Part shown: positions 1 through 64,000 of the stretch, piece by piece
How the letters are laid out: each line of letters opens with the position of its first letter
Numbering within the stretch: position 1 is the stretch's first letter
From: Candidatus Micrarchaeota archaeon
GTDB taxonomy: Archaea > Micrarchaeota > Micrarchaeia > Anstonellales > Bilamarchaeaceae
Assembly (NCBI GenBank): GCA_018304385.1
Contig: JAGVWJ010000008.1
Location: 32,308-96,307 of the forward strand
Length of the DNA: 64,000 bases
Direction of reading: 5' to 3'
Program-made: the position numbers and the translations under genes
The notes under the pieces: model-generated
Seen by the model: only the letters and a program-made list of their open reading frames with translations
Told to the model about the DNA's origin: nothing
Database searches by the model: none

Positions 1-105
1 GAGAGTAAAGAGATAAATTTTGATCAAAAAATAAGTTATACTGGAAATCCTCCAGAATATTTCTCTTTGAATTAAATTTTTAAATATACCATCATAAAAG
101 TAAGC

Positions 106-1773
106 ATGCAAAGATATGTTATTGTTCTACTTTTAGTTTTAATGGTTCTAGTTGTTATAGTATACCAGCAAAAAGACCAGATTACTTATATACTAACAGG
201 CAAAAAACCAATAGATACTGGAGGCATATCAACTGGTAAGATGCAGTTAACTAGTCCTGCTTTTTCACAAAATGAGAATGTACCCAAATTATATACATGC
301 GAAGGCAGCGATTTAAATCCGCCACTAACAATTAGTGGCACGCCAAGCAATGCTAAAAGTCTTGCGATAGTTATTGATGATCCAGATGCGAATTACCCTG
401 GCGCACCTGATGGTGCTTGGGTTCACTGGGTTACATGGAATATTCCTGCAAATACTAAGAACATTGCGCAAGGCACACCTGTTGGTACGCAAGGTGCGAA
501 TAGCGGTGGGGAATCAAAATATATGGGACCTTGTCCACCTGAAGGACCGGCGCATATGTATATCTTCAAAATCTATGCATTAGATACAACATTAACGCTT
601 AATGCAGGTGCAACAAAACAACAGCTTGAACAAGCAATGCAAGGCCATATATTAGACAGCACTGTTCTTACTGGATTATACGCTGCTGGAAGCGGGCCGA
701 CACCGCCTACACCTCCGCCAATGCCACCCGTAGGTCCAACTCCACCTTCTAATGTAACACAGCCACCAACACCAGATGTTAAAAAATTAGAAATCTCACC
801 AAATACTTTGATGATATTTTATTTTACAAGCGTTGGGTCTGGCACAAAAAGTTTACCTTCAGTAGTATCAACAACTGAGGGAACACCAAGCACTAAAGTA
901 ATATATATAACTGCCCAACCCATAACATGGAGCAGTACTTATTATGCGATTATTGGAGATATACCTTCTTTAGACAAAGCTTATGTAATCGATAAAACAA
1001 TATCATACAGCTATTCGAGAAGCGTTTTGCGTGTTAGAACAAATGGGAATAGAGTTATTGTTCTTAATGAGCGCGGAGAGCGAAATCCACTTATTTACGA
1101 CTTCAAGGTAATAGATCAGATAACTGGGGGAACTATCAAAAATGTAGATTTATATCCACGATCTTCTGTTGGCAGCTTCGCCATAATTGGTGATTCATTT
1201 TATTATCATGCAAGTGACGGATTATATAAAAGAGACTTTAGTGCAACTCAGTCAACAAAACTTTTAGATGATAATGACCCTTCTAATAAAGGAAAACTAT
1301 ATAGCGTTGGCAATAGATTATTTAGTGTGGATGGAACTTATGAAGCTAGCACAAAATTAACTACTAATATTATAAGAGAACATAGCACAAGCACTGGCAA
1401 AATAATCAAAGAAGTAACAAGTTTTCCAACATCAATTTCGAGCTTAGCTACATTTTACGATGGAGAAACTGCATTATACTTTAGCTTAAAGGATACCTCA
1501 GCAAATGCTTATGAAATATACCGCGTAACTTCTGGTGAGCCAGAATATATGTTTGAAGTAGTTTTAAACGCAGGAGAAACAGGATTGGGAAAAGTAGATG
1601 AAACCAATGGTTATCTGATAGTTCCGATCTTATCAAGTAGTACAAATACGCTTGTTGTATATAATCTAAAGAAAAACAAGGGTGAAGATGATATAATTAT
1701 TAAAAAAGATGAGCTCATTGGCCCAGGATTCACTCTTGCAAGTGCAGAGTATTCAATGTTAAATCCACAATGA
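106..1773 (+). CDS. Membrane-anchored YbhB/YbcL (PEBP/Raf kinase inhibitor-like) protein fused via a Pro-rich linker to a beta-rich C-terminal domain
   Basis: N-terminal hydrophobic helix; LTSPAF..YTCEG..NPPL, DDPDA, WVHW, YMGPCPP..H.Y.F..YALD are PEBP motifs; PTPP linker. Confidence 0.85.
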   Translation: MQRYVIVLLLVLMVLVVIVYQQKDQITYILTGKKPIDTGGISTGKMQLTSPAFSQNENVPKLYTCEGSDLNPPLTISGTPSNAKSLAIVIDDPDANYPGAPDGAWVHWVTWNIPANTKNIAQGTPVGTQGANSGGESKYMGPCPPEGPAHMYIFKIYALDTTLTLNAGATKQQLEQAMQGHILDSTVLTGLYAAGSGPTPPTPPPMPPVGPTPPSNVTQPPTPDVKKLEISPNTLMIFYFTSVGSGTKSLPSVVSTTEGTPSTKVIYITAQPITWSSTYYAIIGDIPSLDKAYVIDKTISYSYSRSVLRVRTNGNRVIVLNERGERNPLIYDFKVIDQITGGTIKNVDLYPRSSVGSFAIIGDSFYYHASDGLYKRDFSATQSTKLLDDNDPSNKGKLYSVGNRLFSVDGTYEASTKLTTNIIREHSTSTGKIIKEVTSFPTSISSLATFYDGETALYFSLKDTSANAYEIYRVTSGEPEYMFEVVLNAGETGLGKVDETNGYLIVPILSSSTNTLVVYNLKKNKGEDDIIIKKDELIGPGFTLASAEYSMLNPQ

Positions 1774-1810
1774 TATACTATTAAATACCTTTTTTCTATA
1801 ATTCTCCATT

Positions 1811-2782
1811 ATGTCAGTCACTATTGTTAAACATAGTTGGAGGATTTGCCCTAAAGGTATGGAAGAACATAATAGAAGAAAAAATTCTTTCAGGCCTATT
1901 ACTGATGAGGAACATGCCCAAGGATTAGAAAACAAGCAAAAGGTTCTGAAAGTTTTAAGAGATGTTTTTAGAGGTTCTGGACTGAGCATTATACTTTACG
2001 GTTCGCAGGTATATGCTCCACAAGTAGGACAAGACTTTGATCTGGCGGCACTATATCCATCTCGTGCATCTTTAAAAGCAATTGAATATTTTTGTAAAGT
2101 AGACTATACACCTGACCCTGTTTCAAGAGTATTAAAAGCAATTTTAGGAGATGAACCTAGTGCACTTCTTGATTTTTTAGAGCTTCATTATTCTAGCTTT
2201 CGATTTAAATTATTAATTAATGGTTCACCTGTACAGTTAAATGTCTTTTGTCAATCTACATTGGAAAGAGTAGCTAATCAAGGATTCCCTGAAGATTATA
2301 GAAAAATAAGAATACTCCATCCTGAAGGGCCGCTAAACTTAAAACGTGCAGTACTATTTGATGGAAGCCAACTTTGGATTCCAACTAGAACAAACGGGAT
2401 ACAGCTTGATGGAGAAAATTACTGGTTACGTGGGTACTGGGGCTGGCTTTATGAAAATGGATACAGGGCAGTTTCTGGACTCGCAAAAACTAGCGTTGGG
2501 TATCTAGTAACTTCTGAAATAGTACTTGATGAAAATGAAGTTGCTGCGCGTTTGATTGAGAGCGCAGAAAGAACATTCGTAGCAGCACTTGCAGCTTATT
2601 CAAGAGAACGAAACGTTTCAGTTGATCCGTGTGATGTTTTTATACGCGCCAAACGTTTTCGCCCAGAGTTCACGGAAAAACTCCGCAGAAGGATTGAAGC
2701 GCATAGGCCAAGCAAAACAGAGATTGCAAGATTTGAACTTCCTCTTTCCCCCCAACAACCAGATCATCCACCATCTTATTAA
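1811..2782 (+). CDS. Putative Pol-beta-superfamily nucleotidyltransferase-like protein
   Basis: hhhYGSxxY...DFDLAAL signature (IILYGSQVYAPQVGQDFDLAA); remainder unrecognised. Confidence 0.55.
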   Translation: MSVTIVKHSWRICPKGMEEHNRRKNSFRPITDEEHAQGLENKQKVLKVLRDVFRGSGLSIILYGSQVYAPQVGQDFDLAALYPSRASLKAIEYFCKVDYTPDPVSRVLKAILGDEPSALLDFLELHYSSFRFKLLINGSPVQLNVFCQSTLERVANQGFPEDYRKIRILHPEGPLNLKRAVLFDGSQLWIPTRTNGIQLDGENYWLRGYWGWLYENGYRAVSGLAKTSVGYLVTSEIVLDENEVAARLIESAERTFVAALAAYSRERNVSVDPCDVFIRAKRFRPEFTEKLRRRIEAHRPSKTEIARFELPLSPQQPDHPPSY

Positions 2783-3011
2783 GCTCTTTTTCGTCCTCTT
2801 CATCTTCTGGTAATGATGGTGGTAAATCGCTTTCACCTAATTTTTGATCTCCTTCACCTACGCTAGCAGGTTCTGCTGCTGGCGGAGTAGCTGGTGGAGC
2901 TTGTGGTTTGGTTACGTCAGCAGACTTTTCATCCTTCTTTTGCTCGCCTTGTGCACAACCAGCTAATAACAATAGCACTGCTCCCAATATTACAAATAAT
3001 ATTTTCATCAA
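2670..3011 (-). CDS. Small putative lipoprotein, Pro/acidic low complexity
   Basis: MMKILFVILGAVLLLLAGC lipobox-like signal; 3' end overlaps the convergent upstream gene. Confidence 0.6.
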   Translation of the reverse strand: MMKILFVILGAVLLLLAGCAQGEQKKDEKSADVTKPQAPPATPPAAEPASVGEGDQKLGESDLPPSLPEDEEDEKELNKMVDDLVVGGKEEVQILQSLFCLAYALQSFCGVFP

Positions 3012-4111
3012 CTATCACCCTCGGTATCAGTTGTAGTTTCATCTGGAGTTGGAGGAACTTCAACAACTTCAGTTAAATCCTCTACGTGTTTTTCTCCACG
3101 TTTATGTTTTTGATGGAGCTCTGCAAATACATGCCTAAACTGCTTATACGTATGCTTTGCATCATTTAATGCAGCTAGAGCATCTCTGTATTGCTCATCA
3201 TCAAATAATACCTTTGCCTTATCTAAGGCTGCATTATATTCTTCTAGCAAAAATTGCAGCTTTGATACATCGTGGCCCTTTTCCTCAGCCTTAGTTATTG
3301 CCTTTTCCATAAGATCGTTGAGTTTCTCTCCTTTCTCTATCATGTTAGATAGTCTTTGTATTAATGCTTTCTTTTTCTCCTCAGTTAATTTTTCTAATTT
3401 TTCTGCAAGCATTTTCTTGTGTAAAGCATCGAGACGTACTCTCGCACCTTCATCAGTTTCTGTTTCTTCAGTTTCATTATCTCCTGCTTCTGCAGCTAGT
3501 CTTTTCTTTTTTATCCAATCTTTAAATCTCTCTTGCACTACAGTTCTATAATGTTCATTTATCTCTAGTTCACATTTCTTTCTATCTTCACCCGTTAGCT
3601 TTCTGCATTTTTCATTTAATGCATGACGCTCGCGCGCTTTTTCTAAAGCACGTTCAGAAACTGCATTTCTTTCTTTAGCACATAGTACGCGTTCAACTTT
3701 ATCATTAAGCGATTCACATTTTCTTTCTCTTTTTTCTTTTACCCTTTCTTTAACATCTTGTTTTGCCCTTCTCCTTTTTAAGTTATCTTCTAATTCATTC
3801 TTTCCTTCCCTATCAAGCTTATTCCTTTCATTTTCTCTGATCTCCTTAAGTCTCTCTGGTTTTACTCTGTCTTTCATACGTTCTGAAAGTACCTCTCTAG
3901 TGCGCTCGCGTGCAACCTCCTTAGCTCGATCACTAACTGCATCCCGAGCAACATCTCTTGCTCTGTCCCTAGCTACATCTTTTGCCCTATCTGCTGCTCT
4001 ATCTTTTACTTCATCTCTTGCATTGTCGCGTGCATCACTGCGCAAATCAGCTGCGAGTACAACTGCCATTAATAAGAAAACAACCAAACCTACAAACAAT
4101 AGTTTTCGCAT
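3008..4111 (-). CDS. Secreted alpha-helical repeat/coiled-coil protein (paralog of 4181..5215)
   Basis: Signal peptide; RDxA-type repeats; shared Cys pairs and EEY..A.DKAK..DDEQYRD.LAALNDAK motif with neighbour. Confidence 0.75.
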   Translation of the reverse strand: MRKLLFVGLVVFLLMAVVLAADLRSDARDNARDEVKDRAADRAKDVARDRARDVARDAVSDRAKEVARERTREVLSERMKDRVKPERLKEIRENERNKLDREGKNELEDNLKRRRAKQDVKERVKEKRERKCESLNDKVERVLCAKERNAVSERALEKARERHALNEKCRKLTGEDRKKCELEINEHYRTVVQERFKDWIKKKRLAAEAGDNETEETETDEGARVRLDALHKKMLAEKLEKLTEEKKKALIQRLSNMIEKGEKLNDLMEKAITKAEEKGHDVSKLQFLLEEYNAALDKAKVLFDDEQYRDALAALNDAKHTYKQFRHVFAELHQKHKRGEKHVEDLTEVVEVPPTPDETTTDTEGDS

Positions 4112-4180
4112 TTAGACCACCGAATATGTTAGTTATTTAGTATTTATAAATATAGGGGCTTCACCCCTATGACCCCATTG

Positions 4181-5215
4181 CTACTTAATAAGGTCTGCAA
4201 ATGCAAACCTAAACTGTTTAAATATATTTTTAGCATCGTTTAAAGCAGCTAAGGTATCTCTATACTGCTCATCATCATAGAATATTTTTGCCTTATCCAT
4301 TGCTATTTTGTATTCTTCTAATAAAAATTCTAATCTTGCAGTGTCATAACCTTTTTCTTTTGCTTTATTTAGTGCTCTTTCAAGTAGATCTGCTTTTTTT
4401 CCAGCACTCGCAATTAAACCATCAATACGTTCTATTAGATTGCGCTTTGCCTGGCTCTTTTCATCGTTTAATCTCGCTTCAGATACTCGCTCATGAACTG
4501 AGTTTATTATTGCACGCGCTGTCTCACCACCTGATAACTCTTCTCTTTTAAATTCCTTAAACCTTTCCTGGATGACGTCTCTGAAATGCCTGTTTACACG
4601 TTCTTGACATGCAGATCGCTCGCTACCAGTAAGCCGTCTACATTCCTCGCTTAACCTATGACGCTCACGAACCTTTTCTATTGTTAGGTATGTTGTTTTC
4701 TCGCGCTCGCAAAAAATACGCTCATTAGCGTCCACTATTCCATCGCATTTTCTCTCAAGTTTTTCTTTTATTCTATCACTAGCATTCATTTTCAGTCTTC
4801 TATCTGTTTCTGCATCTATCCTATTTCTTACTCTCAATTCTCTATCTATCTCTTCTCTTGCTGCCCTTGTTTGATTTTCCACTCCTATACGAATATCTTC
4901 TCGTGCTTCTCGTGTCTGATTTTCTACTTCGCTTTCAGTTGCTTCCCTAACTCGCTCAGCAGTTTCATTTCTGATTAACTCTTCTGTCTCGTTTCTTATC
5001 TGACTCGCTATACCCTCGCGAGTTTCATTTATTGCCCGTTCAGTAGCCTCTCTTGTAAGTCTTTCAGTAGTCTCTGCTGCAATCCTTTCTGTAGTTTCTC
5101 GTGTAATCCTTTCTGTTTCTTCACGCGTAATCCTCTCTTCCTCAGTCTCGGCAAATGCAATGTTTAGCACAAACAATAGCATAGCAAATAATAACAATTT
5201 TTGCATGAAAACCAC
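4181..5215 (-). CDS. Secreted alpha-helical repeat/coiled-coil protein (paralog of 3008..4111)
   Basis: Signal peptide; ETERIT/NET repeats; ERKC..C and EECRRLTG..C motifs shared with neighbour. Confidence 0.75.
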   Translation of the reverse strand: MVFMQKLLLFAMLLFVLNIAFAETEEERITREETERITRETTERIAAETTERLTREATERAINETREGIASQIRNETEELIRNETAERVREATESEVENQTREAREDIRIGVENQTRAAREEIDRELRVRNRIDAETDRRLKMNASDRIKEKLERKCDGIVDANERIFCEREKTTYLTIEKVRERHRLSEECRRLTGSERSACQERVNRHFRDVIQERFKEFKREELSGGETARAIINSVHERVSEARLNDEKSQAKRNLIERIDGLIASAGKKADLLERALNKAKEKGYDTARLEFLLEEYKIAMDKAKIFYDDEQYRDTLAALNDAKNIFKQFRFAFADLIK

Positions 5216-5258
5216 CCTTATAGATTTTTACATGTGCATTTTTATATTTATGTTTTCT

Positions 5259-6194
5259 TCACTCGTAAATCTTGATTCCTAATTTTTGTGTTGCAATTGC
5301 GAATAAAGATTGCGCTGAAATAATGCCTACTTCTGTAATATATCCAGTAATATAATGTGCAGCAGTTGCATCAAATGCTGGATTAGCAATTGTTAGGCTT
5401 TTGGGGGGCTTATCCCATATTTCTGCAATAGCGCGTTGTTCTATACGTTCGCGCTGTCCATAAGCAGTTAATGGAGAGTATTTGAACAGCTCTGCAGCAC
5501 TATAAAATGAAACATCGTGCATTCTTGCAATATGCGCAACAGTGCTTGTGCCTACTTTGTTTATTAGATCTCCTCTAGAAGTTATTGCGTCTGCACCAAC
5601 AATGCACATATCTGCTTTTTTCATAAATACATTTACTGCACCATCAACAATAAGCGTTGTTTTTATCTTTGCTTCAATTAGCTCGCGCGCGGTAATCCTG
5701 CCTTGATATAATGGCCGCGTTTCGCATGCAATAACCTCGAAATTTTTTCCCATTTCCTTTGCTTTTTTGAATATTCTTGTAACGCTTGATGAATGGCAAT
5801 GAGTTATCACCACTGCGTTTTCAGGAATTATCTTTGCGCCATACTCTGCTATTTTTGCAATGTCTTCATCCATTTTTTTAAGCAATGTCTCTTCGCGCTC
5901 AACCAAAAGTTTTTTTACTGCACCTACTGTGCGTACGTTTTTCATTTTTATCTGCATTAGCGCAAAGCGCGTTATATCTTCTATATTATTTCTCATCATT
6001 GGCTCTGTTGGCCTAGAATTAGCAAGCTTTTCTGCAACACCTAATATTTCATTATATAGTTCGTTTAGACCATCTGCTCTGGATGCACTTATTTGCAGTG
6101 CCAATGCAGTTAGGGCTGACTTCGCAACATTGCGAGCCCCTTGGATTTTTAGTTTCTTGATATCGTTGATAATTTTTTCAACTGCTTTTTGCAT
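5259..6194 (-). CDS. Ribose-1,5-bisphosphate isomerase (eIF-2B family)
   Basis: IQGA, RPTEP, THCHSS, ETRP..QG, GADAI, NKVGT, NPAFD.T motifs. Confidence 0.85.
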   Translation of the reverse strand: MQKAVEKIINDIKKLKIQGARNVAKSALTALALQISASRADGLNELYNEILGVAEKLANSRPTEPMMRNNIEDITRFALMQIKMKNVRTVGAVKKLLVEREETLLKKMDEDIAKIAEYGAKIIPENAVVITHCHSSSVTRIFKKAKEMGKNFEVIACETRPLYQGRITARELIEAKIKTTLIVDGAVNVFMKKADMCIVGADAITSRGDLINKVGTSTVAHIARMHDVSFYSAAELFKYSPLTAYGQRERIEQRAIAEIWDKPPKSLTIANPAFDATAAHYITGYITEVGIISAQSLFAIATQKLGIKIYE

Positions 6195-6318
6195 AAACTA
6201 AACGCGAAGAATAAGAATAAATAGATTACTACTACCTTAAGCAATGAGTTATGTGCAAAAAGCCATGTTAGAATATAAATACAAAAATTACCACTTTTAC
6301 AAACATTTATAAACACTT

Positions 6319-7131
6319 TTGCGCATAATAATAGTATGGCTAAAAAGACTAGCAGCAGCGCGGGCTGTTGTGTTTAGACTAATACTCAAAGTTAGAAGTC
6401 TTAGGGCAGATGTTTTAGAAGAGAAAGTAATTGAAAGACCACTAATTGAGATGTTTCAAAGCGCAGACGCTCACGAAAGGCAAATGGCTATAGATAGAAT
6501 GTTTAACGTGTTAGAAAGCCACTCCTCTTCGGCATCTGAAAAAGAAGAAACAGTTAACACACTAGTTAAAATAGGTGCTAATGCAAAGGACCCAGGCATA
6601 AGAAAGCATGCAATTTCTATTCTTGATCATTTTAATGCTCTTGAAGCATTCAAAAATGTATGTAAGGAAACTGATTATTTAGATGTAAAGGCATATGTTA
6701 TGAAACTTTTGGAAACACGCATTATGCTAGCTTCTGCTAAGAGGGCTGCTGTAGCTGCATCTGTTGTCCAATCAGAACACGCAGATGCTATAAGAATTAA
6801 AGAAAAATTAGCTGGAGAGGAACTTCTTTACGGAGCTGGTTTTGCAACTGGTACAAATGAGATAATACATAATGCTATGCGCACCCTTACTGAGCTTGCA
6901 TTGCTCTATAGATATGGTGAGGAAACAAATGCCCTTGCAATTAAAACACTTAGAAAATTGAGCGAAAGCCCTGATCCGCTAGTAAAAGAATTAGCTTCAA
7001 AACAACTAGGTTTTGTTTCTGATAACAGAGTTCCTTACTCAGTTGGAACTGGGGAAAGTATGAGGATAAGAAGTGTGGAGAATGGAATAACAATGAACAC
7101 ATGCGACCCTATGACTATAGAAACATCATAA
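6319..7131 (+). CDS. HEAT/armadillo-like helical hypothetical protein; 5' end possibly frameshifted
   Basis: Helical repeats such as DPGIRKHAISIL and DPLVKELASKQL; TATA-positioned ATG at 6336 is out of frame. Confidence 0.6.
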   Translation: MRIIIVWLKRLAAARAVVFRLILKVRSLRADVLEEKVIERPLIEMFQSADAHERQMAIDRMFNVLESHSSSASEKEETVNTLVKIGANAKDPGIRKHAISILDHFNALEAFKNVCKETDYLDVKAYVMKLLETRIMLASAKRAAVAASVVQSEHADAIRIKEKLAGEELLYGAGFATGTNEIIHNAMRTLTELALLYRYGEETNALAIKTLRKLSESPDPLVKELASKQLGFVSDNRVPYSVGTGESMRIRSVENGITMNTCDPMTIETS

Positions 7132-7201
7132 AATGGATTTGATATAAATACTCAACAACTAATTTACATAAACCTTTTTCCCGCTAATGCTAACTTCCTA
7201 T

Positions 7202-8020
7202 TTAAGCCATTGGAAGTCTGCGAGTGCTGACATCTGTTTCTTGTAGGAGTCTTCTTATAATTGAATGTTCGAGTCCTGTTGATAACTCTAGCACTTGAAA
7301 CACTAACATTGGATCAGTTATTGCTCCATCTGTTCTTTTACCCTGGTTAAGAATTTGTAGTGCAGTGAGTATTTGCCCAACTTCTTCATCCCCATAAACT
7401 GTTAACGCAACAGTTTCAGGATGAGTTCTAACACCAACTGCAATATCTATGATTGGCGCTTCACTACTACCTAGAACGCATACACCCGCGCTTTTAGCTA
7501 CTGTATGGTCATCTTCCACTCTTGTTGTTTCTGATAAATATGATCTAAGACCCCTACTTCTAAATAGAGCAGTCAGTAAAATTGCCATATCTTCTGGCTC
7601 TGAAGCAACTAATCGATCGCTTCCAGTTTCTTGCTCTGAATGTGCAACCAAAGTTGCGGGTGTCATTACCTCATCAGTTTGATGGACATGACGACCATCA
7701 ATCTCGGCTTCTAAGCCAAATAAGCTTCTAACAAGTCTTCTATCTCCCGGTCTTGGGGCAGTAAACAAAGAAACTTTTGTAACTGCATCATCTAAATCTT
7801 TACCTGGAACTAATACGCGTGCCAATTCTTCAAGCCTGCCACTAGTACCAAAAGCGTATGGACCTTCAGAAATAGGTTTATCTCTTGCCTCTAAAGTTCT
7901 TAGTATACCTTCTGCAATTCCTTCTGCTGCTAACCCCTTAAGAGCAACAATTGGACTTCTAGCTATCGCAGGTTTTAATGGTTCTTTAAATCTAATCCTA
8001 ACTGATCCTATTTCCATCAT
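7202..8020 (-). CDS. Hypothetical protein, possible inactive transglutaminase-like fold (paralog of 8102..8974)
   Basis: SEGP, H.H.TD..LVAHS..E, EDMAILLTALFRSRGLRS shared with neighbour. Confidence 0.6.
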   Translation of the reverse strand: MMEIGSVRIRFKEPLKPAIARSPIVALKGLAAEGIAEGILRTLEARDKPISEGPYAFGTSGRLEELARVLVPGKDLDDAVTKVSLFTAPRPGDRRLVRSLFGLEAEIDGRHVHQTDEVMTPATLVAHSEQETGSDRLVASEPEDMAILLTALFRSRGLRSYLSETTRVEDDHTVAKSAGVCVLGSSEAPIIDIAVGVRTHPETVALTVYGDEEVGQILTALQILNQGKRTDGAITDPMLVFQVLELSTGLEHSIIRRLLQETDVSTRRLPMA

Positions 8021-8042
8021 GCAAAATAATTAGTGTGCAAAA

Positions 8043-8078
8043 ATATAAAAAGGGGCGTCACAGTAATCTGCCATGAGC
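8043..8078 (-). promoter_or_regulatory. Duplicated promoter region, copy 1 (TATA box TTTTTATAT on minus strand)
   Basis: 34/36 identical to 8997..9032; TATA ~23-30 nt upstream of ATG 8020. Confidence 0.75.
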
Positions 8079-8101
8079 AATCAACCATGGGCAATGAGCA
8101 T

Positions 8102-8974
8102 TTAATTTGGTAGGTGTTTTATTTGTCTAGATGCGCTGACTTCTCTTCTAATTACATCTAAATCTTCTCTTATACCTCTAACAGAATCAACAAGCGGATG
8201 GTCTATTGCTTGGCCGGCAGTGCTTAATGTAGCGTCAGTCTCATCAAACTCTGCAAGCACTGCTTCCCTTGGCAAGCTACGATATGCACCAGTTCGTCCG
8301 ACTTCTCTTATTTTCTTAACATGATTAAATGCCTTAAGCGCTTGTATTAAGCCAAGAACTTCTACATCGCTATATAATATAATCTGCCTAAATGAAGGAT
8401 GAACTGGTAATGCAAAACTAACTAAACTAAAAGTTTCTGGATCAGCTATGCATAATGCACTGCTCATTTCACCTGAACTTTCTCTAAGTAATGCAATGTT
8501 TGCTCGTAAACCTATCCCTTGCAATAACGCTGCTATCAGCACGTACAACTCTTCTCCTCGTGCTACAGCAAGTTCGTTTCTGCTTTCAATATTTGAATGC
8601 GCAACCAACTCGCCTGCGCTTAACGGCTGATCAGTAGCATGTATATGCTCTACATTATATACTATATCTGGCACACCTCTCTCTATGACTGGTTCAGGCT
8701 TTGGAAATGGTAGTTCCATATTTTGTGGAGTAAGAAAAAATACTGCGCCAGCTAACGCATCATTCATGCTTTTTCCAAAAAGAGGTCCAAGTTCTTCTAA
8801 AAGTCTAGCTAGCTTTGCATCTTTATCCCTAAATGGCCCTTCGCTAGGTGGCAATGACTTTGCACTTAATTTTTCAAAAACTCGCCTGACAACCGCTCGT
8901 TCAACTGGGGGATGAAATACTGGACTTTGTCTCCTAGGTCTTACACTTTTATTGAATGTTAATGCATGCGCCAT
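8102..8974 (-). CDS. Hypothetical protein, possible inactive transglutaminase-like fold (paralog of 7202..8020)
   Basis: EELYVLIAALLQGIGLRANIA aligns to the paralog and resembles the transglutaminase core helix without Cys. Confidence 0.6.
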   Translation of the reverse strand: MAHALTFNKSVRPRRQSPVFHPPVERAVVRRVFEKLSAKSLPPSEGPFRDKDAKLARLLEELGPLFGKSMNDALAGAVFFLTPQNMELPFPKPEPVIERGVPDIVYNVEHIHATDQPLSAGELVAHSNIESRNELAVARGEELYVLIAALLQGIGLRANIALLRESSGEMSSALCIADPETFSLVSFALPVHPSFRQIILYSDVEVLGLIQALKAFNHVKKIREVGRTGAYRSLPREAVLAEFDETDATLSTAGQAIDHPLVDSVRGIREDLDVIRREVSASRQIKHLPN

Positions 8975-8996
8975 GCAATATTATTGATGTGGGAAG

Positions 8997-9032
8997 ATAT
9001 AAAAAGGGGCGTCACAATACTCTGCCATGAGC
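8997..9032 (-). promoter_or_regulatory. Duplicated promoter region, copy 2
   Basis: atataaaaaggggcgtcaca(a/g)ta(c/a)tctgccatgagc repeated upstream of both paralogs. Confidence 0.75.
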
Positions 9033-9145
9033 CTTGAGCTATCATCAATGGGCAGTTGACTGGCGCTGTTTCAAGTCTTGCGCTCTTATATTATTCATTC
9101 TAACAGTTTCGAAATTTAAAAAATAAAAAGAATAAAAAAAGAAAA

Positions 9146-9448
9146 TTATCCAAATAAAGATGCTAATCCTTCAGCTGCTTGTGCTTCAGTCTTTGCTTCA
9201 TCTTTCTTTTCTTCTTTCTTTGCTTCTGCTACTGGTGCACTTGCGACTGCTGCTGGTGCTGCTGTTGCCTGCTTTAACAAGTCTTCAAAGTTAACACCTT
9301 GGACTGCTTCTGCAAGCACTTTTGCGCGTGCTTCATCTGCAGCTACGCCAGCGCTTTTCAACACGCTAACAATAGCATCTTTAGATACTTCTTTTCCTGC
9401 GCCATGCAATAAAAGCACAGCATGCAAATATGGATCTACTTTTGTCAT
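9146..9448 (-). CDS. rpl12: 50S ribosomal protein L12 (aP1 stalk protein)
   Basis: YLHAVLLLH..GKE, Ala-rich hinge, EAQAAEGLASLFG C-terminus. Confidence 0.95.
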   Translation of the reverse strand: MTKVDPYLHAVLLLHGAGKEVSKDAIVSVLKSAGVAADEARAKVLAEAVQGVNFEDLLKQATAAPAAVASAPVAEAKKEEKKDEAKTEAQAAEGLASLFG

Positions 9449-9496
9449 TTTAAATCACCTTTACGATCAGTTTTGCTGAAGCTTTTTCTAAAAGCT

Positions 9497-10354
9497 TCAC
9501 TTCCCCAAACTCGCTAGAGCCAATCCCTGCCTAGAAGCAAGGGTGAGAAGCTGCCCTATTGCGTTTGAGGAGTATAAGTTGCCATTCAAAGCTACGTTTA
9601 GCGATTGCATATATGCATCGCGTAATAAAATCTCAACATTCTGTTTTGTTGGATACTTTGCATTAATAGAAAGATTAAAAGCGTCATTTAATGACGAGCC
9701 TAGCGCTGCATGCAGTGTATCATCTATATTAAGCAATTCAGCACTATAAATATAATGTTGATCGTAACCTGCAATTAATCTAACGGATATTTCAAATGGC
9801 TTAACATTTAATTTTTGTAATGCCTTAGTCTTTAGATCATTTAGAGTTTCGCCAGACTTTGCAACAACACTCTCTTTTGAAACAACTATTTTACCGCCTT
9901 TAATCTGTACGTTTATGCCTGCTCCCTTAAGTTCGCTGAGTGCTGGGCCAGGTGGCAAATCAGTCTCGCCTTCTGGTACTACTATGTCAAATGGCGCAAT
10001 CTCGCCAGTTTTTGCTGCCCTTCTCTTTTTATTTTCTTTAAAGAATTTATTAATAGCAAATGGTGAATCATTTGTCAGTATTAATGCAACTGGTTTATTA
10101 GTTTCACCTGAAAGCGCTGTAAGTTTTTTATCGCTTTCCAGCACGCGTTGTATAACTGGCTTTTTAAGCACTAAAACTTTACCGCCTTTATCACGGATTT
10201 TCTTTCTTAGTGATTGGAAAAGTGAATCTGATAATTTTCTTAAATCAATAACCACCAATGTCTTATACTTCTTAAGATCTGCCTTTACCTCTTCGACTTT
10301 TTGTATTTTTGCCTTAACTGTTTTTCTATTAACATCAGCTTTTTTCTCTACCAT
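9497..10354 (-). CDS. rpl10: 50S ribosomal protein L10 (P0), lacking acidic C-terminal tail
   Basis: PEGETDLPPGP..SEL..AGI..QIKGGKI motif; synteny rpl1-rpl10-rpl12. Confidence 0.93.
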   Translation of the reverse strand: MVEKKADVNRKTVKAKIQKVEEVKADLKKYKTLVVIDLRKLSDSLFQSLRKKIRDKGGKVLVLKKPVIQRVLESDKKLTALSGETNKPVALILTNDSPFAINKFFKENKKRRAAKTGEIAPFDIVVPEGETDLPPGPALSELKGAGINVQIKGGKIVVSKESVVAKSGETLNDLKTKALQKLNVKPFEISVRLIAGYDQHYIYSAELLNIDDTLHAALGSSLNDAFNLSINAKYPTKQNVEILLRDAYMQSLNVALNGNLYSSNAIGQLLTLASRQGLALASLGK

Positions 10355-10359
10355 AAGAA

Positions 10360-10992
10360 TCACATCACACGAACTGGTTTACTCATTGATAATTTAACAA
10401 ATACACTTTTTACGTTTCCTTCAGTTACCTTATTTTTTATTGCATCATATACTGAATCTATATTGTCAACAAGCTCATCAACGCTCATTGCCTCTGTTCC
10501 GACAAAACTCTGGACTGTTGGCAGGTATTTTCCTTTTGAAACTATGCGCACGCTTTTCTTTGCCTTTTCTATAAGCTCAGCAACATTACCTACGATTGGT
10601 TTTGGTAATTTACCTCTAGGACCTAAGTACTGACCTAGATTTTTAGCTACTTGTGCCATAAGGTTTGGTTGTGCTAATAGAACATAATTATCTGCTAAAT
10701 CCTTTAGCTTTGCTTTATCTGTATAAGCTGGAAGTTCATTTGGTGAAATAGTTAGGTCAACACCTGCCTTTTTTGCCTGTGTTGTTAATGTTTCTTCACC
10801 AATTACTCCTACCTTAGGTTCTTTTCCACCCTTTCCTTTTGGAAGTAGTACTTCTAAGTTAAGCCTGTTCTCTGTTTTAGAAAAGTCTACGCTGCGAACA
10901 TTTACTATTAGCTCTACGCTTTGCTTAAATTGGCGCTTGCCTTTTTCTTCCAGCAGTTTTGCTAATGAGTCTGTTAGTTTTTTCTTATCCAT
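10360..10992 (-). CDS. rpl1: 50S ribosomal protein L1
   Basis: R.FKQSVELI, LGQYLGPRGKLPKP, VKSVFVKLSM. Confidence 0.95.
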   Translation of the reverse strand: MDKKKLTDSLAKLLEEKGKRQFKQSVELIVNVRSVDFSKTENRLNLEVLLPKGKGGKEPKVGVIGEETLTTQAKKAGVDLTISPNELPAYTDKAKLKDLADNYVLLAQPNLMAQVAKNLGQYLGPRGKLPKPIVGNVAELIEKAKKSVRIVSKGKYLPTVQSFVGTEAMSVDELVDNIDSVYDAIKNKVTEGNVKSVFVKLSMSKPVRVM

Positions 10993-11155
10993 TAAAATCA
11001 AGCCCTCCCAATCCTTAGGATTGGTACAATTGGGTAAATATATGATTTGTTATGACGGGTTTTTAAATATTGCGAAATGATGAGCTATAAAGTTAGCGAC
11101 ACATACTCTCACTAAACAAGAAAAAGCTTAAATAAAGAATTTATAAGATATACTT

Positions 11156-11905
11156 ATGCCTAATCCCTTCACAAGCAAAAAAATTTTAATTGCTGTCTCT
11201 CTCATGCTTGTTATGTGTGGGATTGTGCTTACTTTCCATTTTCTCTCACCTCACTCTCAGAAAATCTCATTTCCTGGTGCAACACCCCAAAAAGGTACAA
11301 GTTCTGAAATAATCACTGATTGCACTCCAAAATTTAGCCATCACTTTACCGATGTTGATACTATAGATTCTATCGTGCCACCGGTTTTTAGAAACAGAGA
11401 AGGAACCATGCCAACAACCCTGATAAATACGATGGGTAAAACTCCCCTCTACATGCCTACGGCAGGAAAACTCACCCAGGGAGCATACTACACTGAACAA
11501 GGGACGGAATTTTATATGTGGGAAGTTGATGTTGGCTGCGGAATAACGATTACCTTTGACCATGTAACAGAACCCGTGGAAAAAATAAGAATGATGTTCT
11601 CAGATACTCCGAAAAATGATAGTCGCACTGCCTTTTTTGAGGCCCCCTTGAAATTGGAGGCTGGAGAGCTTGTTGGCCACACCACTGGTTCAGTCAATTC
11701 CCATAACTGGAATTTTGCGGTATATGATGTGAGGGAGAAAAACTTTTTGTGGGGCGCTAGCACATTTAGTGATATGCCCAAATACTACATGCAGGTCTGC
11801 CCTTTCAAGTATTATGAAGGGCAAATGGCTGCACCGTACGAAGATCTATTTGTTCTTTCTTTCAACGAGATAACTGTTGAGAAAAATCTTTGCGGGCATA
11901 AATGA
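11156..11905 (+). CDS. Membrane-anchored secreted protein, degenerate M23/hybrid-motif-like
   Basis: N-terminal TM; PLYMPTAGKL, ITFDHV, LEAGELVGHT, VCPFKYY resemble the M23 barrel. Confidence 0.5.
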   Translation: MPNPFTSKKILIAVSLMLVMCGIVLTFHFLSPHSQKISFPGATPQKGTSSEIITDCTPKFSHHFTDVDTIDSIVPPVFRNREGTMPTTLINTMGKTPLYMPTAGKLTQGAYYTEQGTEFYMWEVDVGCGITITFDHVTEPVEKIRMMFSDTPKNDSRTAFFEAPLKLEAGELVGHTTGSVNSHNWNFAVYDVREKNFLWGASTFSDMPKYYMQVCPFKYYEGQMAAPYEDLFVLSFNEITVEKNLCGHK

Positions 11906-11959
11906 ATAAACTCTTTTACTGAAAGATTTACAAAAATTTGTTCTACCATTTTTCCACCC

Positions 11960-12232
11960 TTAATTTCTTTTTCCACGAGAATTAAAAAATACAATTTTCT
12001 TTAGGAATTCCTTTGATTTTTTATGGTGATAAAAACCATAAACAAGGAATACTAACCCTATGAAAGTGCTCGCTAGCCCTATCCAGTGATAAAGTCCTGT
12101 TTGAAAATACCCAGTAAAAAATAGACCAGCTAGAATTATACTTAACCCAGTTCGAATGTAAGCTAAATAAGTTCTCTCCTCTGCAAGTTCTGTCCTTTTT
12201 ACTGCTAGTTCATCAGTTAAACTTCTTTTCAT
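11960..12232 (-). CDS. DUF202/YidH-family membrane protein
   Basis: RTELAEERTYLAYIRTGLS motif plus two TM helices. Confidence 0.85.
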   Translation of the reverse strand: MKRSLTDELAVKRTELAEERTYLAYIRTGLSIILAGLFFTGYFQTGLYHWIGLASTFIGLVFLVYGFYHHKKSKEFLKKIVFFNSRGKRN

Positions 12233-12263
12233 GAATGAGAATAAGATGGAAAACTATTTAAGA

Positions 12264-12377
12264 CTAGAGCTCTCCGACTCTTCGCTTTTGCCTTCGCTTC
12301 ATGCGCTTGCGCTTTTTCTTTACCCATTTCCAGCGCATTCTATTCTTCTTTTTCCATTTTCGCGGTTTGCTACCCAT
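12264..12377 (-). CDS. rpl41e: Ribosomal protein L41e-like (37 aa, absent from ORF track)
   Basis: Hand translation MGSKPRKWKKKNRMRWKWVKKKRKRMKRRQKRRVGEL; RMRWKW core typical of archaeal eL41. Confidence 0.85.
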   Translation of the reverse strand: MGSKPRKWKKKNRMRWKWVKKKRKRMKRRQKRRVGEL

Positions 12378-12480
12378 AGAATAATACCTCATGTAAACTA
12401 ATTAGAATTTGATTATTCGATTTTATTATGTTAGATTTTTATAGCTTAGCTTTTTCAAATCTCGCTAACAATATATTATC

Positions 12481-12574
12481 GGCGATGAAGTAAAAGAGGT
12501 ATTTATGATTCTCGAAGCGTAGAGAACTTTGAGGAGTGACTTAGTCACGTATGATTATAAAAAGAAACTGAGCC
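12481..12574 (+). ncRNA. Possible box C/D-like small RNA
   Basis: GGC/GCC terminal stem, AUGAAG C-like box, UGAGGA C'-like box, terminal CUGA, two internal hairpins; guides are AU-rich. Confidence 0.25.
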
Positions 12575-12690
12575 AACTGTGTTTTCTTCTATCTTCTCCT
12601 TATTATAAAGACGTCGTACTACTTATGTTTGCTATAGGGACGTGGTCTTATACATTCTTCATGCCACGTCGGCTGTTCTAGGTTTTCTTC
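12573..12690. repeat. Dispersed ~100-bp hairpin element, copy 1
   Basis: Aligns with 34918..35010 (same strand) and 54865..54980 (opposite strand); stem GACGTGG/CCACGTC. Confidence 0.8.
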
Positions 12691-12782
12691 TGGTGAACCA
12701 TAGGAACCATGAATAATTATTATATTAGATATATGAAACCCACTACAGTCAACCTTTTAAAGTTTATTTTCAAATTAAAAGT

Positions 12783-14153
12783 ATGCAGCCAAATAAAATT
12801 CTTGTAATTCTGTTTATTGCGCTATTATTCTTTTATGGGTGTAACCAGACTCAACCTACACCTCAACCTTCACCACAACCTGCTCCAAGCCCAGAACCGG
12901 CGCCTACTCCAGCGCCTCAACCTCAACCAACGCCTCAGCCCTCGCCCACTCCAGAACCAATAGACTATACAACATCTGATCAAAAAGCTGATGCAGTTGA
13001 TAAATCGCTAACTGCTTCCAACAAAGAATTCGCATTTAAAATTTTTAAAGAGCTTAACAAAGAGGACAACGATAAAAATATCTTTATTTCTCCATTTAGT
13101 ATTTCCGCTGCCTTAGCTATGGCATATAATGGGGCAGAAGGAGAAACCAAAAAAGCTATGGCAAATGCACTACAATTGGATGACACTGAAATAGAAAACA
13201 TAAATAATGCTTATTCAGATCTGATTGCAAGCCTAGAAAACGCAGATGCAGAAATAAAAATAAACATTGCAAACTCTATCTGGACAAGCAATGAGTTCGA
13301 GCCTATTGTTAAAAAAAGTTTCACGGATAAACTAAGATCATCTTACGACAGTGAATTATATACAAAAGATTTTGGAAACCCGCAAACAGCCAATGATATA
13401 AATGACTGGATAAACGATAAAACTGGGGGAAAGATAACTAAAATGATAGGTGATATAGACCCTAGTTTGGTTATGTTTATTATAAATGCTATCTACTTCA
13501 AAGGTGATTGGACAACTAAATTTGATGAAAAATATACAAAGAAGGATGATTTCTTTTTGTCTAGTGGGCAAGCGATTAAAGTTGATATGATGTCTGTTTA
13601 CGGGGGGAACTTTAGCTATTATAGAGGAGATAATTTCAAATTAGGTAGATTACCTTATGGAAGAAACAAAATCGCGATGTATATCTTCCTGCCAGATGAG
13701 GGCGTTTCTCTAGATCCTTTTATTGAATCGCTGGATAAAGAATTTAGTGAGTATATAAAAAATATGTGGCAAGAACATGAGCTTGAGGTTAAGCTTCCTA
13801 AATTCAAAATAGAATATGGCAAGAAAAGGATAAATAAACCTTTAGAGATATTGGGCATGCAAATAGCTTTTGATAAGTTGAATGCGAATTTCACAGGTAT
13901 TGCAGAACCAATAGATAATAATATTTACATAGATTATGTTGACCATAAGGCTGTAATTGAAGTTAACGAAAAAGGAAGTGAAGCTGCAGCAGTAACAGTT
14001 ATAGGGATAGGCATAACAGGTAGTGCTCCTGGCGATCTACCCCCAGAACCTCCTCGCCTTTTCGTAAACCGCCCATTCTTTTTTGTAATAATGGATGACC
14101 GAAGCGGATCTATATTATTTATGGGTAAGGTTGTTGATCCTTCTAAAAATTAA
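12783..14153 (+). CDS. Serpin (lipoprotein-like, Pro/Gln/Thr stalk)
   Basis: NIFISPFSI, NAIYFKGDW, EVNEKGSEAAAVT hinge, NRPFFFVI..ILFMG; signal ending in GC. Confidence 0.95.
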   Translation: MQPNKILVILFIALLFFYGCNQTQPTPQPSPQPAPSPEPAPTPAPQPQPTPQPSPTPEPIDYTTSDQKADAVDKSLTASNKEFAFKIFKELNKEDNDKNIFISPFSISAALAMAYNGAEGETKKAMANALQLDDTEIENINNAYSDLIASLENADAEIKINIANSIWTSNEFEPIVKKSFTDKLRSSYDSELYTKDFGNPQTANDINDWINDKTGGKITKMIGDIDPSLVMFIINAIYFKGDWTTKFDEKYTKKDDFFLSSGQAIKVDMMSVYGGNFSYYRGDNFKLGRLPYGRNKIAMYIFLPDEGVSLDPFIESLDKEFSEYIKNMWQEHELEVKLPKFKIEYGKKRINKPLEILGMQIAFDKLNANFTGIAEPIDNNIYIDYVDHKAVIEVNEKGSEAAAVTVIGIGITGSAPGDLPPEPPRLFVNRPFFFVIMDDRSGSILFMGKVVDPSKN

Positions 14154-14201
14154 CAAATAACTTAAAAATCCTTCTCATCCTAATTCTGTAAAGGAATTTT
14201 T

Positions 14202-15281
14202 ATGACACTCAAACGAACGCCATTCTACGAGATACATAAAGCAGCAGGTGGAAAACTAGTTGAGTTTGGCGGATGGGAAATGCCAGTGCAATATAGTGGC
14301 ATTTTAGATGAACATAATACGATACGCAAAGCAGTTGGCTTGTTCGATGTTTCACATATGGGCGAGGTTTACGCAACTGGCCCAAATGCCAAAAAATTTG
14401 TAAATAATCTGATTACTAATGATGTGAATAAACTTGTAGATGGCCAGATATTATACTCGCCAATGTGCTATGAGCATGGTGGAGTAGTAGATGATTTATT
14501 AGTGTATAGATTTAATGATGAAAAATTTCTGATTGTTATAAATGCGTCTAATGTAGATAAGGATTTTCAATGGATGAGCGAGCATATACTTGGTGCAGAT
14601 GTAGTAAACCATAGCTCGGATGTTGCTGAGGTTGCGCTTCAAGGACCACTTGCGCAAAAAACATTGCAAAAACTTACGAGCTTTGATTTAAATTCGCTTA
14701 AATATTTTTATTTTACTGAATTTGAAATTGTAGGTGTGCATTGTCTGATATCGCGTACGGGATATACAGGTGAGGATGGTTATGAAATTTACTTTGATAA
14801 TGCAAATGCAGAAAAAATATGGAATGCATTGATGGAAGCAGGCAAGGAGTTCGGAATAAAACCATGTGGACTTGGCTGTCGTGACTCGCTTCGCTTAGAA
14901 GCTGGACTTATGCTTTATGGAAACGATATTACTCAAGATGTTACGCCATTAGAAGCGCCATTGAAATGGACTGTAAAATTAGATAAAGAGGATTTTATTG
15001 GTAAAAGAGCATTACTAGAAAAACCAATTAAAAGAAAACTGGTTGGTTTTGAATTATTAGAACGCGCAGTGCCAAGACATGGTAATGAAGTTTATATTGG
15101 CGGTGAAAAATTTGATTATGTTACTAGCGGGATATTCTCTCCAACTTTGCAAAAGCCAGTTGGATTTGCATTTGTTCCAGTTGATTTGCCTCTTGGTGAT
15201 GGAATAGAGGTAAAAATTCGCGATAGATTAATAAAAGCAAAAACATGCAGCTATAGGTTTTATAAGATTGAGCGAAAATAA
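14202..15281 (+). CDS. gcvT: Glycine cleavage system T protein
   Basis: FGGWEMPVQY, GLFDVSHMG, SRTGYTGEDG, RDSLRLEAG. Confidence 0.97.
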   Translation: MTLKRTPFYEIHKAAGGKLVEFGGWEMPVQYSGILDEHNTIRKAVGLFDVSHMGEVYATGPNAKKFVNNLITNDVNKLVDGQILYSPMCYEHGGVVDDLLVYRFNDEKFLIVINASNVDKDFQWMSEHILGADVVNHSSDVAEVALQGPLAQKTLQKLTSFDLNSLKYFYFTEFEIVGVHCLISRTGYTGEDGYEIYFDNANAEKIWNALMEAGKEFGIKPCGLGCRDSLRLEAGLMLYGNDITQDVTPLEAPLKWTVKLDKEDFIGKRALLEKPIKRKLVGFELLERAVPRHGNEVYIGGEKFDYVTSGIFSPTLQKPVGFAFVPVDLPLGDGIEVKIRDRLIKAKTCSYRFYKIERK

Positions 15282-15295
15282 ACTAATGTGATATT

Positions 15296-15673
15296 ATGAC
15301 AATGAAATTTACTAAAGACCATGAATGGGTCCGAGTTGAAGGAGAAATTGCTGTTGTAGGGATAACCGATTACGCGCAAAAGGCATTAGGAGATATAGTT
15401 AGCTTGGAACTACCTAAAATTGGCAGCAAATATGATCAGGGAAAGCATTTTTCCATTGTTGATTCAATGAAAGCAAGCAGCGAAGTTTACGCGCCGCTTA
15501 GCGGAGAGGTTGTTGAGGTTAATTCTGCATTGAATGATAATCCACAATGGATAAATGAAAGTCCTCACGAAAAAGGATGGATTGCAAAATTTAAAGCTGA
15601 TAACCTAAGCGAGTTGGATAAGCTTATGAGCGAGGAAGAGTATAGGAAATACTGCGACAAGCATGTCCATTAG
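15296..15673 (+). CDS. gcvH: Glycine cleavage system H protein
   Basis: FTKDHEW, GITDYAQ..LGD, DSMKASSEVYAP lipoyl-Lys site. Confidence 0.96.
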   Translation: MTMKFTKDHEWVRVEGEIAVVGITDYAQKALGDIVSLELPKIGSKYDQGKHFSIVDSMKASSEVYAPLSGEVVEVNSALNDNPQWINESPHEKGWIAKFKADNLSELDKLMSEEEYRKYCDKHVH

Positions 15674-15716
15674 CGATGGACATGATGCCCATTGTTCGAT
15701 GCGTCGAACAATTGGG
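15662..15716. other. Tandem inverted repeats overlapping the gcvH stop
   Basis: catgtccat/atggacatg and ttgttcga/tcgaacaa hairpins. Confidence 0.6.
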
Positions 15717-15840
15717 AGGATTGAAACATTAGATCTATTGCGTCTATTTTTTTACTAGTAGTGTTATAATCGCAACATTTATAAATATAATTCTACTTAA
15801 TGTTAATTAAACCTAACATAAAAGAGATAATGTGATTATT

Positions 15841-17079
15841 ATGATTAACGAAAAAATCAAAAGAGCATTGGTAGAGTTTAACCCTTTTTGGGCCGCACCA
15901 ATTAAAATAGAGTACAAAGAAAGAATAATCTACGAGAGATTAAGGAAATTTATAAAAGAACCACAGATTGTTTCGCTATGCGGACTTAGGCGAGTAGGTA
16001 AAACAACAATACTCCAAAAGATAATTTACGATATATTAAAAGAAAATCCTTCAGATTCTATAATCTATTTCTCATTTGATGATTTTCCGACTTCTGAAAT
16101 CTTTGATGTTTTAGACACTTTCAAAGATATACATAAGAAAGAGCCAAGGTTCCTGATTTTTGATGAGATACAAAAGCTTCCGAACTGGGCTGAAAAAGTA
16201 AAAATACTTTATGATACAAAAAAATACAAGATATTCGTCTCTGGATCAGAATCACTATTTTTACGTAAAGGTTCGCGAGAAAGCTTAGCCGGCAGAATCT
16301 ATGAATTTGAGATAAAGAAACTGAACTTTGTTGAGTACCTGAATTTCGTTAGTAAGATAGATATGATAAAAAAGCCGCAATTGTATGAAACAGAGTTAAA
16401 AATAGAACTTAGAGAGTATCTATTTACTGGTGGTTTTCCAGAGCTGATTGGGAAGGAGGATAAAGCACTGATAAAACAGTATATCAAAACTGCGATAGTT
16501 GAAAAAATAATATTTAATGATATGGCTAGTATCTATCCAATCGAAAGTCCAGAAAAATTAATAGTAATATTAGAAATAATAATGGATAACCCTGGAATGA
16601 TTGTAGACTTTTCATCACTATCTCAAGAGATTGGGATAACTAGACAAACACTTTCAAAGTACTTTGAATATTTAGAGATGGCACACCTGGTAGTAAAATT
16701 ATATAACTTCTCTAGAAACAAGATAACATCTGAAAAACTACTTAAGAAATTCTATCCAACATTCCTAAGTACAGTCTTAACCGAAGAGAGCGAGGAAAAA
16801 ATAGGGAAGATAATAGAAACGACATGCGTAATTTCTACAGATGCAAAATTTTTCTGGAGAGATAAATATAAAGATGAGGTGGACATCGTACTTCAAAAAG
16901 ATAAGGAGATAATTCCAATTGAGGTAAAGTACCGAAATCAACCAAGTCAAAATATGGGATTGCGGAAGTTTTGCAAGAAGTATAAATGCAAAGAAGCGAT
17001 AGTTGTTACAAAGGATAAACGAGGAGAAAAAGAAGGAGTGAAATTTGTGCCGGTTTATGAGTTTCTTTTGGAGGTTTAA
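15841..17079 (+). CDS. AAA_14/DUF4143-family ATPase
   Basis: GLRRVGKTT Walker A, IFDEIQ Walker B, GGFPE, EVDIV..IPIEVK C-terminal motif. Confidence 0.9.
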   Translation: MINEKIKRALVEFNPFWAAPIKIEYKERIIYERLRKFIKEPQIVSLCGLRRVGKTTILQKIIYDILKENPSDSIIYFSFDDFPTSEIFDVLDTFKDIHKKEPRFLIFDEIQKLPNWAEKVKILYDTKKYKIFVSGSESLFLRKGSRESLAGRIYEFEIKKLNFVEYLNFVSKIDMIKKPQLYETELKIELREYLFTGGFPELIGKEDKALIKQYIKTAIVEKIIFNDMASIYPIESPEKLIVILEIIMDNPGMIVDFSSLSQEIGITRQTLSKYFEYLEMAHLVVKLYNFSRNKITSEKLLKKFYPTFLSTVLTEESEEKIGKIIETTCVISTDAKFFWRDKYKDEVDIVLQKDKEIIPIEVKYRNQPSQNMGLRKFCKKYKCKEAIVVTKDKRGEKEGVKFVPVYEFLLEV

Positions 17080-17081
17080 GC

Positions 17082-17570
17082 ATGGGTGTAACAATCAGAA
17101 AATTCCAGAAAAAGGATTACAAACAACTCCTTAACCTAGTCACCGAACTTCGTAAAACCAGTGAGAAACAACATGTATCAAAAAAACTTTTATCATTAAT
17201 AAGATACAAAAAGCATAAGAAACAGATTAGGGAGGATATTAAAAGGTATGTAAATTTTGAACCTAAAGTAGCGGCTTTTTTTGTAGCAAAGAAAAAGAGT
17301 ACGCTGATTGGGTACATCTGGGGGAACATTAACAGAAGAAGAGGAAGAGTTCTGGATAGAATCGGTTTCATCGAGGATTGGTTTGTCAAAGAGGAATACC
17401 GAAGGAAGAACATAGGAACTATACTCTGGGATAGGATGATAACGTGGTTCAAAAGAAAAAAATGCAATGGCTTGGAGTTAGAAGTATTTCCAAATAACCA
17501 TGAAGCAATCGAAATATATCATGCATTTGGCTTTGTTGATAAGTCTATCAAAATGATAAAGAAACTGTGA
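17082..17570 (+). CDS. GNAT-family N-acetyltransferase
   Basis: FVKEEYRRKNIG motif A; N.EAI.IY..FGF motif B. Confidence 0.88.
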   Translation: MGVTIRKFQKKDYKQLLNLVTELRKTSEKQHVSKKLLSLIRYKKHKKQIREDIKRYVNFEPKVAAFFVAKKKSTLIGYIWGNINRRRGRVLDRIGFIEDWFVKEEYRRKNIGTILWDRMITWFKRKKCNGLELEVFPNNHEAIEIYHAFGFVDKSIKMIKKL

Positions 17571-17697
17571 AGATTCTTCAGCTAATGATTATACTATCGA
17601 GTCCAAGTGGAGGACTCAGATAAAACCAAGATTCAAGAGCAAGTGCTTATAAATTTTATTGCAGTAATGTGTTCAACTAATTTTAGAGGGGGAGATA

Positions 17698-18960
17698 ATG
17701 AATTATATACCGATTACAGAGCAAGACGAGAAGGAAATGTTATCTTTGCTTGGTTTAAAAAGCATTGACGAATTGTTTGTAAATGTGCCAGCGAAGCTGG
17801 AACGTGAACTTGCATTGGATGCACCGCTTAGCGAACTTGAAGTTAGAAAAAAACTGCATGAATTAAGCGATAAAAATAAACCAATGAAATACTTTCGCGG
17901 TGCAGGTAGCTATTGGCATTACGTTCCTTCAGCAGTTAATCATATTATTTTACGTGGTGAATTTTTTACTGCATATACCCCTTATCAACCAGAAGTAAGC
18001 CAAGGAACGCTCCAGGCAATTTATGAATTCCAAACGCTAATATGCGCATTAACTGGTATGGATGTTGCGAATGCAAGCATGTACGATGCAGCTAGTGCTG
18101 CTGCAGAAGCAATGCTTCTTGCAAGAAGTGAAAATGAAAAAAATGAGGTAGTAATTGCAAATGAAATAAATCCGCAGTATGTTGAAACATTGAAAACATA
18201 TGCGAATGCTTGCGGATTTGTTATTAGTAATGAGTTAAGCGAACGAACAAGTTGTGTATTTATCCAACAACCAAATTATCACGGAAGTATTGAAAACCTG
18301 CATAAATTTGTTGCAGATGCACATGAAAAAGGAGCAATTGTCTGTGTGATTGTCGGCGAGCCTACAAGCTTAGCAATTATCGAACCGCCAGGAAATTTTG
18401 ATGTTGATATTGTTGTTGGAGATTTACAATGCTTTGGTAATGGATTAAATTTCGGCGGGCCAACTGGCGGGTTTATGGCTGTAAAGAAAAATCTTACTAA
18501 GAGAATTCCTGGAAGGCTTTGTGGACTAACTACTGACACACGCGGTAACCAGGGGTTTACTTTGACATTGCAGGCGCGCGAGCAGCATATACGCCGTGAG
18601 AAAGCTACTAGCAACATATGTACTAATCAGGCACTAAACGCATTGATCTCAACAGTTTATCTTTCATTACTTGGAAAAACAGGTTTGCAAAATGTTGCAG
18701 CTAGAAATTATAAGAATGCACATGCACTTTGCAAGAAGCTAGAGGCAGTAGGCTTTAGGCTTTTGAACACTGCACCTTTCTACAATGAATTTCTTATGCA
18801 AACGCCAGTACCAATCGAGACGCTGAATGCAAAACTTCAAGACAATGGTCTACTTGGTGGCTTAGAAATTGATAAAAATAAATGGCTGCTCTGTGCAACG
18901 GAAATGCTTGATGAAAAAGATATTGAAAAATTTGTTGATATTGTGAAGAGTGTGAGATAA
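17698..18960 (+). CDS. gcvPA: Glycine dehydrogenase subunit 1
   Basis: [40 protein letters not shown]. Confidence 0.97.
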
Positions 18961-18961
18961 T

Positions 18962-20389
18962 ATGACAACACCAAAATTAATCTTTGAGTATAATACGAAA
19001 AACACAGAGCATGTGCCAAACGAAAATGCAGAAGTTGATCTACCAAACGATCTAAAACGCAAAGAACTAAGCATTCCAGATGTAAACGAAGTAGATGTAA
19101 TCCGCCATTTCACAGAACTTAGCAAAAAAAATTATGGGGTAGATAATGGGTTTTATCCGCTTGGTTCATGCACAATGAAATATAACCCAAAGATAAATGA
19201 GGATGTAGCCCGTTTTCATGGCTTTGCTAATTTACATCCACAAAGCCCATTGCTAAACGTGCAAGGCTCATTGCAATTAATGTACGAATTAGAGCAAATG
19301 CTTTGCGAAATAACTGGAATGGATGTATTTAGCTTACAGCCATCAGCAGGCGCGCATGGTGAGCTTACTGCATGCATGATTACAAGAAAACATTTCGGTG
19401 CGAAACGAAATAAGGTAATAATTCCAGATAGCGCACATGGTACGAATCCTGCAAGCGCAGCAATGTGTGGATTTGAAATTGTAGAAGTGAAAACAAATTC
19501 TTCTGGTGGTGTTGATTTAGACGAGTTGAGAAGCAAGGTTGACAGTAATACTGCATTGCTTATGCTTACAAATCCAAGTACACTCGGATTATTTGAAGAG
19601 AACATAGTCGAAATAAATAAAATAATGCATGATGCTGGAGCGCTTACATATTGTGATGGAGCAAACATGAACGCAATGCTTGGAATTACACGGCCAGGTG
19701 ATCAAGGATTTGACATGATGCATTTAAACTTACATAAAACATTCAGCACGCCGCATGGTGGTGGCGGACCTGGTTCTGGGCCAGTTGGCGTAAAGAAATT
19801 CTTAGAAAAATATCTACCTGTCCCAAGAATAGTCAAGAAAGACGATAGCTACGCACTAGAATTTAACATACAGGAAAGCATTGGTCGCGTGCGAAGCTTT
19901 TTTGGAAACTTTGGCATGCATGTGCGCGCTTATACTTACATTAAGAGTTATGGAAAAATGCTAAAGCGCGTTTCGCAGATTGCTGTTTTAAATGCAAACT
20001 ACATAATGCGCTCTCTTGAGAATCATTATCAACTTCCATACAATAAAACCTGCGCACATGAATGTGTATTTTCTGGTGGGTCATTTGCCAAATATGGAAT
20101 TCATACAATGGATATTGCTAAGCGCTTATTGGATTATGGGTTCCATGCACCAACAATATATTTCCCATTAATTGTGAAAGAGGCAATAATGATTGAGCCA
20201 ACAGAAACAGAAGGCAAAGCAATGCTCGATGCGTTTATTAACACAATGAAAAAAATAGCTGAAGAGGCAGAAAAAAATCCAGATTTGTTACATAATGCGC
20301 CAGTCAGCACGCCAGTTGGGAGGTTAGATGGCGTTCGCGCTGCAAGACAACCAAATCTAAGATACGAGCCTGTTTGCAGGATATGCTAA
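18962..20389 (+). CDS. gcvPB: Glycine dehydrogenase subunit 2
   Basis: [38 protein letters not shown]. Confidence 0.97.
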
Positions 20390-20431
20390 TTATTTTACAT
20401 GCGCATTCGCAAATCTACTGAACTTCGTTCG

Positions 20432-22384
20432 CTATCTTTTCAGCATAGCTGAAAATCTTTTTGCTAATTCATTAGCACCATCTGTACCAAGTGATGGATT
20501 ACCTTCCAACAAGAATAGGGCGACTGCTCGATAAAACTGTTTTAAACTATCTTTAACTACAAAGATTGTTCCATCATAAACTGGAACTCCAAGAACTAGT
20601 TTTGGCGGTCTGTAGTGAACACCTTCTTTCTCTAGTGCCTTTCGTATTTCTTCATCTTCAATATTATCTAAAGAGGGAACAGCAACAATATTGACGCTTC
20701 CATCATTTACTCTAATATAACCATGTTTCTTTGAAATATCTTTTCTTTTTATAAAGTCTCTAAAATCTGCAACTGCCTGTTCATATTTTCTTGCAATAAA
20801 ACCAGCATTAATTCCTTCAACAGCTCTTATTTCTAATTTTAAACCGTCAAATCTTTCAGTATAATAACTCGCATCTTTAATTCCAATATCTGCCAATTGC
20901 GATAAATTAACCCTTGTATCTCCAACATATGGAATTTGCACGCTTGGGATGTGGTCTCTTTTTATCCATCCAACATTTAATGCAACTACTGTTGCGCCAA
21001 TTAAAATTGCTGCAGTTGTTGCGATCTTAAAAGGAATGCGAACGCTGGCCTTAATTATTTTTCCAACAGTCCATTTTCTTTCTGGCTTGATTTGTTCTAC
21101 CTTACCTTCGCCTAGCTCTTGTGTCATTGCAATCTCAAAGTCCTCGCGAAATACACGCATGCTCGGAAATCTTTTTGCAGGATCTTTATCTAATGCACGC
21201 TGGAATACATCATTTAGAAACTTACCAGCTTTCACACCCATTTCATTTAAGCTAGGTGGCGGTTTTGAAAGATGACCCATGCGAGGATCATCTTCAAATA
21301 ATTTTTTCCCAGTTAATGCCTCTACGATTGTGGCAGCCAAAGAATAAACATCTGCTGCTGCAGTTAGCGGCTGCCCCAAAATTGCTTCCCTAGGCATGTA
21401 ATGAGGACTTCCCATACTCATTCCGGTCCTAGTCAAATGATCCTGATTTGACTCTCCTTGAATCTTTGCAATTCCAAAATCAGCTACCTTTACAAGTAAT
21501 TTTCCGCCTTCTTCTCTAACAATTATATTTGCTGGTTTTATATCACGATGTAGAACACCTTTGTCATGCGCGTATTCAAGCGCATCAAAAACCTGCCTGA
21601 AAATAGCTAGTAACTCTTTTTGAGATAACCTTTCTCTTTTTCTGTTTTTTTCAGCAAGAATATCTGCAAGGTTTTTTCCTTCGATAAAATTCATCACTAA
21701 TGCAGCTTCGCCTGTTGGAAGAAAATGATAATTATTAAGCTGAACTATGTTTGGGTGATCCAACATTGCAAGTGCTCTTGCCTCCTGCTCGAATCGTGCC
21801 CTAAATTCAGCACTTTGTGACATAACTAAAAGATTAAGGGATTTTATTGCAACCTTCTGACCAGTTACAGGGTGCTCACCAACGAATACATAACCCATAC
21901 CACCCATTCCGATGAGTTCTTTTACAACGAAACCGGAAATATTTGTATTAATAAATCTCTCTACATCTAAAAGTATTGATGTTGCTTGATCTAATGCGCT
22001 CGCTAGGATTTTCTCGTCTTCTTTTGTTTGTGGTACTGCGATAACTGCAATATTACCATTTTCCATTCGTGCAAGCTGAATAATTTTTACAACCGGGATT
22101 ATTTCTGCAATTAGAGCAGCGGTCTTAGCAATTCTTTCTTCTATACCATCCTGCAAGGTTTGCTCTCCAACAATTTTTATAAAAACCTCTTTTCTGCTTT
22201 CTGCATGTGAAGCAACATAAATATTGCCTATTGACCTTTGGACAAGATAGTTTGCAATCGTAGTTCCTATCATGGACGTGCGATTAATGGCTTCTGCTAG
22301 CGGCATTGGTTTTATTCCAACAGGAGTAATTCTTCTATCTGCTTGAGTTGGCCCAAGCACATCAACTCGTGGTGGTGTTGCCAT
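20432..22384 (-). CDS. Hanks-type Ser/Thr kinase with TM helix and C-terminal domain
   Basis: IGMGGMG, VAIK, HRDIKPANI, DFGIAK; hydrophobic span after the kinase domain. Confidence 0.92.
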   Translation of the reverse strand: MATPPRVDVLGPTQADRRITPVGIKPMPLAEAINRTSMIGTTIANYLVQRSIGNIYVASHAESRKEVFIKIVGEQTLQDGIEERIAKTAALIAEIIPVVKIIQLARMENGNIAVIAVPQTKEDEKILASALDQATSILLDVERFINTNISGFVVKELIGMGGMGYVFVGEHPVTGQKVAIKSLNLLVMSQSAEFRARFEQEARALAMLDHPNIVQLNNYHFLPTGEAALVMNFIEGKNLADILAEKNRKRERLSQKELLAIFRQVFDALEYAHDKGVLHRDIKPANIIVREEGGKLLVKVADFGIAKIQGESNQDHLTRTGMSMGSPHYMPREAILGQPLTAAADVYSLAATIVEALTGKKLFEDDPRMGHLSKPPPSLNEMGVKAGKFLNDVFQRALDKDPAKRFPSMRVFREDFEIAMTQELGEGKVEQIKPERKWTVGKIIKASVRIPFKIATTAAILIGATVVALNVGWIKRDHIPSVQIPYVGDTRVNLSQLADIGIKDASYYTERFDGLKLEIRAVEGINAGFIARKYEQAVADFRDFIKRKDISKKHGYIRVNDGSVNIVAVPSLDNIEDEEIRKALEKEGVHYRPPKLVLGVPVYDGTIFVVKDSLKQFYRAVALFLLEGNPSLGTDGANELAKRFSAMLKR

Positions 22385-22388
22385 TTTA

Positions 22389-23435
22389 TCATCTTTTTAA
22401 TAGCCTATCAAGTAGTCTTCTTCCTGGAGGCCTTGTATCGGTGGTGCTCTCAAGCGATCCTGCATTACGTAATCTTTCAAGGTCTTCTCTGACTTCAGTT
22501 GCTGAATCATATCTTTGCGTTTTATCCTTAGAAAGCAATCTTAATGCAACTGCTTCAAGTTCTTTTGAAACAGCAGCATTAAGCGTTCTAACTGCAGCTG
22601 GAGTACGCTCTATGTGCTGCGTTCTAATCATTAGGCTTCTTGTTTTTTCATCAGGATCATCGCTTTTAAATGGAACTGTGCCAGTAAGCAATTCATACAG
22701 AATAATACCAAAAGAGTAGAGATCAGCCTTTGCATCTACATTGCTGCTTGCTATTTGTTCTGGAGACATATATTCTGGGGTTCCCATTGTTACTCCCATG
22801 GTAGTACGTGTAAAACCTACACCACCTTCTATTCTTGAGACGCCGAAATCAATTATTTTTAATATACCATCTTCACATATAAAAATATTGTCTGGTTTTA
22901 AATCCCGATGAACTATTCCAGTACTGTGTATCTCTTCTAACGCTTCTAATATCAGAATACCCATTGCCACTGCGTCTTTTATTGGAATTCTCATATCTTT
23001 TAGTATATCAGATAGTACTGCTCCCTTAAGTAATTCAGTAACAAGAAAAGTAGCTTCTGTATCCTCAAAATAATCATAGCAGGTAAGTATAGAAGGATGG
23101 CTAAGTTGTGTTAGAAAGAATGCTTCTGCCCTAAAGCGTTGTGTTATTGCTGGATCTTTCCTTCCTATTTTTATCGCAATCTCGTCACCTACTGCTAAAC
23201 CATCCTCAAATCTTCTTCCCTTATATACCGCTCCGACACTACCATCTCCTATTTTTCTTTCTACTAGGTATGTGCCTTTAGTACCTTTAAGTCTCTTCGC
23301 GGTATAATCCTTGACTGGATCTTGGGAAAGAGGTTCCTTTCCAAAAAATGCAGTAGCCCTTCTGACAAATGCCTGCTCGCCACCACGTAGACTAACAGGT
23401 AGGACAAACATTAACTTAGTTCGTTGCTGACTCAT
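22389..23435 (-). CDS. Hanks-type Ser/Thr kinase, soluble
   Basis: IGDGSVG, AIK, HRDLKPDNI, DFG, GTPEYMSPEQ. Confidence 0.93.
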   Translation of the reverse strand: MSQQRTKLMFVLPVSLRGGEQAFVRRATAFFGKEPLSQDPVKDYTAKRLKGTKGTYLVERKIGDGSVGAVYKGRRFEDGLAVGDEIAIKIGRKDPAITQRFRAEAFFLTQLSHPSILTCYDYFEDTEATFLVTELLKGAVLSDILKDMRIPIKDAVAMGILILEALEEIHSTGIVHRDLKPDNIFICEDGILKIIDFGVSRIEGGVGFTRTTMGVTMGTPEYMSPEQIASSNVDAKADLYSFGIILYELLTGTVPFKSDDPDEKTRSLMIRTQHIERTPAAVRTLNAAVSKELEAVALRLLSKDKTQRYDSATEVREDLERLRNAGSLESTTDTRPPGRRLLDRLLKR

Positions 23436-23614
23436 GTCATATATTATAGAGGGAAATGTTTATAAAATCACCTTGAAACACAAAAAGTAACATACGTTTA
23501 AAACCTTGTGTATTTTCGTCAATTGACGTTTTTCTACCATAATTAGCAACATTGACTGCACTTTGATGCGCTTTTGCTTGCAATTTTTAAATCTGTTTTG
23601 CTAATTACTTACTC

Positions 23615-24493
23615 ATGACAAAACTGCCGCAAGGCGATGAGATACGCGAGTATGAGCACGTAAAAAAACTTACAAAGGATAAAAAACTACATACTATTTG
23701 CGTTGAGGCGCGCTGTCCGAATATAAATGAATGTTGGGCAGGCGGCACTGCAACATTCCTGCTTATGGGTGATATATGCACACGCTACTGTAGATTTTGT
23801 CATACTAAAAGCAGCCGTGAAGGATTACCAATGCATGAACTAGCCAGCGAACCAGAAAACTTGGCAAATGCAGTTGGAGAAATGAAACTTGAATATATTG
23901 TACTGACTTCAGTTGATCGCGATGATTTAGAAAATCAAGGTTCGCAGCATTTTGCAGATTGTGTACGCGCAGTTGAGCAGGCGCATCCAAATGTAATTAT
24001 TGAATTGCTTATTCCTGATTTCCGCGGAGATGAATCTTGTATAAAACGGGTTGTTGAATCTGGCGCAGAAGTAATTGGACATAACATGGAAACAGTTGAA
24101 AGCTTGCAGACAACTGTACGCGATCGACGCGCTGGTTATACACAAAGCCTGCATGTGCTTACTACAATAAAAAAATTAAATCCAAAAATTTATACAAAAA
24201 CCGCGCTTATGCTTGGTTTAGGTGAGAAAGATGAGGAAATAGAAAAAACAATGGATGATTTACGTGCAATAGATTGTGATATTATTACGTTTGGGCAATA
24301 CCTTCAGCCAAGTCGCAAGCATTTAGCAGTGCAAGAATATGTTACACCAGAGAAATTTAAACACTGGCAAAAGCGAGCAGAAGAAAAAGGATTTTTATAC
24401 TGTGCATCTGGCCCGTTCGTACGCAGCAGCTACCGTGCTGGCGAGTTTTTTATGAAAGGAGTTATAGAGAAAAGAAAAAAAGAAAAGAAATAG
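23615..24493 (+). CDS. lipA: Lipoyl synthase
   Basis: CVEARCPNINEC, CTRYCRFC, VRSSY motifs. Confidence 0.97.
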   Translation: MTKLPQGDEIREYEHVKKLTKDKKLHTICVEARCPNINECWAGGTATFLLMGDICTRYCRFCHTKSSREGLPMHELASEPENLANAVGEMKLEYIVLTSVDRDDLENQGSQHFADCVRAVEQAHPNVIIELLIPDFRGDESCIKRVVESGAEVIGHNMETVESLQTTVRDRRAGYTQSLHVLTTIKKLNPKIYTKTALMLGLGEKDEEIEKTMDDLRAIDCDIITFGQYLQPSRKHLAVQEYVTPEKFKHWQKRAEEKGFLYCASGPFVRSSYRAGEFFMKGVIEKRKKEKK

Positions 24494-24500
24494 CTTAAAT

Positions 24501-25844
24501 TTACTCTACACTCCAATTATATCTTTCTTCAGCTCTTGAAACCTTATCTCTTTCAATATAAGTTCTTGCCTTTTCTGAAAAGGTATTTGGATAAGTATCT
24601 TTTTGATACTCGATTTTTAATTTGGCGCGGGACCCTGATTCATCTATGTTAAATATTCCATAATATACGCTATCATGAGTAGTAATTACTATCTTATTGT
24701 TTTTATAATCAGCTTCCCAATCACCAGAAAGTATGACTGATCCGCTATCCTCTACCCCAACAACGCGCTGTTTTTTGTAATATTTTGTATTATTGGTGAA
24801 AAATACAAGCACATCAGGAGTTTCGTCAATTACCCATTGCTCTGACTTTAGATACCATTCACCAATAAGCTCTCCTTTATGGCCTTTATGAAACAAAATT
24901 GGATTAGTAAGATACGGTTCCCATGGCGTTGGCACGACTCCGGATACATCTTTGCCCTTTGAAAGTATTGGATCTACTTCTTTTAGATATTTTTCAACGA
25001 ACTGTTTTTTCTCATTCTCTTGTAAATAATCAAATGGAGAAACTAGTGTTGCTCCCTTTATGAATTTATACCAATGAACAACACCATCTCGCCTATGCTG
25101 ATCTGCAACATTAAATTCAGCAAACTGATATCCTGGCGCATGTGCAAATTTTTCACCATAACCAACTGGATCACCTGCCTTTACCTTATCACCAGGTTTT
25201 ACGAGAGATCTTTGAACATGCATATGCTCGCCCCAAAGCCCATCTCCATAATAAATAATTATATTGGGAGTATCAACTGAGCCCCCTTCTAGATCATTGA
25301 CGTAAACAACTACACCATCAGCCCAACTACGAATAGGAATATTATCTTTAATGGATATCCATTCATGATCTAATCCTTCAGCATGGCCTCCTGGATGCGC
25401 CCCATATGCGCCAATCTGAGCGTATAGTATATCCTCTAACTTGGCAGGTAATATAAGTCGTACAGAAGAAGCGCCTTCTGGCAATGGTTGTGTTACAGCA
25501 TCAGTAACCCATTCTTTAGGCTTTGCAGCCTCTGGCACTTCACATAATTCATGTGATAGGTTTTTATTACAAAAATCATTGCATCTTCCTACATTGCTCT
25601 TGCAAAAAACAAAACAATCTTGCAGTGATGAACAAAAACCCATTCCTTTTGTTTGTGTTAGATCCTCTTCTACAGGTTCAGCTTTTTGTTCTTTTTCTAT
25701 TTTTATCTCTGGTTTAGTTTCAGTTTTATTTTCCTTTGTAGATGTTTCAATTTTTGTTTCCTCTTTCTTCACTAATGTTTTATTTGTATCAGAGACATTT
25801 ACAGTTTTCTCCGTAACATTTTCTTGTTGAACACATCCGCTCAA
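24501..25844 (-). CDS. M23-family-like metallopeptidase, lipoprotein-like, signal peptide missing
   Basis: HAEGLD (HxxxD) and HMH motifs; VKPGDKVKAGDPVG; starts at LSGC. Confidence 0.7.
   Translation of the reverse strand: MSGCVQQENVTEKTVNVSDTNKTLVKKEETKIETSTKENKTETKPEIKIEKEQKAEPVEEDLTQTKGMGFCSSLQDCFVFCKSNVGRCNDFCNKNLSHELCEVPEAAKPKEWVTDAVTQPLPEGASSVRLILPAKLEDILYAQIGAYGAHPGGHAEGLDHEWISIKDNIPIRSWADGVVVYVNDLEGGSVDTPNIIIYYGDGLWGEHMHVQRSLVKPGDKVKAGDPVGYGEKFAHAPGYQFAEFNVADQHRRDGVVHWYKFIKGATLVSPFDYLQENEKKQFVEKYLKEVDPILSKGKDVSGVVPTPWEPYLTNPILFHKGHKGELIGEWYLKSEQWVIDETPDVLVFFTNNTKYYKKQRVVGVEDSGSVILSGDWEADYKNNKIVITTHDSVYYGIFNIDESGSRAKLKIEYQKDTYPNTFSEKARTYIERDKVSRAEERYNWSVE
25745..25843. repeat. 99-bp exact direct repeat, copy 1
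   Basis: Identical to 26800..26898; encodes SGCVQQENVTEKTVNVSDTNKTLVKKEETKIE. Confidence 0.95.
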
Positions 25845-25936
25845 TACGCTTTCATTACCAAATACCTAACCTTATAAATTTTTAATACTTGATAATAACA
25901 CGAAATGGTTCCAATTAGATTACCTTTATCCTAAAT

Positions 25937-26898
25937 TTATCTTTCAGTTATATTATGTAGTAAACATCCTGGAGCAACCCAAGCTTCTTGTTTGTAAACG
26001 TCTTTACCAATAAACTCTTCCCAATCATTTGCTAATCTATTTATTTTTTCTTTATACATTGGTTTTAATGAGTTGTCTAAAAATTCAAATGGGCAATACT
26101 TAATAATATTTTGACCCCCAGTCCATACATTAATCTCAACATTTCCAAATTCTATTTTTCCGTAAGAAGGGGATACTTCAGCTAGTTCTTGGCCCACTAG
26201 GACCTTGTCTCCGGGTTTTATACGCACATTATAAACATGCTCAAATCCAACGATCCAAGGAGAGGATTCATGAGTTTTTATAGAAATAAGATAGTCTTGT
26301 GACGGCTCGAAAAAATTCACATCTGTAATAACTCCCTCAATCGGGGATATAACTTTAGTGCCTACAGGAACATTAAACCCTATTTCTGGAAGCAGCTTGT
26401 CACCCATCTCATTAATTACTCTATGAGCAAACTCAGTAAAAATTTTATCGTCAACATAGTTCTTGTTTTCAAATAAAAAATCTCCCGCCATATTTGTTTT
26501 TCTGTCCCAAGGTTCTATTTTGATGCCTAAATTTTTTAGGACGGGCTCCATTTCTTGTAGTTTCTCTGTTTGTTCCGTTTCTTCTTGAGGTAGAAAAATT
26601 ATTTTGCATAGCTCATTCTTACTTCCTTTACAATATGATTCACAACGTCCGCGATTACTCAGGCAAAAATTTTTACATTCTCCTTCTCCTGTACATAAAT
26701 CACCAAGTTTAGGAATCTGGGATGCATTTGAAAGGATTGTTTTATTATATTTTTCCAAAGAATTGTTGAGAGTTGTTTCTGCAGGTAATATGGACTCGTT
26801 TTCAATTTTTGTTTCCTCTTTCTTCACTAATGTTTTATTTGTATCAGAGACATTTACAGTTTTCTCCGTAACATTTTCTTGTTGAACACATCCGCTCA
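25937..26898 (-). CDS. M23-like protein, paralog of 24501..25844; no credible signal peptide or start
   Basis: VISPIEGVI, GFEHV..VRIKPGDKV..GQ, YCPF; upstream ATG 26935 lies inside the divergent gene. Confidence 0.6.
26800..26898. repeat. 99-bp exact direct repeat, copy 2
   Basis: Identical to 25745..25843. Confidence 0.95.
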
Positions 26899-26915
26899 GA
26901 TTGCATAAGTAACTC

Positions 26916-27188
26916 ATGAAATCTGGAAAAAACATCTACAAAGCTGGAAAGCTAATTAAAATAGACTTGAAATACGATGACGCAATTCTAGAGATTAAGA
27001 TTCATGGAGATTTCTTTCTTTATCCTGAAGATGCGATAGAAAAATTGCAATCGCAATTAATTGGCACTGTCATTGACAAAAATGCAATAAAGACTCGAAT
27101 TGATTCAATTCTAGAACGAGAAGGCATCGAACCATTTGGATTCACAAGCGAACAGCTTGCTGAAGCGATTATTGGTGCTTGTAAATAG
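26916..27188 (+). CDS. Lipoate-protein ligase C-terminal domain protein (LplB-like)
   Basis: GKLIKI..IKIHGDFFLYPE; near lipA/gcv. Confidence 0.85.
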   Translation: MKSGKNIYKAGKLIKIDLKYDDAILEIKIHGDFFLYPEDAIEKLQSQLIGTVIDKNAIKTRIDSILEREGIEPFGFTSEQLAEAIIGACK

Positions 27189-27243
27189 CTTTTTAATCCT
27201 TTCTATAGTAACAGATGATCAAATCAAATTACGGTGAAAGAAT

Positions 27244-27342
27244 ATGATAAAGCCAATGAGAATGGAAGAAGAAGAAGATTGGGAAGACGAAGATTTCGAC
27301 GAAGAAGAATGGGATGAGGAAGAAGAAGAAGACGAATTCTAA
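27244..27342 (+). CDS. Small hyperacidic ORF (32 aa)
   Basis: Hand translation MIKPMRMEEEEDWEDEDFDEEEWDEEEEEDEF. Confidence 0.55.
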   Translation: MIKPMRMEEEEDWEDEDFDEEEWDEEEEEDEF

Positions 27343-27638
27343 TTCAATTTTTCTAATTCTACTTTTATTTCTTTTGTTTCTCCTCTATCTACACGAAATG
27401 CATCTACGTATCCGGTATAACCGTCCTTTGTTATTACTATTGTGTGCTTACCAGGAGATAATGAGACCTCTAAGGAGCCACTGGCAGGCGTAAACCCTCT
27501 AGGAACGTCATCTATAATTACCCTTGCGCCTTCTGGTAAAGAACTAATTTCTGCAAAACCTGTAGGCGAATTTGCCTTGCTAATAATTAGAAACAATAGA
27601 AAAAACATACCAGTTACAAAAACAACCTTTTCAGCCAT
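27339..27638 (-). CDS. PEGA-domain membrane-anchored protein
   Basis: ISSLPEGARVIID...G.TP..LSPGKHTIVITKDGY. Confidence 0.85.
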   Translation of the reverse strand: MAEKVVFVTGMFFLLFLIISKANSPTGFAEISSLPEGARVIIDDVPRGFTPASGSLEVSLSPGKHTIVITKDGYTGYVDAFRVDRGETKEIKVELEKLN

Positions 27639-27707
27639 CTAATCACCCTTAACATATTATAAAGAAATAACAATATAAATCATTCTGCAAGTATATTAAT
27701 AATTAAC

Positions 27708-28139
27708 GGGCCCGTAGCTCAGCCAGCCTTGAATTGCAAATTCAAGATTTGCAGGCAAGGCCTGCAATGGACAGATCGGCAGCCTTCTATGCCCAGCCTT
27801 TTTAGAATCTTGAGTATTTCTCATGGAAAAAAGGCTAGGCTTAACCCAAAAACTAGGATTACTTGTTTTGGGGCTCGACCTTTTCGACATTAAAATATAG
27901 AAGTGTTGAAAAGGGCGAAAGAGGATAGCTGTAGGACATGGGTTCAAAGCCATATCCCCTTTCTTAGGAAGAAAGGGGCTGAGTCATTCACCCCCAAAGA
28001 AGCGGTGATTGTCTGAGTTATACCTAAAATTGCCGACGCATGCTTTGCATGCGTCTAAAGCGCATTTATAAGAAAAATCTTAGGATAGCGCGGCTATTTC
28101 GCATAGGTATAACAATGGACGAAATTCCCATCGGGCCCG
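27708..28139 (+). tRNA. tRNA-Arg(UCU) with three introns (D-loop ~27726-27768; 37/38 27790-27926; 59/60 27949-28125)
   Basis: GGGCCCG/CGGGCCC acceptor; GCAGC-CT-TCT-A..A-GCTGT anticodon arm; ATGGG-TTCAAA|T-CCCAT T arm; CUUC/GAGG BHB central helix at 37/38; one D-stem mismatch. Confidence 0.85.
27949..28125 (+). ncRNA. 177-nt structured tRNA T-loop intron, copy 1
   Basis: Homologous to 55037..55213 with compensatory changes; relaxed BHB at 59/60. Confidence 0.8.
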
Positions 28140-28219
28140 TATTTTATTTTCCTATTTTAGCATGCTTTAAATTCCTTTTCTATTTAAAACATCTATTATA
28201 TAATCACTTATTCTAATTT

Positions 28220-28486
28220 ATGGATGTGGTTCTAATGGATTCAAAAATAAAACAGATAAATGAAATGATCGAACACTTGATAGGTGATACTACTGTTCCA
28301 AAAAATATTAGAAAGGTGCTAACAGAAGCGAATGGCCGATTAAAAGGTGCTGAAGAACCAATAGTAAAAGCTAGTGCTGCAATCTATCTTATTGAATCAA
28401 TAAGCGATGATATAAACATGCCTGCGCACGCACGAACGCAAATATGGGGGATAATTAGTGCATTGGAAGGGCTAAAAAACCAATAG
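28220..28486 (+). CDS. UPF0147-family protein
   Basis: D.TVPKNIR..L, DDINMPAHARTQIW..IS.LE. Confidence 0.9.
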   Translation: MDVVLMDSKIKQINEMIEHLIGDTTVPKNIRKVLTEANGRLKGAEEPIVKASAAIYLIESISDDINMPAHARTQIWGIISALEGLKNQ

Positions 28487-28494
28487 GCGATTTT

Positions 28495-29631
28495 TTGCTA
28501 GAAAAATTAATGGAAAAAGGAATAAGACTTACACTTGATGCAGAAGAACAAATAAAAAAAAGCGATGTGCAAGACGAGATTGTTGATGAGTTACTAACAT
28601 TGAACAAACCACTTATATCCAAAGAAGATGTTGAATCTATTTTAAATAAAAAAATAACCTCCCCAATTGTGGATATAAAGTCTGCAACTAATTTTTTACC
28701 ACTTGCAAAAGAATGGGACACAGATATTAAGATTAATCATACGCGAGATGTTACTGGTAAATCACGTGGAAAAGGAGAGCTAGATGATTTTGTAAGCTAC
28801 TTTCGCAATCGTTATGAAAGGCTTGCGCGCTTGTTGCGCACTGGTAGCAAATACCCAAACGCAGACCTTAAAGACATAAAACGATATGTTAACGAGAGGG
28901 TGCGCGTAATTGTAACTATTTCTGAGAAAAGAGAGACACAAAAAGGAAATACTTTATTCGAAATAGAAGATCTAACTGGCGCATTTAAGGCAGTTGTTTC
29001 TGCAAATAAGTTTTCAAAAGAAAAAGAATTGGCATTCGAAAAGGCAAAACAAGTGCTGTTGGACGATGTTGTAGCAGTTTCTGGCAAAGTTCTAGAACCC
29101 TACATAATAGTTGATGATATTGAATGGCCTGATCTGCCAGTTTTGCGTGAGCGCAAGCTAATAGAAAAGGATTTGGCTATTGCATATATTAGCGATATGC
29201 ATTTTGGCTCAAGATATTTTTTAGATCATTATTTAGAGGCATTTTTAGATTGGTTACATGGAAAGGGAGAAGAACGTGAGCTTGCTAGTAAAGTAAAATA
29301 TATTGTAGTTGCTGGCGACATAGTTGATGGTATTGGTGTTTATCCAAATCAGGAAAAGGAACTAGTTGTAAAAGATATTTACCAACAGTATAAAATGTTT
29401 GATGATTTTATGGAAAGAGTGCCTGATTACATAAAAGTAATAATGGCACCAGGAAATCATGATGCTGTACGCCGTGGCGAACCAATGCCTGCTGTGCCTA
29501 AGGATCTAATAAAATCTGATGAAGTTATTAGGATTGGTAATCCAAGCTGCGTTGCTATTGAAGGATTAAAGCATTTGGTTTATCATGGTACATCAATGGA
29601 CTCATTAATCGCTGCATTGCCTGATGGTTGA
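28495..29631 (+). CDS. polB: DNA polymerase D small subunit DP1, N-terminal part (split)
   Basis: OB fold EDLTG, SDMHFGS, AGDIVDG.G.YPNQ, GNHD, HG motifs. Confidence 0.9.
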   Translation: MLEKLMEKGIRLTLDAEEQIKKSDVQDEIVDELLTLNKPLISKEDVESILNKKITSPIVDIKSATNFLPLAKEWDTDIKINHTRDVTGKSRGKGELDDFVSYFRNRYERLARLLRTGSKYPNADLKDIKRYVNERVRVIVTISEKRETQKGNTLFEIEDLTGAFKAVVSANKFSKEKELAFEKAKQVLLDDVVAVSGKVLEPYIIVDDIEWPDLPVLRERKLIEKDLAIAYISDMHFGSRYFLDHYLEAFLDWLHGKGEERELASKVKYIVVAGDIVDGIGVYPNQEKELVVKDIYQQYKMFDDFMERVPDYIKVIMAPGNHDAVRRGEPMPAVPKDLIKSDEVIRIGNPSCVAIEGLKHLVYHGTSMDSLIAALPDG

Positions 29632-29917
29632 ATATTTAAAGCGCAGGCATCTTTCTCCTATTTATGGCGGCAATTTAATAATTCCTGAAAAGGTAGATTA
29701 TTTCGTAATAGAGGATGAACCAGATGTTTTGCATTGCGGTCATGTGCACAAAAACGGATATGCACTTTATCGCGGCACATTAGTAATTAACTCGGGCACA
29801 TTCCAAGATAGAACAGAATATCAGATTAAACAAGGACATGTACCTACTCCTGCAATTGTACCGGTTTATGAGGCAAAATACGGCAGGTTAAAGAGTATTG
29901 ATTTTAAGACGAGCTAA
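29624..29917 (+). CDS. polB: DNA polymerase D small subunit DP1, C-terminal part (split)
   Basis: LKRRHLSPIYGG, PDVLHCGHVH, INSGTFQ..T.YQ. Confidence 0.9.
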   Translation: MVEYLKRRHLSPIYGGNLIIPEKVDYFVIEDEPDVLHCGHVHKNGYALYRGTLVINSGTFQDRTEYQIKQGHVPTPAIVPVYEAKYGRLKSIDFKTS

Positions 29918-29978
29918 ATTAAGCAACGCTAGCGATCTCTTTTTATTAATTTCCGCAGTATTTACTCTTGCGAGTTTT

Positions 29979-32900
29979 ATGCAAACTTCTTCTGATTATT
30001 TTGAAACATTAAAAAACGAGCTGCAAAAAGCATATGCAACTGCCAGTGCTGCACGCAGCAAGGGATTTGATCCTGAACGCGAGGTAGAAGTAAAAATTAC
30101 AAGGGATGTTGCTGCCCGTGTTGAAGGAATTGTCGGGCCACCAGGCATTGCAGATATTATACGCAAAATGGAACAAGGCGGAAAGGCGCGTGAGGATGTT
30201 GCATTTGAGATTGTGCGCATGATTGCAAGTGGCGAAATAATAAAGAAAACAAAAGAAGAACTAATTGAACAAGCAGTGCGCACTGGTCTAGGAATATTAA
30301 CAGAAGGTGTATTAGTTGCTCCTACTGAAGGTATAGCAAAAATACGCATAAAAAATAATCCTGATGGAAGCGATTATGTTGCAGTTTATTATGCTGGTCC
30401 GATAAGAAGCGCGGGTGGAACTGCAGTTGCATTAAGCGTTGTGCTTGCAGATATTGCGCGAAGGGCATTAGGTATTGGCGATTATCGCACAACTGATACA
30501 CAAATAGAACGCTATGTAGAAGAGATCAATATTTATGAAGCGCGCGTTGCACATCTGCAGTATAAACCACCAGAGGATGACGTAAGGTGGGTTGTTAAGA
30601 ACTGTGTAATTTGCGTTGATGGCGACCCTACAGAGGATGTTGAAGTAAGCGCATTTCGCAATGTACCTGGTGTAGAAACCAATCGCATTCGAGGTGGTAT
30701 TCCACTAGTTATATGCGAAGGAATAGCACAAAAGGCAACTAAAGTTCTTAAATATACGAAAAAGCTTAAGCTAGGCTGGGACTGGCTTGAAAAAATAATA
30801 AAGATTTCGAGAAAAGAGGATAAAGTTGAAATAAAGCCAGACGATAATTATCTGGATGGATTGGTCGCTGGCAGGCCAGTATTCAGCTATCCTTCAACAA
30901 AAGGTGGATTTCGCTTACGCTATGGAAAAAGCAAAACAAATAGTTTAATGGCAAAAAATATTCATCCTGCAACTATGTTTGTATTAGAAAATTTTCTTGC
31001 ATTTGGCACGCACATAAAAATTGAAAGGCCAGGAAAAGGTTGTGTGGTTGCACCTTGCGAACAGCTCGAGCCACCAGTAGTAAAACTAAAAGATGGAAGC
31101 GTAATGAAAGTAAGAACAATAGAAGACGCACTTCGCATTAAGGAGAACATAGCAGAGATATTATTTCTTGGAGATATTCTTGTTACATATGGGGATTTCT
31201 ACAAATCAAATCACCCTCTTCTCCCGAGTGCATGGTGTACAGAATGGTTTGAAAAAGAATGCGATGCAAAAAATGTTAAGGTACCGCACAAATTAGATGG
31301 AAAGGAGGCATTTGAATTTTCAAAAACGCATAATGTACCTTTGCATCCTGATTATACGCTTAATTGGCATGATATAACTATCTTGCAGTTAAAACAGCTT
31401 GTTGACTGGTTAATGACCGCTAAACCAATGTTTGAAAACGAAGAGCTGCGAGAAGTAGTAGTTAAAGCAACTGAATCTGTTGCAATATTAGAAGATCTTT
31501 TAGTTGAGTATAAGGCAGTTGGAGATAACATTGCTATTTCTAGTGATTATGGGTATTCGTTATTTGCTAGCTTAGGTATGCTTAATGATAAAGAAATAAC
31601 AAATAAAAAATTCGAATCAGCTTTCTCTCTGGAGAAAAAACCGCTTGATATTGTTAATGAGCTTTCTGGAATTGTAATCAAAACAAAAATGCCAACATAT
31701 ATTGGCGCAAGAATGGGCAGACCGGAAAAAGCAAAAGAACGCAAGATGGACGGGTCACCAAATGTACTGTTTCCAACAGGCTCGCAGAATAATAGAAGCA
31801 TTATGAAGGTTTATCGCACGCTTAAGACAAAAGAAGGAGAAAAAACGACTAATCTTGACTTAGTAAGAATGCGATGCACCAAATGCCAATCGCTTGGGTT
31901 TTACACTACATGCGGTATTTGCAATAGCGAGTGTAAAAAAGAATTGCTCTGCCAAAAATGCAACCGTGCTGTTGTAACAGGAATTCATTGCGACAATAAA
32001 ACATTGCTATATGACCGCAGGCCTATAGATATTGTGAATCTGCTTGAAGAAACAAAGAAAAAATTAGATATTATGCCAGATGATGTCAAGGGTGTAAAGG
32101 GATTATCAAATATAGAACGGATCCCAGAACGTTTGGAAAAAGGGTTTTTGCGTGCGAAGAACGATGTTTATGTTTTCAGAGATGGAACTAGCCGCTTTGA
32201 TGCGTCAAATGTGCCATTAACGCATTTTACTGCAAAAGAAATAGGGGTAAGTATTCAAAGATTGAAACAGCTTGGTTATGATAAAGACTATTTAGGAAAT
32301 CCAATAACCAGTGATGAGCAGATTATTCCCTTAAAAGTACAAGATATAGTAATTGCCAAAAGTGGTGCAGATTATTTCATTCGTGTTGCTAATTTCATTG
32401 ATGACATGCTTGTAAATTTATATGGTACGCAAGCGTTCTATAATATTAAAACAAAGGAAGATCTAGTTGGCCATTTGGCTGCTGGACTATCACCGCATAC
32501 CAGCGCTGCAGTGCTTTGCCGCATAATAGGATTTACAGATGCGTTTGTTGGATACGCACATCCTTTTTTTCATACTGCGAAGAGGAGGAACTGCGATGGT
32601 GACGAGGATTGCATAATGCTTTTGTTAGATGCACTAATAAATTTCTCACGCCATTATTTGGATGAGAAACGCGGTGGCACAATGGATGCACCACTTGTGC
32701 TTACTCCAATACTTGATCCAAAAGAGGTTGATGACGAGGCGCATGCAATAGAATGTGTTAGTTCATATCCGCTAGAATTCTACCAAGCAACTGAGCGCTT
32801 TGCAATGCCAAGTGAAGTGAAATTAAAAATTGTTAAGGATATTCTTGGTACGCCTGAGCAATATGATGGTATATCACTTACACATCCCTCAGGAGACATA

Positions 32901-33338
32901 AATAAAGGAAATCTAAGAACAGCTTATGTCCAATTAGAATCTATTCCTGATAAAATAAATATCCAGTTTAAACTGCAAGAAAGGATACGTGCAGTTGACA
33001 AGAAAAACGCTGCAGAACGCTTGATATTAAGCCATTTTATTCCGGATTTATATGGAAACCTACGATCGTTTTCTCGGCAAACGTTTCGTTGTGTAAATTG
33101 CAATGAAATATATAGACGCACACCACTAGCTGGCAAATGTATACGCTGCGGAGGCAATCTGCTTTTAACAATAAACAAGGGTGGGATACAAAAGTATCTT
33201 GAGATTTCACGCAAGATAGTTGAGGAATATGATCTGCCTATTTATCTAAAACAAAGGCTCGAACTAGTTGAAAAAGAGATAAAAAGCATATTTGAAGATG
33301 AAAAAATAAAACAGTTGGGACTGGCGGATTTTATATAG
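29979..33338 (+). CDS. polC: DNA polymerase D large subunit DP2 (no intein)
   Basis: GILTEGV..AP.EGI, YAGPIRSAGGT, RRNCDGDED, C-terminal Zn finger. Confidence 0.97.
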   Translation: MQTSSDYFETLKNELQKAYATASAARSKGFDPEREVEVKITRDVAARVEGIVGPPGIADIIRKMEQGGKAREDVAFEIVRMIASGEIIKKTKEELIEQAVRTGLGILTEGVLVAPTEGIAKIRIKNNPDGSDYVAVYYAGPIRSAGGTAVALSVVLADIARRALGIGDYRTTDTQIERYVEEINIYEARVAHLQYKPPEDDVRWVVKNCVICVDGDPTEDVEVSAFRNVPGVETNRIRGGIPLVICEGIAQKATKVLKYTKKLKLGWDWLEKIIKISRKEDKVEIKPDDNYLDGLVAGRPVFSYPSTKGGFRLRYGKSKTNSLMAKNIHPATMFVLENFLAFGTHIKIERPGKGCVVAPCEQLEPPVVKLKDGSVMKVRTIEDALRIKENIAEILFLGDILVTYGDFYKSNHPLLPSAWCTEWFEKECDAKNVKVPHKLDGKEAFEFSKTHNVPLHPDYTLNWHDITILQLKQLVDWLMTAKPMFENEELREVVVKATESVAILEDLLVEYKAVGDNIAISSDYGYSLFASLGMLNDKEITNKKFESAFSLEKKPLDIVNELSGIVIKTKMPTYIGARMGRPEKAKERKMDGSPNVLFPTGSQNNRSIMKVYRTLKTKEGEKTTNLDLVRMRCTKCQSLGFYTTCGICNSECKKELLCQKCNRAVVTGIHCDNKTLLYDRRPIDIVNLLEETKKKLDIMPDDVKGVKGLSNIERIPERLEKGFLRAKNDVYVFRDGTSRFDASNVPLTHFTAKEIGVSIQRLKQLGYDKDYLGNPITSDEQIIPLKVQDIVIAKSGADYFIRVANFIDDMLVNLYGTQAFYNIKTKEDLVGHLAAGLSPHTSAAVLCRIIGFTDAFVGYAHPFFHTAKRRNCDGDEDCIMLLLDALINFSRHYLDEKRGGTMDAPLVLTPILDPKEVDDEAHAIECVSSYPLEFYQATERFAMPSEVKLKIVKDILGTPEQYDGISLTHPSGDINKGNLRTAYVQLESIPDKINIQFKLQERIRAVDKKNAAERLILSHFIPDLYGNLRSFSRQTFRCVNCNEIYRRTPLAGKCIRCGGNLLLTINKGGIQKYLEISRKIVEEYDLPIYLKQRLELVEKEIKSIFEDEKIKQLGLADFI

Positions 33339-33389
33339 TGGTAGAAAGAGTTTGAAGATTTATAAATACTTCGGTCTAAAGTACTTGTT

Positions 33390-34517
33390 ATGAGGTTAAA
33401 TTATAACTTAGCGCCAGGCTCTAATTTTAGATTTAGTAGAAGAACTGCCATGGCATTTGCAGTATTTTTACCATTCACGTGCGCACCTACTCGCGGAGAA
33501 GTCAGGCATGTTGCTGGAACAAATACTGTTATAATGCATGAAGATACTTATAAGGATTTAGAAGCTCAAGCAGCAAAACAAGCAGCACCTGAAGATACCG
33601 AAAGAGAAGAAATGCTTAGAAGAATTAGTGAGTTAATAGGAGATAACACAACCTTGAGAGAAATAAATGAAATATTAAAAACAAGAAACTCAACTGTTGA
33701 AGGAGAGATAACATCATTGATAAAAGCTTTAAGATCACGTGACCCGAGAGGTAGAACCCCATCTTACGATTTATCTAATGACCCTGCCTTTAAAGTAGGT
33801 AGATTATATTTGCATTCCTTAGGGGTAGAAAATCCTACTTACGTAGATTATAGTATTTTAATTGAAATGTTAAGTTTTCAAGCAATGATAAAACAGGTTA
33901 CAGATAGTACTGTGATAGACCCTACGACACTAAAAGATCAAATAAAAAGAAACTATATCTCAGTAAATGGCGGAGGAGGAATTTTACTTAGCACAGATGG
34001 ATATTTTATCACTGCTTATCATGTTGTTGCTAACTCAGAAAACTTTTATGTACAATATAATGGTAGAACGTATAATGCACAACGTATTGTTTGGAATCCC
34101 AATTATGAAGTTGCTATATGTAAAATTGACTTTGGACCAAATGTTGAATTTAGTCCTACAAATGTCAGATTCGCTCGACTAGGAAAAATAAGAAAAGGTG
34201 CAAACATTGAGGTATTTGGTCATGTAGGAGATAATCAATATTTTCAGATGGGGAGAATTGTCAATAATAATGTTGAGTCACTTCTTGATGGAGGGCTGCA
34301 CGTATATTCTATGGTTGAAACTACAGCACTTTCAACAGGTGGCTTTAGCGGTGGGCCGGTTATCCTTCAAGATACCGGAGAATTAGTAGGTATCACATCA
34401 TATAGCAAAGGAATGCCTGGGGAGTTAGGTGCTGCAAGAATAGATCAATTCTTAGAAGTAATGAGATGGTTTGTAGATAAAAAACTAGAACAGTTGAGGA
34501 TAATACATCGCTCTTAA
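33390..34517 (+). CDS. Secreted trypsin-like serine protease with MRLNY leader and coiled-coil
   Basis: TAYHVV (His), GFSGGP (Ser); YEVA at the usual Asp position. Confidence 0.8.
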   Translation: MRLNYNLAPGSNFRFSRRTAMAFAVFLPFTCAPTRGEVRHVAGTNTVIMHEDTYKDLEAQAAKQAAPEDTEREEMLRRISELIGDNTTLREINEILKTRNSTVEGEITSLIKALRSRDPRGRTPSYDLSNDPAFKVGRLYLHSLGVENPTYVDYSILIEMLSFQAMIKQVTDSTVIDPTTLKDQIKRNYISVNGGGGILLSTDGYFITAYHVVANSENFYVQYNGRTYNAQRIVWNPNYEVAICKIDFGPNVEFSPTNVRFARLGKIRKGANIEVFGHVGDNQYFQMGRIVNNNVESLLDGGLHVYSMVETTALSTGGFSGGPVILQDTGELVGITSYSKGMPGELGAARIDQFLEVMRWFVDKKLEQLRIIHRS

Positions 34518-34909
34518 CTAAATAATTCCTTAGTAGGCTGGTGGAACCATAGGATATAGATAGGAACTAATCCAATAAGCCCAGGAATATTTCCTACGAC
34601 AACGCTTAAAACGCTCATCGCACTGCTAACTAGCACTAGAAAATAAGCAAACTTATTCCTTTTCCATAGATAGAATGTGATAGCAAAGCCGATTATTGCT
34701 GTGATAACAAGAACTATTCCTATGTATGCTAATAAACCCCCAGCAAAATCAAGTAAAGCACCATATAATCCATAACCTTTAAGCGTTTCTAGAACTGATA
34801 CACCACCAATTATAAACAAAACACCTAACCCAAGCAATAAAAGATCAAAAAGAAAATAAAAAGCAACAAGAATTTTTAATAAAGTTGTTGCAGGCTTTGA
34901 TCCATCCAT
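34514..34909 (-). CDS. Small multi-pass membrane protein
   Basis: About four hydrophobic spans. Confidence 0.7.
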   Translation of the reverse strand: MDGSKPATTLLKILVAFYFLFDLLLLGLGVLFIIGGVSVLETLKGYGLYGALLDFAGGLLAYIGIVLVITAIIGFAITFYLWKRNKFAYFLVLVSSAMSVLSVVVGNIPGLIGLVPIYILWFHQPTKELFS

Positions 34910-34917
34910 GATATCGC

Positions 34918-35010
34918 CTTCTAATTTCTCATTCTCATGAATACGTCGTACTACCGATATTCTCTATAGTGACGCAGTCTTATGTTCTCTTAGGCTGCGT
35001 CGGTCGTTTA
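34918..35010. repeat. Dispersed ~100-bp hairpin element, copy 2
   Basis: acgtcgtactac..ctatagtgacgcagtct..gctgcgtcgg. Confidence 0.8.
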
Positions 35011-35037
35011 ATGTATTCCTTAGGTTATGAAATATCC

Positions 35038-35550
35038 CTACAAGAACGGATGCTCTGCCATACCGCCTATTACTGGCAGTTTAACCTTCTCGCCACTATA
35101 TGCTTTGAATGCTAGGAAAAGATCTATTAACATAATAACAAATCCTACCATGCCAAACAGACCAATTAATCCTAGGGACGCACCTAATCCACCACCCGCA
35201 TAATACCCAATTGGATCATAGTAAGCGGTTCTTAAAGATGCTACGAATAAGAAATAAAATACAAATCCTATTCCAACAACAACTAATGTCCATAAGAATG
35301 CTTGAAATGAACAAAAGGCAAGGAATGGGTCATTTTTCTTTCCTTTATTATGAAAATAAATAGCCAATGGAATTATTAATCCTAAAAGACCCCAATAACC
35401 GCCATCACCAAAACCATAACCGCCAATACCACCTGCCAAATAAGCAATGCCAGCTAGTGCCTTTGGATCATCTAAAAAAGTTGGAGCAGGTTGTGCTGCT
35501 GGAGCTGCTGGAGCTGCTGGTTGTGCTGTTGCAACTGGAGTATCTACCAT
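35038..35550 (-). CDS. DUF4870-like membrane protein
   Basis: F..FQAFL and FKAYSGEKVKLPVIG motifs. Confidence 0.75.
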   Translation of the reverse strand: MVDTPVATAQPAAPAAPAAQPAPTFLDDPKALAGIAYLAGGIGGYGFGDGGYWGLLGLIIPLAIYFHNKGKKNDPFLAFCSFQAFLWTLVVVGIGFVFYFLFVASLRTAYYDPIGYYAGGGLGASLGLIGLFGMVGFVIMLIDLFLAFKAYSGEKVKLPVIGGMAEHPFL

Positions 35551-35615
35551 ATTATCACCTTGTTTTTGTTACTAAGAATAAATTTATAAACACTTGCTTG
35601 TAGATTCAGGCAATT

Positions 35616-37082
35616 ATGCAAATGTATAACTCATTTTCCAGACAGATAGAGGAGCTCAATGCTCAAGGCTCAATGCTCAAGGCAATAACCATATATGTCT
35701 GTGGCCTTACTCCTTATGATAGCGCACATATTGGCCATACGCGAACATATGTTGCATTTGATATTATAAAACGCTACTTGACTGCAAATGGTAGCTCTGT
35801 TTTTCATATACAAAACATTACTGATGTTGATGACAAAATAATAAAACGATGCAAAGAAACTGGAGAATTGCCTAAGAAGCTCGTAGAACGAAATCATAAC
35901 GAAGCGCTTGAATATTTTGATAAACTAAATATTATTCGTGCTAATGTTTATCCAAAGGTTACTGAGCATATAAAAGAAATAATTGAACTAATAGAAAAAC
36001 TTATTGAGAATGGCTATGCATATGAAACAGAAACTGGCGTTTATTATGATGTAAGCAAGTTTAAGAATTATGGAAGGCTTAGTAATCAAAAAATGGATGA
36101 GATAAAGGCTGGTTCTAGAAAAGAGGTTGATGAAACAAAACAGGCTGCTGAGGATTTCGCTTTATGGAAAAAAACTAATAATGAGATAATAGAATTTGAT
36201 TCACCTTGGGGTAAAGGCAGACCTGGCTGGCACATAGAATGCAGCGCAATGGCAAATAAGTACGCAAAAAAATTAGATATACATGGCGGAGCGCGCGATT
36301 TAATATTTCCGCATCATGAAAATGAGATTGCACAAAGCGAAGCTGCAACTAGTAGCAAATTTTGCAATTATTGGTTACATACTGGTTTTCTAACAGTTAA
36401 TGGAGAAAAAATGAGTAAGAGCCTTGGCAATTTCATAACTGTTAAGGAAGTTGTTAATAAATTCAGTGCAAATGCTGTTCGTTTGTTCTTTTCACAAACC
36501 CATTACCGCAGTCCAATAGATTATAATGAAGAGCAATTAAATGCTGCAGAAGAATCAGTAGAACGGATATTCAATACTCTTGGTTTGATGAAAGAAGCTA
36601 ATAAGAAAGGAAAACCAAATAAAGAATTCAAAAGCGCTGCGAAAGAGAAAATTGATGAGTTTTACAAGCATATGGAAAATGATTTTAATACGCCAGATGC
36701 GCTTGCTAGCCTTTTTGATTTATTGAGATTAATTAACGCGCATATCTCAGGCAAAGAAGCAGATGGAAAACACGTTAATGTACTAATAAAAGAATTAGAA
36801 AAAATACTTTTGATATTTGGATTGGAAGAGAAGAAAGAAGAGATTGAGAAAAAATTCAAAGAAATAACGGAACTGCAAGGATGGGTTAGTGATAACTTAG
36901 GTATTGATTGGGAAAAATTAGCTGATACTGCAGAAGGAAGATTAGAACAGCTAATATCATTTCGTGATTCATTACGCGCAAATAAAAAATTCAAAGAAGC
37001 TGATATTATCCGTGCAAAGCTAGCAGAAATTGGCATTGAATTAGAAGATAAAGAAAAAGGAAAGAGATGGAAGTTAGCTTAG
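35616..37082 (+). CDS. cysS: Cysteinyl-tRNA synthetase
   Basis: CG.T.YD..HIGH, DFALWK, GRPGWHIEC, FPHHENE, KMSKS. Confidence 0.97.
   Translation: MQMYNSFSRQIEELNAQGSMLKAITIYVCGLTPYDSAHIGHTRTYVAFDIIKRYLTANGSSVFHIQNITDVDDKIIKRCKETGELPKKLVERNHNEALEYFDKLNIIRANVYPKVTEHIKEIIELIEKLIENGYAYETETGVYYDVSKFKNYGRLSNQKMDEIKAGSRKEVDETKQAAEDFALWKKTNNEIIEFDSPWGKGRPGWHIECSAMANKYAKKLDIHGGARDLIFPHHENEIAQSEAATSSKFCNYWLHTGFLTVNGEKMSKSLGNFITVKEVVNKFSANAVRLFFSQTHYRSPIDYNEEQLNAAEESVERIFNTLGLMKEANKKGKPNKEFKSAAKEKIDEFYKHMENDFNTPDALASLFDLLRLINAHISGKEADGKHVNVLIKELEKILLIFGLEEKKEEIEKKFKEITELQGWVSDNLGIDWEKLADTAEGRLEQLISFRDSLRANKKFKEADIIRAKLAEIGIELEDKEKGKRWKLA
35654..35681. repeat. (GCTCAATGCTCAAG)x2 heptamer tandem inside the cysS 5' coding region
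   Basis: Read directly from sequence. Confidence 0.85.
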
Positions 37083-37114
37083 TTTTGGGTTTATGAGTTT
37101 TGAGTAGCGGACTA

Positions 37115-37549
37115 TCATAGATCGGCATTAGGCAATTTTCCATGAAATATCTTTTGTTCTTTATTAAAATGTTTTTTACAAAGATAGCTCCAACCTTTAT
37201 CTTTATATTTTCCTCCTAAAAGAGCCGGATAAACTTCTCTATATGCTTTATTCATACATGTACCATCATAATCGCATAATGGTTGAAAGATCCATTTTAC
37301 TTTGTCTCTATTAAGGAATTTTATTTTATTAGATTCACGCAGATAACCTAAAATTTCAGAAAACTCATCGTAATAAAATTTGCTTGAAAAATGTTTCCAC
37401 GCTTTTCTTCTGGTAGTGTTTCCCTGCTTTCTTAAAAAATCTTCAATGTCATAAAGCAAAAACACAAAATCTATTGCTTTGTCAACATTTTGTTGACAAA
37501 TATTGTCAGCGTTTTTTTGCAACGCTGACAATGCTTTAAATTTTTTCAT
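37115..37549 (-). CDS. Hypothetical protein with possible C-terminal Cys/His metal site
   Basis: CDYDGTC ... CKKH. Confidence 0.55.
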   Translation of the reverse strand: MKKFKALSALQKNADNICQQNVDKAIDFVFLLYDIEDFLRKQGNTTRRKAWKHFSSKFYYDEFSEILGYLRESNKIKFLNRDKVKWIFQPLCDYDGTCMNKAYREVYPALLGGKYKDKGWSYLCKKHFNKEQKIFHGKLPNADL

Positions 37550-37559
37550 TGTCCTTTCC

Positions 37560-37790
37560 TCACACTTCTTCCAGAAGTCCTATAAATTCATCTCTGCTCA
37601 ATTCCATGTCCCTTATAATCTTTCTTAAAAGTCCTCTGCCAATATCTCTTCCAGGATGAACAGGAACTGTTATTAGAATGCCTTTTTCATTCTTGAATTG
37701 AACATGGCTACCACTTTGCCTTATTTGTGTGTAACCTTTAAGAACAAGAATTTTGATTAGGGTTTTCGCATCCACTAAGGGAAGCTTCAT
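37560..37790 (-). CDS. hicA: HicA-family toxin
   Basis: RQSGSHVQF, TVPVH, GLLRKII. Confidence 0.92.
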   Translation of the reverse strand: MKLPLVDAKTLIKILVLKGYTQIRQSGSHVQFKNEKGILITVPVHPGRDIGRGLLRKIIRDMELSRDEFIGLLEEV

Positions 37791-38002
37791 GCAGAAACCT
37801 CAACTCTCTGTACACCTACAAATTCATGTGGATGAACATCTTTTTGACCTTCTAAACAAAGGGCAATTACTTCTTTTATATTTTCAAGTACCTCCTGCAG
37901 TGTTTCGCCCTGTGTGTAGCAACCTTTTAAATCAGGAACTTCTGCTACATACATTCCATCCTCATCTTTTTCGATAATTACAGTAAAACTGTATTTTCCC
38001 AT
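37787..38002 (-). CDS. hicB: HicB-family antitoxin
   Basis: YVAEVPDLKGCYTQGETL.E..N; GGTGA SD precedes ATG 38002. Confidence 0.92.
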   Translation of the reverse strand: MGKYSFTVIIEKDEDGMYVAEVPDLKGCYTQGETLQEVLENIKEVIALCLEGQKDVHPHEFVGVQRVEVSA

Positions 38003-38090
38003 ATGTTTCACCATAAAATTATTGTAATTATGATTTTTTATTTATATCGATTTGAAAAATGAAGGAAAAAAAGAGAAACCTATTCCGGGC

Positions 38091-38849
38091 TTATTGGCTT
38101 GCTGGCGCTGCAGCTGCAGCTTTAACCTGCTCAACTAAAGCTTGACCTATGCGTTTTATAAGACGTGTGTAGGAGTCTTTATCAACTGGATTGTAATTAT
38201 AATCACTGCTAAAATATCCCATACAACCGTCTCTTGAGAACATACCTGGCGCTTGCTCCTCTTCCAAACATCTATCAGCATTATCTCCAAGCCCTTCATT
38301 AGTTACAATCGTCTTTGTGCTAGTTGGTTTTGCACCAGGACCTGGTCCTCTCACATTCATAATAGCAAAATTACTACCGCCCGAGCTAATACCAGAATTT
38401 CTCAAATTTATGATTCTAAGAGCGGTTTCATTATCTAAAACACCTTTACCTAAAGGATCTGGGTTAGCAGTCAAAATCACTAATGAATCAGATTTATCGA
38501 TCTTGCCTTCACTAGATGCATGATCAAAAAATAAAACATAGTATTTCGTACCACCTATATCAACTGCTTTAATATGGACTTTGTGATAATCCTTGCCATC
38601 TTCTATCTCTTCACCACTATGTGTTCTACGAGTGTAAGTAGTAGTAATATCCATAGAATGATCTGCATGAGTCATTACTAAATCAGCAACAGTCCAAATA
38701 TTACAATCAATACTAAAATCGCACTCTTGTGCGCGTGCTTTGGTAGGAAGTACCAAGGCTGCAAGCAATGGCAAAACAGCAGCAAATGCTGTTGGCCTTG
38801 TTCTATCCCTACTATTTTGTCCGATTTGTCTACTATAGTTAAGTTTCAT
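38091..38849 (-). CDS. Secreted hypothetical protein with MKLNY leader
   Basis: Start at 38849 with GGCGAT SD; hydrophobic signal ending ARAQ. Confidence 0.7.
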   Translation of the reverse strand: MKLNYSRQIGQNSRDRTRPTAFAAVLPLLAALVLPTKARAQECDFSIDCNIWTVADLVMTHADHSMDITTTYTRRTHSGEEIEDGKDYHKVHIKAVDIGGTKYYVLFFDHASSEGKIDKSDSLVILTANPDPLGKGVLDNETALRIINLRNSGISSGGSNFAIMNVRGPGPGAKPTSTKTIVTNEGLGDNADRCLEEEQAPGMFSRDGCMGYFSSDYNYNPVDKDSYTRLIKRIGQALVEQVKAAAAAPASQ

Positions 38850-38862
38850 AAGATCGCCAAAT

Positions 38863-39504
38863 TTAAATTTTAGTTTCTGCTTTTGCTTTAAAATATTTAA
38901 CAAATGCGTCACTTATATGTTGAAGGGCTGCAAGAAAATCACCTTTTAAGTCGCAGGCAAAATCATATTCAGATGGGTTCACTTTATAATTATACAAACT
39001 AGTACGCTCACATTGAGGAACAACATCTCTGCTTACTTTAATTGTTTCTGCAGGGTGAAGAATAAACTCTGCACCTGTTACTACCCCATCCTTAATGGAT
39101 ATAGTAAGCATGTTAGCGATCTCAAAATCAGTTCTATCGATTCTGTCTACAGAACCATCACCATCAACATCACAGGCAGCTATTCTATATATCTCCATCT
39201 TACCATCCGGGCCATAAATATGCCCCCAAACTTCTGGGTTGCCACCAATAATTTTTTTATCTACTATGCAAGATCCATTGTCACTAACGTAATCTGGTAA
39301 TTCAGGACTTCTTGTTTTTGGTTTTGGTTTTGCGTCAGTTGCCTCTGCCTTGATATTTTCTTTTCCTTTTCCAACAATCTGCGCACTTGCACACGCGTTT
39401 AACAATCCCAATCCAGCAACCAAAACAGCAGCGCTTGCAAATTTAGATCTCCTTTCATTCCTAGTACTTTTTCCGGTATTTACACTAGCATAATTCAATT
39501 TCAT
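38863..39504 (-). CDS. Secreted hypothetical protein with MKLNY leader and one EF-hand-like loop
   Basis: Signal ending ASAQ; DVDGDGSVD loop. Confidence 0.7.
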   Translation of the reverse strand: MKLNYASVNTGKSTRNERRSKFASAAVLVAGLGLLNACASAQIVGKGKENIKAEATDAKPKPKTRSPELPDYVSDNGSCIVDKKIIGGNPEVWGHIYGPDGKMEIYRIAACDVDGDGSVDRIDRTDFEIANMLTISIKDGVVTGAEFILHPAETIKVSRDVVPQCERTSLYNYKVNPSEYDFACDLKGDFLAALQHISDAFVKYFKAKAETKI

Positions 39505-39655
39505 ATATAACCCCCCAATTGTCTAGTAATTAAGCTAGACTATTTATTTTAGAATTAATAGGTTCCAAACTATTTTTAAAGCTTCGCTTTTTGCCATTTT
39601 TGGCAACGGTGTGATTATTTCAATTCCTGACCCATTGCTGAAAGCCGATGGAAAC

Positions 39656-40369
39656 TTATCTTACTTCCTTATAATCCTTAAAAACAGAAATCTTCTTCAG
39701 CGCCTCATTCTTATTATTAGATACTAACTCAAGGTTCGCATAATATAACAAAGTATTCACAACCCCAGTTTTCTTTACCCTTCTGGAAGATGTAATAACC
39801 TTTGGTGTTGGCAAAAACATTATTTTTCCGTGCTTTTCCAGTACCTTGGTCATAGCACTATCTTCTTGTGGTGCATTTGGGAATCCGCCAACCTTGAAAA
39901 ACGATTCGCGTTTTATGGAAATATTACAGCCAAGCAGACTTCCTTTTCCATCTATGGCTTTCAGAACAAGATACCTATTCTGGATGTTTTGAATAAACTC
40001 CAATATTCTATCTTTCTTATCAAAATTAAATGCACAAGATATGCCTACTACATCTTGGTTTTGCATAACTGAGTAAATAGCGTTTAGGTAATTCCTTGGG
40101 ATTAATGTATCTGCATCTATAAAAACAAATATCTTGCCTTTAGCCCTTTTTGCACCTTCATTTCTACCGTGCCATATTCCATGTTTTTCAATATTAAATA
40201 TTTTGTTAGTATATCTCTTTGCTATTTCAAGCGTGCGATCTTTGCTCCCACTATCACAAATAAGCAATTCATATTTCAATTTGGTATCCTGTGCCTTCAC
40301 TGCCTTTAATGTTTTTTCTAGGTATTTACCTTCGTTTATTGTTGGAATTATTACAGAGATGTCAAACAT
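39656..40369 (-). CDS. Glycosyltransferase family 2
   Basis: SVIIPT.NE, DSGSKD.T, RN.GA, FIDADT, ED motif. Confidence 0.92.
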   Translation of the reverse strand: MFDISVIIPTINEGKYLEKTLKAVKAQDTKLKYELLICDSGSKDRTLEIAKRYTNKIFNIEKHGIWHGRNEGAKRAKGKIFVFIDADTLIPRNYLNAIYSVMQNQDVVGISCAFNFDKKDRILEFIQNIQNRYLVLKAIDGKGSLLGCNISIKRESFFKVGGFPNAPQEDSAMTKVLEKHGKIMFLPTPKVITSSRRVKKTGVVNTLLYYANLELVSNNKNEALKKISVFKDYKEVR

Positions 40370-40378
40370 AGAACAATT

Positions 40379-41515
40379 TCACCATAATGATTTATAAAAT
40401 AATTCAACGTTCTTTGCTACAATGTCCCAAGTGAAACCCTTAAGAACACGCTTTCTATTGAATTGGGAAAACTTTGTTGCGAGCTTTTTGTTATTTAAGA
40501 TTTTGTTTATTGCATTTGCCAATGAATCGCTATCGCGCGTTGGCACAATTATCCCACCTTTCCAATTTTCTATTAATTCTTTATTGCCACCAGCATCTGT
40601 TGCAACTATTGGCTTTGCGCAAGCCATTGCCTCTATTAATGCAACACTACAAGGCTCGTAGAGCGATGGCAATGTAAAGCAATCTGCTGATCCATAAAGT
40701 TTAACTAATTGCGCGTCAGTTATGCGCTCGGTTACGAAATGAACTTTCACATTGATTTTTTTTGCATGAATCTCTAATTCACGTTTCATCTGACCACGGC
40801 CAAAAATAACCAGCTCAGCGTTATGAATCTTTTTCATTGCGCTTATTAGATAGTAAAGGCCTTTTTGCGGAAGCAGGCGAACATTTGTTAGAATCATTTT
40901 TTCTTTTATACCTAGCTTATCTTTCCAATCGTTATTTTTCATTGGTCTAAATAATTTTTCATCAACACCATTATAAATTACTTTTTTTATTCCTTTATAA
41001 TCGCTCGGAAGCGTTGAATTAAGCGTTGCGTTGCTTACTGCAGCTATACCATCGCACTGGTACATGAATTTTTTTGATATGATGTCATCAAACAATCCGC
41101 CAAAAATATCAGTTATTGCATCAATATTCTGCGGCCGTGCATTATGTAATGTTAAACAAAGCTTTTTGCCATGTTTCTTAATTAGATGTGCATCACTTGG
41201 CATATATGTAAAGCGATTATGGGTATGGACTAGATCTACACTAGTTATAGCTTCGGCAAGATATTTCTTATGATTTTTAAATATTGGCACAGGTGGTGGC
41301 AACGGATGAGGGGCAGAATAATAAACTTTAGCAGGCTCGCGAATTATGTTTATTCCATATACTTCTTCTTTTTCTTCTGTGCCATCTAAGCGCGCTGTTA
41401 ATATACTTATCTCATGCTTTTTCGCTAATCGCTTGCCTACTTCTAACAAATGCTTTTCTGTTCCACCGTAGTATGGATGAAAAAAAGGATTCATTAAAAG
41501 AATACGCATATGCAC
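40379..41515 (-). CDS. Glycosyltransferase family 4
   Basis: YGGTE, IYNGVD, KGL, PSLYEP..EAMAC.KP. Confidence 0.92.
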   Translation of the reverse strand: MHMRILLMNPFFHPYYGGTEKHLLEVGKRLAKKHEISILTARLDGTEEKEEVYGINIIREPAKVYYSAPHPLPPPVPIFKNHKKYLAEAITSVDLVHTHNRFTYMPSDAHLIKKHGKKLCLTLHNARPQNIDAITDIFGGLFDDIISKKFMYQCDGIAAVSNATLNSTLPSDYKGIKKVIYNGVDEKLFRPMKNNDWKDKLGIKEKMILTNVRLLPQKGLYYLISAMKKIHNAELVIFGRGQMKRELEIHAKKINVKVHFVTERITDAQLVKLYGSADCFTLPSLYEPCSVALIEAMACAKPIVATDAGGNKELIENWKGGIIVPTRDSDSLANAINKILNNKKLATKFSQFNRKRVLKGFTWDIVAKNVELFYKSLW

Positions 41516-41517
41516 AC

Positions 41518-42138
41518 CTAATAAGGAACAAATTTTGCCCTTCTCCCCTCTATTACATATTTTCCTTTTGAGAATGAATCAATAACTTTTTTATAAGCCT
41601 TATGCTCTCGATTTAGTATTTTTTCAGCCGCTTCCTCCTCGTCTTTGCAATCGCTTATATCAACTGCTTCCTGATAGATTATTGGACCGTGATCTAATTG
41701 CTCATCCAAAAAATGAATTGTTAATCCGCTTACTTTTGCGCCGTAATCAAATGCCTGTTTTTGCGCATGCAAACCTTGAAACGCAGGTAACAAAGATGGG
41801 TGAATGTTAATAATGCGGTTGCGATAAGCTTGCAAAAGCTCCTTGGATTTTATTAGTTTCATATAACCTGCAAGGACTACTAAATCTACATTATATTTAT
41901 CTAGCGTTTTTTTAATTTCTAAGTCTAATTGTTCTCGCATTCCTGATTTTTTTTCATCAATAATCTCAATCGGTATCTTTGCTTTCTTTGCCCTTTCTAT
42001 TGCTTGCGCTTCTGGGTTATTTGTAATAAGCACTTTTATGTCTGCATTAACCTCTCCTTTAGCAATACCATTAATAATTGCTTGGAAATTACTGCCTCTG
42101 CCGCTGGCGAGAACTGCTATTGAAATTTTAGATCCCAT
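41518..42138 (-). CDS. purN: Phosphoribosylglycinamide formyltransferase
   Basis: SGRGSN, LAGYM, NIHPSLLP, LDHGPII.Q. Confidence 0.95.
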   Translation of the reverse strand: MGSKISIAVLASGRGSNFQAIINGIAKGEVNADIKVLITNNPEAQAIERAKKAKIPIEIIDEKKSGMREQLDLEIKKTLDKYNVDLVVLAGYMKLIKSKELLQAYRNRIINIHPSLLPAFQGLHAQKQAFDYGAKVSGLTIHFLDEQLDHGPIIYQEAVDISDCKDEEEAAEKILNREHKAYKKVIDSFSKGKYVIEGRRAKFVPY

Positions 42139-42183
42139 AATTACAATTGCGCAAATGGTATAAAAAGCGTTTCTATTCGCGAG

Positions 42184-43008
42184 TTATCTGTATATGCCAT
42201 ATTCTTCGAATAACCTTTGTTCAACAAAACTAACAAATGCGCGATCTTCTGTATCATGTAAAGCTATATTCTCTTCTCCTCTGTTTAGATAAAATCTCGA
42301 AATCTGTGGCGGAAGTGCATGCGTATTTTGATAAAGCGTACTGTTGCCTAAAAATATTTCAAGTCTCGCAATAGCTAGCCTCTCGATATTAGCTAATACT
42401 GCGCGCAATGTTTGTCCGGTTCTAACATCATCCTCGATCAATAAAACTCGTTTTCCGCGTAATGCTTCCAAGCCTTCAGTTTCCCTATAATCTATGCCGC
42501 CTTTTCCATCAAAATCAGCGAAAACATGCAATACTCTAAGGCCATGAAGCTCAAAAAAATATGCATAACCGCATCCTTCTGGTTCTACACTTAAGCCAAT
42601 ATCTATTGCGCTACTTTCTATAATTCGTCTAGCATTTGTAAACGCGTATCTTATTGACTGTGGAAAAAAATCCTTTCCATGGCTATGCATTGAAACATAA
42701 GCTAATATCTCTTTCTTAACTACACACTCTGCAAGCTCATAAAGTATTCTAAAAGGAGCATTTAAATCTGCAAAAATGTTTATTGGTATCCCTTTTCTCC
42801 ACATCTCCAAAAGAGACTCTAACTCATCAATCAGTTTTGTATATCTACTCTCCATAACGCTTCTTGCTGTATCTGATTCAGGATTTAGTCTATCAAAAAC
42901 TTTTAAAACTGCCTCAATCTCTGGCACCTTCTCTTTGAAGCCAGTATGTCTAAGCTGAACGAGTTGTCGGACAACTCTTTCTCTATGTGCTGCGAGCGAC
43001 ATCTCCAA
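42184..43008 (-). CDS. Phosphoribosyltransferase-fold protein with helical N-terminal extension
   Basis: KRVLLIEDDVRTGQTL PRPP-binding loop. Confidence 0.7.
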   Translation of the reverse strand: MEMSLAAHRERVVRQLVQLRHTGFKEKVPEIEAVLKVFDRLNPESDTARSVMESRYTKLIDELESLLEMWRKGIPINIFADLNAPFRILYELAECVVKKEILAYVSMHSHGKDFFPQSIRYAFTNARRIIESSAIDIGLSVEPEGCGYAYFFELHGLRVLHVFADFDGKGGIDYRETEGLEALRGKRVLLIEDDVRTGQTLRAVLANIERLAIARLEIFLGNSTLYQNTHALPPQISRFYLNRGEENIALHDTEDRAFVSFVEQRLFEEYGIYR

Positions 43009-43891
43009 TCAACCTAGCAAATAATGCTGCTGTTTTTTCATCATGTCTCGGTCTAACCAAAGAAACATTAGAACCGTCTTCAATCAAAATTCCTGCTGGA
43101 ACTTCATCTTCATAGGCATGTATTTCACCTATTGCACCCTCTGCACAAGTTACCTGTTCAATTTTACGAAGGTCTACACCGAGTAGCGTCGGGTTATCCT
43201 CTGTTATTAGACTTTCAACACCAAAATTATGTGTTGTTACTGAAACGTTACCTGCGAGTTGCTCTGTTGCACGCATACCTGGCTTAGCATGATGGAGAAT
43301 AATATTAACAAGCTCAATCCTTCCAAGTTGTTCTGCAACTTGACCCATTCCCTCAATAAATTGAGGCATAAACCAACCAAGTTTGGTTCCTGTTACTGAA
43401 GTATCCAAGAAAACTACTCGTCTAGCATCTCCCCCTGCTGCAGTTTCAAATGCATTTTTTAGGCCTTCACCAACAACTTCACTTAAGCCATCAATAAAAT
43501 AGCTAGTATAAAGCTTGGCTGCAGTAAAATTAGTTCGCCTTAATTCAAATGCTCTTGTTGTCCAGTCACCATCTACCCTTTTTTTCTGATCAACTGCCTT
43601 TACCAAGCATCTAAAAAGAGGAATCGCACCGCGCATAGAAACTAATACTACTCTTGGATCAACCTGTCCTAGCAACTGTAAAATATTTTTTACAGCATCT
43701 GCGAATGATTCAAGTTCACTCCTTTGGATTCTAATGGCAGGTTTTCCCTTGTACGTTTCTATTTCTTTAGTTGGTGGTGGTTCTCTGAAAGACCAGCCAT
43801 CTGGCGGAGCTATTTTTAATACTAATTTTAATTCTTGTCGTTGTTCCAACGCTTGCTTTAGTACGGGCCTCTGCGATAGTTCTAATCCCAT
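42983..43891 (-). CDS. Degenerate PRTase-like hypothetical protein
   Basis: VLVSMRGAIPL and RVVFLDTSVTGTKL resemble PRTase loops. Confidence 0.5.
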   Translation of the reverse strand: MGLELSQRPVLKQALEQRQELKLVLKIAPPDGWSFREPPPTKEIETYKGKPAIRIQRSELESFADAVKNILQLLGQVDPRVVLVSMRGAIPLFRCLVKAVDQKKRVDGDWTTRAFELRRTNFTAAKLYTSYFIDGLSEVVGEGLKNAFETAAGGDARRVVFLDTSVTGTKLGWFMPQFIEGMGQVAEQLGRIELVNIILHHAKPGMRATEQLAGNVSVTTHNFGVESLITEDNPTLLGVDLRKIEQVTCAEGAIGEIHAYEDEVPAGILIEDGSNVSLVRPRHDEKTAALFARLIGDVARST

Positions 43892-43915
43892 GTTATTTAT
43901 AGTGTACAAATACGC

Positions 43916-44521
43916 TTATAAAATGAGTAGTCGCTTCTCGCTTATTACAATATCCAATCTTTCATCATGCTCATGCCTTGGTATTTTTTCGATTATCTGC
44001 ATATCAAAGCATACACCTATTCTTATGCTATTCAGCGTTTTTAATAGTTTATCATAATGGCCTTTTCCATATCCTAAGCGATGAAGATCTAAATCAAATG
44101 ATAAGCCTGGAACTATTATTATATCTGGGGCCTTTTCGCTTCTTATTTTTGTTTTTGGCTCAAGAATTCCGAATCTTGCTGGTGCTAAATCTTCAAATGA
44201 AGTAAACTTAACTAGCTCAATTTCATGATCTGTATGCGGCACAAGTATCTCTTTGTCCAATGACAGCGCTTTCTTAATCATATCAAGCGTTGCAACCTCG
44301 CTTCCTTTTGAGATATAGAAGGCGATGCATTTTGCAGACTTGAACTCATCTAATGCAAACAACTTTTGCATTATTTCTTCGCCTTTCTGCTTGCGCTCGC
44401 TTTCGCTAATAGCATTTCGTAGCGCGAGCATCTGTATGCGAACCTCTTTCTTTGATTTATTAGATTCAGAGGGGGGTTGCGCTAGGGACCGTAGGTCCCT
44501 GGCATTTGGGTGAGCGATCAT
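43916..44521 (-). CDS. 5-formyltetrahydrofolate cyclo-ligase
   Basis: FGILEP, IVPGLSFD...RLGYGKGHYD, HDERLD. Confidence 0.92.
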   Translation of the reverse strand: MIAHPNARDLRSLAQPPSESNKSKKEVRIQMLALRNAISESERKQKGEEIMQKLFALDEFKSAKCIAFYISKGSEVATLDMIKKALSLDKEILVPHTDHEIELVKFTSFEDLAPARFGILEPKTKIRSEKAPDIIIVPGLSFDLDLHRLGYGKGHYDKLLKTLNSIRIGVCFDMQIIEKIPRHEHDERLDIVISEKRLLIL

Positions 44522-44550
44522 ATTTTTAATTTATTTTCTGATATTTTAAT

Positions 44551-45120
44551 ATGTATGCACAGAAAGAAATAGAAGTAAAGGGTCAAAACTACACTGTCCA
44601 GTACTATCTAAGCGAAAATAGAAATGCAATTGCCAGAATAAAAGAAAACGTAATATCAATAACCTTACCACGCAGATGGCCAGAAAAAGAAAGAACTAAT
44701 GCTGCGTATAATTTAGAAAAGCGCATGATAAGAAAGCTAGTTAGGCCACAAACTAAAATAAATGCAATACCTGATAACTTAACAGATCAACAGAAAATAG
44801 CATTTGCAAGAAACTCATTGCCAACAGTCATTGCTAGGGTAAGTGAATTAAATGCGCAGCATTTCAACTCAAAAATTGGCAGAATTCGCATTCGCAAAAA
44901 TCTAACAAACTGGGGCAGCTGCTCATCGAAGAATAATATTAGCATAAATTTCGCATTGTTATTCTTGCCGCAAGAACTGATGGATTATGTTATTGTGCAC
45001 GAACTAGCACATACAAAAGAACGCAATCACTTGCATAAATTTTGGCAAATAGTTGAAAAGGTGCTTCCTAACTATAAAGATAGAAAAAAGGAACTTAGAA
45101 GGTATAGTTTGAGCAATTGA
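44551..45120 (+). CDS. YgjP/DUF45 SprT-like metalloprotease
   Basis: WGSCS, DYVIVHELAH, FW. Confidence 0.88.
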   Translation: MYAQKEIEVKGQNYTVQYYLSENRNAIARIKENVISITLPRRWPEKERTNAAYNLEKRMIRKLVRPQTKINAIPDNLTDQQKIAFARNSLPTVIARVSELNAQHFNSKIGRIRIRKNLTNWGSCSSKNNISINFALLFLPQELMDYVIVHELAHTKERNHLHKFWQIVEKVLPNYKDRKKELRRYSLSN

Positions 45121-45125
45121 TTTCC

Positions 45126-46205
45126 ATGGGTCTCCAAGAAAAACTAGCAGAATTAGAAAAAGAACTTGCACGTACGCAGAAGAACAAGGCTACTGAGTTT
45201 CATATCGGAATTCTAAAATCAAAAATAGCGCAATTGCGCCGTGAAATAATATCGCCAAAAAAACATGGTGCAGGCGGCGGAGGATTTGATGTTAAGAAAA
45301 CAGGTGATGCAACAGTAGCAATCATCGGATTCCCAAGCGTAGGGAAAAGCACTTTATTAACAAAAATCACAAAAGCAGAATCTAAGACGGCTGCGTATGC
45401 TTTTACAACATTAAAATGCATTCCCGGAGTAATGGAGTACAAGAGTGCTAAAATACAGATTTTGGACTTGCCAGGTATAATAGAAGGTGCAAAGGAAGGA
45501 AGAGGCCGCGGACGCGAGGTAATCGCAGTTGCAAGAAGTTCAGATTTAGTTTTAATTATAATTGATGCTGCAGTACCAAAGCAGTATTATACTATAATCA
45601 GCGAATTGGAAGGATTTGGAATTAAATTAAATAAAAGACCGCCCAACATTTCTATTTCTAAAAGTTTACGTGGCGGGATAAACATAGAGCATACAGTTAA
45701 ATTAACAAAAATAGGCGAGCGCGAGGTTATTGCAGTGCTCAATCAATATGGGCATTATAGCGCTGAAGTAGTCTTTAGGCAAGATGCAACAATTGATGAT
45801 CTGATTGATGTACTGGAAGGAAATAGGGTTTATATTCCTGCATTAGTTGTAGCGAATAAAATAGACTTAATTGATAAGAACAAGATAAACCTGCCGATAG
45901 AATTTGTTCCGATTTCAGCTGAAAAAAATCTAAATATAGATCTATTAAAAGAAGCGATACACTCAAAGTTGAATTTCATAAAAATATTCACAAAACGCAG
46001 AGGCGAAAAAGCAGATTTTGAAGAGCCATTAATTATTAAGCGCAGCACGAATGTTGCTATGGTTTGCGATTCCTTGCATCGCGATCTAAGAAAAGAATTT
46101 AAATTCGCATTAGTTTGGGGAAAAAGCGTAAAACATCCTGGCCAGCGCGTAGGATTGGAACATGTTTTGCAGGATGGAGATATATTGCAGATTGTAAAGA
46201 AATAA
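45126..46205 (+). CDS. DRG/OBG-family GTPase with TGS domain
   Basis: GFPSVGKST, YAFTT, DLPG, NKID, QRVGLEH.L.DGD. Confidence 0.95.
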   Translation: MGLQEKLAELEKELARTQKNKATEFHIGILKSKIAQLRREIISPKKHGAGGGGFDVKKTGDATVAIIGFPSVGKSTLLTKITKAESKTAAYAFTTLKCIPGVMEYKSAKIQILDLPGIIEGAKEGRGRGREVIAVARSSDLVLIIIDAAVPKQYYTIISELEGFGIKLNKRPPNISISKSLRGGINIEHTVKLTKIGEREVIAVLNQYGHYSAEVVFRQDATIDDLIDVLEGNRVYIPALVVANKIDLIDKNKINLPIEFVPISAEKNLNIDLLKEAIHSKLNFIKIFTKRRGEKADFEEPLIIKRSTNVAMVCDSLHRDLRKEFKFALVWGKSVKHPGQRVGLEHVLQDGDILQIVKK

Positions 46206-46556
46206 TTATGCTGTCCTAATTCTTTCAACAAGCTCTGGTTCTCCAGTTCCATATAATTCTAGTGTTTTTATAAGCGCAGCTCGATCTTTTTCAAGAGCAA
46301 ATTCAGCAAATCCTAGTGTTATATCTAATCTTATTGCTAATTCTTCAGCTAATGTTAACGGCCTTTCTACTCTTCGTTCAGCATCTAACACATGAATTAG
46401 TGCAATCCTATCCATTGTGACCTCGTCCCCATCTTGGAAACTAGTAGGACTTTCTATTCTGAAAAACACAGTACCTTCACTTTCTTTTTGTGCTATGTAA
46501 AGATAAGATGCTACAAATTCCAGATCTATAAGTCCTGCTTCTATATACAAAACCAA
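46206..46556 (-). CDS. Hypothetical protein, possibly the separated 3' part of 46592..47215
   Basis: TTG start with no promoter space; open frame extends to just after an upstream stop. Confidence 0.4.
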   Translation of the reverse strand: MVLYIEAGLIDLEFVASYLYIAQKESEGTVFFRIESPTSFQDGDEVTMDRIALIHVLDAERRVERPLTLAEELAIRLDITLGFAEFALEKDRAALIKTLELYGTGEPELVERIRTA

Positions 46557-46591
46557 ATAAGTTTTACCGATTCTGTTTTCCGGATTTTATC

Positions 46592-47215
46592 TCAGTTGGT
46601 TTTGTATAGTTGATCCAACTTTTTTAGTTGGATCAGCATATCATCGTATCCACCAACTAATTGCGAATATCTTCTTTGTCTTTGTGGCACCATAGTCATT
46701 GGAACAGTATGTCTTGTGGAACGATCTTCTGGGAGTGCAGCTATTATTGCATCACGCTGCGCAACTTCTTCTGGCTTAGGGAGATAATAGGACCAGGCAT
46801 GATGCCCTATTTCATGATAAAAATCATGAGTTCCCTTTACACTAACAGTTGCTGTTCTTGCATCATATTCACTCCCCATGCCATCATTCATTGCCATTTT
46901 CAAAACAGGGTCAGCAAGCAATCTGGCTAACAATATTTTTGGTAATAATTTCAGAACAATGTTTGGCTCTAGTGATTTCGGTACAAAAACCGGTTTAGCA
47001 TTTGGGTTCTCATCAAGGTCATATTTCTTGGTTACTAACCTTGATTGTCGATGAATCTTTTTATTAGGGTGATCTCGCTTAAACCCAGTAGCAAGCTTAG
47101 AAAGAGGATGCAGTTCGTTAGACATCATCATGGTATATTTACCAGTACTTAGGTCTCTACCGTGTTTATCAAATACCATTGTGGCTAATCCAATTGTTCT
47201 TTGTGCCAAAGCCAT
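46592..47215 (-). CDS. HExxH zinc-metallopeptidase-like protein
   Basis: FYHEIGHHAW; TATA-like box upstream. Confidence 0.6.
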   Translation of the reverse strand: MALAQRTIGLATMVFDKHGRDLSTGKYTMMMSNELHPLSKLATGFKRDHPNKKIHRQSRLVTKKYDLDENPNAKPVFVPKSLEPNIVLKLLPKILLARLLADPVLKMAMNDGMGSEYDARTATVSVKGTHDFYHEIGHHAWSYYLPKPEEVAQRDAIIAALPEDRSTRHTVPMTMVPQRQRRYSQLVGGYDDMLIQLKKLDQLYKTN

Positions 47216-47258
47216 AAGTTATTATATATGTGGTAATTTATAAAGCTTTATACAAGTT

Positions 47259-47280
47259 ATTTAAACTGCTTCTTCATCTT
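47259..47280. repeat. 22-bp direct repeat (duplicate of the lonB 3' end), left copy
   Basis: atttaaactgcttcttcatctt also at 47831..47852. Confidence 0.9.
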
Positions 47281-47320
47281 TCGCAACTGGTTATAAATAT
47301 TTCTCCTCAAGGATATTAAC

Positions 47321-47455
47321 ATGAGAATAATAAAAAATATCAAAAATTTCATAATGCGCTTATTTGGTCAGTCCAAAAAAGAAGATGAAAAAGAGATACA
47401 TGAGAGAATTATGAAAAAAAGGGCTAAGGCATACGAAGAACTTGCGAGGTATTAG
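47321..47455 (+). CDS. Putative antitoxin of Fic/Doc (44 aa, absent from ORF track)
   Basis: MRIIKNIKNFIMRLFGQSKKEDEKEIHERIMKKRAKAYEELARY; abuts the Fic ATG; TATA at ~47291. Confidence 0.6.
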   Translation: MRIIKNIKNFIMRLFGQSKKEDEKEIHERIMKKRAKAYEELARY

Positions 47456-47836
47456 ATGCTCACAAAGAAGCAAATAATACAAGAACACGACAAACTTATC
47501 GAATTATTTGGTGGAACTTTAGGCATGCACTATGACGGCAAGATAGAAAGAACTATAGAAAGATATAACGAAAGTAAGAATAAAAAAGAAGCATGCATTG
47601 AATTTTACTATGAAATAATAGTAGGGCATCCTTTTGTTGATGGAAATAAACGAACAGCCACACATTTTCTTGAACATTTACTAGAATTGAATGGTTATAG
47701 ACTAAATGCTACCAATGAGCAAATCGTAAAAATGGCGCTCGACATTGCAAGAAAAAACGAAGAAATGGAAAAGAAAAAAAGAACACCCGTATCGCTTGAT
47801 TACGTTAAAGACTACACAGCTAAATTTATCATTTAA
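47456..47836 (+). CDS. Fic/Doc-family toxin
   Basis: HPFVDGNKRTA Doc-type motif. Confidence 0.92.
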   Translation: MLTKKQIIQEHDKLIELFGGTLGMHYDGKIERTIERYNESKNKKEACIEFYYEIIVGHPFVDGNKRTATHFLEHLLELNGYRLNATNEQIVKMALDIARKNEEMEKKKRTPVSLDYVKDYTAKFII

Positions 47837-50345
47837 ACTGCTTCTTCATCTTAGCAATTAGTTTTTTCTTTTGAGCAGATTCCTTCAATGCGAATTGTAA
47901 AACATCTAAAATATTACTTACTGGAATTATTTTTATTTTCTTCTTCCGCTCAGCGCTTAAATAAACATCCTCAACATTTGTTTTTGGAATTAAAACTATT
48001 TGCAATCCAGAATCAATTGCTGCTTCGATCTTTGCACTAACTCCGCCAATAGGTAAAACCCCTCCTCGTATATCCAGCGAGCCAGTCATTCCTACCTGCT
48101 GATTAATTGGTATATCCGCTAAAGCACTTATTACTCCTATAGCAATGCTTATGCTAGCGCTATCGCCTTCAACACCTTCATAAGTTCCGATAAACTGAAT
48201 ATGGATATCCATCTGCGCTATATCCGTACCAATGTGTTTTTTCACAATTGCAGAAACGTTTTCAACAGCTTCCTTTGCGATTGCCCCAAGCTTGCCAGTT
48301 GCAATTACCTTTCCTTCTGATTTACTGGCAGCAGGTGTAACCTCTGCAACAATAGGCAATACAAGCCCGGCCATTGACTCCCCTAGAACAGCCAAACCAT
48401 TAACCCTGCCATTTGCATAGCCTTCAGTTACTATTGTCTGGTATTCTTTTTTCTGCTCAATTATTTTTTTACCAAGCTGACTTTCTATTGGGTTAAATAT
48501 CTTTCTTGCTTGTAACACATGCTCGCGTTCAACGTATTTCGCCTTTTGCTCGCGCGCAATATCACCAGCAGCGCGCACTAGTCCACCAATTTCTCTTAGA
48601 TTAAGTGTAAAGCGCTTGCGCCTTGAAGATAATCTTCGTGCTTCTTCAATAATTTCAAGCACTGCATCGCGCGAAAAATGCGAGATCTTTCCATCTTTTT
48701 TAACCTCTTGCGCAACGAACTGCACGATTCTGTTTTCATTTTCTTCGCTATCTTCCATTGAATCTTCTACATAAACTTCATAGCCTGCGCCTCGTATGCG
48801 CGAGCGCAATGCTGGATGAATCTGCTGCATATCTGGAAGATTGCCTGCTGCAACTAGTACGAAATCAGTTGGTGCTGGCTCTGTTTTTACTAGTGCACCA
48901 CTGCTCATTTCGCTTTGACCAGTAATTGAATATCTTTTTTCTTGCATTGCTGTTAGCAATTCTTGTTGCCAATGCCATTTCAGCGATGCAATTTCATCTA
49001 TGAATAGAACACCTTTATTTGCTTTGTGCACTGCGCCACTTTCGACACGAAGATGCGGAGGGGTACCAAGGCCGCCAGAATTACTTACTAAAATACCGTT
49101 TGCAAATATGTTTCCTGATTCGGTTGTTATGTTATAAACAAAACCTAATGCATTGATTTCTGAAATTTCATTTATACGAACAGTGCGCGAACCTCTAGAT
49201 AAGAATAACTGATTAGAACCCCCATCATGCGAAACATAATTAATATTCGTAACTATATTTTCGTTGCCTTTCAATTTACTAATTTCAACATACTTTTCAT
49301 TAGTATAAATTTTGTGTTCTGGGGTAACCAAAAGCGAGCCACCACTGTATTTCAATACTTTTAATTTTCCATTATGAGGTCTTCTATTAACTGCGATTAT
49401 TAGAACTTTTCGAATTTTTCCATTCTTGTATCCAAATGTATAAGCCTTTTCCTCTTCTGGCAATAATAAACCTTCATAACTCTCTTCATTTTTTTCTATT
49501 AATCCCGGGTATTTCGCAATCATTTTGTCTACAAATTCATTCATCAAAATATTTTGCAAATTTCCATTTTTTAGTATGTTTATTTCTGTGTTAAAAAATG
49601 ATTGTAACGGATCATGTTTACAATCACCAAGTAATGCGCCCGCTTTTGCACCTGTACCGTCGATGAACGGTGCAGTTTTCTTTTCAGTATTATCTACTAT
49701 TAGTTTTGGGTAACTCTGCTCAAATGGACCAAGCCTTCTGCTTAAGCCCGCAGTTGCATTTGAAATAATAAAAAGAAACGCAAGGATACCTAGCGTAGTT
49801 ATTACCATCCATTTCAAGTTCTCTGGTATATCTATTAGAAAAATTAAAGCAAGCATTGTTATTGCTAATATCATTAAGATAAATGTAGAAGATATCCCCT
49901 TTGGCATCTCATCCATGTTTTTTCTATAATTAGTTATTCTTCTTCCCAAACCTAGCTTTAGCGCCTCTGGTAAAAGCTCAACTTTTTTTTGTTCAGTGTG
50001 TTTTTTTATTACAGCTAACTCCTGTGGCATGTAAAGTCTTGCATAATCAGGATTTTTCTTTAGATAATCGTAAGTGGGATAGGTCTTAACTGTTTTTATT
50101 ATTGGTTGGTTCTCATTATTTGAATTTGGCAAAACCAAAACATCTTCTAGCTCTTCAGTAGGCATAAGCTCTGCCATTGCTTGCGCAAGCATGCTTTTTC
50201 CTGTGCCTGGCGGTCCAATAAGTAAGACATTACGCTTTTGCACAGCTGCCTTTTTTATTATATTAACGCCTTTATCCTGACCAATGATTTGGTCAATTAG
50301 CTTTTCAGGAACTGTGATTTCTTCTGTAGTTTTAAATTGTTTCAT
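47829..50345 (-). CDS. lonB: Archaeal LonB protease (membrane-bound), intein-containing
   Basis: GPPGTGKS, two TM helices, LFIDEI, EGDSAS, GGV.AK Ser-Lys dyad. Confidence 0.96.
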   Translation of the reverse strand: MKQFKTTEEITVPEKLIDQIIGQDKGVNIIKKAAVQKRNVLLIGPPGTGKSMLAQAMAELMPTEELEDVLVLPNSNNENQPIIKTVKTYPTYDYLKKNPDYARLYMPQELAVIKKHTEQKKVELLPEALKLGLGRRITNYRKNMDEMPKGISSTFILMILAITMLALIFLIDIPENLKWMVITTLGILAFLFIISNATAGLSRRLGPFEQSYPKLIVDNTEKKTAPFIDGTGAKAGALLGDCKHDPLQSFFNTEINILKNGNLQNILMNEFVDKMIAKYPGLIEKNEESYEGLLLPEEEKAYTFGYKNGKIRKVLIIAVNRRPHNGKLKVLKYSGGSLLVTPEHKIYTNEKYVEISKLKGNENIVTNINYVSHDGGSNQLFLSRGSRTVRINEISEINALGFVYNITTESGNIFANGILVSNSGGLGTPPHLRVESGAVHKANKGVLFIDEIASLKWHWQQELLTAMQEKRYSITGQSEMSSGALVKTEPAPTDFVLVAAGNLPDMQQIHPALRSRIRGAGYEVYVEDSMEDSEENENRIVQFVAQEVKKDGKISHFSRDAVLEIIEEARRLSSRRKRFTLNLREIGGLVRAAGDIAREQKAKYVEREHVLQARKIFNPIESQLGKKIIEQKKEYQTIVTEGYANGRVNGLAVLGESMAGLVLPIVAEVTPAASKSEGKVIATGKLGAIAKEAVENVSAIVKKHIGTDIAQMDIHIQFIGTYEGVEGDSASISIAIGVISALADIPINQQVGMTGSLDIRGGVLPIGGVSAKIEAAIDSGLQIVLIPKTNVEDVYLSAERKKKIKIIPVSNILDVLQFALKESAQKKKLIAKMKKQFK
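49080..49601 (-). mobile_element. Mini-intein (174 aa) in LonB
   Basis: Interrupts HDPLQ|SGGLGTP; starts SFF, TPEH block B, VYNIT..N.FANGILVSN blocks F/G; no endonuclease motifs. Confidence 0.9.
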
Positions 50346-50355
50346 GTATTCACCA

Positions 50356-51585
50356 TTAGCTCACTACATGTACATCTTTAAATGCGATTCTAGGTGCAAT
50401 TAAATTATCAAATACCTTGCTATTTTTTTCCATCCCTTCTATACTATTGAAAAGATTAAATATATTTCCACTAATTATGAAACCACGAACTGGATTAGCT
50501 TGACCATCTTTATAATGGAAGCCTGCGTTTACTTCAACTCCAAAATCACCGGTTGTTAGGTTTGATGTATGCGTTCCATGCAATGATTTTACTAAGATAA
50601 ACTCCTTTAGCTCATTTTCAAAGTTGGAATAACCATTACTACTATTAATAACAAGATTTGAATTCCCTATGCTTGGAGGTGTAGAATAATCACCCCTACT
50701 ACATGCACCATTTCCCGTATAATTATCCAAAGCTGCTGTTTCGTGGTCGTATAAGAAATTTTTAATAACCCCATTTTCAATCAAAGGAATTCGCCTACTT
50801 GGTGCTCCTTCATCATCAAAAGGCCTGATCGCAGATGCGCTTGCAGCAGCATCATCATAAATATTTAACTCATCACTAAATATTTTCTTATTAACCTTGT
50901 CAGAAATAAAAGATATCTTTCTTCTTTTCCAATCACCTGAAAAAGATGGGAGCAGCACGCTAAGCATGCTATGCAATGCCTCCAAATCAAACACAACGGT
51001 ATAACTTGCACTTTGCATTTTTTTCGCACCTCGCATTGCACGTGCCATTTCTCCTGCTTCCTCTCCTATTTTAACAAAATCTTCTGGTAATGAAACTGAT
51101 GACAGATAAGAATGCCCAAAACCATCATCCAACATTGCCTCGGCATATATTTCAATACCTGTTTTTTCATAGTTTGCATCTAAGCCGCTCGTATTCTTAA
51201 TATTTAATCCCAAATTTCCTGCCTCCACATTTATGCGGCAGTTTTTTGTAAATTTTTCGATACCAGATTTTATTTCATAAATGATATCCTTAAGGTGAGT
51301 CTCATCAATTTCAAGGATTTTCCTATCCATTATATTTATTTTCTTGTAAACTGACTTTTCAACAAAGGAGAAATTCTTTATTTCCAAGCGAGCTGCTTTT
51401 TTAGCATTATCAAGTGCCTTACCTAGGTCTTTCTCCTGCTCGCAATATGCAAATCCAATTTTATTATCATGAAAAACTCTAATACCATAGCCGCTGCTTT
51501 CAAATGCCTCTTTTATTTTTATCTCGTTTTCTGAGAAAAGTAATGAGCTACCGCTCTCTTTTAAGTAAAAAGTCTCATTAACCAT
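50356..51585 (-). CDS. TldD/PmbA-family protein
   Basis: GYGIRV..D.KIGFA, RPFDDEGAP...LIENG, TTGDF..G. Confidence 0.9.
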   Translation of the reverse strand: MVNETFYLKESGSSLLFSENEIKIKEAFESSGYGIRVFHDNKIGFAYCEQEKDLGKALDNAKKAARLEIKNFSFVEKSVYKKINIMDRKILEIDETHLKDIIYEIKSGIEKFTKNCRINVEAGNLGLNIKNTSGLDANYEKTGIEIYAEAMLDDGFGHSYLSSVSLPEDFVKIGEEAGEMARAMRGAKKMQSASYTVVFDLEALHSMLSVLLPSFSGDWKRRKISFISDKVNKKIFSDELNIYDDAAASASAIRPFDDEGAPSRRIPLIENGVIKNFLYDHETAALDNYTGNGACSRGDYSTPPSIGNSNLVINSSNGYSNFENELKEFILVKSLHGTHTSNLTTGDFGVEVNAGFHYKDGQANPVRGFIISGNIFNLFNSIEGMEKNSKVFDNLIAPRIAFKDVHVVS

Positions 51586-51611
51586 AAGTTTATATTTTAT
51601 TTTTAATTTAA

Positions 51612-52181
51612 ATGTTTATGCCTAATGAAGAAAATAAAACTATCCGTTGCTTTTTAGCAGTTGAAATACCTAATGAATTAAAGGATAAGATCGCCAGCTT
51701 GGCTAAGGAGCTAGATATTAAAGGAATAAAATTAGTTGAACCAGAAAACATACATGTAACCCTAAAGTTTTTGGGTGATGTTAAAGAGGATAAGATAAAC
51801 AATATTAAGGAAAGACTACGAACAGTGAACTTCTCAAATTTTAATATCAAACTGCATGGTGTTGGTGTATTCCCAAATGAAAATTATATTAAAGTAGTTT
51901 GGGTTGGCTGCGAAAGCAAAGAGCTTTACATATTGGCAAAAAAGATAAATGAAGCGCTAGCAAGCGAATTCAAAAGAGAGGAATTTACTGCGCACGCGAC
52001 TATTGCGCGTGTTAAACAAAAGGTTGAACTTCATGACTTTTTAGAGAAACATAAAAACGATAGCTTTGGAGAGTTTGTTTGCACTAACTTTGTATTAAAA
52101 CAAAGCGAGCTTAGCAGAGAAGGACCTAAATATACTACTTTAGCAAGTTTTCAGTTCTCAGTTTTGGGTCATGAGTTTTGA
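51612..52181 (+). CDS. thpR: RNA 2',3'-cyclic phosphodiesterase (2H family)
   Basis: HVTLKF and HATIAR motifs. Confidence 0.93.
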   Translation: MFMPNEENKTIRCFLAVEIPNELKDKIASLAKELDIKGIKLVEPENIHVTLKFLGDVKEDKINNIKERLRTVNFSNFNIKLHGVGVFPNENYIKVVWVGCESKELYILAKKINEALASEFKREEFTAHATIARVKQKVELHDFLEKHKNDSFGEFVCTNFVLKQSELSREGPKYTTLASFQFSVLGHEF

Positions 52182-52222
52182 GTTTCGCGTCTCGAGTATG
52201 GAAACTCAAAACGATCAGCGGA

Positions 52223-53029
52223 TCAGAGACTGACTAATGCCACCCCAAACTTGTTGAACGTCAGGCGACCTGCATCGACGCCACACCCGTCGCCGTCGAC
52301 GTAGACGCCACGAACCAGAGGAAGTATATAAGCGTCTTCTATTCTCTGTAAATACCTAGTATCTTTTGATTGTCCTACTGCTTTGCCTTGTGGGATTCCT
52401 GTTTTAGTGTGTGGGACATACCAACCATATTTTCTAATTGGAAAATTTTTTATTAGATGAACATTTGCACCATCTAATACTCTAATTTCATATCTTTTAT
52501 CTCCTAAATCTATTACTTCAAAATCAGGATGTTCTACAACTAATGCACAATTTGTTCTTCCTAAGAATCGTAGAGGAGTATTGAAGGTTACTGAAAGACG
52601 ATCTCTAATAAACCAAATTTCATCAGTACATATTACTTGTTCTCCAAATGGAATGCCTGGCGCTTCATAAATAATTAAAGTTCCTGTCCATACTGGATAA
52701 TTTTTTGTTAAATATTCATAATCAGTGGTTATAATTCTATCATGAACAATGTTTGGAACTACCATTTTTCCTTCTTTTTGAGCTAATGCTAATGCCTCAA
52801 CAAAATTTAATTTTCTATGAAATTCTATTACCTGTTTCACTACTTCCGGATTCGCTTCTCTTAACATTTGCCTTGTTCTTCTTGCTTGTTCTAAATATGA
52901 CTGGCCTGCAACATCTGGCTTTCTTACTTCATGAGGTTCTTCTTTTTTGTATCTGCCAAATACATTGTTTGCGCTGGCTGAAACTACATGTGGAGTAATT
53001 CTATTACCTGCACAGACTAATCTTACCAT
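52223..53029 (-). CDS. Hypothetical protein with DGR-like variable C-terminus (candidate DGR target)
   Basis: GC-rich NNC codon run at the 3' end; LVRG...FGVA frame. Confidence 0.65.
   Translation of the reverse strand: MVRLVCAGNRITPHVVSASANNVFGRYKKEEPHEVRKPDVAGQSYLEQARRTRQMLREANPEVVKQVIEFHRKLNFVEALALAQKEGKMVVPNIVHDRIITTDYEYLTKNYPVWTGTLIIYEAPGIPFGEQVICTDEIWFIRDRLSVTFNTPLRFLGRTNCALVVEHPDFEVIDLGDKRYEIRVLDGANVHLIKNFPIRKYGWYVPHTKTGIPQGKAVGQSKDTRYLQRIEDAYILPLVRGVYVDGDGCGVDAGRLTFNKFGVALVSL
52238..52318 (-). other. Candidate DGR variable region
   Basis: cgt ggc gtc tac gtc gac ggc gac ggg tgt ggc gtc gat gca; downstream hairpin at 52177-52212. Confidence 0.6.
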
Positions 53030-53176
53030 AAGGCTTATCTTGCCAGAAACTGTTTAAAAACCTATCTTTCCCATATATTAACACATAATAATCAGAGCCA
53101 GAGAAGATTTAAATACCCTTATTCACAAAGACAGTATATCAATTTTATGTTTATTTTTAACTGTTGAGGTTTAACT

Positions 53177-53476
53177 ATGACTAAAGCAAAGATTACATTA
53201 AGCGGAGAAAGTCAGAAAGATTTAGAGGGAGTGGTAACACAGATAAAGGAACTTACTACTACCCTTGGAATGAAATTCTCTGGCCCAGTTAGATTACCAA
53301 GGAAAAAGTTGGAAATTTCATGTAGAAAAACGCCTTGCGGAGATGGCAGCGATACTTATGAGCATTGGGAGAAAAGGATAAGCAAAAGGCTCGTAGTAGT
53401 TGAAGGCGACGAGATTAAACAGATTTTACGCGTGAAAGTACCATCAAATGTATTTATCAAAATATTCATAAGCTAA
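53177..53476 (+). CDS. rps10: 30S ribosomal protein S10
   Basis: GPVRLP, RKTPCGDGSDTYEHWE.RI.KR. Confidence 0.95.
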   Translation: MTKAKITLSGESQKDLEGVVTQIKELTTTLGMKFSGPVRLPRKKLEISCRKTPCGDGSDTYEHWEKRISKRLVVVEGDEIKQILRVKVPSNVFIKIFIS

Positions 53477-53487
53477 TTAAATTATTA

Positions 53488-53973
53488 TTGCTAATTTTTG
53501 TTATGCACTTACTCTTAGATGAGATGCTTAAGAAAACTGCGAAATGGCTTAGAATTTTCGGCATAGATACTGAATTTATTGAAGGAAAAAAGGATAGTGA
53601 GTTAATTGATTATGCAACTAAAAATAATCTAATTTTTATTACTAAAGATGAAGAACTAGCGAATAGATGCAGAAAACAAAAAATTAATTACTTGTTATTA
53701 AAATCTGAAAAAATAGCTGAGCAGTTACGTGAGATAAAGAGCTCGCTTGCATTGGAATTTAAATTTCCAGAGCAAACGCGCTGCCCAAGTTGCAATGAAA
53801 GTTTAAAACTAGTTGATAAAGAGAAAGTTAGCGCTTTAGTTCCAGAAAATGTATTGAAGTCTCAAGAAAAATTCTGGCTCTGTGAAAAATGTAACAAAGC
53901 TTATTGGCAAGGATCGCATTGGAGAAATATAACAAAGATCTACGAGGGGGCTAACAAAATATTATCATCATAA
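53488..53973 (+). CDS. Mut7-C RNase (PIN-like) domain protein
   Basis: LDEML...AKWLRIFG.DT, T.D..L, RC..CN, C.KC.K.YW.GSHW. Confidence 0.9.
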   Translation: MLIFVMHLLLDEMLKKTAKWLRIFGIDTEFIEGKKDSELIDYATKNNLIFITKDEELANRCRKQKINYLLLKSEKIAEQLREIKSSLALEFKFPEQTRCPSCNESLKLVDKEKVSALVPENVLKSQEKFWLCEKCNKAYWQGSHWRNITKIYEGANKILSS

Positions 53974-54761
53974 TAACAATGCGGTGCATATGGACTGCGG
54001 ATAGTAACCGGCTTCCCATCTAATCTTATCTCGTCTATTAGCTGGTCGCTTGCTCTTTTTTCTAGCTGCGACACTAAAAATTGCCAGGCTGTTTGCAGAT
54101 TGCGCTTGTTTGCTATTTTAAGCGCTTCAAATAGTATTTCTTGCCCTTTTCTTAGACCAAAACGCCCTAATACTGCTAAGCATTCTCGATATAGCATATA
54201 ATTAGCTGCTGTATCAAATGCCCATGCTACATTTCTATTTTCATCTGTTTTCGCACTCCTATATAATATATCTAAAGACCTATGTAAGATTCCATTGGTC
54301 TCTTCATTATCGATACATTGTAAAAAGATTAAGCTGTGGCGTCCAAACCGGTTTCCTTTTCTAATCCCTTTCTCCGCTCTGTCAGCTCCTTTATTAAATT
54401 CTATAAAATTTGCAATAGCCTCAGCTACTGATTCTTCTAACGGCATTACAACGCGCCATCTCTTAGAATCAAGTATTTTCTCTACCTTAAGATGAACACG
54501 CTCATGATTTCTTATAGACGATTTTTGTGCTGTTTCACCCGATTCGTATGTTACCTTTCCGTCTCCTGCAACTGCATTCAAATCATATAGCACACCATAT
54601 CTGCTTTTTCTTTTTTCCAGCATGTCTCTTAACCTAGTTCTTGCTCTAGCTTTGGCTTCTCTATATCCCATGTTTTTTCCGTCTAATATATAAGAAGCTC
54701 TAATGTGCCTTCTGTCAGAGATTACAATAGCTCCTAGAAACCTTTTGCTATGCGTGGTCAT
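53940..54761 (-). CDS. Hypothetical protein
   Basis: 273-aa ORF with upstream TATA-like box; no recognised motif. Confidence 0.6.
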   Translation of the reverse strand: MTTHSKRFLGAIVISDRRHIRASYILDGKNMGYREAKARARTRLRDMLEKRKSRYGVLYDLNAVAGDGKVTYESGETAQKSSIRNHERVHLKVEKILDSKRWRVVMPLEESVAEAIANFIEFNKGADRAEKGIRKGNRFGRHSLIFLQCIDNEETNGILHRSLDILYRSAKTDENRNVAWAFDTAANYMLYRECLAVLGRFGLRKGQEILFEALKIANKRNLQTAWQFLVSQLEKRASDQLIDEIRLDGKPVTIRSPYAPHCYYDDNILLAPS

Positions 54762-54864
54762 AGCATTAGTATAAAACGAAAGTTATAAAAAGCGTTATTA
54801 AGGGTAACTTAGAAAATAGAATAGTTTAAATTTATATGTAAGCATTTATTCTTATCTTACCTAT

Positions 54865-54980
54865 AGAAAATATAGGACGGCCGACGCAGCAAAAGGCTTT
54901 ATTAGACTGCGTCACTATAGAAAATATCAGTAAAACGACGGCTTTATAATAAAGAGAAAATAGAAGAAAACATAGCTTGG
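54865..54980. repeat. Dispersed ~100-bp hairpin element, copy 3 (includes the tRNA-Ala promoter)
   Basis: Reverse complement aligns with 12573..12690 and 34918..35010; CTTTATAA at ~54942. Confidence 0.8.
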
Positions 54981-55227
54981 GCCTGTAGCTCAGTAGCAGA
55001 GCACCCGCCTTGCACGCGGGGGGCCGAGGGTGCGAGGCCATAGCCCCTTTCTTTAGAAAAGAAAGGGGCTGAGTCATTCACCCCCAAAGAAATGGGTGAA
55101 ACTTGGTTATACTGAACTGCCGATGAATGCGTAGCATTCATCCACAAGCGCATCTCTAAGAAATATCTTAGGATAGCGCGGCTGTTTCGCATAAGTATAA
55201 CAATGGACGAAAATCCCTCCGGGTCCA
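54979..55227 (+). tRNA. tRNA-Ala(UGC) with 177-nt intron at 59/60
   Basis: GGGCCTG/CGGGTCC acceptor with G3:U70 and A73; CCCGC-CT-TGC-AC-GCGGG; GAGGG-TGCGAG|T-CCCTC. Confidence 0.88.
55037..55213 (+). ncRNA. 177-nt structured tRNA T-loop intron, copy 2
   Basis: Homologous to 27949..28125. Confidence 0.8.
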
Positions 55228-55314
55228 TTTTTCTTTTTCTTGTCTTCAGTCTTGGGTTTTGAGTTCTGGTGATACTTTATAAATATTAATAGATAAAAAG
55301 AACTTAGGATCTGC

Positions 55315-58185
55315 ATGCGCATCGAAATAGCTAAGTTACTTATTTTTGCGATTTTGTTAATTGGAATTAGTTTTTCTGTTACTATTTTTACTGTTAGAGA
55401 AGCGGAATTAGCTAGTGGAACACTTACAATTCAAACCTCAGTAAGCTGTCCAACCGGTGATCTAAAAATCAAGGTAACAAGCAGGCTTCCTGTAATGGAT
55501 GCATACTTAACATTACTTGATAGTACTGGCAATATTCTTGCAATTAAAAAAACAGGATCTAATGGAGAAACAGTTTTTACAGGATTATCAATAGGCACTT
55601 ATTACATTAAAGCGGCAAAGGATAATTATTACTCTACTACTGAAACAATAAATTACGGTAGCGGATCGCTATTTTGTAGAAGATTATTAGCTGCTGGAAC
55701 AATTACTAGAACGCCTTTGCCAACTACTAAACTAAATATAACTGAAGTAATACGTAAAACAACCATAAAATCTACTAGTCCAGAACCTGCGCCTGCACCA
55801 ACCAAGAAACCGACTCCAACACCTGCGCCAGTACGAAAAACTACAGATACAAGTACAATTAAAAGAACTGTTCCAACACCGACTCCTAGCCCTACCCCAG
55901 CCCCAGTAGATATAACGAAAATAACTCCAAAAATAACACAAACCCCGAGCCCTTCACCTCAGCCTAGCTCACAACCAATTGTAAAAAGAGAAATACCAAA
56001 AACAGATACAACCGTTGTACGCAGAGCACCTACTACGGATACTACTTCAAACAAAAGAACGCCAGTTACTGAAACACCAACAAACATTCCTGATATACCA
56101 AGACCAACTCTAACAGAAATAAAACCATTAACAATAGATACAGGAATCCAATGTCCAAAAGGGGAATTAGAAGTTAAAGTAACAAGTATTGGGGATAGTG
56201 TAAGCGAAGTAGAAGTTACCATATCTAAAAAGATTGCTGGCACTGCTATATCTGTCCCAAAAAGTACAAAAACAACATCAAATAGCAAAGTGATTTTCAC
56301 TAAATCTGAAGCTGACCTTGCAGAAGGCAACTCTTATTTAATAAAAGCAAAGGGCAGTGGTTACACAACCCAACAAACAACAATAAGTTATGGTAGCGGT
56401 GATCTTTACTGCGCTCCAGAAATAAGCGATGTAATAAAAGAAGTAACACGAAAACCTGTTCCAACTGATACAGGGATAACAGAAATGCCAAGAACTCCAA
56501 CTACAGAAGAACCTATAACTGATACCACTACAGAAACAACAGTACCAGTGCGGCCAGTAATTAGGGGAAATTTAAATATTGAAACAACTACTACTTGTAA
56601 AGAAATAACTACTCAAAGTTCTTCTGGTTTAACAGTTTCTAGATCAACCACAACATTAGTGCCAGAAAAATTAATAGTTACTGTAAAAGATGGCACTGGT
56701 AAAACAGTAAGAGATGCAAGTGTTCAGGTTGACTCACAAACTGGAACTACTGGCAGCTCTGGTGAAGCTATATTTAATGAAATAGCCGAAGGTTCGTATA
56801 CAATAATCGCAACAAAAACAGATTATACTACTGCAACTAAAACAATAGATTATGATAAGACATTATGTCCTGCGGGAACAGTAGAAGGAACAACTGAGAA
56901 AAAATTATCTATTGTAGATAAGGTAGACTGCAAGAGCAACCTCCTCTTAATTACAGTTACTGATGAAAATCAAGAACCTGTTGATGGCGCAACAGTTAGA
57001 ATACCAAATCTTAAAACACAAAAAACAGATGAAAAAGGTCAGGTAATTTATAATGATTTAAAAGTTGGCAACGTGTACAGTGCATCTGCATCAAAACAAA
57101 CAAGAGATATAAAATATATCGGAGCTAGTAAAACAATAAAATACGAATGTGGAATTGAGACAATAGAAGAAGTTGGAGAAAAAGAAGAAATAACTATTGA
57201 AGAAGATGTATTTTGTCCTGGGGAACATTTAATAATTAAAGTATTAGAAGGAAGAAAAGAAAAAATTCCATTAGATGATGTAATTGTAGATGTAACATCA
57301 AGCGAGGTTCCAGAATTGGTAATAAGTAGAACCACTGCAGATGGACAAACAATTTTCTCAGAGCTTGAACCTGGCAATTACCTAGTAAAAGTTAAAACAG
57401 TAACAGGCCAAACAGATGAGAAAAAAATAAATTATGGTAGCGGAAAATTATCGTGCGAACGTGGAAGATCAGAAGAGATAACTGATGAAATACCAGAAGA
57501 AGATGAAATAGAATCAATAGATGAAGAAATAATTGATGAGGAATATATTGATGAGACAACAGATGATGTTGACGAAACGATATCAGATGATAGCGGAAGA
57601 GGGGGTCATGACAATGTTCGAGGGGATGAAGAACGAGGACCTGATAGGGAAAGGGGGCCAGATGGAGAAAGAAGAGGTGAAGACGATACAGAATTACCGC
57701 CTTCCCCAGAAACAATTACTCCAATAGCACCTAAGCCAATTTCAACTACGCCACAACCAGCAAGCCCAGAGGTACAAGCAAGATATAATCTAGTGGTTGA
57801 GCCACTTGGAAACCAATATATCGTAACTGCACTTAAAGATAAACAACCATGTCTAAACTGCCAGGTTATTGTAAAATTTGCAAGTGGGGAGGAACAAAAA
57901 CTAAAGACTGATGAAAATGGAAAACTAAAAATCCCAGCAAATAAAGGCTCTTATGAACTACAATTATTAACAGATGACAATCGTATAGCAAATAGCAGAA
58001 CAGTATCCGCAGAATTAAAAACTGACGATAGCGGGCTTGGTGTTAAACCATTTTTAAATTTCAGTGATCCTGCGACCAGGAATACTAGTTTAATTGTAAT
58101 TATCGGAGTGATAGTACTTGTAACAGTTTATCTTCTACTACGTGGCAGAGGACAAAAGAAAGAGGAGGTTCTGGATAATTTATAA
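55315..58185 (+). CDS. Large surface protein with Cys-containing Ig-like/carboxypeptidase-regulatory-like repeats, P/T and acidic linkers, C-terminal TM
   Basis: Signal peptide; repeated T...G...F..L..G.Y.I.A.K..Y modules; terminal hydrophobic helix and basic tail. Confidence 0.85.
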   Translation: MRIEIAKLLIFAILLIGISFSVTIFTVREAELASGTLTIQTSVSCPTGDLKIKVTSRLPVMDAYLTLLDSTGNILAIKKTGSNGETVFTGLSIGTYYIKAAKDNYYSTTETINYGSGSLFCRRLLAAGTITRTPLPTTKLNITEVIRKTTIKSTSPEPAPAPTKKPTPTPAPVRKTTDTSTIKRTVPTPTPSPTPAPVDITKITPKITQTPSPSPQPSSQPIVKREIPKTDTTVVRRAPTTDTTSNKRTPVTETPTNIPDIPRPTLTEIKPLTIDTGIQCPKGELEVKVTSIGDSVSEVEVTISKKIAGTAISVPKSTKTTSNSKVIFTKSEADLAEGNSYLIKAKGSGYTTQQTTISYGSGDLYCAPEISDVIKEVTRKPVPTDTGITEMPRTPTTEEPITDTTTETTVPVRPVIRGNLNIETTTTCKEITTQSSSGLTVSRSTTTLVPEKLIVTVKDGTGKTVRDASVQVDSQTGTTGSSGEAIFNEIAEGSYTIIATKTDYTTATKTIDYDKTLCPAGTVEGTTEKKLSIVDKVDCKSNLLLITVTDENQEPVDGATVRIPNLKTQKTDEKGQVIYNDLKVGNVYSASASKQTRDIKYIGASKTIKYECGIETIEEVGEKEEITIEEDVFCPGEHLIIKVLEGRKEKIPLDDVIVDVTSSEVPELVISRTTADGQTIFSELEPGNYLVKVKTVTGQTDEKKINYGSGKLSCERGRSEEITDEIPEEDEIESIDEEIIDEEYIDETTDDVDETISDDSGRGGHDNVRGDEERGPDRERGPDGERRGEDDTELPPSPETITPIAPKPISTTPQPASPEVQARYNLVVEPLGNQYIVTALKDKQPCLNCQVIVKFASGEEQKLKTDENGKLKIPANKGSYELQLLTDDNRIANSRTVSAELKTDDSGLGVKPFLNFSDPATRNTSLIVIIGVIVLVTVYLLLRGRGQKKEEVLDNL

Positions 58186-58209
58186 ATATTAATAAACAAA
58201 GCATATCTT

Positions 58210-61200
58210 ATGCGTATTGAGATAAAACTGTTTTTATTTGCGATTTTGTTAGTTGGAATTAGTTTTTCTGTTACTATTTTTACTGTTAAGACAGTTGATT
58301 TTGCTACAACTGGAACCGTAACAAGTCAATCATCTCTAAATATTCAGTCATCGATAACCTGCCCTAATGGTAATTTAGAAATTAAAGTAACTAGCAGACT
58401 ACCTGTAATGGATGCTAGTGTTAAATTAATTGATAGCAAAGGAAATGTTTTTGTAACTAAAAAAACAGGTGCTGATGGCAAGACAACATTCACTGATTTG
58501 CCAATGGATACATACACTGTAAAGGTTTCTAAAACAAAGTATAGCCCTATTGAAACAAAAATAAATTATGGGAGCGGAACACTTTCTTGTAGAAGATTAA
58601 CTGGTGCTGGAAGAACACCTAGGATAACCACATCTGATAATATATTACAAATCAAATCCTCCAGCTGTTCTGTAGATGGAAAGCTTAAACTTACAGTGAC
58701 TAAAGGGACTGGAGGCCTTGCCATTCAAAATGCAGCGGTTTTTCTCTACAGAAAACCAGGTAGTGCATGTAATTTTGAATCAATTAATCAACATGCGATG
58801 TACTTAACAAATGCAAATGGAGAGGTAACATTTTCTGGTTTAACCTTAGGTAATAATTATTGTGCAAAAGCAACAAAAACTGGATATACTGGAGATGAAG
58901 AAACAATACCTTGTATAGCAGTAGTTGAGGATAAATTAGAAATAGAAGCCTCCAGCTGTTCTGAAAATAGAGATATTAAAATTAAAGTAACTGGAATTAC
59001 AGGAGGTTCTGCTATTTCAGGTGCGCGGGTTTCTCTTTATAGCAAAACAGATGGTGTCTGTCAATATAGCAGAACTGCTCAACATCAAAATACAAATGCA
59101 AATGGAGAGGTAACATTTACAGATTTAACATTCGGCAATAATTATTGTGCAAAAGCAACAAAAACTGGATATACTGGAGATGAAGAAACAGTAGCATGCG
59201 AACAAACTTTAGCTGTTCCTGAGCCAACTACAAGTGGTAGTACAACTTCAACAACGCCCCCTCCGTCTTCTACTTCATCAACATCAACAAATCGAGCGAT
59301 GATTAGACCAGTAACATCAATACCACTTAAACCATTATCAATAGAAGAATCAATTAGCTGCCCAAGCAAAAATCTTATAATAGAAACAAAAAGCGATGGC
59401 ACAGTAGTTCCTAATGTAAATGTTAAACTATCTAGAAAATTAAGTGACGGTACGTGCGTCCCACCAACTACTACTAAAACAACTGGTACTGACGGAAAGG
59501 CGATCTTTGTAAACCCAGGCGAGGTAAGTACTACTAGTAATTATTGTATAAATGCAACAAAAGCAGGTTATCAACTTGCCGGTAAGACAATTAGTTATGG
59601 AAGCGAAAGCCTAGTATGTTCAATATCCCCCTTAACTATCAGAGAATCAGTAGAATGTCCAAGTAAAGATCTTATAATCGAGACAACGAGTGATGGAAAC
59701 GCAATTCCTGGTGTAACTGTTAAAATATTTGAAATATTGATGCCTGGTAGACTCGGCCCACCAATTGAGAAAATAACTGGCGGAAATGGGAAGGCAACCT
59801 TTGTAAATTCAGAGGATATATTTCGTGATGGCGATTACCGTATAAGAACAACTAAGGTAGGATATACTGAAGCTGATAAAACAATTACCTATGGAAGCGG
59901 GGGTTTATACTGCGAAATACCATCTCCAACTATGAACATTCAAACAACTCCCAGTTGCTCGACTAATGGACTTACAATTACGATAACTGATATGAGAACT
60001 GCTGAGATCATACCAACTGCAACAGTTAGCTTATCTAAAAAAACCGATGAATGTAGATACTCGACAATATATCTAGTTGGTGGAATACCAAAACTAACCT
60101 CACCTAGCGGTACAGTAAGCTACAGTGGATTAGAAGCTGGCGCTACTTACTGTATAAAGGCAACAAAAACAAGTTATGAAGAAGCTAAAAAAGAATTAAA
60201 TTATTGTACTGCTCTGTCAACTCCACCTCCGGTAACCGAACCTGGCCCAACTACTGTGCCAACAGCACCGACTCCTGAACCACCCGGGGTTGTAAGAACA
60301 TTATCAATAAGATCAGAGATTAAATGTACTGGCAATGCAAACAGAGATCTCATAATAAACGTACTGAGTGGATCAACACCAATTAGCAGCGCAACAGTCG
60401 GGTTATATAAAAAACCAGGTAGCTCATGTGATTTTTCTGGAACTAATTTTATTGCTAGACATGTAACTGGAAGTGATGGAAAAGCAAGATTTCCAGATAT
60501 GGTTGCTGGAAACTATTGCACAAAAGCAGAAAAAACAGGATATGTAACTGCACAACAAACACTAAATTATGCTGCTGAAGAACTTATTTGCTCTTTGCCA
60601 ACCCGTCCATCTAGATTATACATAGAACCAAATGATGCCAAATGCCCAGATCTGCTTACAATTACAGTTAAAAATGACACTAGTAAGGTAAGCGCTGCAA
60701 ATGTTCAATTAACTTCAAGTGCTGGTTTGCGCCGAGTTAGAGTTACAAACACATATGGACAAGTAGATTTCTACGATTTACCATTAGGGGCTTATGAAGC
60801 AACTATTACCAAATCAGATCATGATACTTTAAGTAGAACAATAAAATTTGAATGCGAAAGACCGCCTAGACCTCCAGAAATAACTGGCGTAGAAACGCCA
60901 CCAGTATATATTGAATATTGGGTATCCTGTCCAGATAACAATTTAATGATTAGAGTAACTGGTGGAACAGAAATAAAACCAATAAATGGTGCAAACGTAG
61001 AACTATTGAAAGCATCAACCGAAAGCTCAACCGGATGTGATGAAAGTTTCATAACGTCTCAAACAACATCTGGCGGAGATGATTCACGCGCTGTTTTTTC
61101 AGGTCTTGAAACAGGTAGCTACTGTGTGAGGGCAAAGGTATATGGAAGAACTACTGAAATAAAAATAAATTATGGAACTGATGATCTACTATGCCCTGCT

Positions 61201-61905
61201 GAAATACCAATTACTGTTCCAACTACAACTGAACCACCTAGTCCAGTATCAACTCCTCCTGGACCAACAGGATCATCAGGAACTCCAACGCCAGCACCTT
61301 CTCCAACTCCTGAGCCAACTCCTGCACCTGGCCCAGAACCTGCACCCGTTCCTACACCATCACCAGAACCTGCTCCTAGCCCTTCACCATCTCCAAGTCC
61401 ATCACCTTCGCCAGCTCCGCCCCCACCACCTGAACAACCAGTAGTATTTGATTTAGTAACCCAACCAAGCAATAATGTTGGAAGTGAGCACACTGCAACA
61501 GCAATGAAATCTGGCACACCCTGTATTGGGTGCACGGTTTTGGTAAAAGATCCAGACGGAAAAGAACAGGTACTAAAAACAAATGACAAAGGAGAAATAA
61601 AATTCCCATTAGGTAATAAAGGATCTTATGAATTACAATTATTAGAAAATAACGAGGTAGTAACAAGCAAGAATGTTAATGCTGAGTTGAAACTAGAAGG
61701 AGAAGATTTAACAGACAAAGGAGGATTTGTTCTAAGCGATACAATAAAAATTATTGGTATTAGCATTTTAGCTTTAGTTACATTGTTATATCTTTGGCAT
61801 CTTCACAGCAAAGGAAAAGGAAAAAAGGCAGAAAAGAAACCAAAAGAACCAGAAACTAATGACATGATTAAAAAAGACGACATAATGCATCTGCCTACAA
61901 AATGA
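58210..61905 (+). CDS. Large surface protein, tandem paralog of 55315..58185
   Basis: Near-identical signal peptide and first module; YC-containing repeats; PSP linker; C-terminal TM. Confidence 0.85.
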   Translation: MRIEIKLFLFAILLVGISFSVTIFTVKTVDFATTGTVTSQSSLNIQSSITCPNGNLEIKVTSRLPVMDASVKLIDSKGNVFVTKKTGADGKTTFTDLPMDTYTVKVSKTKYSPIETKINYGSGTLSCRRLTGAGRTPRITTSDNILQIKSSSCSVDGKLKLTVTKGTGGLAIQNAAVFLYRKPGSACNFESINQHAMYLTNANGEVTFSGLTLGNNYCAKATKTGYTGDEETIPCIAVVEDKLEIEASSCSENRDIKIKVTGITGGSAISGARVSLYSKTDGVCQYSRTAQHQNTNANGEVTFTDLTFGNNYCAKATKTGYTGDEETVACEQTLAVPEPTTSGSTTSTTPPPSSTSSTSTNRAMIRPVTSIPLKPLSIEESISCPSKNLIIETKSDGTVVPNVNVKLSRKLSDGTCVPPTTTKTTGTDGKAIFVNPGEVSTTSNYCINATKAGYQLAGKTISYGSESLVCSISPLTIRESVECPSKDLIIETTSDGNAIPGVTVKIFEILMPGRLGPPIEKITGGNGKATFVNSEDIFRDGDYRIRTTKVGYTEADKTITYGSGGLYCEIPSPTMNIQTTPSCSTNGLTITITDMRTAEIIPTATVSLSKKTDECRYSTIYLVGGIPKLTSPSGTVSYSGLEAGATYCIKATKTSYEEAKKELNYCTALSTPPPVTEPGPTTVPTAPTPEPPGVVRTLSIRSEIKCTGNANRDLIINVLSGSTPISSATVGLYKKPGSSCDFSGTNFIARHVTGSDGKARFPDMVAGNYCTKAEKTGYVTAQQTLNYAAEELICSLPTRPSRLYIEPNDAKCPDLLTITVKNDTSKVSAANVQLTSSAGLRRVRVTNTYGQVDFYDLPLGAYEATITKSDHDTLSRTIKFECERPPRPPEITGVETPPVYIEYWVSCPDNNLMIRVTGGTEIKPINGANVELLKASTESSTGCDESFITSQTTSGGDDSRAVFSGLETGSYCVRAKVYGRTTEIKINYGTDDLLCPAEIPITVPTTTEPPSPVSTPPGPTGSSGTPTPAPSPTPEPTPAPGPEPAPVPTPSPEPAPSPSPSPSPSPSPAPPPPPEQPVVFDLVTQPSNNVGSEHTATAMKSGTPCIGCTVLVKDPDGKEQVLKTNDKGEIKFPLGNKGSYELQLLENNEVVTSKNVNAELKLEGEDLTDKGGFVLSDTIKIIGISILALVTLLYLWHLHSKGKGKKAEKKPKEPETNDMIKKDDIMHLPTK
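58810..59190. repeat. Recent intragenic module duplication
   Basis: aataattattgtgcaaaagcaacaaaaactggatatactggagatgaagaaaca and aatgcaaatggagaggtaacatt each occur twice, ~285 bp apart. Confidence 0.85.
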
Positions 61906-61933
61906 TTATATACTTGTCCATAGAGACAATTAT

Positions 61934-62455
61934 ATGAACGAACGCACGAAAGGTATTCTACATATTCTTCTAGCAATAATTATTATCGCGCTAGTTTTTG
62001 CATTTAGCAATCAGCTTGAGCAGTTTAAAGAATATGGTTACTTCGGCGTGTTTATTGTTTCTGCAGTTTCCGCAGCAACTATTTTTATACCTGCGCCAGG
62101 CTGGGCAATTGTTTTTGCAATGGCAAAATTCCTAGATCCAATTGGTCTTGGAATAGCAGCTGGTGTAGGTTCTGCTATTGGTGAAATTACTGGATATGTA
62201 GCAGGGCAGGGTGCATCACAGGTTATTCATGCAAATAAGCATTTCAAAAAATTTAAGGATTGGATAAAAAAGAATGATCTGGTTGCAATCTTTGTACTTG
62301 CAGCAATACCAAATCCTATATTTGATGTTGCTGGTATCGCAGCAGGCAGCCTAAACATAAAATGGTGGAGATTTCTAATTGCTACAGCACTCGGTAGGAC
62401 ATTACGCTACGCTGCGCTTGCTTATTTTGGTGCGTTTTCTTTGCAATTGATTTAA
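61934..62455 (+). CDS. DedA/VTT-family membrane protein
   Basis: GSAIGE..GY..G, IPNPIFD..GI.AG, GR..RY. Confidence 0.88.
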   Translation: MNERTKGILHILLAIIIIALVFAFSNQLEQFKEYGYFGVFIVSAVSAATIFIPAPGWAIVFAMAKFLDPIGLGIAAGVGSAIGEITGYVAGQGASQVIHANKHFKKFKDWIKKNDLVAIFVLAAIPNPIFDVAGIAAGSLNIKWWRFLIATALGRTLRYAALAYFGAFSLQLI

Positions 62456-63523
62456 TTAAAAGTCTGCTTTTTTCGGGACTTTATCTTTTACCTTACTTGG
62501 CACAAAAAGTATTTCTCCTTTTGTCTCTGGCTCTTCATCTTTACCATATGCACTGTATAACATTAACGCCACTAGGGAAGCTGTAGCAGCTATGGCATAA
62601 ACTGCAATTAACTGTTCGCTAGTGGGTCCTCCACGAATGCCAGAATAGAAGTCCTTTATGATTTCTTTAGCGCTTCCATCTTTAATTGATGCTAGAGCCC
62701 TGGTAAACACACTTTTTGCCTCTTTTACTAAATCTGGTTTAATGTCTTTTATGTCTGAGGCCCCACCAATCAATCCAACGATCTTACTAAATTCTTGAAC
62801 TGCCCCCCTAAGTTCTGAAATGGCACTGCTGATTTTCCTTTTTTCTGCAGCTACTCTGTGTTCAAGAGCCTTAAACATTGTAGTGTAATCTTTTCCATAT
62901 CCTTTTCTCTCGGCTAATGCCTCAAGTCTTCGTTCAGCATCGCGGGCACCCTGTTCAGTAGGAAAAGTACCGACTTTCTTTGCTGTATCTCTTACACCTG
63001 CATTACCCAACGGAGATAATCCTTGTTCCTGACGACGTTGAGTACGTGCTGCGACCTTACTAGGAAAATCCTTACTTTTCAAAAATTTTTCATAGTCCTC
63101 AACAGCAGAGTTGCTAATCCCCATTCTATTCCGAACTTTTTCACTAGCCCTAACTAACTCACTGTCAAGTCTCGCTATTCGCTCCTCAACCCTTCGTATA
63201 TTACCTTCTGCTTCTTTTTTTAATTCAACCAATGCGTTATTCAATGCATTAGTTACATTAGCTAAGGCTGCTGTTTTATCCTTACGGCCTGCAATATAAC
63301 CTGCAAGTAATTTTATTATATTAGCGTCATGTATTGCTACTGAATTCCTAAACGATGCTTCAACTGGGATACCCTCTCCTTTAAATTTTCCTGAAAGCAG
63401 CTCTTTAAATTTTGCAGTTAAGGTTTGCACATCATATATACGCCTTCCTTCAATAAAATAATCAATTGGTTTTTTCGGAATTGATTTTTCTCCTTTTCCA
63501 AAAGCGATTTGAAATACTATCAT
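62456..63523 (-). CDS. Coiled-coil hypothetical protein with C-terminal TM helix
   Basis: GGTGAT SD before ATG 63523; heptad-like helices; hydrophobic span near the C-terminus. Confidence 0.65.
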   Translation of the reverse strand: MIVFQIAFGKGEKSIPKKPIDYFIEGRRIYDVQTLTAKFKELLSGKFKGEGIPVEASFRNSVAIHDANIIKLLAGYIAGRKDKTAALANVTNALNNALVELKKEAEGNIRRVEERIARLDSELVRASEKVRNRMGISNSAVEDYEKFLKSKDFPSKVAARTQRRQEQGLSPLGNAGVRDTAKKVGTFPTEQGARDAERRLEALAERKGYGKDYTTMFKALEHRVAAEKRKISSAISELRGAVQEFSKIVGLIGGASDIKDIKPDLVKEAKSVFTRALASIKDGSAKEIIKDFYSGIRGGPTSEQLIAVYAIAATASLVALMLYSAYGKDEEPETKGEILFVPSKVKDKVPKKADF

Positions 63524-63593
63524 AACATCACCATTAATGATTAGTGTTATATTGCATTTATATTTATTACGTAACACTTATACTATAGATTCC

Positions 63594-64000
63594 ATGGCAC
63601 AAAAAATGAACAATTTTGAAGAATTCGCATTGAAAAATCACATTGTCGCAGCAGAGCAGGATCTATTAGTTACAGCACCTATACGCGCGAATCTTAAACC
63701 ATTCCAAGATGAAAGAGGCTGGGCAAGAGTGCTTAATGCGCATGAAAGAATAGAAGAAAAGGTAAATAGAATAAGAGAGTTTATTGCAACTACTGAGATT
63801 GATCCTGCACTACTAAAAAGATGCCAGGCAGTTATAAAAGGATATGAAGAAGTGCTAGCATGGGAGAGAAGCACAGCATATAAATTTTCTCTAGACCCAA
63901 GCAACCGTGCTTCATTCATTGAATTTTTTAGGGTGGAAAGCGCATTAAGAAAGGTTGAACAGGCATTGCTATCAAGAGAACATGTATATAATAAAGCTGG
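63594..64000 (+). CDS. Hypothetical protein, truncated by the window edge
   Basis: Open frame MAQKMNNFEEFALKNH... with no stop before 64000. Confidence 0.6.
   Translation, partial: MAQKMNNFEEFALKNHIVAAEQDLLVTAPIRANLKPFQDERGWARVLNAHERIEEKVNRIREFIATTEIDPALLKRCQAVIKGYEEVLAWERSTAYKFSLDPSNRASFIEFFRVESALRKVEQALLSREHVYNKA

Follow-up and report, generated by a model that had tools for sequence, protein, structure and literature searches.

A tRNA-Arg(UCU) gene of a Micrarchaeota archaeon with three introns, two of them built from modules that recur in other tRNA genes

Introduction

Within a 64,000-nt stretch of a Candidatus Micrarchaeota contig (referred to here as the window), one locus begins with the seven nucleotides GGGCCCG and carries their complement and a discriminator G at its other end, 432 nt in all. 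This raises the question of whether the locus, most of it occupied by intervening sequence, is a tRNA gene from which a product could still be made, and where the intervening sequences came from. Up to three introns per tRNA gene, non-canonical intron sites such as 59/60, and relaxed BHB motifs are established in archaea, where such introns co-occur with broad-specificity endonucleases (PMC3239211, PMC4090602). The gain of archaeal tRNA introns is still an open matter: their spread in the Thermoproteales has been inferred without a mechanism, and a 2026 study of Asgard archaea found no route.

We examined the locus, its orthologs, and the other tRNA genes of its genome. On the evidence below, which is that of sequence comparison and predicted structure, we hold it likely (at a probability of about 0.85) that the locus is a functional tRNA-Arg(UCU) gene that would be transcribed, have its BHB introns cut out by an epsilon2-type EndA, and have its exons joined by RtcB.

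Host and sampling

Judged by its replicative polymerase, the host is a Micrarchaeota MAG, that is, a DPANN archaeon, and not a member of the Thermoproteales. Its PolD large subunit shares 58-72% identity with proteins from contigs labelled Candidatus Micrarchaeota, versus only 44-48% with those of other archaea, and the archaeal neighbors of the tRNA-Arg(UCU) gene include both the large and small PolD subunits as well as UPF0147. The Thermoproteales had been offered as the comparison in an earlier note made from the letters alone; up to three introns per gene are indeed known there, but these PolD identities place the host elsewhere. The assembly (G000) comprises 1.53 Mb in 65 contigs and is 89% complete. 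The locus is contained in groundwater and soil metagenome runs, none of them RNA; its sequence was recovered from four DNA runs, with three pieces at zero differences, along with paralogous copies of its intron cassettes, and these reads showed no joints.

Gene structure

The gene (27708-28139 of the window, forward strand) consists of four exons of 17, 22, 22, and 14 nt and three introns, the latter making up 357 of its 432 nt (82.6%). When 27725-27767, 27790-27926, and 27949-28125 were removed by coordinates and the four pieces were joined, ARAGORN reported a 75-nt tRNA-Arg(tct) with a complete cloverleaf. This bears out the earlier reading of the locus as a tRNA-Arg(UCU) gene with three introns occupying about 80% of its length, and the intron lengths proposed there (43, 137, and 177 nt) were exact. 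The joined exons form a 7-bp acceptor stem, a 4-bp D stem with three of four positions paired, and 5-bp anticodon and T stems; the anticodon and T loops are both 7 nt. They carry U8, A14, G18G19, U33, A37, G53, T54 T55 C56, A58, and C61. The sole flaw in the cloverleaf is a D-stem mismatch, C11:U24, which had been correctly noticed as a C:U pair. Exon G+C content is about 61%, versus 36.5% for the genome. The features of the locus are as follows.

27661-27680, forward strand: putative promoter, an A/T-rich, TATA-like block at -47 to -28 from the tRNA 5' end
27708-27724, forward strand: exon 1, tRNA positions 1-17 (acceptor 5' strand, U8 and A9, D-stem 5' strand, A14-C17); joined with exon 2 in the sister-species ortholog
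27725-27767, forward strand: intron 1, 43 nt, in the D-loop between C17 and U17a; absent in the sister-species ortholog
27768-27789, forward strand: exon 2, positions 17a-37 (G18G19, D-stem 3' strand with U24, anticodon-stem 5' strand, C32 U33 U34 C35 U36 A37); from the joined-exon cloverleaf
27790-27926, forward strand: intron 2, 137 nt, at the canonical 37/38 site; predicted near-canonical BHB geometry, fold z score -4.8
27927-27948, forward strand: exon 3, positions 38-59 (anticodon-stem 3' strand, variable loop AGGAC, T-stem 5' strand, T54-A59); 22/23 identical in the sister species
27949-28125, forward strand: intron 3, 177 nt, in the T-loop at 59/60; fold z score -6.5
28126-28139, forward strand: exon 4, positions 60-73 (U60, T-stem 3' strand, acceptor 3' strand, discriminator G; CCA not encoded); 14/14 identical in the sister species
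28142-28150, forward strand: T-run TTTTATTTT, a likely transcription terminator, read from the sequence

In its unspliced form the locus escapes standard annotation. ARAGORN reported no tRNA in it with the canonical-intron option on or off, and the Rfam covariance model RF00005 gave no match even at E values up to 5, as would be expected with 357 nt of inserts. A permissive Rfam scan of 27650-28200 returned three chance-level matches only, none of them a tRNA. The promoter role of the upstream block is suggested by its position, and the T-run TTTTATTTT probably acts as the terminator; orthologs likewise carry a T-run 3' of the gene. Three ORFs that overlap the locus (85, 54, and 58 aa) are probably spurious, since the intron sequence that they span is absent or different in the sister species.

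Conservation of the exons

A genome of a sister species in the same genus (G002) holds a syntenic gene in which 74 of 75 exon bases are identical. The same promoter-side 20-mer lies upstream, unchanged although the adjoining spacer differs, and the UPF0147 gene lies downstream. Mature positions 1-39 form a single unbroken block in G002, 100% identical and without intron 1. This block fixes the mature D-loop as AGCCUGGACA and thereby places intron 1 at 27725-27767; the intron therefore starts one base to the left of where it had been drawn, while its length stands. The C11:U24 mismatch is shared by G002 and is thus a conserved trait of the genus and not an assembly error or a mark of decay.

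While the exons are conserved between the two species, none of the introns is intact in both: intron 1 is absent from G002, intron 3 is replaced by an unrelated one of 69 nt, and intron 2 has its first two hairpins in common with G000 and a different third module. Arg genes of other genera that are syntenic or clearly related keep an intron at the same D-loop site, and all of them have a T-loop intron, the content of which varies; the Arg gene of G023 is without the intron at 37/38. Exons conserved in syntenic orthologs of several genera, with varying intron content, exclude a chance resemblance to a tRNA. One further gene, on G001:C5, has an intron homologous to intron 3 and the same acceptor and T stems; it was not counted as an ortholog, since its interior differs and synteny is lacking.

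AGA is the commonest Arg codon in the genome, accounting for 46% of Arg codons and 2.2 per 100 codons in long ORFs. The earlier note had suggested a check for another Arg(UCU) gene, and none was found in the genome with ARAGORN, Rfam, BLAST, or the cloverleaf finder described below: a BLAST search with the joined exons located exons 2 and 3 nowhere else in the genome, and the finder returned no other GC-rich UCU gene. A regular-expression scan for UCU anticodon arms gave 669 matches, mostly random, and was not relied on. The gene is apparently the sole Arg(UCU) gene of the host, as far as can be read from a genome that is 89% complete and with a finder that may miss very disrupted copies.

These data bear on whether the locus is a decaying pseudogene colonised by miniature repeat elements, with C11:U24 as a sign of the decay. 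Besides the D-stem mismatch, that explanation can draw on the weak BHB motifs of introns 1 and 3 and on intron modules that also occur outside tRNA genes, such as the solo copy at G000:C24:59650-59708. It leaves unexplained, however, why 74 of 75 exon bases, C11:U24 among them, match the sister species while the introns were lost, replaced, or reshuffled, and why the promoter block and the T-run are conserved. Nor does interruption set this gene apart, since nearly all tRNA genes of the genome are similar and interruption is the norm. With AGA at 46% of Arg codons and no second UCU gene found, we consider a pseudogene very improbable and a functional tRNA-Arg(UCU) gene the better reading.

Splice-junction geometry

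In a BHB motif, four exon nucleotides ending 2 nt before the 5' splice site pair with four intron nucleotides ending 2 nt before the 3' site; either site lies in a 3-nt bulge, and the cut follows the second bulge base. All three predicted junctions are compatible with this geometry, intron 2 in near-canonical and introns 1 and 3 in relaxed form. In intron 2 all four central-helix pairs form between C32-C35 and 27921-27924, one of them a G-U; the bulges read UA|U and AU|A, and the outer helix h is the 5-bp anticodon stem; a GAAA insert (27917-27920) lies between the intron-side helix and the central helix, opposite the 5' bulge. In intron 1 the central helix joins exon positions 12-15 to 27762-27765 (3/4 bp, with a U-C mismatch), the bulges are CC|A, a clean 5' bulge, and AA|U, the intron-side helix h' pairs 27726-27731 with 27756-27761 over 6 bp, and the exon-side helix h is reduced to about 1 bp. 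In intron 3, U54-C56 pair with 28121-28123 (3 bp), leaving A57 and C28120 unpaired; the 3' bulge AU|U adjoins the T stem, which serves as the 5-bp exon-side helix h, the 5' site lies within an internal loop, and after a 2-nt gap a 4-bp closing helix h' pairs 27950-27953 with 28115-28118.

All three introns thus have 3-nt 3' bulges, and the junctions take relaxed hBH/HBh' forms with predicted cleavage positions. The view that the intron-side helices are not canonical needs one qualification, namely that intron 2 has a canonical 4-bp central helix and 3' bulge. Among introns reconstructed genome-wide, 25 of 50 have a 4/4 central helix, versus 19% in a slid control in which the 3' segment was moved upstream; the comparison is only indicative, as the choice of boundaries was partly optimised and D-loop boundaries are noisy, with up to 43 alternatives per intron.

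Two exclusive folds of intron 1

Excised intron 1 folds into two hairpins, as had been proposed from the sequence, and covariation among seven genera agrees, with 90% of cells paired and four pairs compensated. The same seven genera also back the BHB pairing: 93% of the central helix is paired, and compensatory changes affect two of its four pairs and two of the six pairs of the intron helix. None of 500 shuffles reached the observed score of the BHB pairing, and slid controls scored far lower. The BHB fold is incompatible with the two-hairpin fold, and both are equally supported. An internal segment of the intron is a near-copy of exon positions 12-17, and because of this mimicry exon position 12 and an internal intron base both covary with the base closing the central helix. 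We present the two exclusive folds as an observation from sequence alignment and not as a proven switch, seven sequences giving little statistical power.

The two folds are one reason to consider nested or ordered splicing, the alternative named in the earlier note, in which inner cassettes would be removed first and expose the final BHB, with the same gene and the same enzymes. Introns 2 and 3 are modular, homologous copies have hairpins inserted inside them, and the 5' cassette of intron 3 always begins exactly at the 5' splice site, all of which such a scheme could accommodate. Each BHB can nevertheless form from outer-junction sequence alone, and no BHB flanking the inner cassettes was found by inspection. 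Since local sequence suffices for each BHB, ordered splicing is not needed, and we judge it unlikely; direct excision of each intron at its own BHB is preferred.

Splicing enzymes and a proposed path to the mature tRNA

A relaxed endonuclease had been held to be implied by these junctions, and the genome encodes a fitting candidate. A gene on contig C28 (G000:C28) specifies a 399-aa epsilon2-type EndA, residues 11-399 of which align with residues 4-387 of PDB 4FZ2 (E value of 1.2e-129). In this alignment the catalytic residues Y236, H251, and K282 (numbering from PMC3488258) are kept. The specificity loop reads GTYKAAHR here and GTYKVSEH in ARMAN-2, and lysine K161 is kept in both. The lysine of this ARMAN-2-specific loop confers cleavage of relaxed motifs (PMC3488258), and the epsilon2 EndA of ARMAN-2, an enzyme of broad specificity, cleaves a relaxed 59/60 intron in vitro (PMC3239211, PMC3488258). 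Intron 3 is of the same relaxed 59/60 type as that substrate (PMC3239211). The genome also has a gene for an RtcB ligase, located at the end of a contig.

A second EndA-like protein of 161 aa (PF01974) is encoded on G000:C53 (L107:1468-1950, minus strand), and its best PDB matches are alpha-type endonucleases at E values of about 1e-11. It could widen the substrate range, or it could be a relic.

Gene structure, exon conservation, BHB-compatible pairing with covariation, enzyme genes, and repeat families were observed, whereas transcription, cleavage, and ligation are inferred; we propose the following path. Transcription from the conserved A/T-rich promoter would yield a precursor of about 435 nt that ends at the T-run. 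Each intron-exon junction would fold into a BHB motif, and the epsilon2-type endonuclease would cut in the bulges. RtcB would then join the four exons into the 75-nt tRNA and would probably circularise the introns, and CCA would be added after exon joining.

tRNA genes of the genome

Standard tools recover few tRNA genes from this genome: ARAGORN called two without and four with its intron option, and Rfam returned four above the cut-off. We therefore used a heuristic finder that pairs acceptor stems and then seeks T, anticodon, and D arms, allowing one intron per loop; its output was filtered by exon G+C, and spliced products were validated by ARAGORN. The finder is blind to introns within stems and to two introns in one loop, so its yield is incomplete. 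It gave about 26 credible genes, every one of them interrupted by one to three introns. On the whole, about 26 of roughly 27 reconstructed tRNA genes are interrupted, with Ser(GCU) the single uninterrupted one, at about 1.9 introns per gene. Three introns each were seen in Arg(UCU), Asp(GUC), Leu(UAA), His(GUG), and probably Asn(GUU), and Arg(UCU) bears the largest intron load among the reconstructed genes. Taken at face value, the two to four tRNA calls of standard tools would falsely imply that the genome lacks a translation apparatus, and they would lower MAG quality scores in this group.

The window holds another interrupted tRNA gene, tRNA-Ala(UGC), at 54979-55227 (forward strand), whose single intron (55037-55213, 177 nt) lies in the T-loop. 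In the mature form the D-loop, AGUAGCA, is without G18G19, and the T-loop, UGCGAG+U, is without U55 C56; these non-canonical loops are the same in two copies in G002. The ARAGORN and Rfam calls at 54977-55073 are wrong, as intron sequence was taken for the 3' half of Ala(UGC).

Intron modules shared among tRNA genes

Shuffled sequences fold far less well than introns 2 and 3 (z scores of -4.8 and -6.5; none of 200 shuffles was as good), and each of the two introns has relatives in other tRNA genes. The body of intron 2 consists of three hairpins, and D-loop introns at 15/16 in Thr(GGU), Gly(GCC), Gly(UCC), and Met(CAU) contain its modules, so that the family occupies 37/38 in Arg(UCU) and 15/16 in four other genes, and intron 2 is 80-84% identical to the introns of Thr(GGU) and Gly(GCC). 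In the copies of this family, the 4 nt before the 3' bulge match the host exon (for example, GUCU/GGAC in Gly(UCC)), which is what the BHB requirement predicts.

Intron 3 is a composite of a 5' hairpin cassette (about 27949-28010) and a branched 3' domain of roughly 110 nt (about 28015-28116). A copy of the whole intron lies 27 kb downstream in the same window, in the tRNA-Ala(UGC) gene described above.

55037-55213, forward strand: paralog of intron 3 with 83% identity across 176 nt, occupying the same T-loop site in tRNA-Ala(UGC) (54979-55227)

The cassette takes up the first ~60 nt and consists of a long hairpin followed by a conserved UUCACCCCCAAAGAAA tail. Two T-loop introns, in Ser(UGA) and Leu(UAA), and one anticodon-loop intron, in Cys(GCA), open with sequence that matches it at 88-92% identity. 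Five genes carry the cassette at 59/60, Cys(GCA) carries it at 37/38, and within tRNA genes its start always coincides with the 5' splice site. It occurs in 12 of the 61 family genomes searched, representing 6 of 23 genera. In an alignment of 25 copies from these 12 genomes, G-C, C-G, A-U, and U-A pairs alternate in the basal 3-bp helix of the hairpin. A conserved CUGA in the cassette was considered as part of a K-turn or C/D motif; this reading was rejected, since the opposite strand is AUA and has no GA, leaving what looks like a near-continuous helix broken by a single A-A mismatch.

Pro(CGG) and Ala(UGC) also contain the 3' domain of intron 3, as do genes of G001, G002, and G017, and 6 of its 19 predicted pairs are compensated among nine copies. 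An order-wide BLAST search of 151 sampled genomes found the domain in only 3; either it is young, or its copies have diverged too far for BLAST to recover. In G002, 3'-domain copies at L105:622-786, L112:1565-1702, and L104:638-810 have extra hairpins of 50-70 nt in their loops. Such extra hairpins indicate that introns grow by nested insertion of hairpins.

The length and strong structure of introns 2 and 3 might also be read as those of degenerate group I or II self-splicing ribozymes, or of introns that carry a small RNA of known type, for example a C/D box guide. The Haloferax tRNA-Trp intron carries such a guide. Here, however, the CUGA motifs have no accompanying C box, and no Rfam family matched the region at the gathering score or even at E values up to 5, apart from the three chance-level matches. 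Lengths of 137 and 177 nt are also far below the core size of group I or II introns. Group I introns do exist in the rRNA genes of Micrarchaeota (PMC6125680), but all 39 archaeal group I introns in that study sit in rRNA genes. A ribozyme or small-RNA origin is thus hardly credible beside excision by the endonuclease.

The introns are assembled from hairpin modules common to many tRNA genes of the genome and family. Because the modules are shared among tRNA genes and positions and differ between sister species, the introns appear to behave as mobile or recombining families, although how they would move is inferred. More tentatively, they may be recently active mobile RNA or DNA elements of one Micrarchaeota family, whose hairpin cassettes and branched domain of roughly 110 nt insert at, or create, BHB-competent sites in tRNA genes; although we do not favor this fuller version, it is a serious possibility. 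Spliceability would then be preserved through host-specific adjustment of the 4 nt that precede the 3' bulge, and the internal exon mimic of intron 1 would maintain both of its folds. If so, the conserved domains might have functions of their own, for instance as circular intron RNAs that are stable, or as sites that the insertion machinery recognizes, and the family would offer a concrete system for how archaeal tRNA introns arise and spread.

Three stages can be seen together in the Arg(UCU) gene: intron 1, old and conserved in position, which the sister species has lost; intron 2, in which modules have been exchanged; and intron 3, a composite common to at least six other tRNA genes.

Relation to known systems

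ARMAN-2 (Candidatus Micrarchaeum acidiphilum) belongs to the same phylum; disruption affects 56% of its tRNA genes, and the in vitro assays used introns of 13 and 25 nt (Fujishima et al. 2011, PMC3239211; Hirata et al. 2012, PMC3488258). It has the same three-unit endonuclease with catalytic triad and loop lysine, non-canonical intron sites including 59/60, and relaxed BHB motifs. The present genome departs from it in that about 26 of 27 reconstructed genes are interrupted, in the size of the introns (43, 137, and 177 nt in this gene), and in that the introns are modular, strongly structured, and common to several genes. Were they cut as proposed, the substrate range of epsilon2 endonucleases would extend to introns ten times longer than those assayed.

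Thermoproteales tRNA introns are mostly short. Members of that order nonetheless resemble our host in having up to three introns per gene, a BHB requirement at the junctions, and similar introns across isoacceptors; the account of Fujishima 2010 given in PMC4090602 describes intron families common to different isoacceptors. They differ in phylum and in enzyme, having an (alpha-beta)2 endonuclease where the host has an epsilon2 form. The introns here are, moreover, composites of hairpin cassettes together with a branched domain of roughly 110 nt, and cassettes also occur outside tRNA genes.

Asgard archaea have heavily interrupted tRNA genes with no evidence of copying (bioRxiv 10.64898/2026.10.13.758758). 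There, too, most tRNA genes are interrupted, with about two intervening sequences per gene at BHB-competent sites, and D-arm introns escape standard annotators. Gene-to-gene copying is by contrast evident here, with modules 80-92% identical in non-orthologous tRNA genes.

Our literature search, itself incomplete, found no paper on such tRNA introns in Micrarchaeota beyond ARMAN-2. The gene is an extreme form of an arrangement already known in archaea, and what sets it apart is degree and anatomy, namely near-total interruption, structured introns of 137 and 177 nt, and a cassette architecture. The value of the locus lies less in the single gene than in the lineage-wide, modular, and apparently mobile intron system to which it belongs.

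Further occurrences of the modules

Intron modules were also noted at several sites elsewhere in the genome. The solo intron-2 module on contig C24 (G000:C24:59650-59708, minus strand) is partial and intergenic, with no flanking tRNA exons, and sits upstream of a dihydrolipoamide-dehydrogenase-like ORF. A further hairpin module, GUUUUGGG, followed by a CCUUUU...AAAAGG hairpin, is present at G000:C55 ~2560-2660 and at G000:C33 ~8270-8350 (minus strand). The same GUUUUGGG module forms anticodon-loop introns, for example in Gly(UCC), and lies directly upstream of the 5' ends of Ser(UGA) and Leu(UAA), as if it belonged to a processed leader. Just outside the window, at G000:C20:26250-26650 (minus strand), there is a multi-intron tRNA gene with a C1:G72 pair, possibly Tyr-like, which has both the leader-type hairpin module and the intron-3 cassette, the latter interrupted by an extra hairpin.

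Follow-up and report, generated by a model that had tools for sequence, protein, structure and literature searches.

Composite, structured introns in the T-loops of tRNA genes from a Micrarchaeota archaeon

Two interrupted tRNA genes

The archaeon is a tiny symbiont from the Micrarchaeota (DPANN). The window (the whole 64,000-nucleotide stretch of DNA analyzed here) carries genes for tRNA-Arg(UCU) and tRNA-Ala(UGC) whose T-loops are each interrupted by a 177-nt insert (Table 1). The original prediction had recognized these inserts by their length, position and common ends, and this description is accurate. Both lie between T-loop nucleotides 59 and 60, separating UUCAAA from U in tRNA-Arg and UGCGAG from U in tRNA-Ala, and both begin with GCCAUA and end with AAUGGACGAAA. 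They are 83% identical (BLAST, E 2.9e-42), match no Rfam family and carry no shared reading frame: sense-strand ORFs reach at most 58 amino acids, and none is common to both copies.

Exon sequence accounts for about 75 of the 432 nt of the tRNA-Arg(UCU) gene and intron sequence for about 80%; its exon parts, by sequence reading, include the acceptor strands GGGCCCG/CGGGCCC, the anticodon loop CUUCUA and the T-arm AUGGG/CCCAU. This high intron content, together with the atypical T-loop of tRNA-Ala(UGC), which has G55, might suggest dead pseudogenes from which the inserts are never removed. Nothing specific favors this idea, and it is hardly credible given that both genes retain intact, cognate exons, among them the G3:U70 pair of tRNA-Ala. 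With the 177 nt removed, ARAGORN calls an intact tRNA-Ala(UGC), and the joined T-loop UGCGAGU is conserved in intronless orthologues. Furthermore, sister species keep orthologous intron-bearing genes. Only one tRNA-Ala(UGC) 5' half was found in the 89%-complete genome, so the intron-bearing gene is probably needed.

Table 1. Positions of the tRNA genes, introns, splice regions and RNA modules (window coordinates unless a contig is named)
Feature	Position	Strand	Details	Basis
tRNA-Arg(UCU) gene	27708..28139	+	three introns (D-loop, 37/38, 59/60)	sequence reading
T-loop (59/60) intron, Arg copy	27949..28125	+	177 nt	MFE fold -73.9 kcal/mol, z -7.0
5' splice region, Arg	27943..27953	+	T-loop U54-A59, 27943-27948; predicted cut after A59; intron G1, 27949; CCAU (27950-27953) pairs with AUGG (28115-28118)	sequence reading; helix in MFE fold
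3' splice region, Arg	28115..28126	+	AUGG (helix h'), bulged A, CGAA, AU, predicted cut, U60 (28126)	sequence reading
5' module, Arg copy	27949..28006	+		covariance model R1, 78.2 bits, E 1.8e-22
3' domain (class A), Arg copy	28001..28125	+	P1 28017-28023/28107-28113; P2 28027-28034/28092-28099; P3 28035-28043/28047-28055; P4a 28060-28063/28088-28091; P4b 28069-28073/28078-28082	models R2, 125.2 bits; R3, 108.3 bits
tRNA-Ala(UGC) gene	54979..55227	+	G3:U70 pair; single intron at 59/60	Rfam tRNA match start 54979
T-loop (59/60) intron, Ala copy	55037..55213	+	177 nt	MFE fold -81.6 kcal/mol, z -7.65
5' module, Ala copy	55037..55096	+		covariance model R1, 84.1 bits, E 1.8e-24
3' domain, Ala copy	55092..55213	+	P1 55106-55112/55195-55201; P2 55114-55121/55180-55187; P3 55122-55130/55134-55142; P4a 55148-55151/55176-55179; tail AUGG 55203-55206, CGAA 55208-55211	models R2, 137.4 bits; R3, 120.6 bits
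3' domain, third copy, tRNA-Pro(CGG), same genome	G000:C59:19960-20140	-		

Splicing signals and enzymes

The intron ends and the T-loop would together form a near-canonical bulge-helix-bulge (BHB) motif, relaxed rather than strict. In this arrangement, the GAA near the intron 3' end would pair with U54, U55 and C56 of the T-loop, and the CCAU:AUGG helix would close the intron, leaving two 3-nt bulges that each have a predicted cut site after the second base. The original prediction had all four bases of CGAA pairing with a UUCG T-loop; three of them do so, whereas the fourth does not, as the T-loops read UUCA and UGCG. In both tRNAs the central helix is limited to three Watson-Crick pairs, with an additional A bulging out across from the 5' bulge. 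Across copies the end helix covaries (CCAU/AUGG, ACCA/UGGU, CUAG/CUAG), and the tail is conserved in all T-loop copies as NGARAY before the cut and U after it. The end helix and the GAA tail thus support the proposal that the intron provides its own half of the BHB.

The genome encodes an ordinary protein route for excision, comprising an ε2 endonuclease and RtcB. A 399-amino-acid EndA matches the ARMAN-2 ε2 EndA (4FZ2; E 1e-129) from end to end, and this endonuclease together with the RtcB ligase would remove the intron by cleavage and ligation. The ε2 EndA of Ca. Micrarchaeum acidiphilum ARMAN-2 cleaves a 59/60 intron in vitro (Fujishima et al. 2011, PMC3239211). That organism belongs to the same phylum, has introns at the same T-loop position with likewise relaxed or near-strict BHBs, and uses the same three-unit type of splicing endonuclease (PMC3239211). 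As far as that text goes, its introns are described as ordinary tRNA introns with no conserved structured modules reported, unlike the present intron, whose two covarying domains both also occur outside introns. The length of 177 nt also exceeds the range of 11-129 nt that a 2014 review gives (PMC4090602).

Two portable RNA modules

The original prediction treated the 177 nt as a single unit, but two modules make up the intron, and they are also found apart from each other and in different pairings. Elsewhere, differing 3' bodies follow the 5' module, and the 3' domain is joined to another 5' module in one genome (G017) and stands alone as an intron in a second (G005:C61).

The 5' module spans about 55 nt and consists of an 11-bp pyrimidine/purine hairpin, the sequence CUGAG-N3-UUCA, a run of C residues, and a purine tract that mirrors the purine strand of the hairpin. 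In the Arg copy these elements are GCCAUA, the hairpin CCCCUUUCUU/AAGAAAGGGG, CUGAG-UCA-UUCA and CCCCC-AAAGAA, where AAAGAA mirrors AAGAAA. Such a layout is the sequence signature of a putative three-stranded (triplex-like) fold, and the mirror rule is kept in 54 of 57 distinct copies. The module is specific to Micrarchaeota: in a search of 185,579 species genomes, 46 of 47 exact-pattern matches fell in Micrarchaeota or unassigned archaeal MAGs. It occurs alone in at least four further tRNA introns of the same genome. A D-loop intron also carries it.

The 3' domain, newly defined here, is a three-way junction of about 120 nt in which P2, P3 (a variable hairpin) and P4 meet inside the long-range stem P1; P4 bears an invariant core (C-GUC...GAC-UA-G). 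The MFE folds of both inserts show the T-stem, CCAU/AUGG, hairpin 1 and P1 through P4. Most structural features anticipated for the inserts were recovered, including the long-range GUUAUAC/GUAUAAC stem around the three-way junction and compensatory changes between the two copies in P3 (GACGCAUGC/GCAUGCGUC versus GAUGAAUGC/GCAUUCAUC) and in P2 (AAAUUGCC/GGCUAUUU versus GAACUGCC/GGCUGUUU). The second of the blocks proposed to be single-stranded and invariant, UCUUAGGAUAGCGCGGCU, is instead mostly helical and contains the 3' halves of the P4b, P4a and P2 stems.

Larger alignments of the 3' domain, which were fitted to the model and contain related sequences, show pairing in 91% of cells for 16 copies (31-40% with partners slid), with compensatory change in 24 of 33 pairs, and in 86.5% of cells for 34 copies (32-42% with partners slid). 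The 34 copies (E <= 1e-4) are drawn from 10 of the 99 genomes of one family. G·U combinations outnumber A·C combinations 29 to 7, which argues for selection on one strand, as expected for RNA. In this respect the original proposal, a structured non-coding RNA that is conserved and covaries, is supported. The P4 core is constant across genera while the stems have turned over, and the P3 hairpin has been exchanged wholesale among close relatives. Invariant unpaired nucleotides (the P4 core, the junction AA and CUGAG...UUCA) are kept even in intergenic copies, which do not require splicing.

Genomic contexts and intron gain

T-loops had been proposed as the home of this RNA, but the 3' domain also has other locations. 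The 34 copies comprise 15 T-loop introns, 5 tRNA 5' leaders and 14 intergenic spacers, such that 20 of 34 are linked to tRNAs. All five leader copies are in genome G005, either directly in front of a tRNA 5' end or some 50 nt before it. At E <= 0.001, the domain is present in 13 of the 99 genomes of the family, with roughly one to eight copies per positive genome, and in none of 123 genomes from 19 other families of the phylum. The genome under study holds more than the two copies originally noted, because a third interrupts a gene that ARAGORN calls as tRNA-Pro(CGG) once the insert is removed. Occurrence in non-homologous tRNAs is supported by copies in Arg, Ala-UGC, Ala-CGC, Pro-CGG and other genes. 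Every intron copy is in the sense orientation. Intergenic copies adjoin unrelated housekeeping genes and also lie before an ATG or at gene 3' ends.

Most relatives within the family lack any insert at the 59/60 site of tRNA-Ala(UGC), and two unrelated intron families occupy it in others; for this reason the intron is considered gained, as had been predicted. Comparison of genomes places the gain in the ancestor of the genus, with subsequent segment exchange between copies within one genome: in P4 and the 3' tail, the Arg copy most resembles the Ala copy from its own genome (30/33), whereas in P2/P3 it most resembles the Arg copy of a sister species. We consider it highly likely that the inserts are composite, gained BHB introns. 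At orthologous loci whose flanks are not alignable, the intron is still 73-77% identical, which points to constraint beyond mere tolerance.

Passengers, functional RNAs or mobile elements

The explanation we favor, by a modest margin over doubt, is that these composite introns are spliced by proteins and carry the modules as selfish or neutral passengers. The passenger role is the least certain part. Modules of this kind might persist where tRNA processing or an intergenic location renders them harmless, and a tight fold might be selected because the T-loop halves then stay close to each other and the host tRNA can still be spliced.

A bona fide functional non-coding RNA, formed by the 3' domain, either by itself or together with the 5' module, and acting in trans or in cis on the pre-tRNA, is a less likely but serious alternative. 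Such an RNA might be released by EndA from T-loop introns and by RNase P from tRNA leaders, and the P4 core might be a protein-binding site. The genome encodes RNase P RNA, and the tRNA-linked copies, the G·U bias, the constancy of the core despite stem turnover, and the retention of orthologous introns between unalignable flanks are all consistent with this idea. Some intergenic copies are preceded by TATA-like AT-rich boxes and followed by T-runs, a weak indication in an AT-rich genome. Indeed, a functional RNA with a partner would explain the invariant unpaired nucleotides and the tRNA linkage no less well than a passive passenger would. Yet the patchy, multi-copy distribution is unlike that of an essential RNA, the genomic contexts are unrelated, and P3 is swapped whole among close relatives.

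Box C/D RNAs in archaeal tRNA-Trp introns, reportedly described by Omer (2000), Clouet d'Orval (2001) and Singh (2004), offer an analogy. In the account available from PMC4090602, this structured RNA is freed from its intron by the splicing endonuclease, which provides a precedent. The present element differs in lacking a C (RUGAUGA)/D (CUGA) pair at conserved positions and a variable guide-like segment complementary to host tRNAs, and it resides at 59/60 in multiple copies in several tRNAs rather than at 37/38 in tRNA-Trp. The ribozyme or guide RNA that had been suggested was not borne out, as the Rfam search was blank and none of the C/D, H/ACA or K-turn hallmarks was recognized on inspection.

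It is very improbable that the intron is a ribozyme able to cleave or splice itself, or else an RNA parasite that enters T-loops by reverse splicing and becomes fixed through reverse transcription. The intron does carry a complement of the universal T-loop beside its closing helix, such that an excised circle could conceivably rebuild a BHB in trans with any tRNA, and relatives have acquired inserts at the 59/60 site more than once. The genome also contains a group II-like reverse transcriptase fragment. However, this is a split fragment below family cut-offs at a contig end, with no tie to the introns, and leader and intergenic copies cannot come from T-loop reverse splicing.

The modules could also be mobile palindromic micro-elements at the DNA level (of the REP, MITE or IS200/IS605-derived PATE type) that insert after TTCAA-like targets and survive in T-loops only where they are spliceable by chance. 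This is rather improbable. Like REP/RPE/MITE repeats, the modules are small, non-coding, hairpin-rich, dispersed over spacers, leaders and introns, patchy, and at times tandem (intergenic copies of the 5' module, L034) or nested (hairpins inserted within perfect hairpins, G000:C20:26411-26515). In contrast to such repeats, the 3' domain forms a three-way junction that is strand-specific and biased toward G·U, its same-genome copies are old and diverged with compensatory changes instead of being near-identical recent insertions, and its link to tRNA genes is strong and sense-oriented in every intron. Searches of the 89%-complete genome found no Y1 transposase, RAYT or TnpB, no mobile-element genes were found beside intergenic copies, and no mobilizing enzyme for the modules was identified.

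The composite, gained introns favored here have close counterparts in the transposed tRNA intron families of Thermoproteales, reportedly described by Fujishima et al. in 2010 (Mol Biol Evol 27:2233). With two portable, strongly structured modules, the present intron gives a clear view of archaeal tRNA intron gain. As PMC4090602 and bioRxiv 10.64898/2026.10.13.758758 present them, Thermoproteales introns are likewise homologous among tRNAs of differing identity and show signs of gain after speciation, with the BHB requirement setting the permissible sites. Those introns belong to Thermoproteota, however, whereas the present ones are from DPANN, are much longer, highly structured and modular, recombine segments between copies, extend to tRNA leaders and intergenic DNA, and have a mirror-repeat (triplex-like) signature in their 5' module.

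Related Inserts in Two tRNA Genes

Contig C20, which contains the window, belongs to a genome (G000) of 1.53 Mb that has a G+C content of 36.5% and is 89% complete. Two tRNA genes carry inserts of the same length (the Arg copy and the Ala copy; see the table) that are 83% identical by BLAST (E value of 2.9e-42) and contain no conserved open reading frame. Both genes share one exon layout, in which five T-stem pairs and six loop bases are followed by the insert, then by U60 as one loop base, and finally by the 3' strand of the T-stem. The six loop bases before the insert and U60 after it place the insertion at position 59/60. When the 177 nt are excised in silico, ARAGORN calls an intact tRNA-Ala(UGC) whose joined T-loop is that of intronless orthologues, and excision of a related 179-nt insert on contig C59 gives a tRNA-Pro(CGG). 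The genome yielded a single tRNA-Ala(UGC) 5' half, and it is extremely improbable that the interrupted genes are pseudogenes. The two inserts are conserved sense-strand RNA structures at a site from which they must be removed to give a working tRNA.

The original prediction considered these inserts to be a novel RNA, and searches of Rfam 15 agree with this view. The queries were the whole window, the Arg copy and a further seven copies taken from other genomes; none gave a gathering-score match except tRNA, and permissive searches returned nothing credible at E ≤ 10 (Arg copy) or E ≤ 0.1 (the seven other copies).

The tRNA-Arg(UCU) gene carries two more introns (see the table), such that introns make up ~80% of its length. 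Position 55 of tRNAs is near-universally U (pseudouridine 55); in the tRNA-Ala(UGC) of this family it is G.

Locations of the inserts and of related or additional features (G, genome; C, contig; L, retrieved locus)
Feature	Location	Strand	Size	Context
Arg copy of insert	window 27949-28125		177 nt	interrupts T-loop of tRNA-Arg(UCU), gene 27708-28139
Ala copy of insert	window 55037-55213		177 nt	interrupts tRNA-Ala(UGC), gene 54979-55227, G3:U70 pair present
Two more introns of tRNA-Arg(UCU)	window 27708-27948		~40 nt; ~140-165 nt	D-loop; 37/38 (the latter hairpin-rich, boundary not fixed)
T-loop of tRNA-Ala(UGC)	window 55031-55036 + 55214; loci L183-L210			UGCGAGU or UGCGAAU family-wide, intronless orthologues included
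T-loop intron with 5' module (L047)	G000:C20:26411-26515	minus		just upstream of the window
Diverged 5' module	G000:C62:26422-26493	plus		D-loop intron of another tRNA
Two tandem 5' modules (L034)	G015:C3:36600-36784	minus	period 123 nt	intergenic, no tRNA around
3'-domain copy (L100)	G005:C67:1943-2059	minus		after a complete tRNA 3' end
3'-domain copy (L166)	G021:C200:454-553	minus		3' end of a MiaB-like radical-SAM methylthiotransferase frame, after TRAM domain
Metagenome locus (L212)	ORJL010172082.1, 3780-4180	minus
Split group II intron-type reverse transcriptase/maturase	G000:C2:18337-19364 (L115:1285-2312)	minus	124 aa + 239 aa	contig end
RNase P RNA match	G000:C40:14199-14404	minus	~206 nt

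A Covarying Three-Way Junction

The last ~120 nt of the insert, here called the 3' domain, consist of a long-range stem (P1) and a three-way junction of P2, the hairpin P3 and P4, the last of which is split by a conserved internal loop or 2-nt bulge into P4a and P4b. Covariance models were constructed from six copies of the window's genus (R2) and from sixteen copies (R3). In alignments that were fitted to the model, and that are thus biased in favor of structure, 91% of cells are paired among 16 copies versus 31-40% when the 3' partners are slid, and 86.5% versus 32-42% among 34 copies (E ≤ 1e-4). Both sides change in 24 of 33 pairs of the smaller alignment; in the larger one, P3 is compensatory at 9/9 pairs and P4a is 100% paired. 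One P4a pair occurs as CG, GC, UA, AU and GU. Despite the fitting, the fold is convincing because the contrast is large and the pair types are many. Moreover, minimum free energy folds of the T-arm plus intron reproduce all helices, with z-scores of -7.0 (Arg) and -7.65 (Ala). The invariant nucleotides are the junction AA, the C-GUC and GAC-UA-G elements around P4, and GG(C).

In the 3' domain, G·U pairs are more frequent than A·C pairs (29 versus 7), and therefore the constraint is on the transcribed strand. This bias speaks against a palindromic element that acts at the DNA level, as does the failure to find a Y1 transposase (PF01797) or TnpB (PF07282) in the 89% complete genome, and we regard such an element as improbable. 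A more specific idea of this kind, an IS200/IS605 element with a TTCAA target, end hairpins and an ωRNA-like scaffold, was rejected because neither of these two proteins was found. Two structural resemblances were also set aside. P4 is similar to group II domain V in having a 2-nt bulge on the 3' strand, but the positions of the AGC triad covary freely instead of being conserved. K-turn, C/D and H/ACA readings were discarded because inspection revealed neither tandem G·A pairs nor any box pairs at conserved positions.

Scanning relatives with covariance models, a check that the original prediction had outlined, detected the 3' domain in 13 of 99 scanned genomes from the window's family (R3, E ≤ 0.001) and the 5' module in 31 of them (R1, a model of that module), with up to 35 copies of the latter in one genome. 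Under strict filters and with incomplete MAGs, no 3' domain was found among 123 genomes that represent 19 other families of the phylum, or by R2 in 78 genomes from 11 other families of the order. The 3'-domain core matched one metagenome contig, a close relative of a locus in the related genome G005, and nothing in IMG/VR.

The 34 aligned copies come from 10 of the 13 matching genomes and represent seven genera. Fifteen are T-loop 59/60 introns (in the window's genus and in the genomes G017 and G005), five are in tRNA 5' leaders (G005 only, abutting the 5' end of the tRNA or ~50 nt before it), and 14 are intergenic beside unrelated housekeeping genes, where neither mobile-element genes nor conserved neighbors were found. 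Furthermore, a different 5' module accompanies the 3' domain in G017, and on contig C61 of G005 the 3' domain constitutes a whole intron by itself. These arrangements show that the parts are separable and that the 177-nt RNA is one of their combinations. Thus, the original proposal of a single RNA that spreads among tRNA T-loops must be revised on both counts, as to its unity and as to where it is found.

Two individual copies are unusual. In L100, the 3' domain is followed by a second, partial copy of the adjoining tRNA 3' exon (AAAAUCAGGCAGGUGGGA ... AAAAUCAGGUGGGA), which may serve as an alternative 3' exon or be the scar of a recombination event. In L166, the open frame may simply read through the element.

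A Mirror-Repeat 5' Module

The first ~60 nt of the Arg insert recur in four further T-loop inserts with a different remainder, as revealed by a BLAST search of the whole genome. This 5' module begins with GCCAUA and continues with a hairpin, CCCC-U(n)-C-U(m) / A(m)-G-A(n)-GGGG, followed by CUGAG-N3-UUCA, a C-run and a final A(n)-G-A(m) tract that is the mirror of the hairpin purine strand. Among 57 distinct copies, 54 have as many A residues between the G and the G-run as between the C-run and the G, across values of 3, 4 and 5. None of 10,000 permutations reached the observed level, a figure that is not a probability since the copies are related. By its sequence, the module obeys the rule for a purine-motif triple helix (R·R-Y), a predicted fold in which the C-run would compete for the same G-run.

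The exact pattern of the module has 47 matches over 185,579 species genomes, comprising one chance match in Streptomyces, two from MAGs titled only "archaeon" and others from Micrarchaeota. Two pattern matches in IMG/VR lie within tape-measure-like coding sequence (GEKGPE[MI]FTP) and were dismissed as chance, and with them viral carriage of the module. Also rejected was a second hairpin, UUCACC/GGUGAA, as a general feature after the module. It is found in the window's genus; across all copies, however, a stem of at least 5 bp is reached in only about half, and the mean stem is 4.8 versus 4.0 in shuffles.

It is well supported that the three-way-junction 3' domain and the mirror-repeat 5' module are structured RNA motifs that are not in Rfam.

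Like the 3' domain, the 5' module is also found outside T-loops, both in a D-loop intron and as tandem intergenic copies (L034). The D-loop copy (GCCCCUGUGGCUCAGUAG followed by CCUAGCCC...) is in a tRNA gene that also contains a hairpin cassette (UCGACCUUUU.../...AAAAGGUCGA) resembling one in the 37/38 intron of tRNA-Arg. In L047, a nested double-hairpin insert of ~50 nt is located within the 3' strand of hairpin 1, and is thus an insertion inside an intron module.

Predicted Splice Junctions and Processing Enzymes

As read from the sequence of the Arg copy, U54, U55 and C56 pair with the GAA of the 3' tail CGAA, and A57 is opposite the C; tRNAs with G57 gain a fourth pair with this C. The 3-nt bulges are A-U-U60 on the 3' strand and A58-A59-G1 on the 5' strand, each with a predicted cut after the second base. 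A helix, CCAU/AUGG, closes the intron, with one A bulged opposite the 5' bulge. In the Ala copy, the CCAU is at window 55038-55041 and the GAA at 55209-55211. The predicted junction is an hBHBh' (bulge-helix-bulge, BHB) motif that is near-canonical but relaxed, with three Watson-Crick pairs, one mismatch and the extra bulged A. The end helix covaries between copies (CCAU/AUGG, ACCA/UGGU and CUAG/CUAG), and the tail NGARAY followed by U is kept in every T-loop copy.

A 399-aa endonuclease of the same genome, encoded at L113:865-2064, matches the ARMAN-2 ε2 splicing endonuclease (EndA, 4FZ2) over its full length (E value of 1e-129), and the RNA ligase RtcB is encoded as well. The ARMAN-2 enzyme is described as cutting a 59/60 intron in vitro (PMC3239211). 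By strong analogy, EndA and RtcB would excise the inserts. The inserts are classed as archaeal BHB tRNA introns, with which they share three defining features: a canonical tRNA after excision in silico, a relaxed BHB, and a genome that encodes EndA and a ligase.

Gain and Exchange of Introns

The tRNA-Ala(UGC) gene was retrieved from 57 other genomes of the family, and ~27 orthologues were read. Most have an uninterrupted T-loop, several are split at the same 59/60 point by two other, unrelated intron families, and the present 177-nt intron is restricted to the window's genus. Thus, the site was filled more than once, and the genus ancestor acquired the 177-nt intron. The 59/60 site of tRNA-Ala(UGC) is a hot spot for introns. 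The two other families (L185, L187, L200 and L204 versus L196, L197 and L211) occur in other genera and start with AGCUUUG... and ACGGUUUUC....

Within the genus, the intron is present in the tRNAs for Arg, Ala(UGC), Ala(CGC), Pro(CGG) and at least two more; related intron sequences in Arg(UCU), Ala(UGC), Ala(CGC), Pro(CGG) and other tRNAs extend over five genomes and three genera. At orthologous tRNA loci of different species, the flanks cannot be aligned and the introns are 73-77% identical.

Individual copies are mosaic. P4 and the 3' tail of the Arg copy each have their nearest counterpart in the Ala copy of this genome (30/33 for each), and the nearest counterpart of its P2/P3 region is the Arg copy from a sister species (27/32), which points to exchange between copies. 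The metagenome locus L212 is near-identical to the locus L091, except that a different hairpin takes the place of P3 in the 3' domain, and this hairpin is that of another G005 copy, L100.

Comparison with Known Intron Families

The transposed intron families of Thermoproteales resemble the present one in that related introns reside in tRNAs of different identity and in that presence or absence differs at orthologous sites, here tRNA-Ala(UGC) 59/60. In contrast to those families, the inserts combine two covarying structured domains, one of them a mirror-repeat module, that are found in leaders and intergenic DNA too. They are also long, at 177 nt compared to the range of 11-129 nt in a 2014 review (PMC4090602). 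According to that review, the work on Thermoproteales inferred transposition without establishing its mechanism. Unlike intron-nested box C/D guide RNAs, the CUGA in the 5' module is not accompanied by an RUGAUGA partner at a conserved position, and inspection of the alignments revealed no guide complementary to the tRNA. Text searches of the open literature on Micrarchaeota and DPANN tRNA introns found no description of such modules. To our knowledge, neither the 3' domain nor its copies outside introns have been described before.

We know of no settled account of how archaeal tRNA genes gain introns at noncanonical positions. The introns examined here are long and rich in information, such that their parts can be traced. 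They carry their own half of the splice motif, their modules exist outside introns, copies trade segments, and the T-loop site in related genomes is empty or occupied by one of three unrelated intron families. Such traceable, modular introns make the gain, the spread and the structural needs of ε2-endonuclease splicing directly testable.

Possible Roles of the Modules

We lean modestly toward the view that the modules are self-folding passengers that persist where they are harmless, and that selection for compactness allows the T-loop halves to meet and the BHB to form. A distribution that is patchy, multicopy and dispersed argues for this reading, as do unrelated genomic contexts, swapped hairpins and recombined modules.

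A realistic, albeit less probable, interpretation is that the modules are a functional RNA, freed as a discrete product by EndA or RNase P. The invariant unpaired nucleotides persist even in copies that need no splicing. Also, 20 of the 34 copies are tied to tRNA genes as introns or leaders, from which EndA or RNase P could release an RNA, and an RNase P RNA is present in the genome.

A ribozyme or reverse-splicing parasite seems highly improbable. The original prediction had raised the prospect of a co-occurring reverse transcriptase, but the sole candidate, a group II-like fragment that is split and located where a contig ends, is not linked to the introns. Both of its pieces fall under the family cut-offs.

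It is rather unlikely that the two modules together represent a novel type of RNA element that takes advantage of tRNA processing, either as an RNA-level mobile intron or as a class of protein-binding noncoding RNAs. As a mobile intron, the element would bear the complement of the universal T-loop beside its own closing helix. Once excised as a circle, it might re-form a BHB with any mature tRNA and undergo reverse splicing by EndA and RtcB, after which it could be fixed in DNA. A new protein-binding class would instead be matured by EndA (introns) or RNase P (leaders) and stabilized by the triplex-like 5' module. The RNase P RNA match scores 69 bits, under the Rfam gathering score of 84, and may represent a reduced form.

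Follow-up and report, generated by a model that had tools for sequence, protein, structure and literature searches.

Conserved signal-peptide motifs, such as ESPR and YSIRK, are among the few known means of sub-sorting Sec substrates. [quoted passage not shown] The YSIRK/GXXS signal peptides (PF04650, TIGR01168) are carried by Gram-positive surface proteins (e.g. PMC5962339). The YSIRK motif does not drive export; it decides where or how Sec-dependent secretion happens. AliA/AliB is the lipidation pathway of archaea, and AliA has been reported in DPANN (PMC12462473; for lipobox signal peptides also PMC2945643).

In the genome studied here (Candidatus Micrarchaeota archaeon, G000), a five-residue tag, M-[KR]-L-x-Y, was found at the start of a set of predicted exported proteins, three of which are encoded in the analysed stretch of 64,000 nucleotides (the window). 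The tagged leader is similar to ESPR in that a conserved extension stands before a complete signal peptide that can apparently work alone: a protease of the window and its ortholog in a third species (P0002) carry the extension, while the ortholog in the sister species (G002) starts at the canonical part. Both types of leader begin with Met, a polar or basic, an aliphatic and an aromatic residue (MNKIY... in ESPR), both are found on a minority of the exported proteins, and both appear to be dispensable for exporting at least some cargo. In contrast, the conserved part comprises 5 residues here and about 25 in ESPR. ESPR has a charged N1 and a hydrophobic H1, whereas the tagged leaders lack H1 and their spacer is polar and variable in length. 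In diderm bacteria, ESPR heads type V secreted proteins, whereas the cargo here is archaeal and includes many lipobox proteins, and the tagged leader is limited to a single genus-level clade. SecA, SecB and trigger factor, on which discussion of the ESPR effects centres, are to our knowledge absent from archaea, and the analogy with ESPR is therefore functional only.

Like YSIRK, the tag is a short conserved motif in a long signal peptide on unrelated surface proteins. However, the YSIRK motif locates at the n/h boundary and the tag at residues 1-5, and the cargo here has no LPXTG-type anchors and belongs to an archaeon. With archaeal lipobox signal peptides the tagged leaders share a lipobox-like end (x-x-[AG]-C) in 7 of 12 cases, and about 53 ordinary short leaders of this kind exist in G000, but a conserved N-terminal tag is absent from the described lipoprotein leaders. 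Tat signal peptides also have a long n-region, an Ala-rich core of low hydrophobicity and, as seen occasionally here, RR, whereas the twin arginine (S/T-R-R-x-F-L-K) is not conserved in the tagged leaders. When the PF13018 model was run against 10 leaders, no match was obtained at E <= 10, nor was any obtained for the full proteins, and the YSIRK/GXXS models (PF04650, TIGR01168; Pfam or NCBIfam) gave no match to the leaders at E <= 10. The tagged leader is outside the ESPR and YSIRK families. We know of no sub-sorting motif described inside an archaeal signal peptide, literature searches included.

Enrichment and architecture of the tagged leaders

The three window ORFs that the original prediction had read as starting with MRLNY or MKLNY are present at the positions in Table 1, with the differing codons that it had listed. 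Among the 1626 genes that make up a crude proteome, 7 ORFs start with [MV][KR]LNY versus 0.099 expected (Poisson P = 1.7e-11; expectation from position-specific residue frequencies, [KR]LNY at residues 2-5). Only 5 internal [KR]LNY occur in the 470,219 residues of the same proteome. When all six frames were scanned, x[KR]LNY headed by a start codon was found only 8 times, and 7 of the 8 head ORFs of at least 150 aa. The start is thus enriched genome-wide, and the tag, for which no earlier description was found, does appear as the undescribed feature of unrelated exported proteins that had been proposed. The wider form M-[KRI]-L-x-Y heads 12 proteins in G000, all with a common leader architecture, and it is restricted to long secretory leaders (12/12) as against about 1600 other genes. 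M1, L3 and Y5 are invariant across 14 leaders from two species. With the looser pattern M[KR][LIVMF][NDSTQ][YFW], only non-secretory or spurious ORFs were gained.

By BLASTP, the mature parts of the 12 tagged proteins show no relationship to one another outside a single paralog pair, so that the proteins are not full-length paralogs and their cargo domains are unrelated, as originally claimed. The cargo represents at least 11 unrelated families, among them a protease, a TPR protein and a peptidoglycan-binding protein, alongside proteins that lack homologs. Five codons (CTA, CTG, CTT, TTA and TTG) are used for Leu3, and AAA, AGA, AGG and CGA for the K/R residue, and the 5' regions of the tagged genes show no nucleotide similarity beyond chance 10-17-mers. 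Because the codons differ and no leader DNA is shared, selection on the peptide is indicated, in agreement with the peptide-level conservation first proposed. No downstream start able to give a charged n-region exists in 10 of the 12 genes, which suggests that translation does begin at the tag codon, and the tag start is unchanged in independent assemblies. The GC3 of the 12 genes is native or below average, giving no sign of a recent foreign origin. Three members carry a TATA-like box roughly 26 nt before their start codon; other members have SD-like sequences or take the second place in an operon.

Signal-peptide features were predicted by a heuristic scan of the sequences, with a lipobox ([LVI][ASTVI][GAS]C) or A-x-A as the criterion for a cleavage motif. 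In all 12 leaders, the tag is followed by a polar, Arg-rich spacer of 17-38 residues and then by an Ala-rich hydrophobic core, and the scan predicts an n-h-c layout in which basic residues precede the only hydrophobic core and additional TM segments are absent. The leader has two parts, an N-terminal extension (the tag and roughly 8-30 polar, Arg-rich residues) and a predicted Sec-type signal peptide behind it. A lipobox-like Cys follows the core in 7 of the 12 leaders, sometimes with non-canonical residues at -3/-2 (PFTC, LNAC). Among the 5 leaders without this Cys, some have A-x-A-type sites (ARA/Q, AHA/A) and two have no clear site. The tagged leaders differ from the 53 ordinary short lipobox leaders in G000 by a less hydrophobic core (hydropathy 2.47 versus 3.29, P = 8e-7), more Ala (25% versus 6%), a longer n-region (median 26 versus 5 residues) and a higher net charge (median +4.5 versus +1). 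The tagged leaders are a physically distinct class from these short leaders of the same genome. RR pairs are present in about 3 of the 12 members (SRRT, ERRS, ARRF), and in most members only one Arg or Lys precedes the core (FRLL, ARAL, FKRF, CFKV).

The tagged genes of the window and their relatives

Table 1. Features of the three tagged genes in the window (positions in the window unless given as residues).
Feature	Position	Strand	Description
Protease gene	33390..34517	+	375 aa, predicted exported trypsin-like serine protease; starts MRLNYNLAPGSNFRFSRRTAMAFAVFLPFTC
Protease tag M-R-L-N-Y	33390..33404	+	atg agg tta aat tat
Protease leader, residues 1-30	33390..33479	+	tag, polar spacer, F-R-F-S-R-R n-region, core AMAFAVFLPFT
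Cys31 of protease	33480-33482	+	directly after leader
Trypsin_2 domain	residues 195-335 of the 375 aa protein	+	Pfam PF13365, E = 9.8e-17
TATA-like box tttataaata	33359..33368	+	22-31 nt upstream of MRLNY ATG
252 aa gene	38091..38849	-	predicted exported; starts MKLNYSRQIGQNSRDRTRPTAFAAVLPLLAALVLPTKARA, then QEC; no detectable homologs
252 aa protein tag M-K-L-N-Y	38835..38849	-	atg aaa ctt aac tat
252 aa protein leader, residues 1-40	38730-38849	-	ends A-R-A before Q, signal-peptidase-I-type site
213 aa gene	38863..39504	-	predicted exported; starts MKLNYASVNTGKSTRNERRSKFASAAVLVAGLGLLNAC; no detectable homologs
213 aa protein tag M-K-L-N-Y	39490..39504	-	atg aaa ttg aat tat
213 aa protein leader, residues 1-37	39394-39504	-	lipobox-like L-N-A-C, Cys = residue 38
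G-run gggggg	39511-39516	-	upstream of 213 aa gene; possible Shine-Dalgarno site

The spacing of the TATA-like box before the protease gene suggests that the mRNA is leaderless or nearly so and starts at the MRLNY ATG, as judged from general knowledge of archaeal promoters. The protease has orthologs in P0002 (57% identity) and G002 (43%), and Cys+1 does not vary among the three proteins, nor does the APxRGEVRxVAGT that comes after it. The P0002 ortholog retains MRLNY. In G002, where synteny is kept, the ortholog starts 13 residues later without the tag (MRFMRR-LALSTALAIGVTA-C, aligned to FRFSRR-...-C of G000), and a stop lies 3 codons upstream of this start. Since the G002 ortholog has an ordinary short lipobox signal and no tag, the tag is apparently not indispensable for exporting the protease. 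Its loss would fit a modulatory role, and also a role of no consequence.

On the minus strand, the 213 aa gene lies upstream of the 252 aa gene; the tag of the latter begins 13 nt past the stop codon of the former, and the two genes probably form an operon. The GTG at 38912 given in the ORF-finder listing is probably not the start of the 252 aa gene. Homologs of the two proteins were found neither in 25 relatives nor in 5.8 billion clusters, and Pfam gave no family above threshold for the 213 aa protein. Comparison of both proteins with a structure atlas gave no usable matches, the models being of low confidence and the scores in the chance range. The AlphaFold2 single-sequence model of a 315 aa protein of contig C52, which may be rich in beta structure or barrel-like, was also unusable (mean pLDDT 31). 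No transporter-like gene recurs beside the tagged genes at the 12 scattered loci. One tagged gene comes directly after a run of genes for polytopic membrane proteins, and among the flanking membrane proteins Pfam identified an RnfD-like protein and proteins without a family, and nothing related to export. PolD is encoded next door, which marks the genome as archaeal.

When the leader profile was run against 1.84 billion representative proteins, only this clade and three internal low-complexity matches were obtained, a result that bounds strong matches only, since a short profile is blind to weak relatives. Within the genus (G000, G001 and G002) the profile recovered only its training sequences, and the tag was not found in G001. 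Orthologs with a looser tag exist in G002 (MRFRYND, MQLNFND), and the tagged proteins of G002 have no counterpart in G000. Each species puts the leader on private cargo. The DNA pattern ATGARRYTNAAYTAY, which misses CGN Arg codons, gave almost only chance matches on short ORFs in 40 relatives, G002 excepted, and a search of genome contigs for related loci with P0002 as query gave no relative. The restriction of the leader to a single small clade leaves little comparative power to tie the tag to any factor.

Export route and possible role of the tag

SecY is present in G000 (C42:843-2009, 218 bits). Searches of this genome for SecA, Lgt, LspA, TatC and TatA gave nothing, although at 89% completeness the assembly may have missed some machinery. 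None of 41 genomes of the organism's order yielded TatC, which was detected in the positive-control genomes. M-[KR]-L-x-Y probably forms the conserved beginning of an extended signal peptide that is specific to this lineage and analogous in function to ESPR and YSIRK. The precursors would cross the membrane through SecYE, the sole translocon detected. During insertion the extension would remain in the cytoplasm, and it would be removed together with the signal peptide. The tag itself would not be the export signal; it may serve as a recognition or kinetic element at a stage preceding translocation or in the course of it. It could hold or pace weakly hydrophobic precursors, or choose the place of export. 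A more elaborate form, in which a lineage-specific factor in the cytoplasm or membrane reads the tag and sorts the weakly hydrophobic, Arg-rich precursors from the bulk co-translational lipoprotein stream to a particular site or to the outer or host-facing layer, is unlikely.

The original prediction regarded the tag as a targeting signal for a dedicated export route, for example one for host-directed effectors; if this route were a non-Sec one, the tag would be its address label. Such a label would suit a cargo of at least 11 unrelated, lineage-specific families with fast turnover, in which no homolog was detected for two of the three window proteins and the G002 members have no G000 counterpart; the leaders are also physically unlike the bulk lipoprotein leaders, and one member follows the run of polytopic membrane-protein genes. 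However, a complete Sec-type signal peptide is predicted behind the tag in 12/12 members, the G002 protease has no tag, the surroundings of the 12 scattered genes have no transporter gene in common, searches for Tat genes gave nothing and the tag is limited to a genus-level clade. A dedicated route is therefore improbable. Tat had also been named among the machinery whose co-occurrence should be checked, and Tat signal peptides with an unusual N-terminus would share the long n-regions and the Ala-rich h-regions of low hydrophobicity, as well as the RR of some members and, like haloarchaeal Tat lipoproteins, the lipobox of several. Neither the co-occurrence with Tat genes nor the Tat motif was borne out, because TatA and TatC are missing from the searches above, most members have a single Arg/Lys before the core and the TAT_signal models gave no match to the leaders at E <= 10, so that this explanation is hardly credible.

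Instead, at least where a lipobox is lacking (five members), the hydrophobic segment may be an uncleaved N-in membrane anchor, and the tag a permanent cytoplasmic tail motif binding a partner for sorting, clustering or turnover. The long, strongly positive n-regions favour the N-in orientation, and the conserved extreme N-terminus would be open to cytoplasmic factors. But the cores are short and Ala-rich, which is weak for stable anchors, seven members have the lipobox-like Cys, which in the protease orthologs is invariant and stands directly before the best-conserved part of the protein, and some of the remaining members have A-x-A-type sites; such an anchor is rather improbable. A tag without any role in export, either a translation-initiation constraint on the opening codons of mRNAs with a short leader or none, or a relic of a common ancestral 5' cassette, would agree with the A/U-rich tag codons and with the TATA-like boxes of three members, which suggest leaderless mRNAs. 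In contrast, the variation consists of synonymous sites and K/R exchanges, the lack of shared DNA beyond the motif argues against a recent cassette, other members have SD-like sequences or are second in an operon, and the motif is on long secretory leaders only. This explanation is quite improbable.

In archaea, how weakly hydrophobic precursors reach SecYE without SecA or SecB is still a basic question. The tag marks a second leader class on the fastest-changing exported proteins of a host-dependent archaeon, and its five residues are a concrete mutable target for sub-sorting in archaeal secretion. Its value is limited by the narrow distribution in one uncultured genus-level clade, for which it is a practical marker of the variable surface proteome. 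If sorting by a factor that reads the tag is true, the tag of these fast-evolving, species-private surface proteins would be the first such motif in an archaeal signal peptide, and it would provide a handle on how the host-contact surface of DPANN archaea is assembled.

Occurrence and composition of the tagged leaders

The genome (1.53 Mb, 36.5% GC, 89%-complete; the window belongs to its contig C20) is archaeal, because the PolD large subunit is encoded beside the first tagged gene, ending 52 nt before it. The three ORFs of the original prediction, all headed by M[KR]LNY, are present exactly as described. The 375 aa protein contains a Trypsin_2 domain (Pfam, E = 9.8e-17), and no Pfam family scored above threshold for the 213 aa or the 252 aa protein. 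The 252 aa gene starts 13 nt past the stop codon of the 213 aa gene. An ORF finder extends it further upstream, but the conserved MKLNY at 38849 indicates that the shorter gene model is probably right.

Searching all six frames of the genome, start-codon-headed x[KR]LNY was found eight times, and seven of the eight head ORFs of 150-375 aa. For proteins headed by [KR]LNY, of which there are seven, position-specific residue frequencies gave an expectation of 0.099 (P = 1.7e-11, crude set of 1626 genes), and only 5 internal [KR]LNY were found in the 470,219 residues of the crude gene set. This genome-wide enrichment confirms that the leader is carried by more than a chance three proteins. When position 4 was relaxed and Ile at position 2 or an extra Met was allowed, the three proteins became 12 in this genome, starting with MKLNY (three), MRLNY (four, one with a GTG start), MRLGY (two), MRLHY, MKLMY and MILNY. 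In all 12, the tag is followed by a polar, basic stretch of 17-38 residues and then one hydrophobic segment, the only membrane segment of the protein. When 14 leaders from two species are aligned, M1, L3 and Y5 never vary.

Coordinates of the tagged genes and related features (strand where available)
Feature	Coordinates	Strand	Length	Remark
Protease precursor, MRLNY	window 33390-34517	+	375 aa	
TATA-like box of protease gene	window 33359-33368			
MKLNY protein	window 38863-39504	-	213 aa	
MKLNY protein	window 38091-38849	-	252 aa	
Extension of 252 aa gene by ORF finder	window 38850-38912	-		to GTG at 38912; overlaps end of upstream gene
Two small overlapping genes	window 37560-38014	-	76 aa + 75 aa	directly downstream of MKLNY pair; presumably resembling a HicA/HicB-type toxin-antitoxin pair
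MRLNY gene at start of C16	C16:1-451 (L037)		150 aa	cut by contig end; full 407 aa form (P0013) in other assemblies; no Pfam family
MRLGY/MRFRY peptidoglycan-binding, putative barrel-type protein	C20:14895-19312 (L044:1896-6313; second species, L067)			same two flanking membrane-protein genes in both species
MKLMY lipobox protein	C19:35824-36438 (L043:2825-3439)	+		starts one base past a run of polytopic membrane-protein genes; 631 aa lipoprotein gene next
Two ORFs adjoining MKLNY TPR gene	C12:18529-20553	-		Gly/Pro/Arg-rich, unlike rest of proteome
Second-flavour leader	C46:23364-24155 (L047)	+		MKLRITDVRTRTENRSNPLARVG...
Second-flavour leader	C24:2252-3211 (L048)	+		MKNLRINDLRPRPRTSNPLANLG...
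Ordinary lipobox leaders (examples)	C7:32460-32975; C38:1084-3336			

Anatomy and peptide-level conservation of the leader

The protease has an ortholog in a second species of the genus (G002; 43% identity, with CysRS, DUF4870 and small-membrane-protein neighbours conserved). This ortholog begins MRFMRR-LALSTALAIGVTA-C-APNRGEVRQVAG, and three codons before that start there is a stop. Since this start aligns with FRFSRR-TAMAFAVFLPFT-C-APTRGEVRHVAG of the protease, MRLNYNLAPGSNF is a 13-residue extension before a complete lipobox-type signal peptide. The leader of the ortholog from a third species (P0002, 57% identity) reads MRLNYSRNREPLICENNRR-ATVFAAFLAVSPLA-C-APTRGEVR. Among the orthologs the Cys and the residues behind it are invariant; in the diverged leader only the tag, an Arg and the core are retained. 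A lipobox-like Cys closes 7 of the 12 leaders, and ARA↓Q or AHA↓A sites are found in others. By its anatomy, the tag is added onto an otherwise ordinary signal peptide.

Gene structure indicates that the tag codon marks the true start. For 10 of the 12 genes, no in-frame downstream ATG, GTG or TTG would yield a signal peptide whose n-region is charged. A TATA-like box lies about 26 nt before the ATG of several tagged genes; others have an SD-like G-run or stand second in an operon. The N-termini are identical in independent assemblies (NCBI, JGI/IMG, ENA).

Full-length paralogy was looked for by BLASTP of the mature parts, which are mutually unrelated save one pair (C20:15443 and C20:20622, 27% identity), in agreement with the prediction of unrelated cargo. 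In the 250 nt around the starts, the common 10-17-mers are only chance ones at non-homologous positions. Five different codons specify the invariant Leu and four (AAA, AGA, AGG, CGA) specify K/R. By GC3 (0.17-0.28, genome mean 0.275), all 12 genes look native. Because the mature parts are unrelated, the DNA is not shared and the codons vary, the motif is kept by selection on the peptide, as had been proposed from the differing codons.

Genome-wide, lipobox leaders form two physically distinct populations. The majority (~53) are short, Leu/Ile/Phe-rich and end in L-x-[AS]-G↓C, for example MRLFVVFILIAILFISG↓C, whereas the minority (~20), including those at window 33390, 38849 and 39504, have Arg-rich n-regions of 17-45 residues and Ala-rich cores. 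Compared with ordinary lipobox leaders, the tagged ones have lower core hydropathy (2.47 versus 3.29, P = 8e-7), more Ala in the core (25% versus 6%), a longer n-region (median 26 versus 5 residues), a higher net charge (+4.5 versus +1), and Arg exceeding Lys in the n-region instead of Lys exceeding Arg. A second leader flavour was observed on two proteins without BLASTP similarity between them. Its head is M-K-L-x-hydrophobic-polar, as in the tag, with an SNPLA box ahead of the core; 'NP' about 8 residues ahead of the core recurs in G002 leaders too.

Export route and gene neighbourhood

SecY is encoded, and SecYE is the sole translocon detected. Searches of the 89%-complete genome gave no SecA, Lgt or LspA, which is expected for archaea. 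The Tat route is very unlikely, because neither TatC nor TatA was detected in this genome and just about 3 of the 12 leaders contain an RR pair; across the order, TatC was found in 0 of 41 genomes, with 11 control genomes positive. The 12 tagged genes are dispersed, single or paired, among housekeeping genes, and no gene recurs beside them. The dedicated export route of the original prediction is thus disfavoured by the complete Sec-type signal peptide behind the tag, the lack of detectable Tat and the absence of a recurring neighbour.

The two syntenic membrane-protein neighbours of the MRLGY gene are one RnfD-like protein (NQR2_RnfD_RnfE, E = 6e-15) and one without a Pfam family. The Gly/Pro/Arg-rich ORFs beside the TPR gene could be spurious or a region of foreign composition.

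Distribution and known analogues

The leader was detected only within a single small clade of uncultured organisms. Its DNA pattern matches at chance level in 40 related genomes, G002 excepted. G002 has two strict-tag proteins, MKLNY (150 aa) and MRLNY (267 aa), both with a lipobox and neither with a counterpart in the genome studied here, and looser tags (MRFRYND, MQLNFND) on orthologs of tagged members. In another genome of the genus (G001, 92% complete), the leader profile had no match and the tested cargo genes were not found. Against 1.84 billion representative proteins, a 16-leader profile gave 12 matches at E <= 1e-3, and the nine N-terminal ones were all from this clade. No homolog was found for the 213 aa or the 252 aa protein among 5.8 billion clusters, or for the TPR protein among 40 relatives. 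The cargo turnover is fast.

None of 10 leaders matched the ESPR, YSIRK, TAT_signal or KxYKxGKxW models (Pfam, NCBIfam) even at E <= 10. In the searchable literature, the motif strings are absent in this sense, and no paper found there deals with archaeal extended signal peptides. The closest functional analogue is ESPR, a conserved extension that precedes a self-sufficient Sec signal peptide and occurs on a minority of exported proteins. ESPR is not a targeting signal itself and is believed to delay or condition translocation (PMC8151025). A second is YSIRK/GXXS, which directs Sec substrates to the septum (PMC5962339). For DPANN archaea, both lipobox proteins and AliA, a lipidation enzyme, have been reported (PMC12462473). 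By analogy with known extended signal peptides, we infer that the tag may act in a similar manner.

The original interpretation therefore stands in part: a real peptide-level leader motif, apparently undescribed so far, is present on unrelated exported proteins, but the evidence favours a Sec-type extension over a separate export route. This is apparently the first case of motif-bearing extended signal peptides in an archaeon.

Follow-up and report, generated by a model that had tools for sequence, protein, structure and literature searches.

The gene on the minus strand at 52223-53029 of the window raises the question of whether its short GC-rich 3' end is the variable repeat (VR) of a diversity-generating retroelement (DGR) and, if it is, from where that repeat would be rewritten. 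By the window we mean the whole stretch of DNA that was analysed, which is 64,000 nucleotides long (G000:C20:32308-96307) and belongs to an assembly of 1.53 Mb in 65 contigs that is 89% complete. A preliminary description made from the window had read the gene as a DGR target that is diversified in trans by a template (TR) and a reverse transcriptase (RT) located elsewhere in the genome. The open reading frame of 268 amino acids is as that description gave it, and the coordinates of the features discussed here are collected in Table 1.

The switch from AT-rich to GC-rich sequence that had been pointed out in the last ~27 codons is borne out both by GC content in windows and by codon counts. 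The GC fraction of 100-nt windows is 0.55-0.56 over 52200-52349 and 0.27-0.35 deeper in the gene, and the VR core at 52250-52306, which comprises the 19 codons between LVRG and FGVA, has 63% GC and 17.5% A, while the first 237 codons have 33% GC and 39% A. Codons ending in C make up 11 of the 19 in the core as against 18 of those 237 (Fisher p = 2.4e-7), and the gene does contain the run of codons that had been quoted (gtc tac gtc gac ggc gac ... ggc gtc). Windows of 57 nt that are equally GC-rich amount to 0.23% of the 64 kb, the others being a tRNA and Pro/Thr-rich linkers. The middle of the core retains the family scaffold (R/G)(R/C)xVxA, and the LVRG codons before it are the counterpart of the (V/A)RG codons at which the homology between TR and VR begins in related cassettes. 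On the other side of the core, the motif GGGGTGGC at 52239-52246 codes for the start of the final beta strand (GVALVSL), and the protein terminates five codons past this motif.

Table 1. Position, strand and basis of assignment of the features of the candidate target gene and its 3' flank (window coordinates).
Feature	Position	Strand	Basis
Gene for the predicted AvpA-like C-type-lectin-fold variable protein, 268 aa	52223..53029	-	ORF, homologues, AF2, VIA-align
LVRG codons, putative constant 5' edge of the variable repeat	52307..52318	-	
Putative VR core, 19 codons	52250..52306	-	Composition and alignment to L047 TR
GGGGTGGC, VR-side end motif (IMH-like)	52239..52246	-	Relatives' VR ends
Last five codons and TGA stop	52223..52238	-	
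AT-rich hairpin between convergent genes, 12 bp, 14-nt loop	52175..52212	.	
Copy of a short dispersed repeat, AAAACT(C/G)A-like period	52146..52186	-	
Single-gene block, gene and both flanks, approximate extent	52148..53103	.	G115 comparison

A compositional boundary as abrupt as this one might also be produced if the 3' end of the gene were foreign, whether through a chimeric fusion, the end of a mobile element or an assembly artefact, and the gene does lie within a block of about 955 bp which one congener lacks. When the tail is compared with 58 homologues, however, it aligns in frame to their C-termini, the conserved positions R, V and GVAL among them; it makes up the last strands of a confident structural model; and the identical sequence is found on 11 contigs. 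A foreign origin of the 3' end is hardly credible in view of these observations.

The end motif connects the gene to the DGR cassettes of its relatives. Among the 14 close relatives' cassettes whose ends were compared, 12 have a VR which ends in GGGGTGGC and a TR which has G(A/G)AATGAC at the same place; in the remaining two, one VR ends in GGGGTGCT and one TR is masked. The genome under study contains 15 copies of GGGGTGGC, and the copy at 52239-52246 is the only one preceded by 75 nt that are GC-rich (0.61) and poor in A (0.13). The occurrence of GGGGTGGC after a GC-rich, A-poor tail, as opposed to the G(A/G)AATGAC of a TR, provides a compact mark for remote targets whose TR is unassembled. 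The VR core can in addition be fitted to a relative's template: the 36 nt at its start, aligned with the TR of the metagenome locus L047, agree with it at 26 positions and differ at 10, 9 of which are TR adenines, and the score of this alignment is 24.5, compared to a maximum of 17.5 in 60 codon shuffles.

Of the 176 genomes of the order that were searched, 41 (the present genome included) contain homologues of the RT described below, and metagenomes contribute a further 80 RT loci, of which the best match is 61% identical when the organism's own records are excluded. Beside the RT homologues, 63 repeat pairs were found in which at least 80% of the mismatches fall at the adenines of one copy, and RT homologues at 52-67% identity adjoin adenine-biased TR/VR pairs of this kind. 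In one relative (G126, locus L035) the gene that immediately precedes TR and RT codes for a protein homologous to the window protein (30% identity, E 2e-17), all 20 of the 20 mismatches between its VR and the TR are at TR adenines, and the TR also matches a second VR on another contig. In another (G044) the TR matches a VR on a different contig, with mismatches at 17 A, 2 T and 1 C. Since in both of these genomes a VR is located on a contig other than that of its TR, remote targets are real in this clade. The preliminary description had looked to relatives for a TR and an RT, and what they hold are TR/VR pairs with adenine-only mismatches together with homologous RTs and targets; the TR start that it had predicted, cgtggc(aac)n, agrees with relatives' TRs in that these open with cgcggc, followed by aac or tac codons.

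The targets in such cassettes (for example G126 L035 and G106 L026) are homologous to the window protein at 30-36% identity, and their VRs likewise start with (V/A)RG, end in GGGGTGGC and carry the scaffold (R)(R)xVx(A/L). They differ from it in that they are positioned directly upstream of TR and RT and possess a C-terminal extension, whereas the window gene is remote and short-tailed. The VR of the cassette target in G106 (G106:C9, L026:3168-3269) is represented by a block of about 100 N between (A)RG and GGGGTGGC, which is either withheld sequence or a gap in the assembly at a hypervariable site.

If no DGR were involved, then the 3' end would have to be the fast-evolving C-terminus of an ordinary paralog, shaped by mutation, selection or gene conversion, and its GC-rich, NNC-like appearance would be coincidental. 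The facts that the 13 paralogs in this genome vary in the length and sequence of the VR without a common scaffold at the DNA level, and that a TR was not found in the assembly, are in keeping with such an account. It does not explain, however, why the TR/VR mismatches in the cassettes of homologous genes are restricted to adenines, why the exact VR-side end motif is present, why the VR fits a relative's TR beyond any of 60 shuffles, or why the composition shifts so sharply (p = 2e-7), and it is very improbable.

The fold of the protein was approached through a predicted model. A Pfam scan of the 268-aa sequence found no family, and a database search returned 89 homologues, the few named ones among which are hypothetical proteins of Candidatus Micrarchaeota. 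An AlphaFold2 model built from an alignment of 58 homologues has a pLDDT of 87.4 and a pTM of 0.80. In a wide VIA-align search over 48,161 chains, the top match to this model is AvpA, the DGR variable protein of Nanoarchaeota whose crystal structure is known (5ioo_B; Z 8.6, rmsd 3.7 Å, 156 residues aligned), and it is followed by about 50 C-type lectin domains at Z 6.1-7.8; TaqVP (5vf4), a Thermus DGR variable protein, is matched at Z 6.5. Weak OB/HIN-like rows in a Foldseek comparison with the PDB (TM below 0.3) were superseded by the VIA-align search. The C-type lectin fold that the preliminary description had put forward as a check is thus the fold of the predicted model. Because model residues 62-267 superpose on residues 2-210 of the AvpA chain, the C-terminal VR sits at the position of the VR in AvpA, where the non-variable end motif after the VR encodes the last strand (Handa 2016, PMC5006420). 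On the strength of the model, the window protein is probably a C-type-lectin-fold binding protein of the kind that DGRs rewrite, and its last 27 codons are likely to form the binding surface and the final strand.

The resemblance to AvpA is one of structure and arrangement. Both proteins have a single-domain C-type lectin fold with inserts, both come from a DPANN archaeal host, and in both the C-terminal end of the fold carries a short VR of about 20-27 residues. Their sequence similarity, on the other hand, is undetectable by a profile against the PDB: searches of PDB sequences for AvpA (5ioo) with the single sequence and with a 58-sequence profile returned only noise, and the target of the G126 cassette also had no match to 5ioo in such a search. 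The window protein has an additional N-terminal region of about 60 aa, and it is without the tail of roughly 45-60 aa that follows the VR in AvpA and in relatives' cassette targets, the tail of AvpA being about 46 residues long with a hairpin in its DNA. Mtd of Bordetella phage BPP-1 and TvpA of Treponema denticola similarly display a C-terminal VR on a C-type lectin fold, but they belong to another fold subclass (FGE-type), their VR is about twice as long, and neither is among the top 50 structural matches given by VIA-align. They share the AAY-to-NNY logic and a VR end motif that confers directionality (summarised in PMC5006420).

The DGR RT that had been proposed to exist elsewhere in the genome was found at G000:C2:18340-19364 (RVT_1, 50 bits), with LGNLTSQ and YVDD motifs, and it is accompanied by an Avd homologue at G000:C22:1820-2128 (PF05635, 66 bits), which has unrelated neighbours and is unlinked to the RT. 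By eye, this Avd closely resembles an ORF downstream of the RT in G106 that was itself read as Avd without a Pfam scan. An identical RT is present in the database as protein P0092, with contigs of up to 27 kb. The near-copy of the VR that had likewise been predicted as the TR was not found in the 89%-complete assembly, and neither was a TR for any other VR, whether by BLAST of the VR, by ungapped scans with and without free adenine mismatches, by a BLAST of the whole genome against itself for adenine- or thymine-biased repeat pairs, by a scan for in-frame AAY-rich windows, or by a scan for the TR-end motif with an AAC-rich stretch upstream. Contig C2, however, breaks off within the RT gene, so that about the first 26 codons are missing, and relatives have the end of the TR 40-60 nt upstream of the start of the RT. 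Because the TR of relatives adjoins the start of the RT in this way, the TR is expected just past the end of contig C2, and its absence from the assembly is uninformative; by this analogy it is probably just unassembled. Since the gene's own TR is missing from the assembly, that the gene is diversified in trans is something we infer.

The reading of the gene as a DGR target is supported by the fold, by homology to proven DGR targets, by the composition of the VR, by the end motif and by the presence of RT and Avd, and the VR is very probably of DGR origin. The gene itself is probably a remote target, in which case reverse transcription of the TR would rewrite 52239-52318 in trans. In such a scheme the TR, by analogy with relatives, would lie directly upstream of the RT, some 120-300 nt past the point at which contig C2 stops. 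Its RNA copy would be reverse-transcribed by the RT on C2, aided by the Avd on C22, and errors would be made at template adenines; the resulting cDNA would then replace 52239-52318, with priming at the GGGGTGGC end, so that AAY codons of the template would become NNY codons of the VR. The target would be acted on at a distance, in its place between housekeeping genes.

If the VR is accepted as DGR-derived, then it must further be asked whether it is still being rewritten, or whether the gene is a retired target, once written by a DGR and now evolving as an ordinary paralog. The VR is identical in all three versions of the protein in the database (11 contigs, which may not be independent samples), one of which differs elsewhere; in addition, the canonical GC hairpin is absent, the RT is out of frame, the assembly has no TR, and most sister paralogs are visibly decayed. 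To set against this, GGGGTGGC is intact at 8 of 8 positions and the VR, in a gene of 33% GC, is still 63% GC and A-poor, so that the VR shows little decay; the 3' halves of paralogs in G044 that are also short-tailed and hairpin-less still match the current TR; and the TR is expected past the end of the contig, where its absence says nothing. That the target has been retired is, on balance, possible but rather unlikely. Whether rewriting in trans takes place at present is close to an even question, leaning towards no, the intact end motif and undecayed VR pointing one way and the identity of the VR across versions, the frame of the RT and the lack of a GC hairpin the other.

The hairpin requires separate comment. 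A GC hairpin or cruciform downstream of the end motif occurs in BPP-1 as well, but not in all DGRs. In this clade, each of the 12 cassette VRs that bear GGGGTGGC is followed, 8-12 nt past the motif, by a GC stem of 6 bp closed by a 3-nt loop. No such 6-bp GC hairpin follows GGGGTGGC in the window, and it is likewise missing from the G044 short-tailed paralogs mentioned above. The hairpin noted in the preliminary description does exist (arms 52201-52212 and 52175-52186, DNA fold z = -2.5), but it is a 12-bp AT-rich structure that starts 27 nt past GGGGTGGC, and its 3' arm reaches across the stop of LigT, the convergent gene, into a repeat that is dispersed in the genome. It was rejected as a DGR cruciform because its size, composition and distance are wrong and because it is partly dispersed repeat. 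The repeat, which is AAAACT(C/G)A-like with a period of 7-8 nt, is also found in intergenic positions at C23:12373, C23:44563, C58:9979, C63:9594 and C19:10324 and elsewhere on C20, and similar sequence occurs 3' of the paralogs on C15 and C40.

The frame of the RT is broken by a -1 change at a run of nine G (G9) at about 19,000 of contig C2. RTs of this clade have a simple-sequence tract at one fixed spot, before GYxLKADIxHYF, which consists of G9-G22, C8-C10 or (GA)n. Among the 29 closest RT loci (L025-L053), 21 are split over two frames and 4 are in one, the remaining 4 being truncated at a contig end; the RTs of L061 and L107 are also split, shifts of both +1 and -1 occur, and RTs at 57% identity or less are mostly in one frame. 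Since the tract is found at the same spot throughout the clade and usually leaves the gene out of frame, in either direction, it is read as a slippery gate that may act on the RT rather than as the sign of a dead gene. In locus numbering the tract of the present RT is at L025:2187-2289.

The protein belongs to a family that is both multicopy and unevenly distributed. The genome has 13 full or near-full paralogs, all of which have a (L/V)(V/A)R(G/D/C) start, a hypervariable stretch and a (G)VAL-type end. Automatic delimitation of the VR failed or was mis-anchored for 4-5 of 12 paralogs, and in the comparison of the remaining copies, supplemented by reading by eye, the window copy stands out by having the most GC-rich VR and an end motif that is intact at 8 of 8 positions, while the other delimited copies retain 4-7 of 8 and look decayed. 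The degenerate end motifs of the other 12 paralogs show that decay of such genes does occur in this genome. The family is represented in 56 of 176 genomes of the order. Of two genomes of the same genus, G115 (1.3 Mb, 75% complete) has about 75 BLAST hits and G116 has none, and most of the copies fetched from G115 and G044 carry the GGGGTGGC end motif and the same scaffold. The family loci in G115 are L126-L155 and L161-L162. In G115, at its 75% completeness, neither an RT of this clade nor a TR-like pattern was found, and a search of G115 and G044 for recent paralog duplicates with diverged VRs found none close enough to inform.

The place of the gene can also be compared with G115. In that genome the LigT gene and the gene for ribosomal protein S10 are adjacent (L159, G115:C157:3440-3700), and the segment 52148-53103 therefore represents the gain or loss of a single gene, about 955 bp in extent. 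The LigT reading frame of the present genome continues into the inserted sequence. It may tentatively be suggested, although we consider it doubtful, that one DGR serves dispersed single-gene lectin cassettes of ~1 kb which are gained and lost between housekeeping genes, with its RT gated by the slippery repeat. If this were true, then the genus would have binding proteins in a repertoire that spans the genome and can be switched, and not just one hypervariable locus.

Two further observations concern the family as a whole. The paralog on C7 (G000:C7:25965-26148) has a hairpin-rich insert after the VR that is read through in frame, giving the peptide PEERSS...GQTDRDRRS, and the same insert is found at two other positions in the homologues P0044, P0046, P0048 and P0058, which come from other genomes (columns about 190-240 and 330-390 of alignment A2); it looks like a small mobile palindromic element. 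The N-terminal ~40 residues of the family (FGRYK.E..H.VR.PDV) match the starts of other ORFs of 265-397 aa (C29:50766, C14:302, C60:5467, C3:881, C37:89 and C8:13576), which may be distant members or may share an N-terminal module.

The archaeon that carries this gene is a tiny symbiotic member of the Micrarchaeota. For DPANN archaea, DGRs, C-type-lectin variable proteins and remote targets have been described before (Handa 2016, and reportedly Paul 2015 and 2017). The present analysis provides a reading at the level of function for a large family which Pfam does not model and whose members are annotated as Micrarchaeota "hypothetical proteins", and the variation in copy number from 0 to about 75 within one genus bears on the diversity of surface or ligand recognition in host-dependent archaea with small genomes. 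The protein is a new and unannotated member of a kind of system that is already known, as DGRs in DPANN archaea, their AvpA-like lectin-fold targets and remote targets have all been published (PMC5006420, PMC6349945, PMC8144416).

Several other features of the window deserve mention. In the archaeal LonB protease encoded at 47829-50345 (minus strand), ...HDPLQ and SGGLGTP are separated by an insert of about 155 aa, which begins with S, ends with SN before S, and splits the Pfam AAA module into residues 18-70 and 410-516. Set against other LonB sequences, the insertion site is presumably as given here, and the insert is possibly a mini-intein. The gene for tRNA-Ala(TGC) at 54977-55073 (plus strand) probably contains an intron, since it was called at 97 nt. 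The 80-108 nt upstream of it (54859-54975) have inverted copies at 12577-12659 and 34918-35025 (75-81%), and 100 nt downstream (55146-55246) are repeated at 28058-28158 (84%). A perfect direct repeat of 99 nt is found at 25745-25843 and 26800-26898, with a spacing of 1055 nt.
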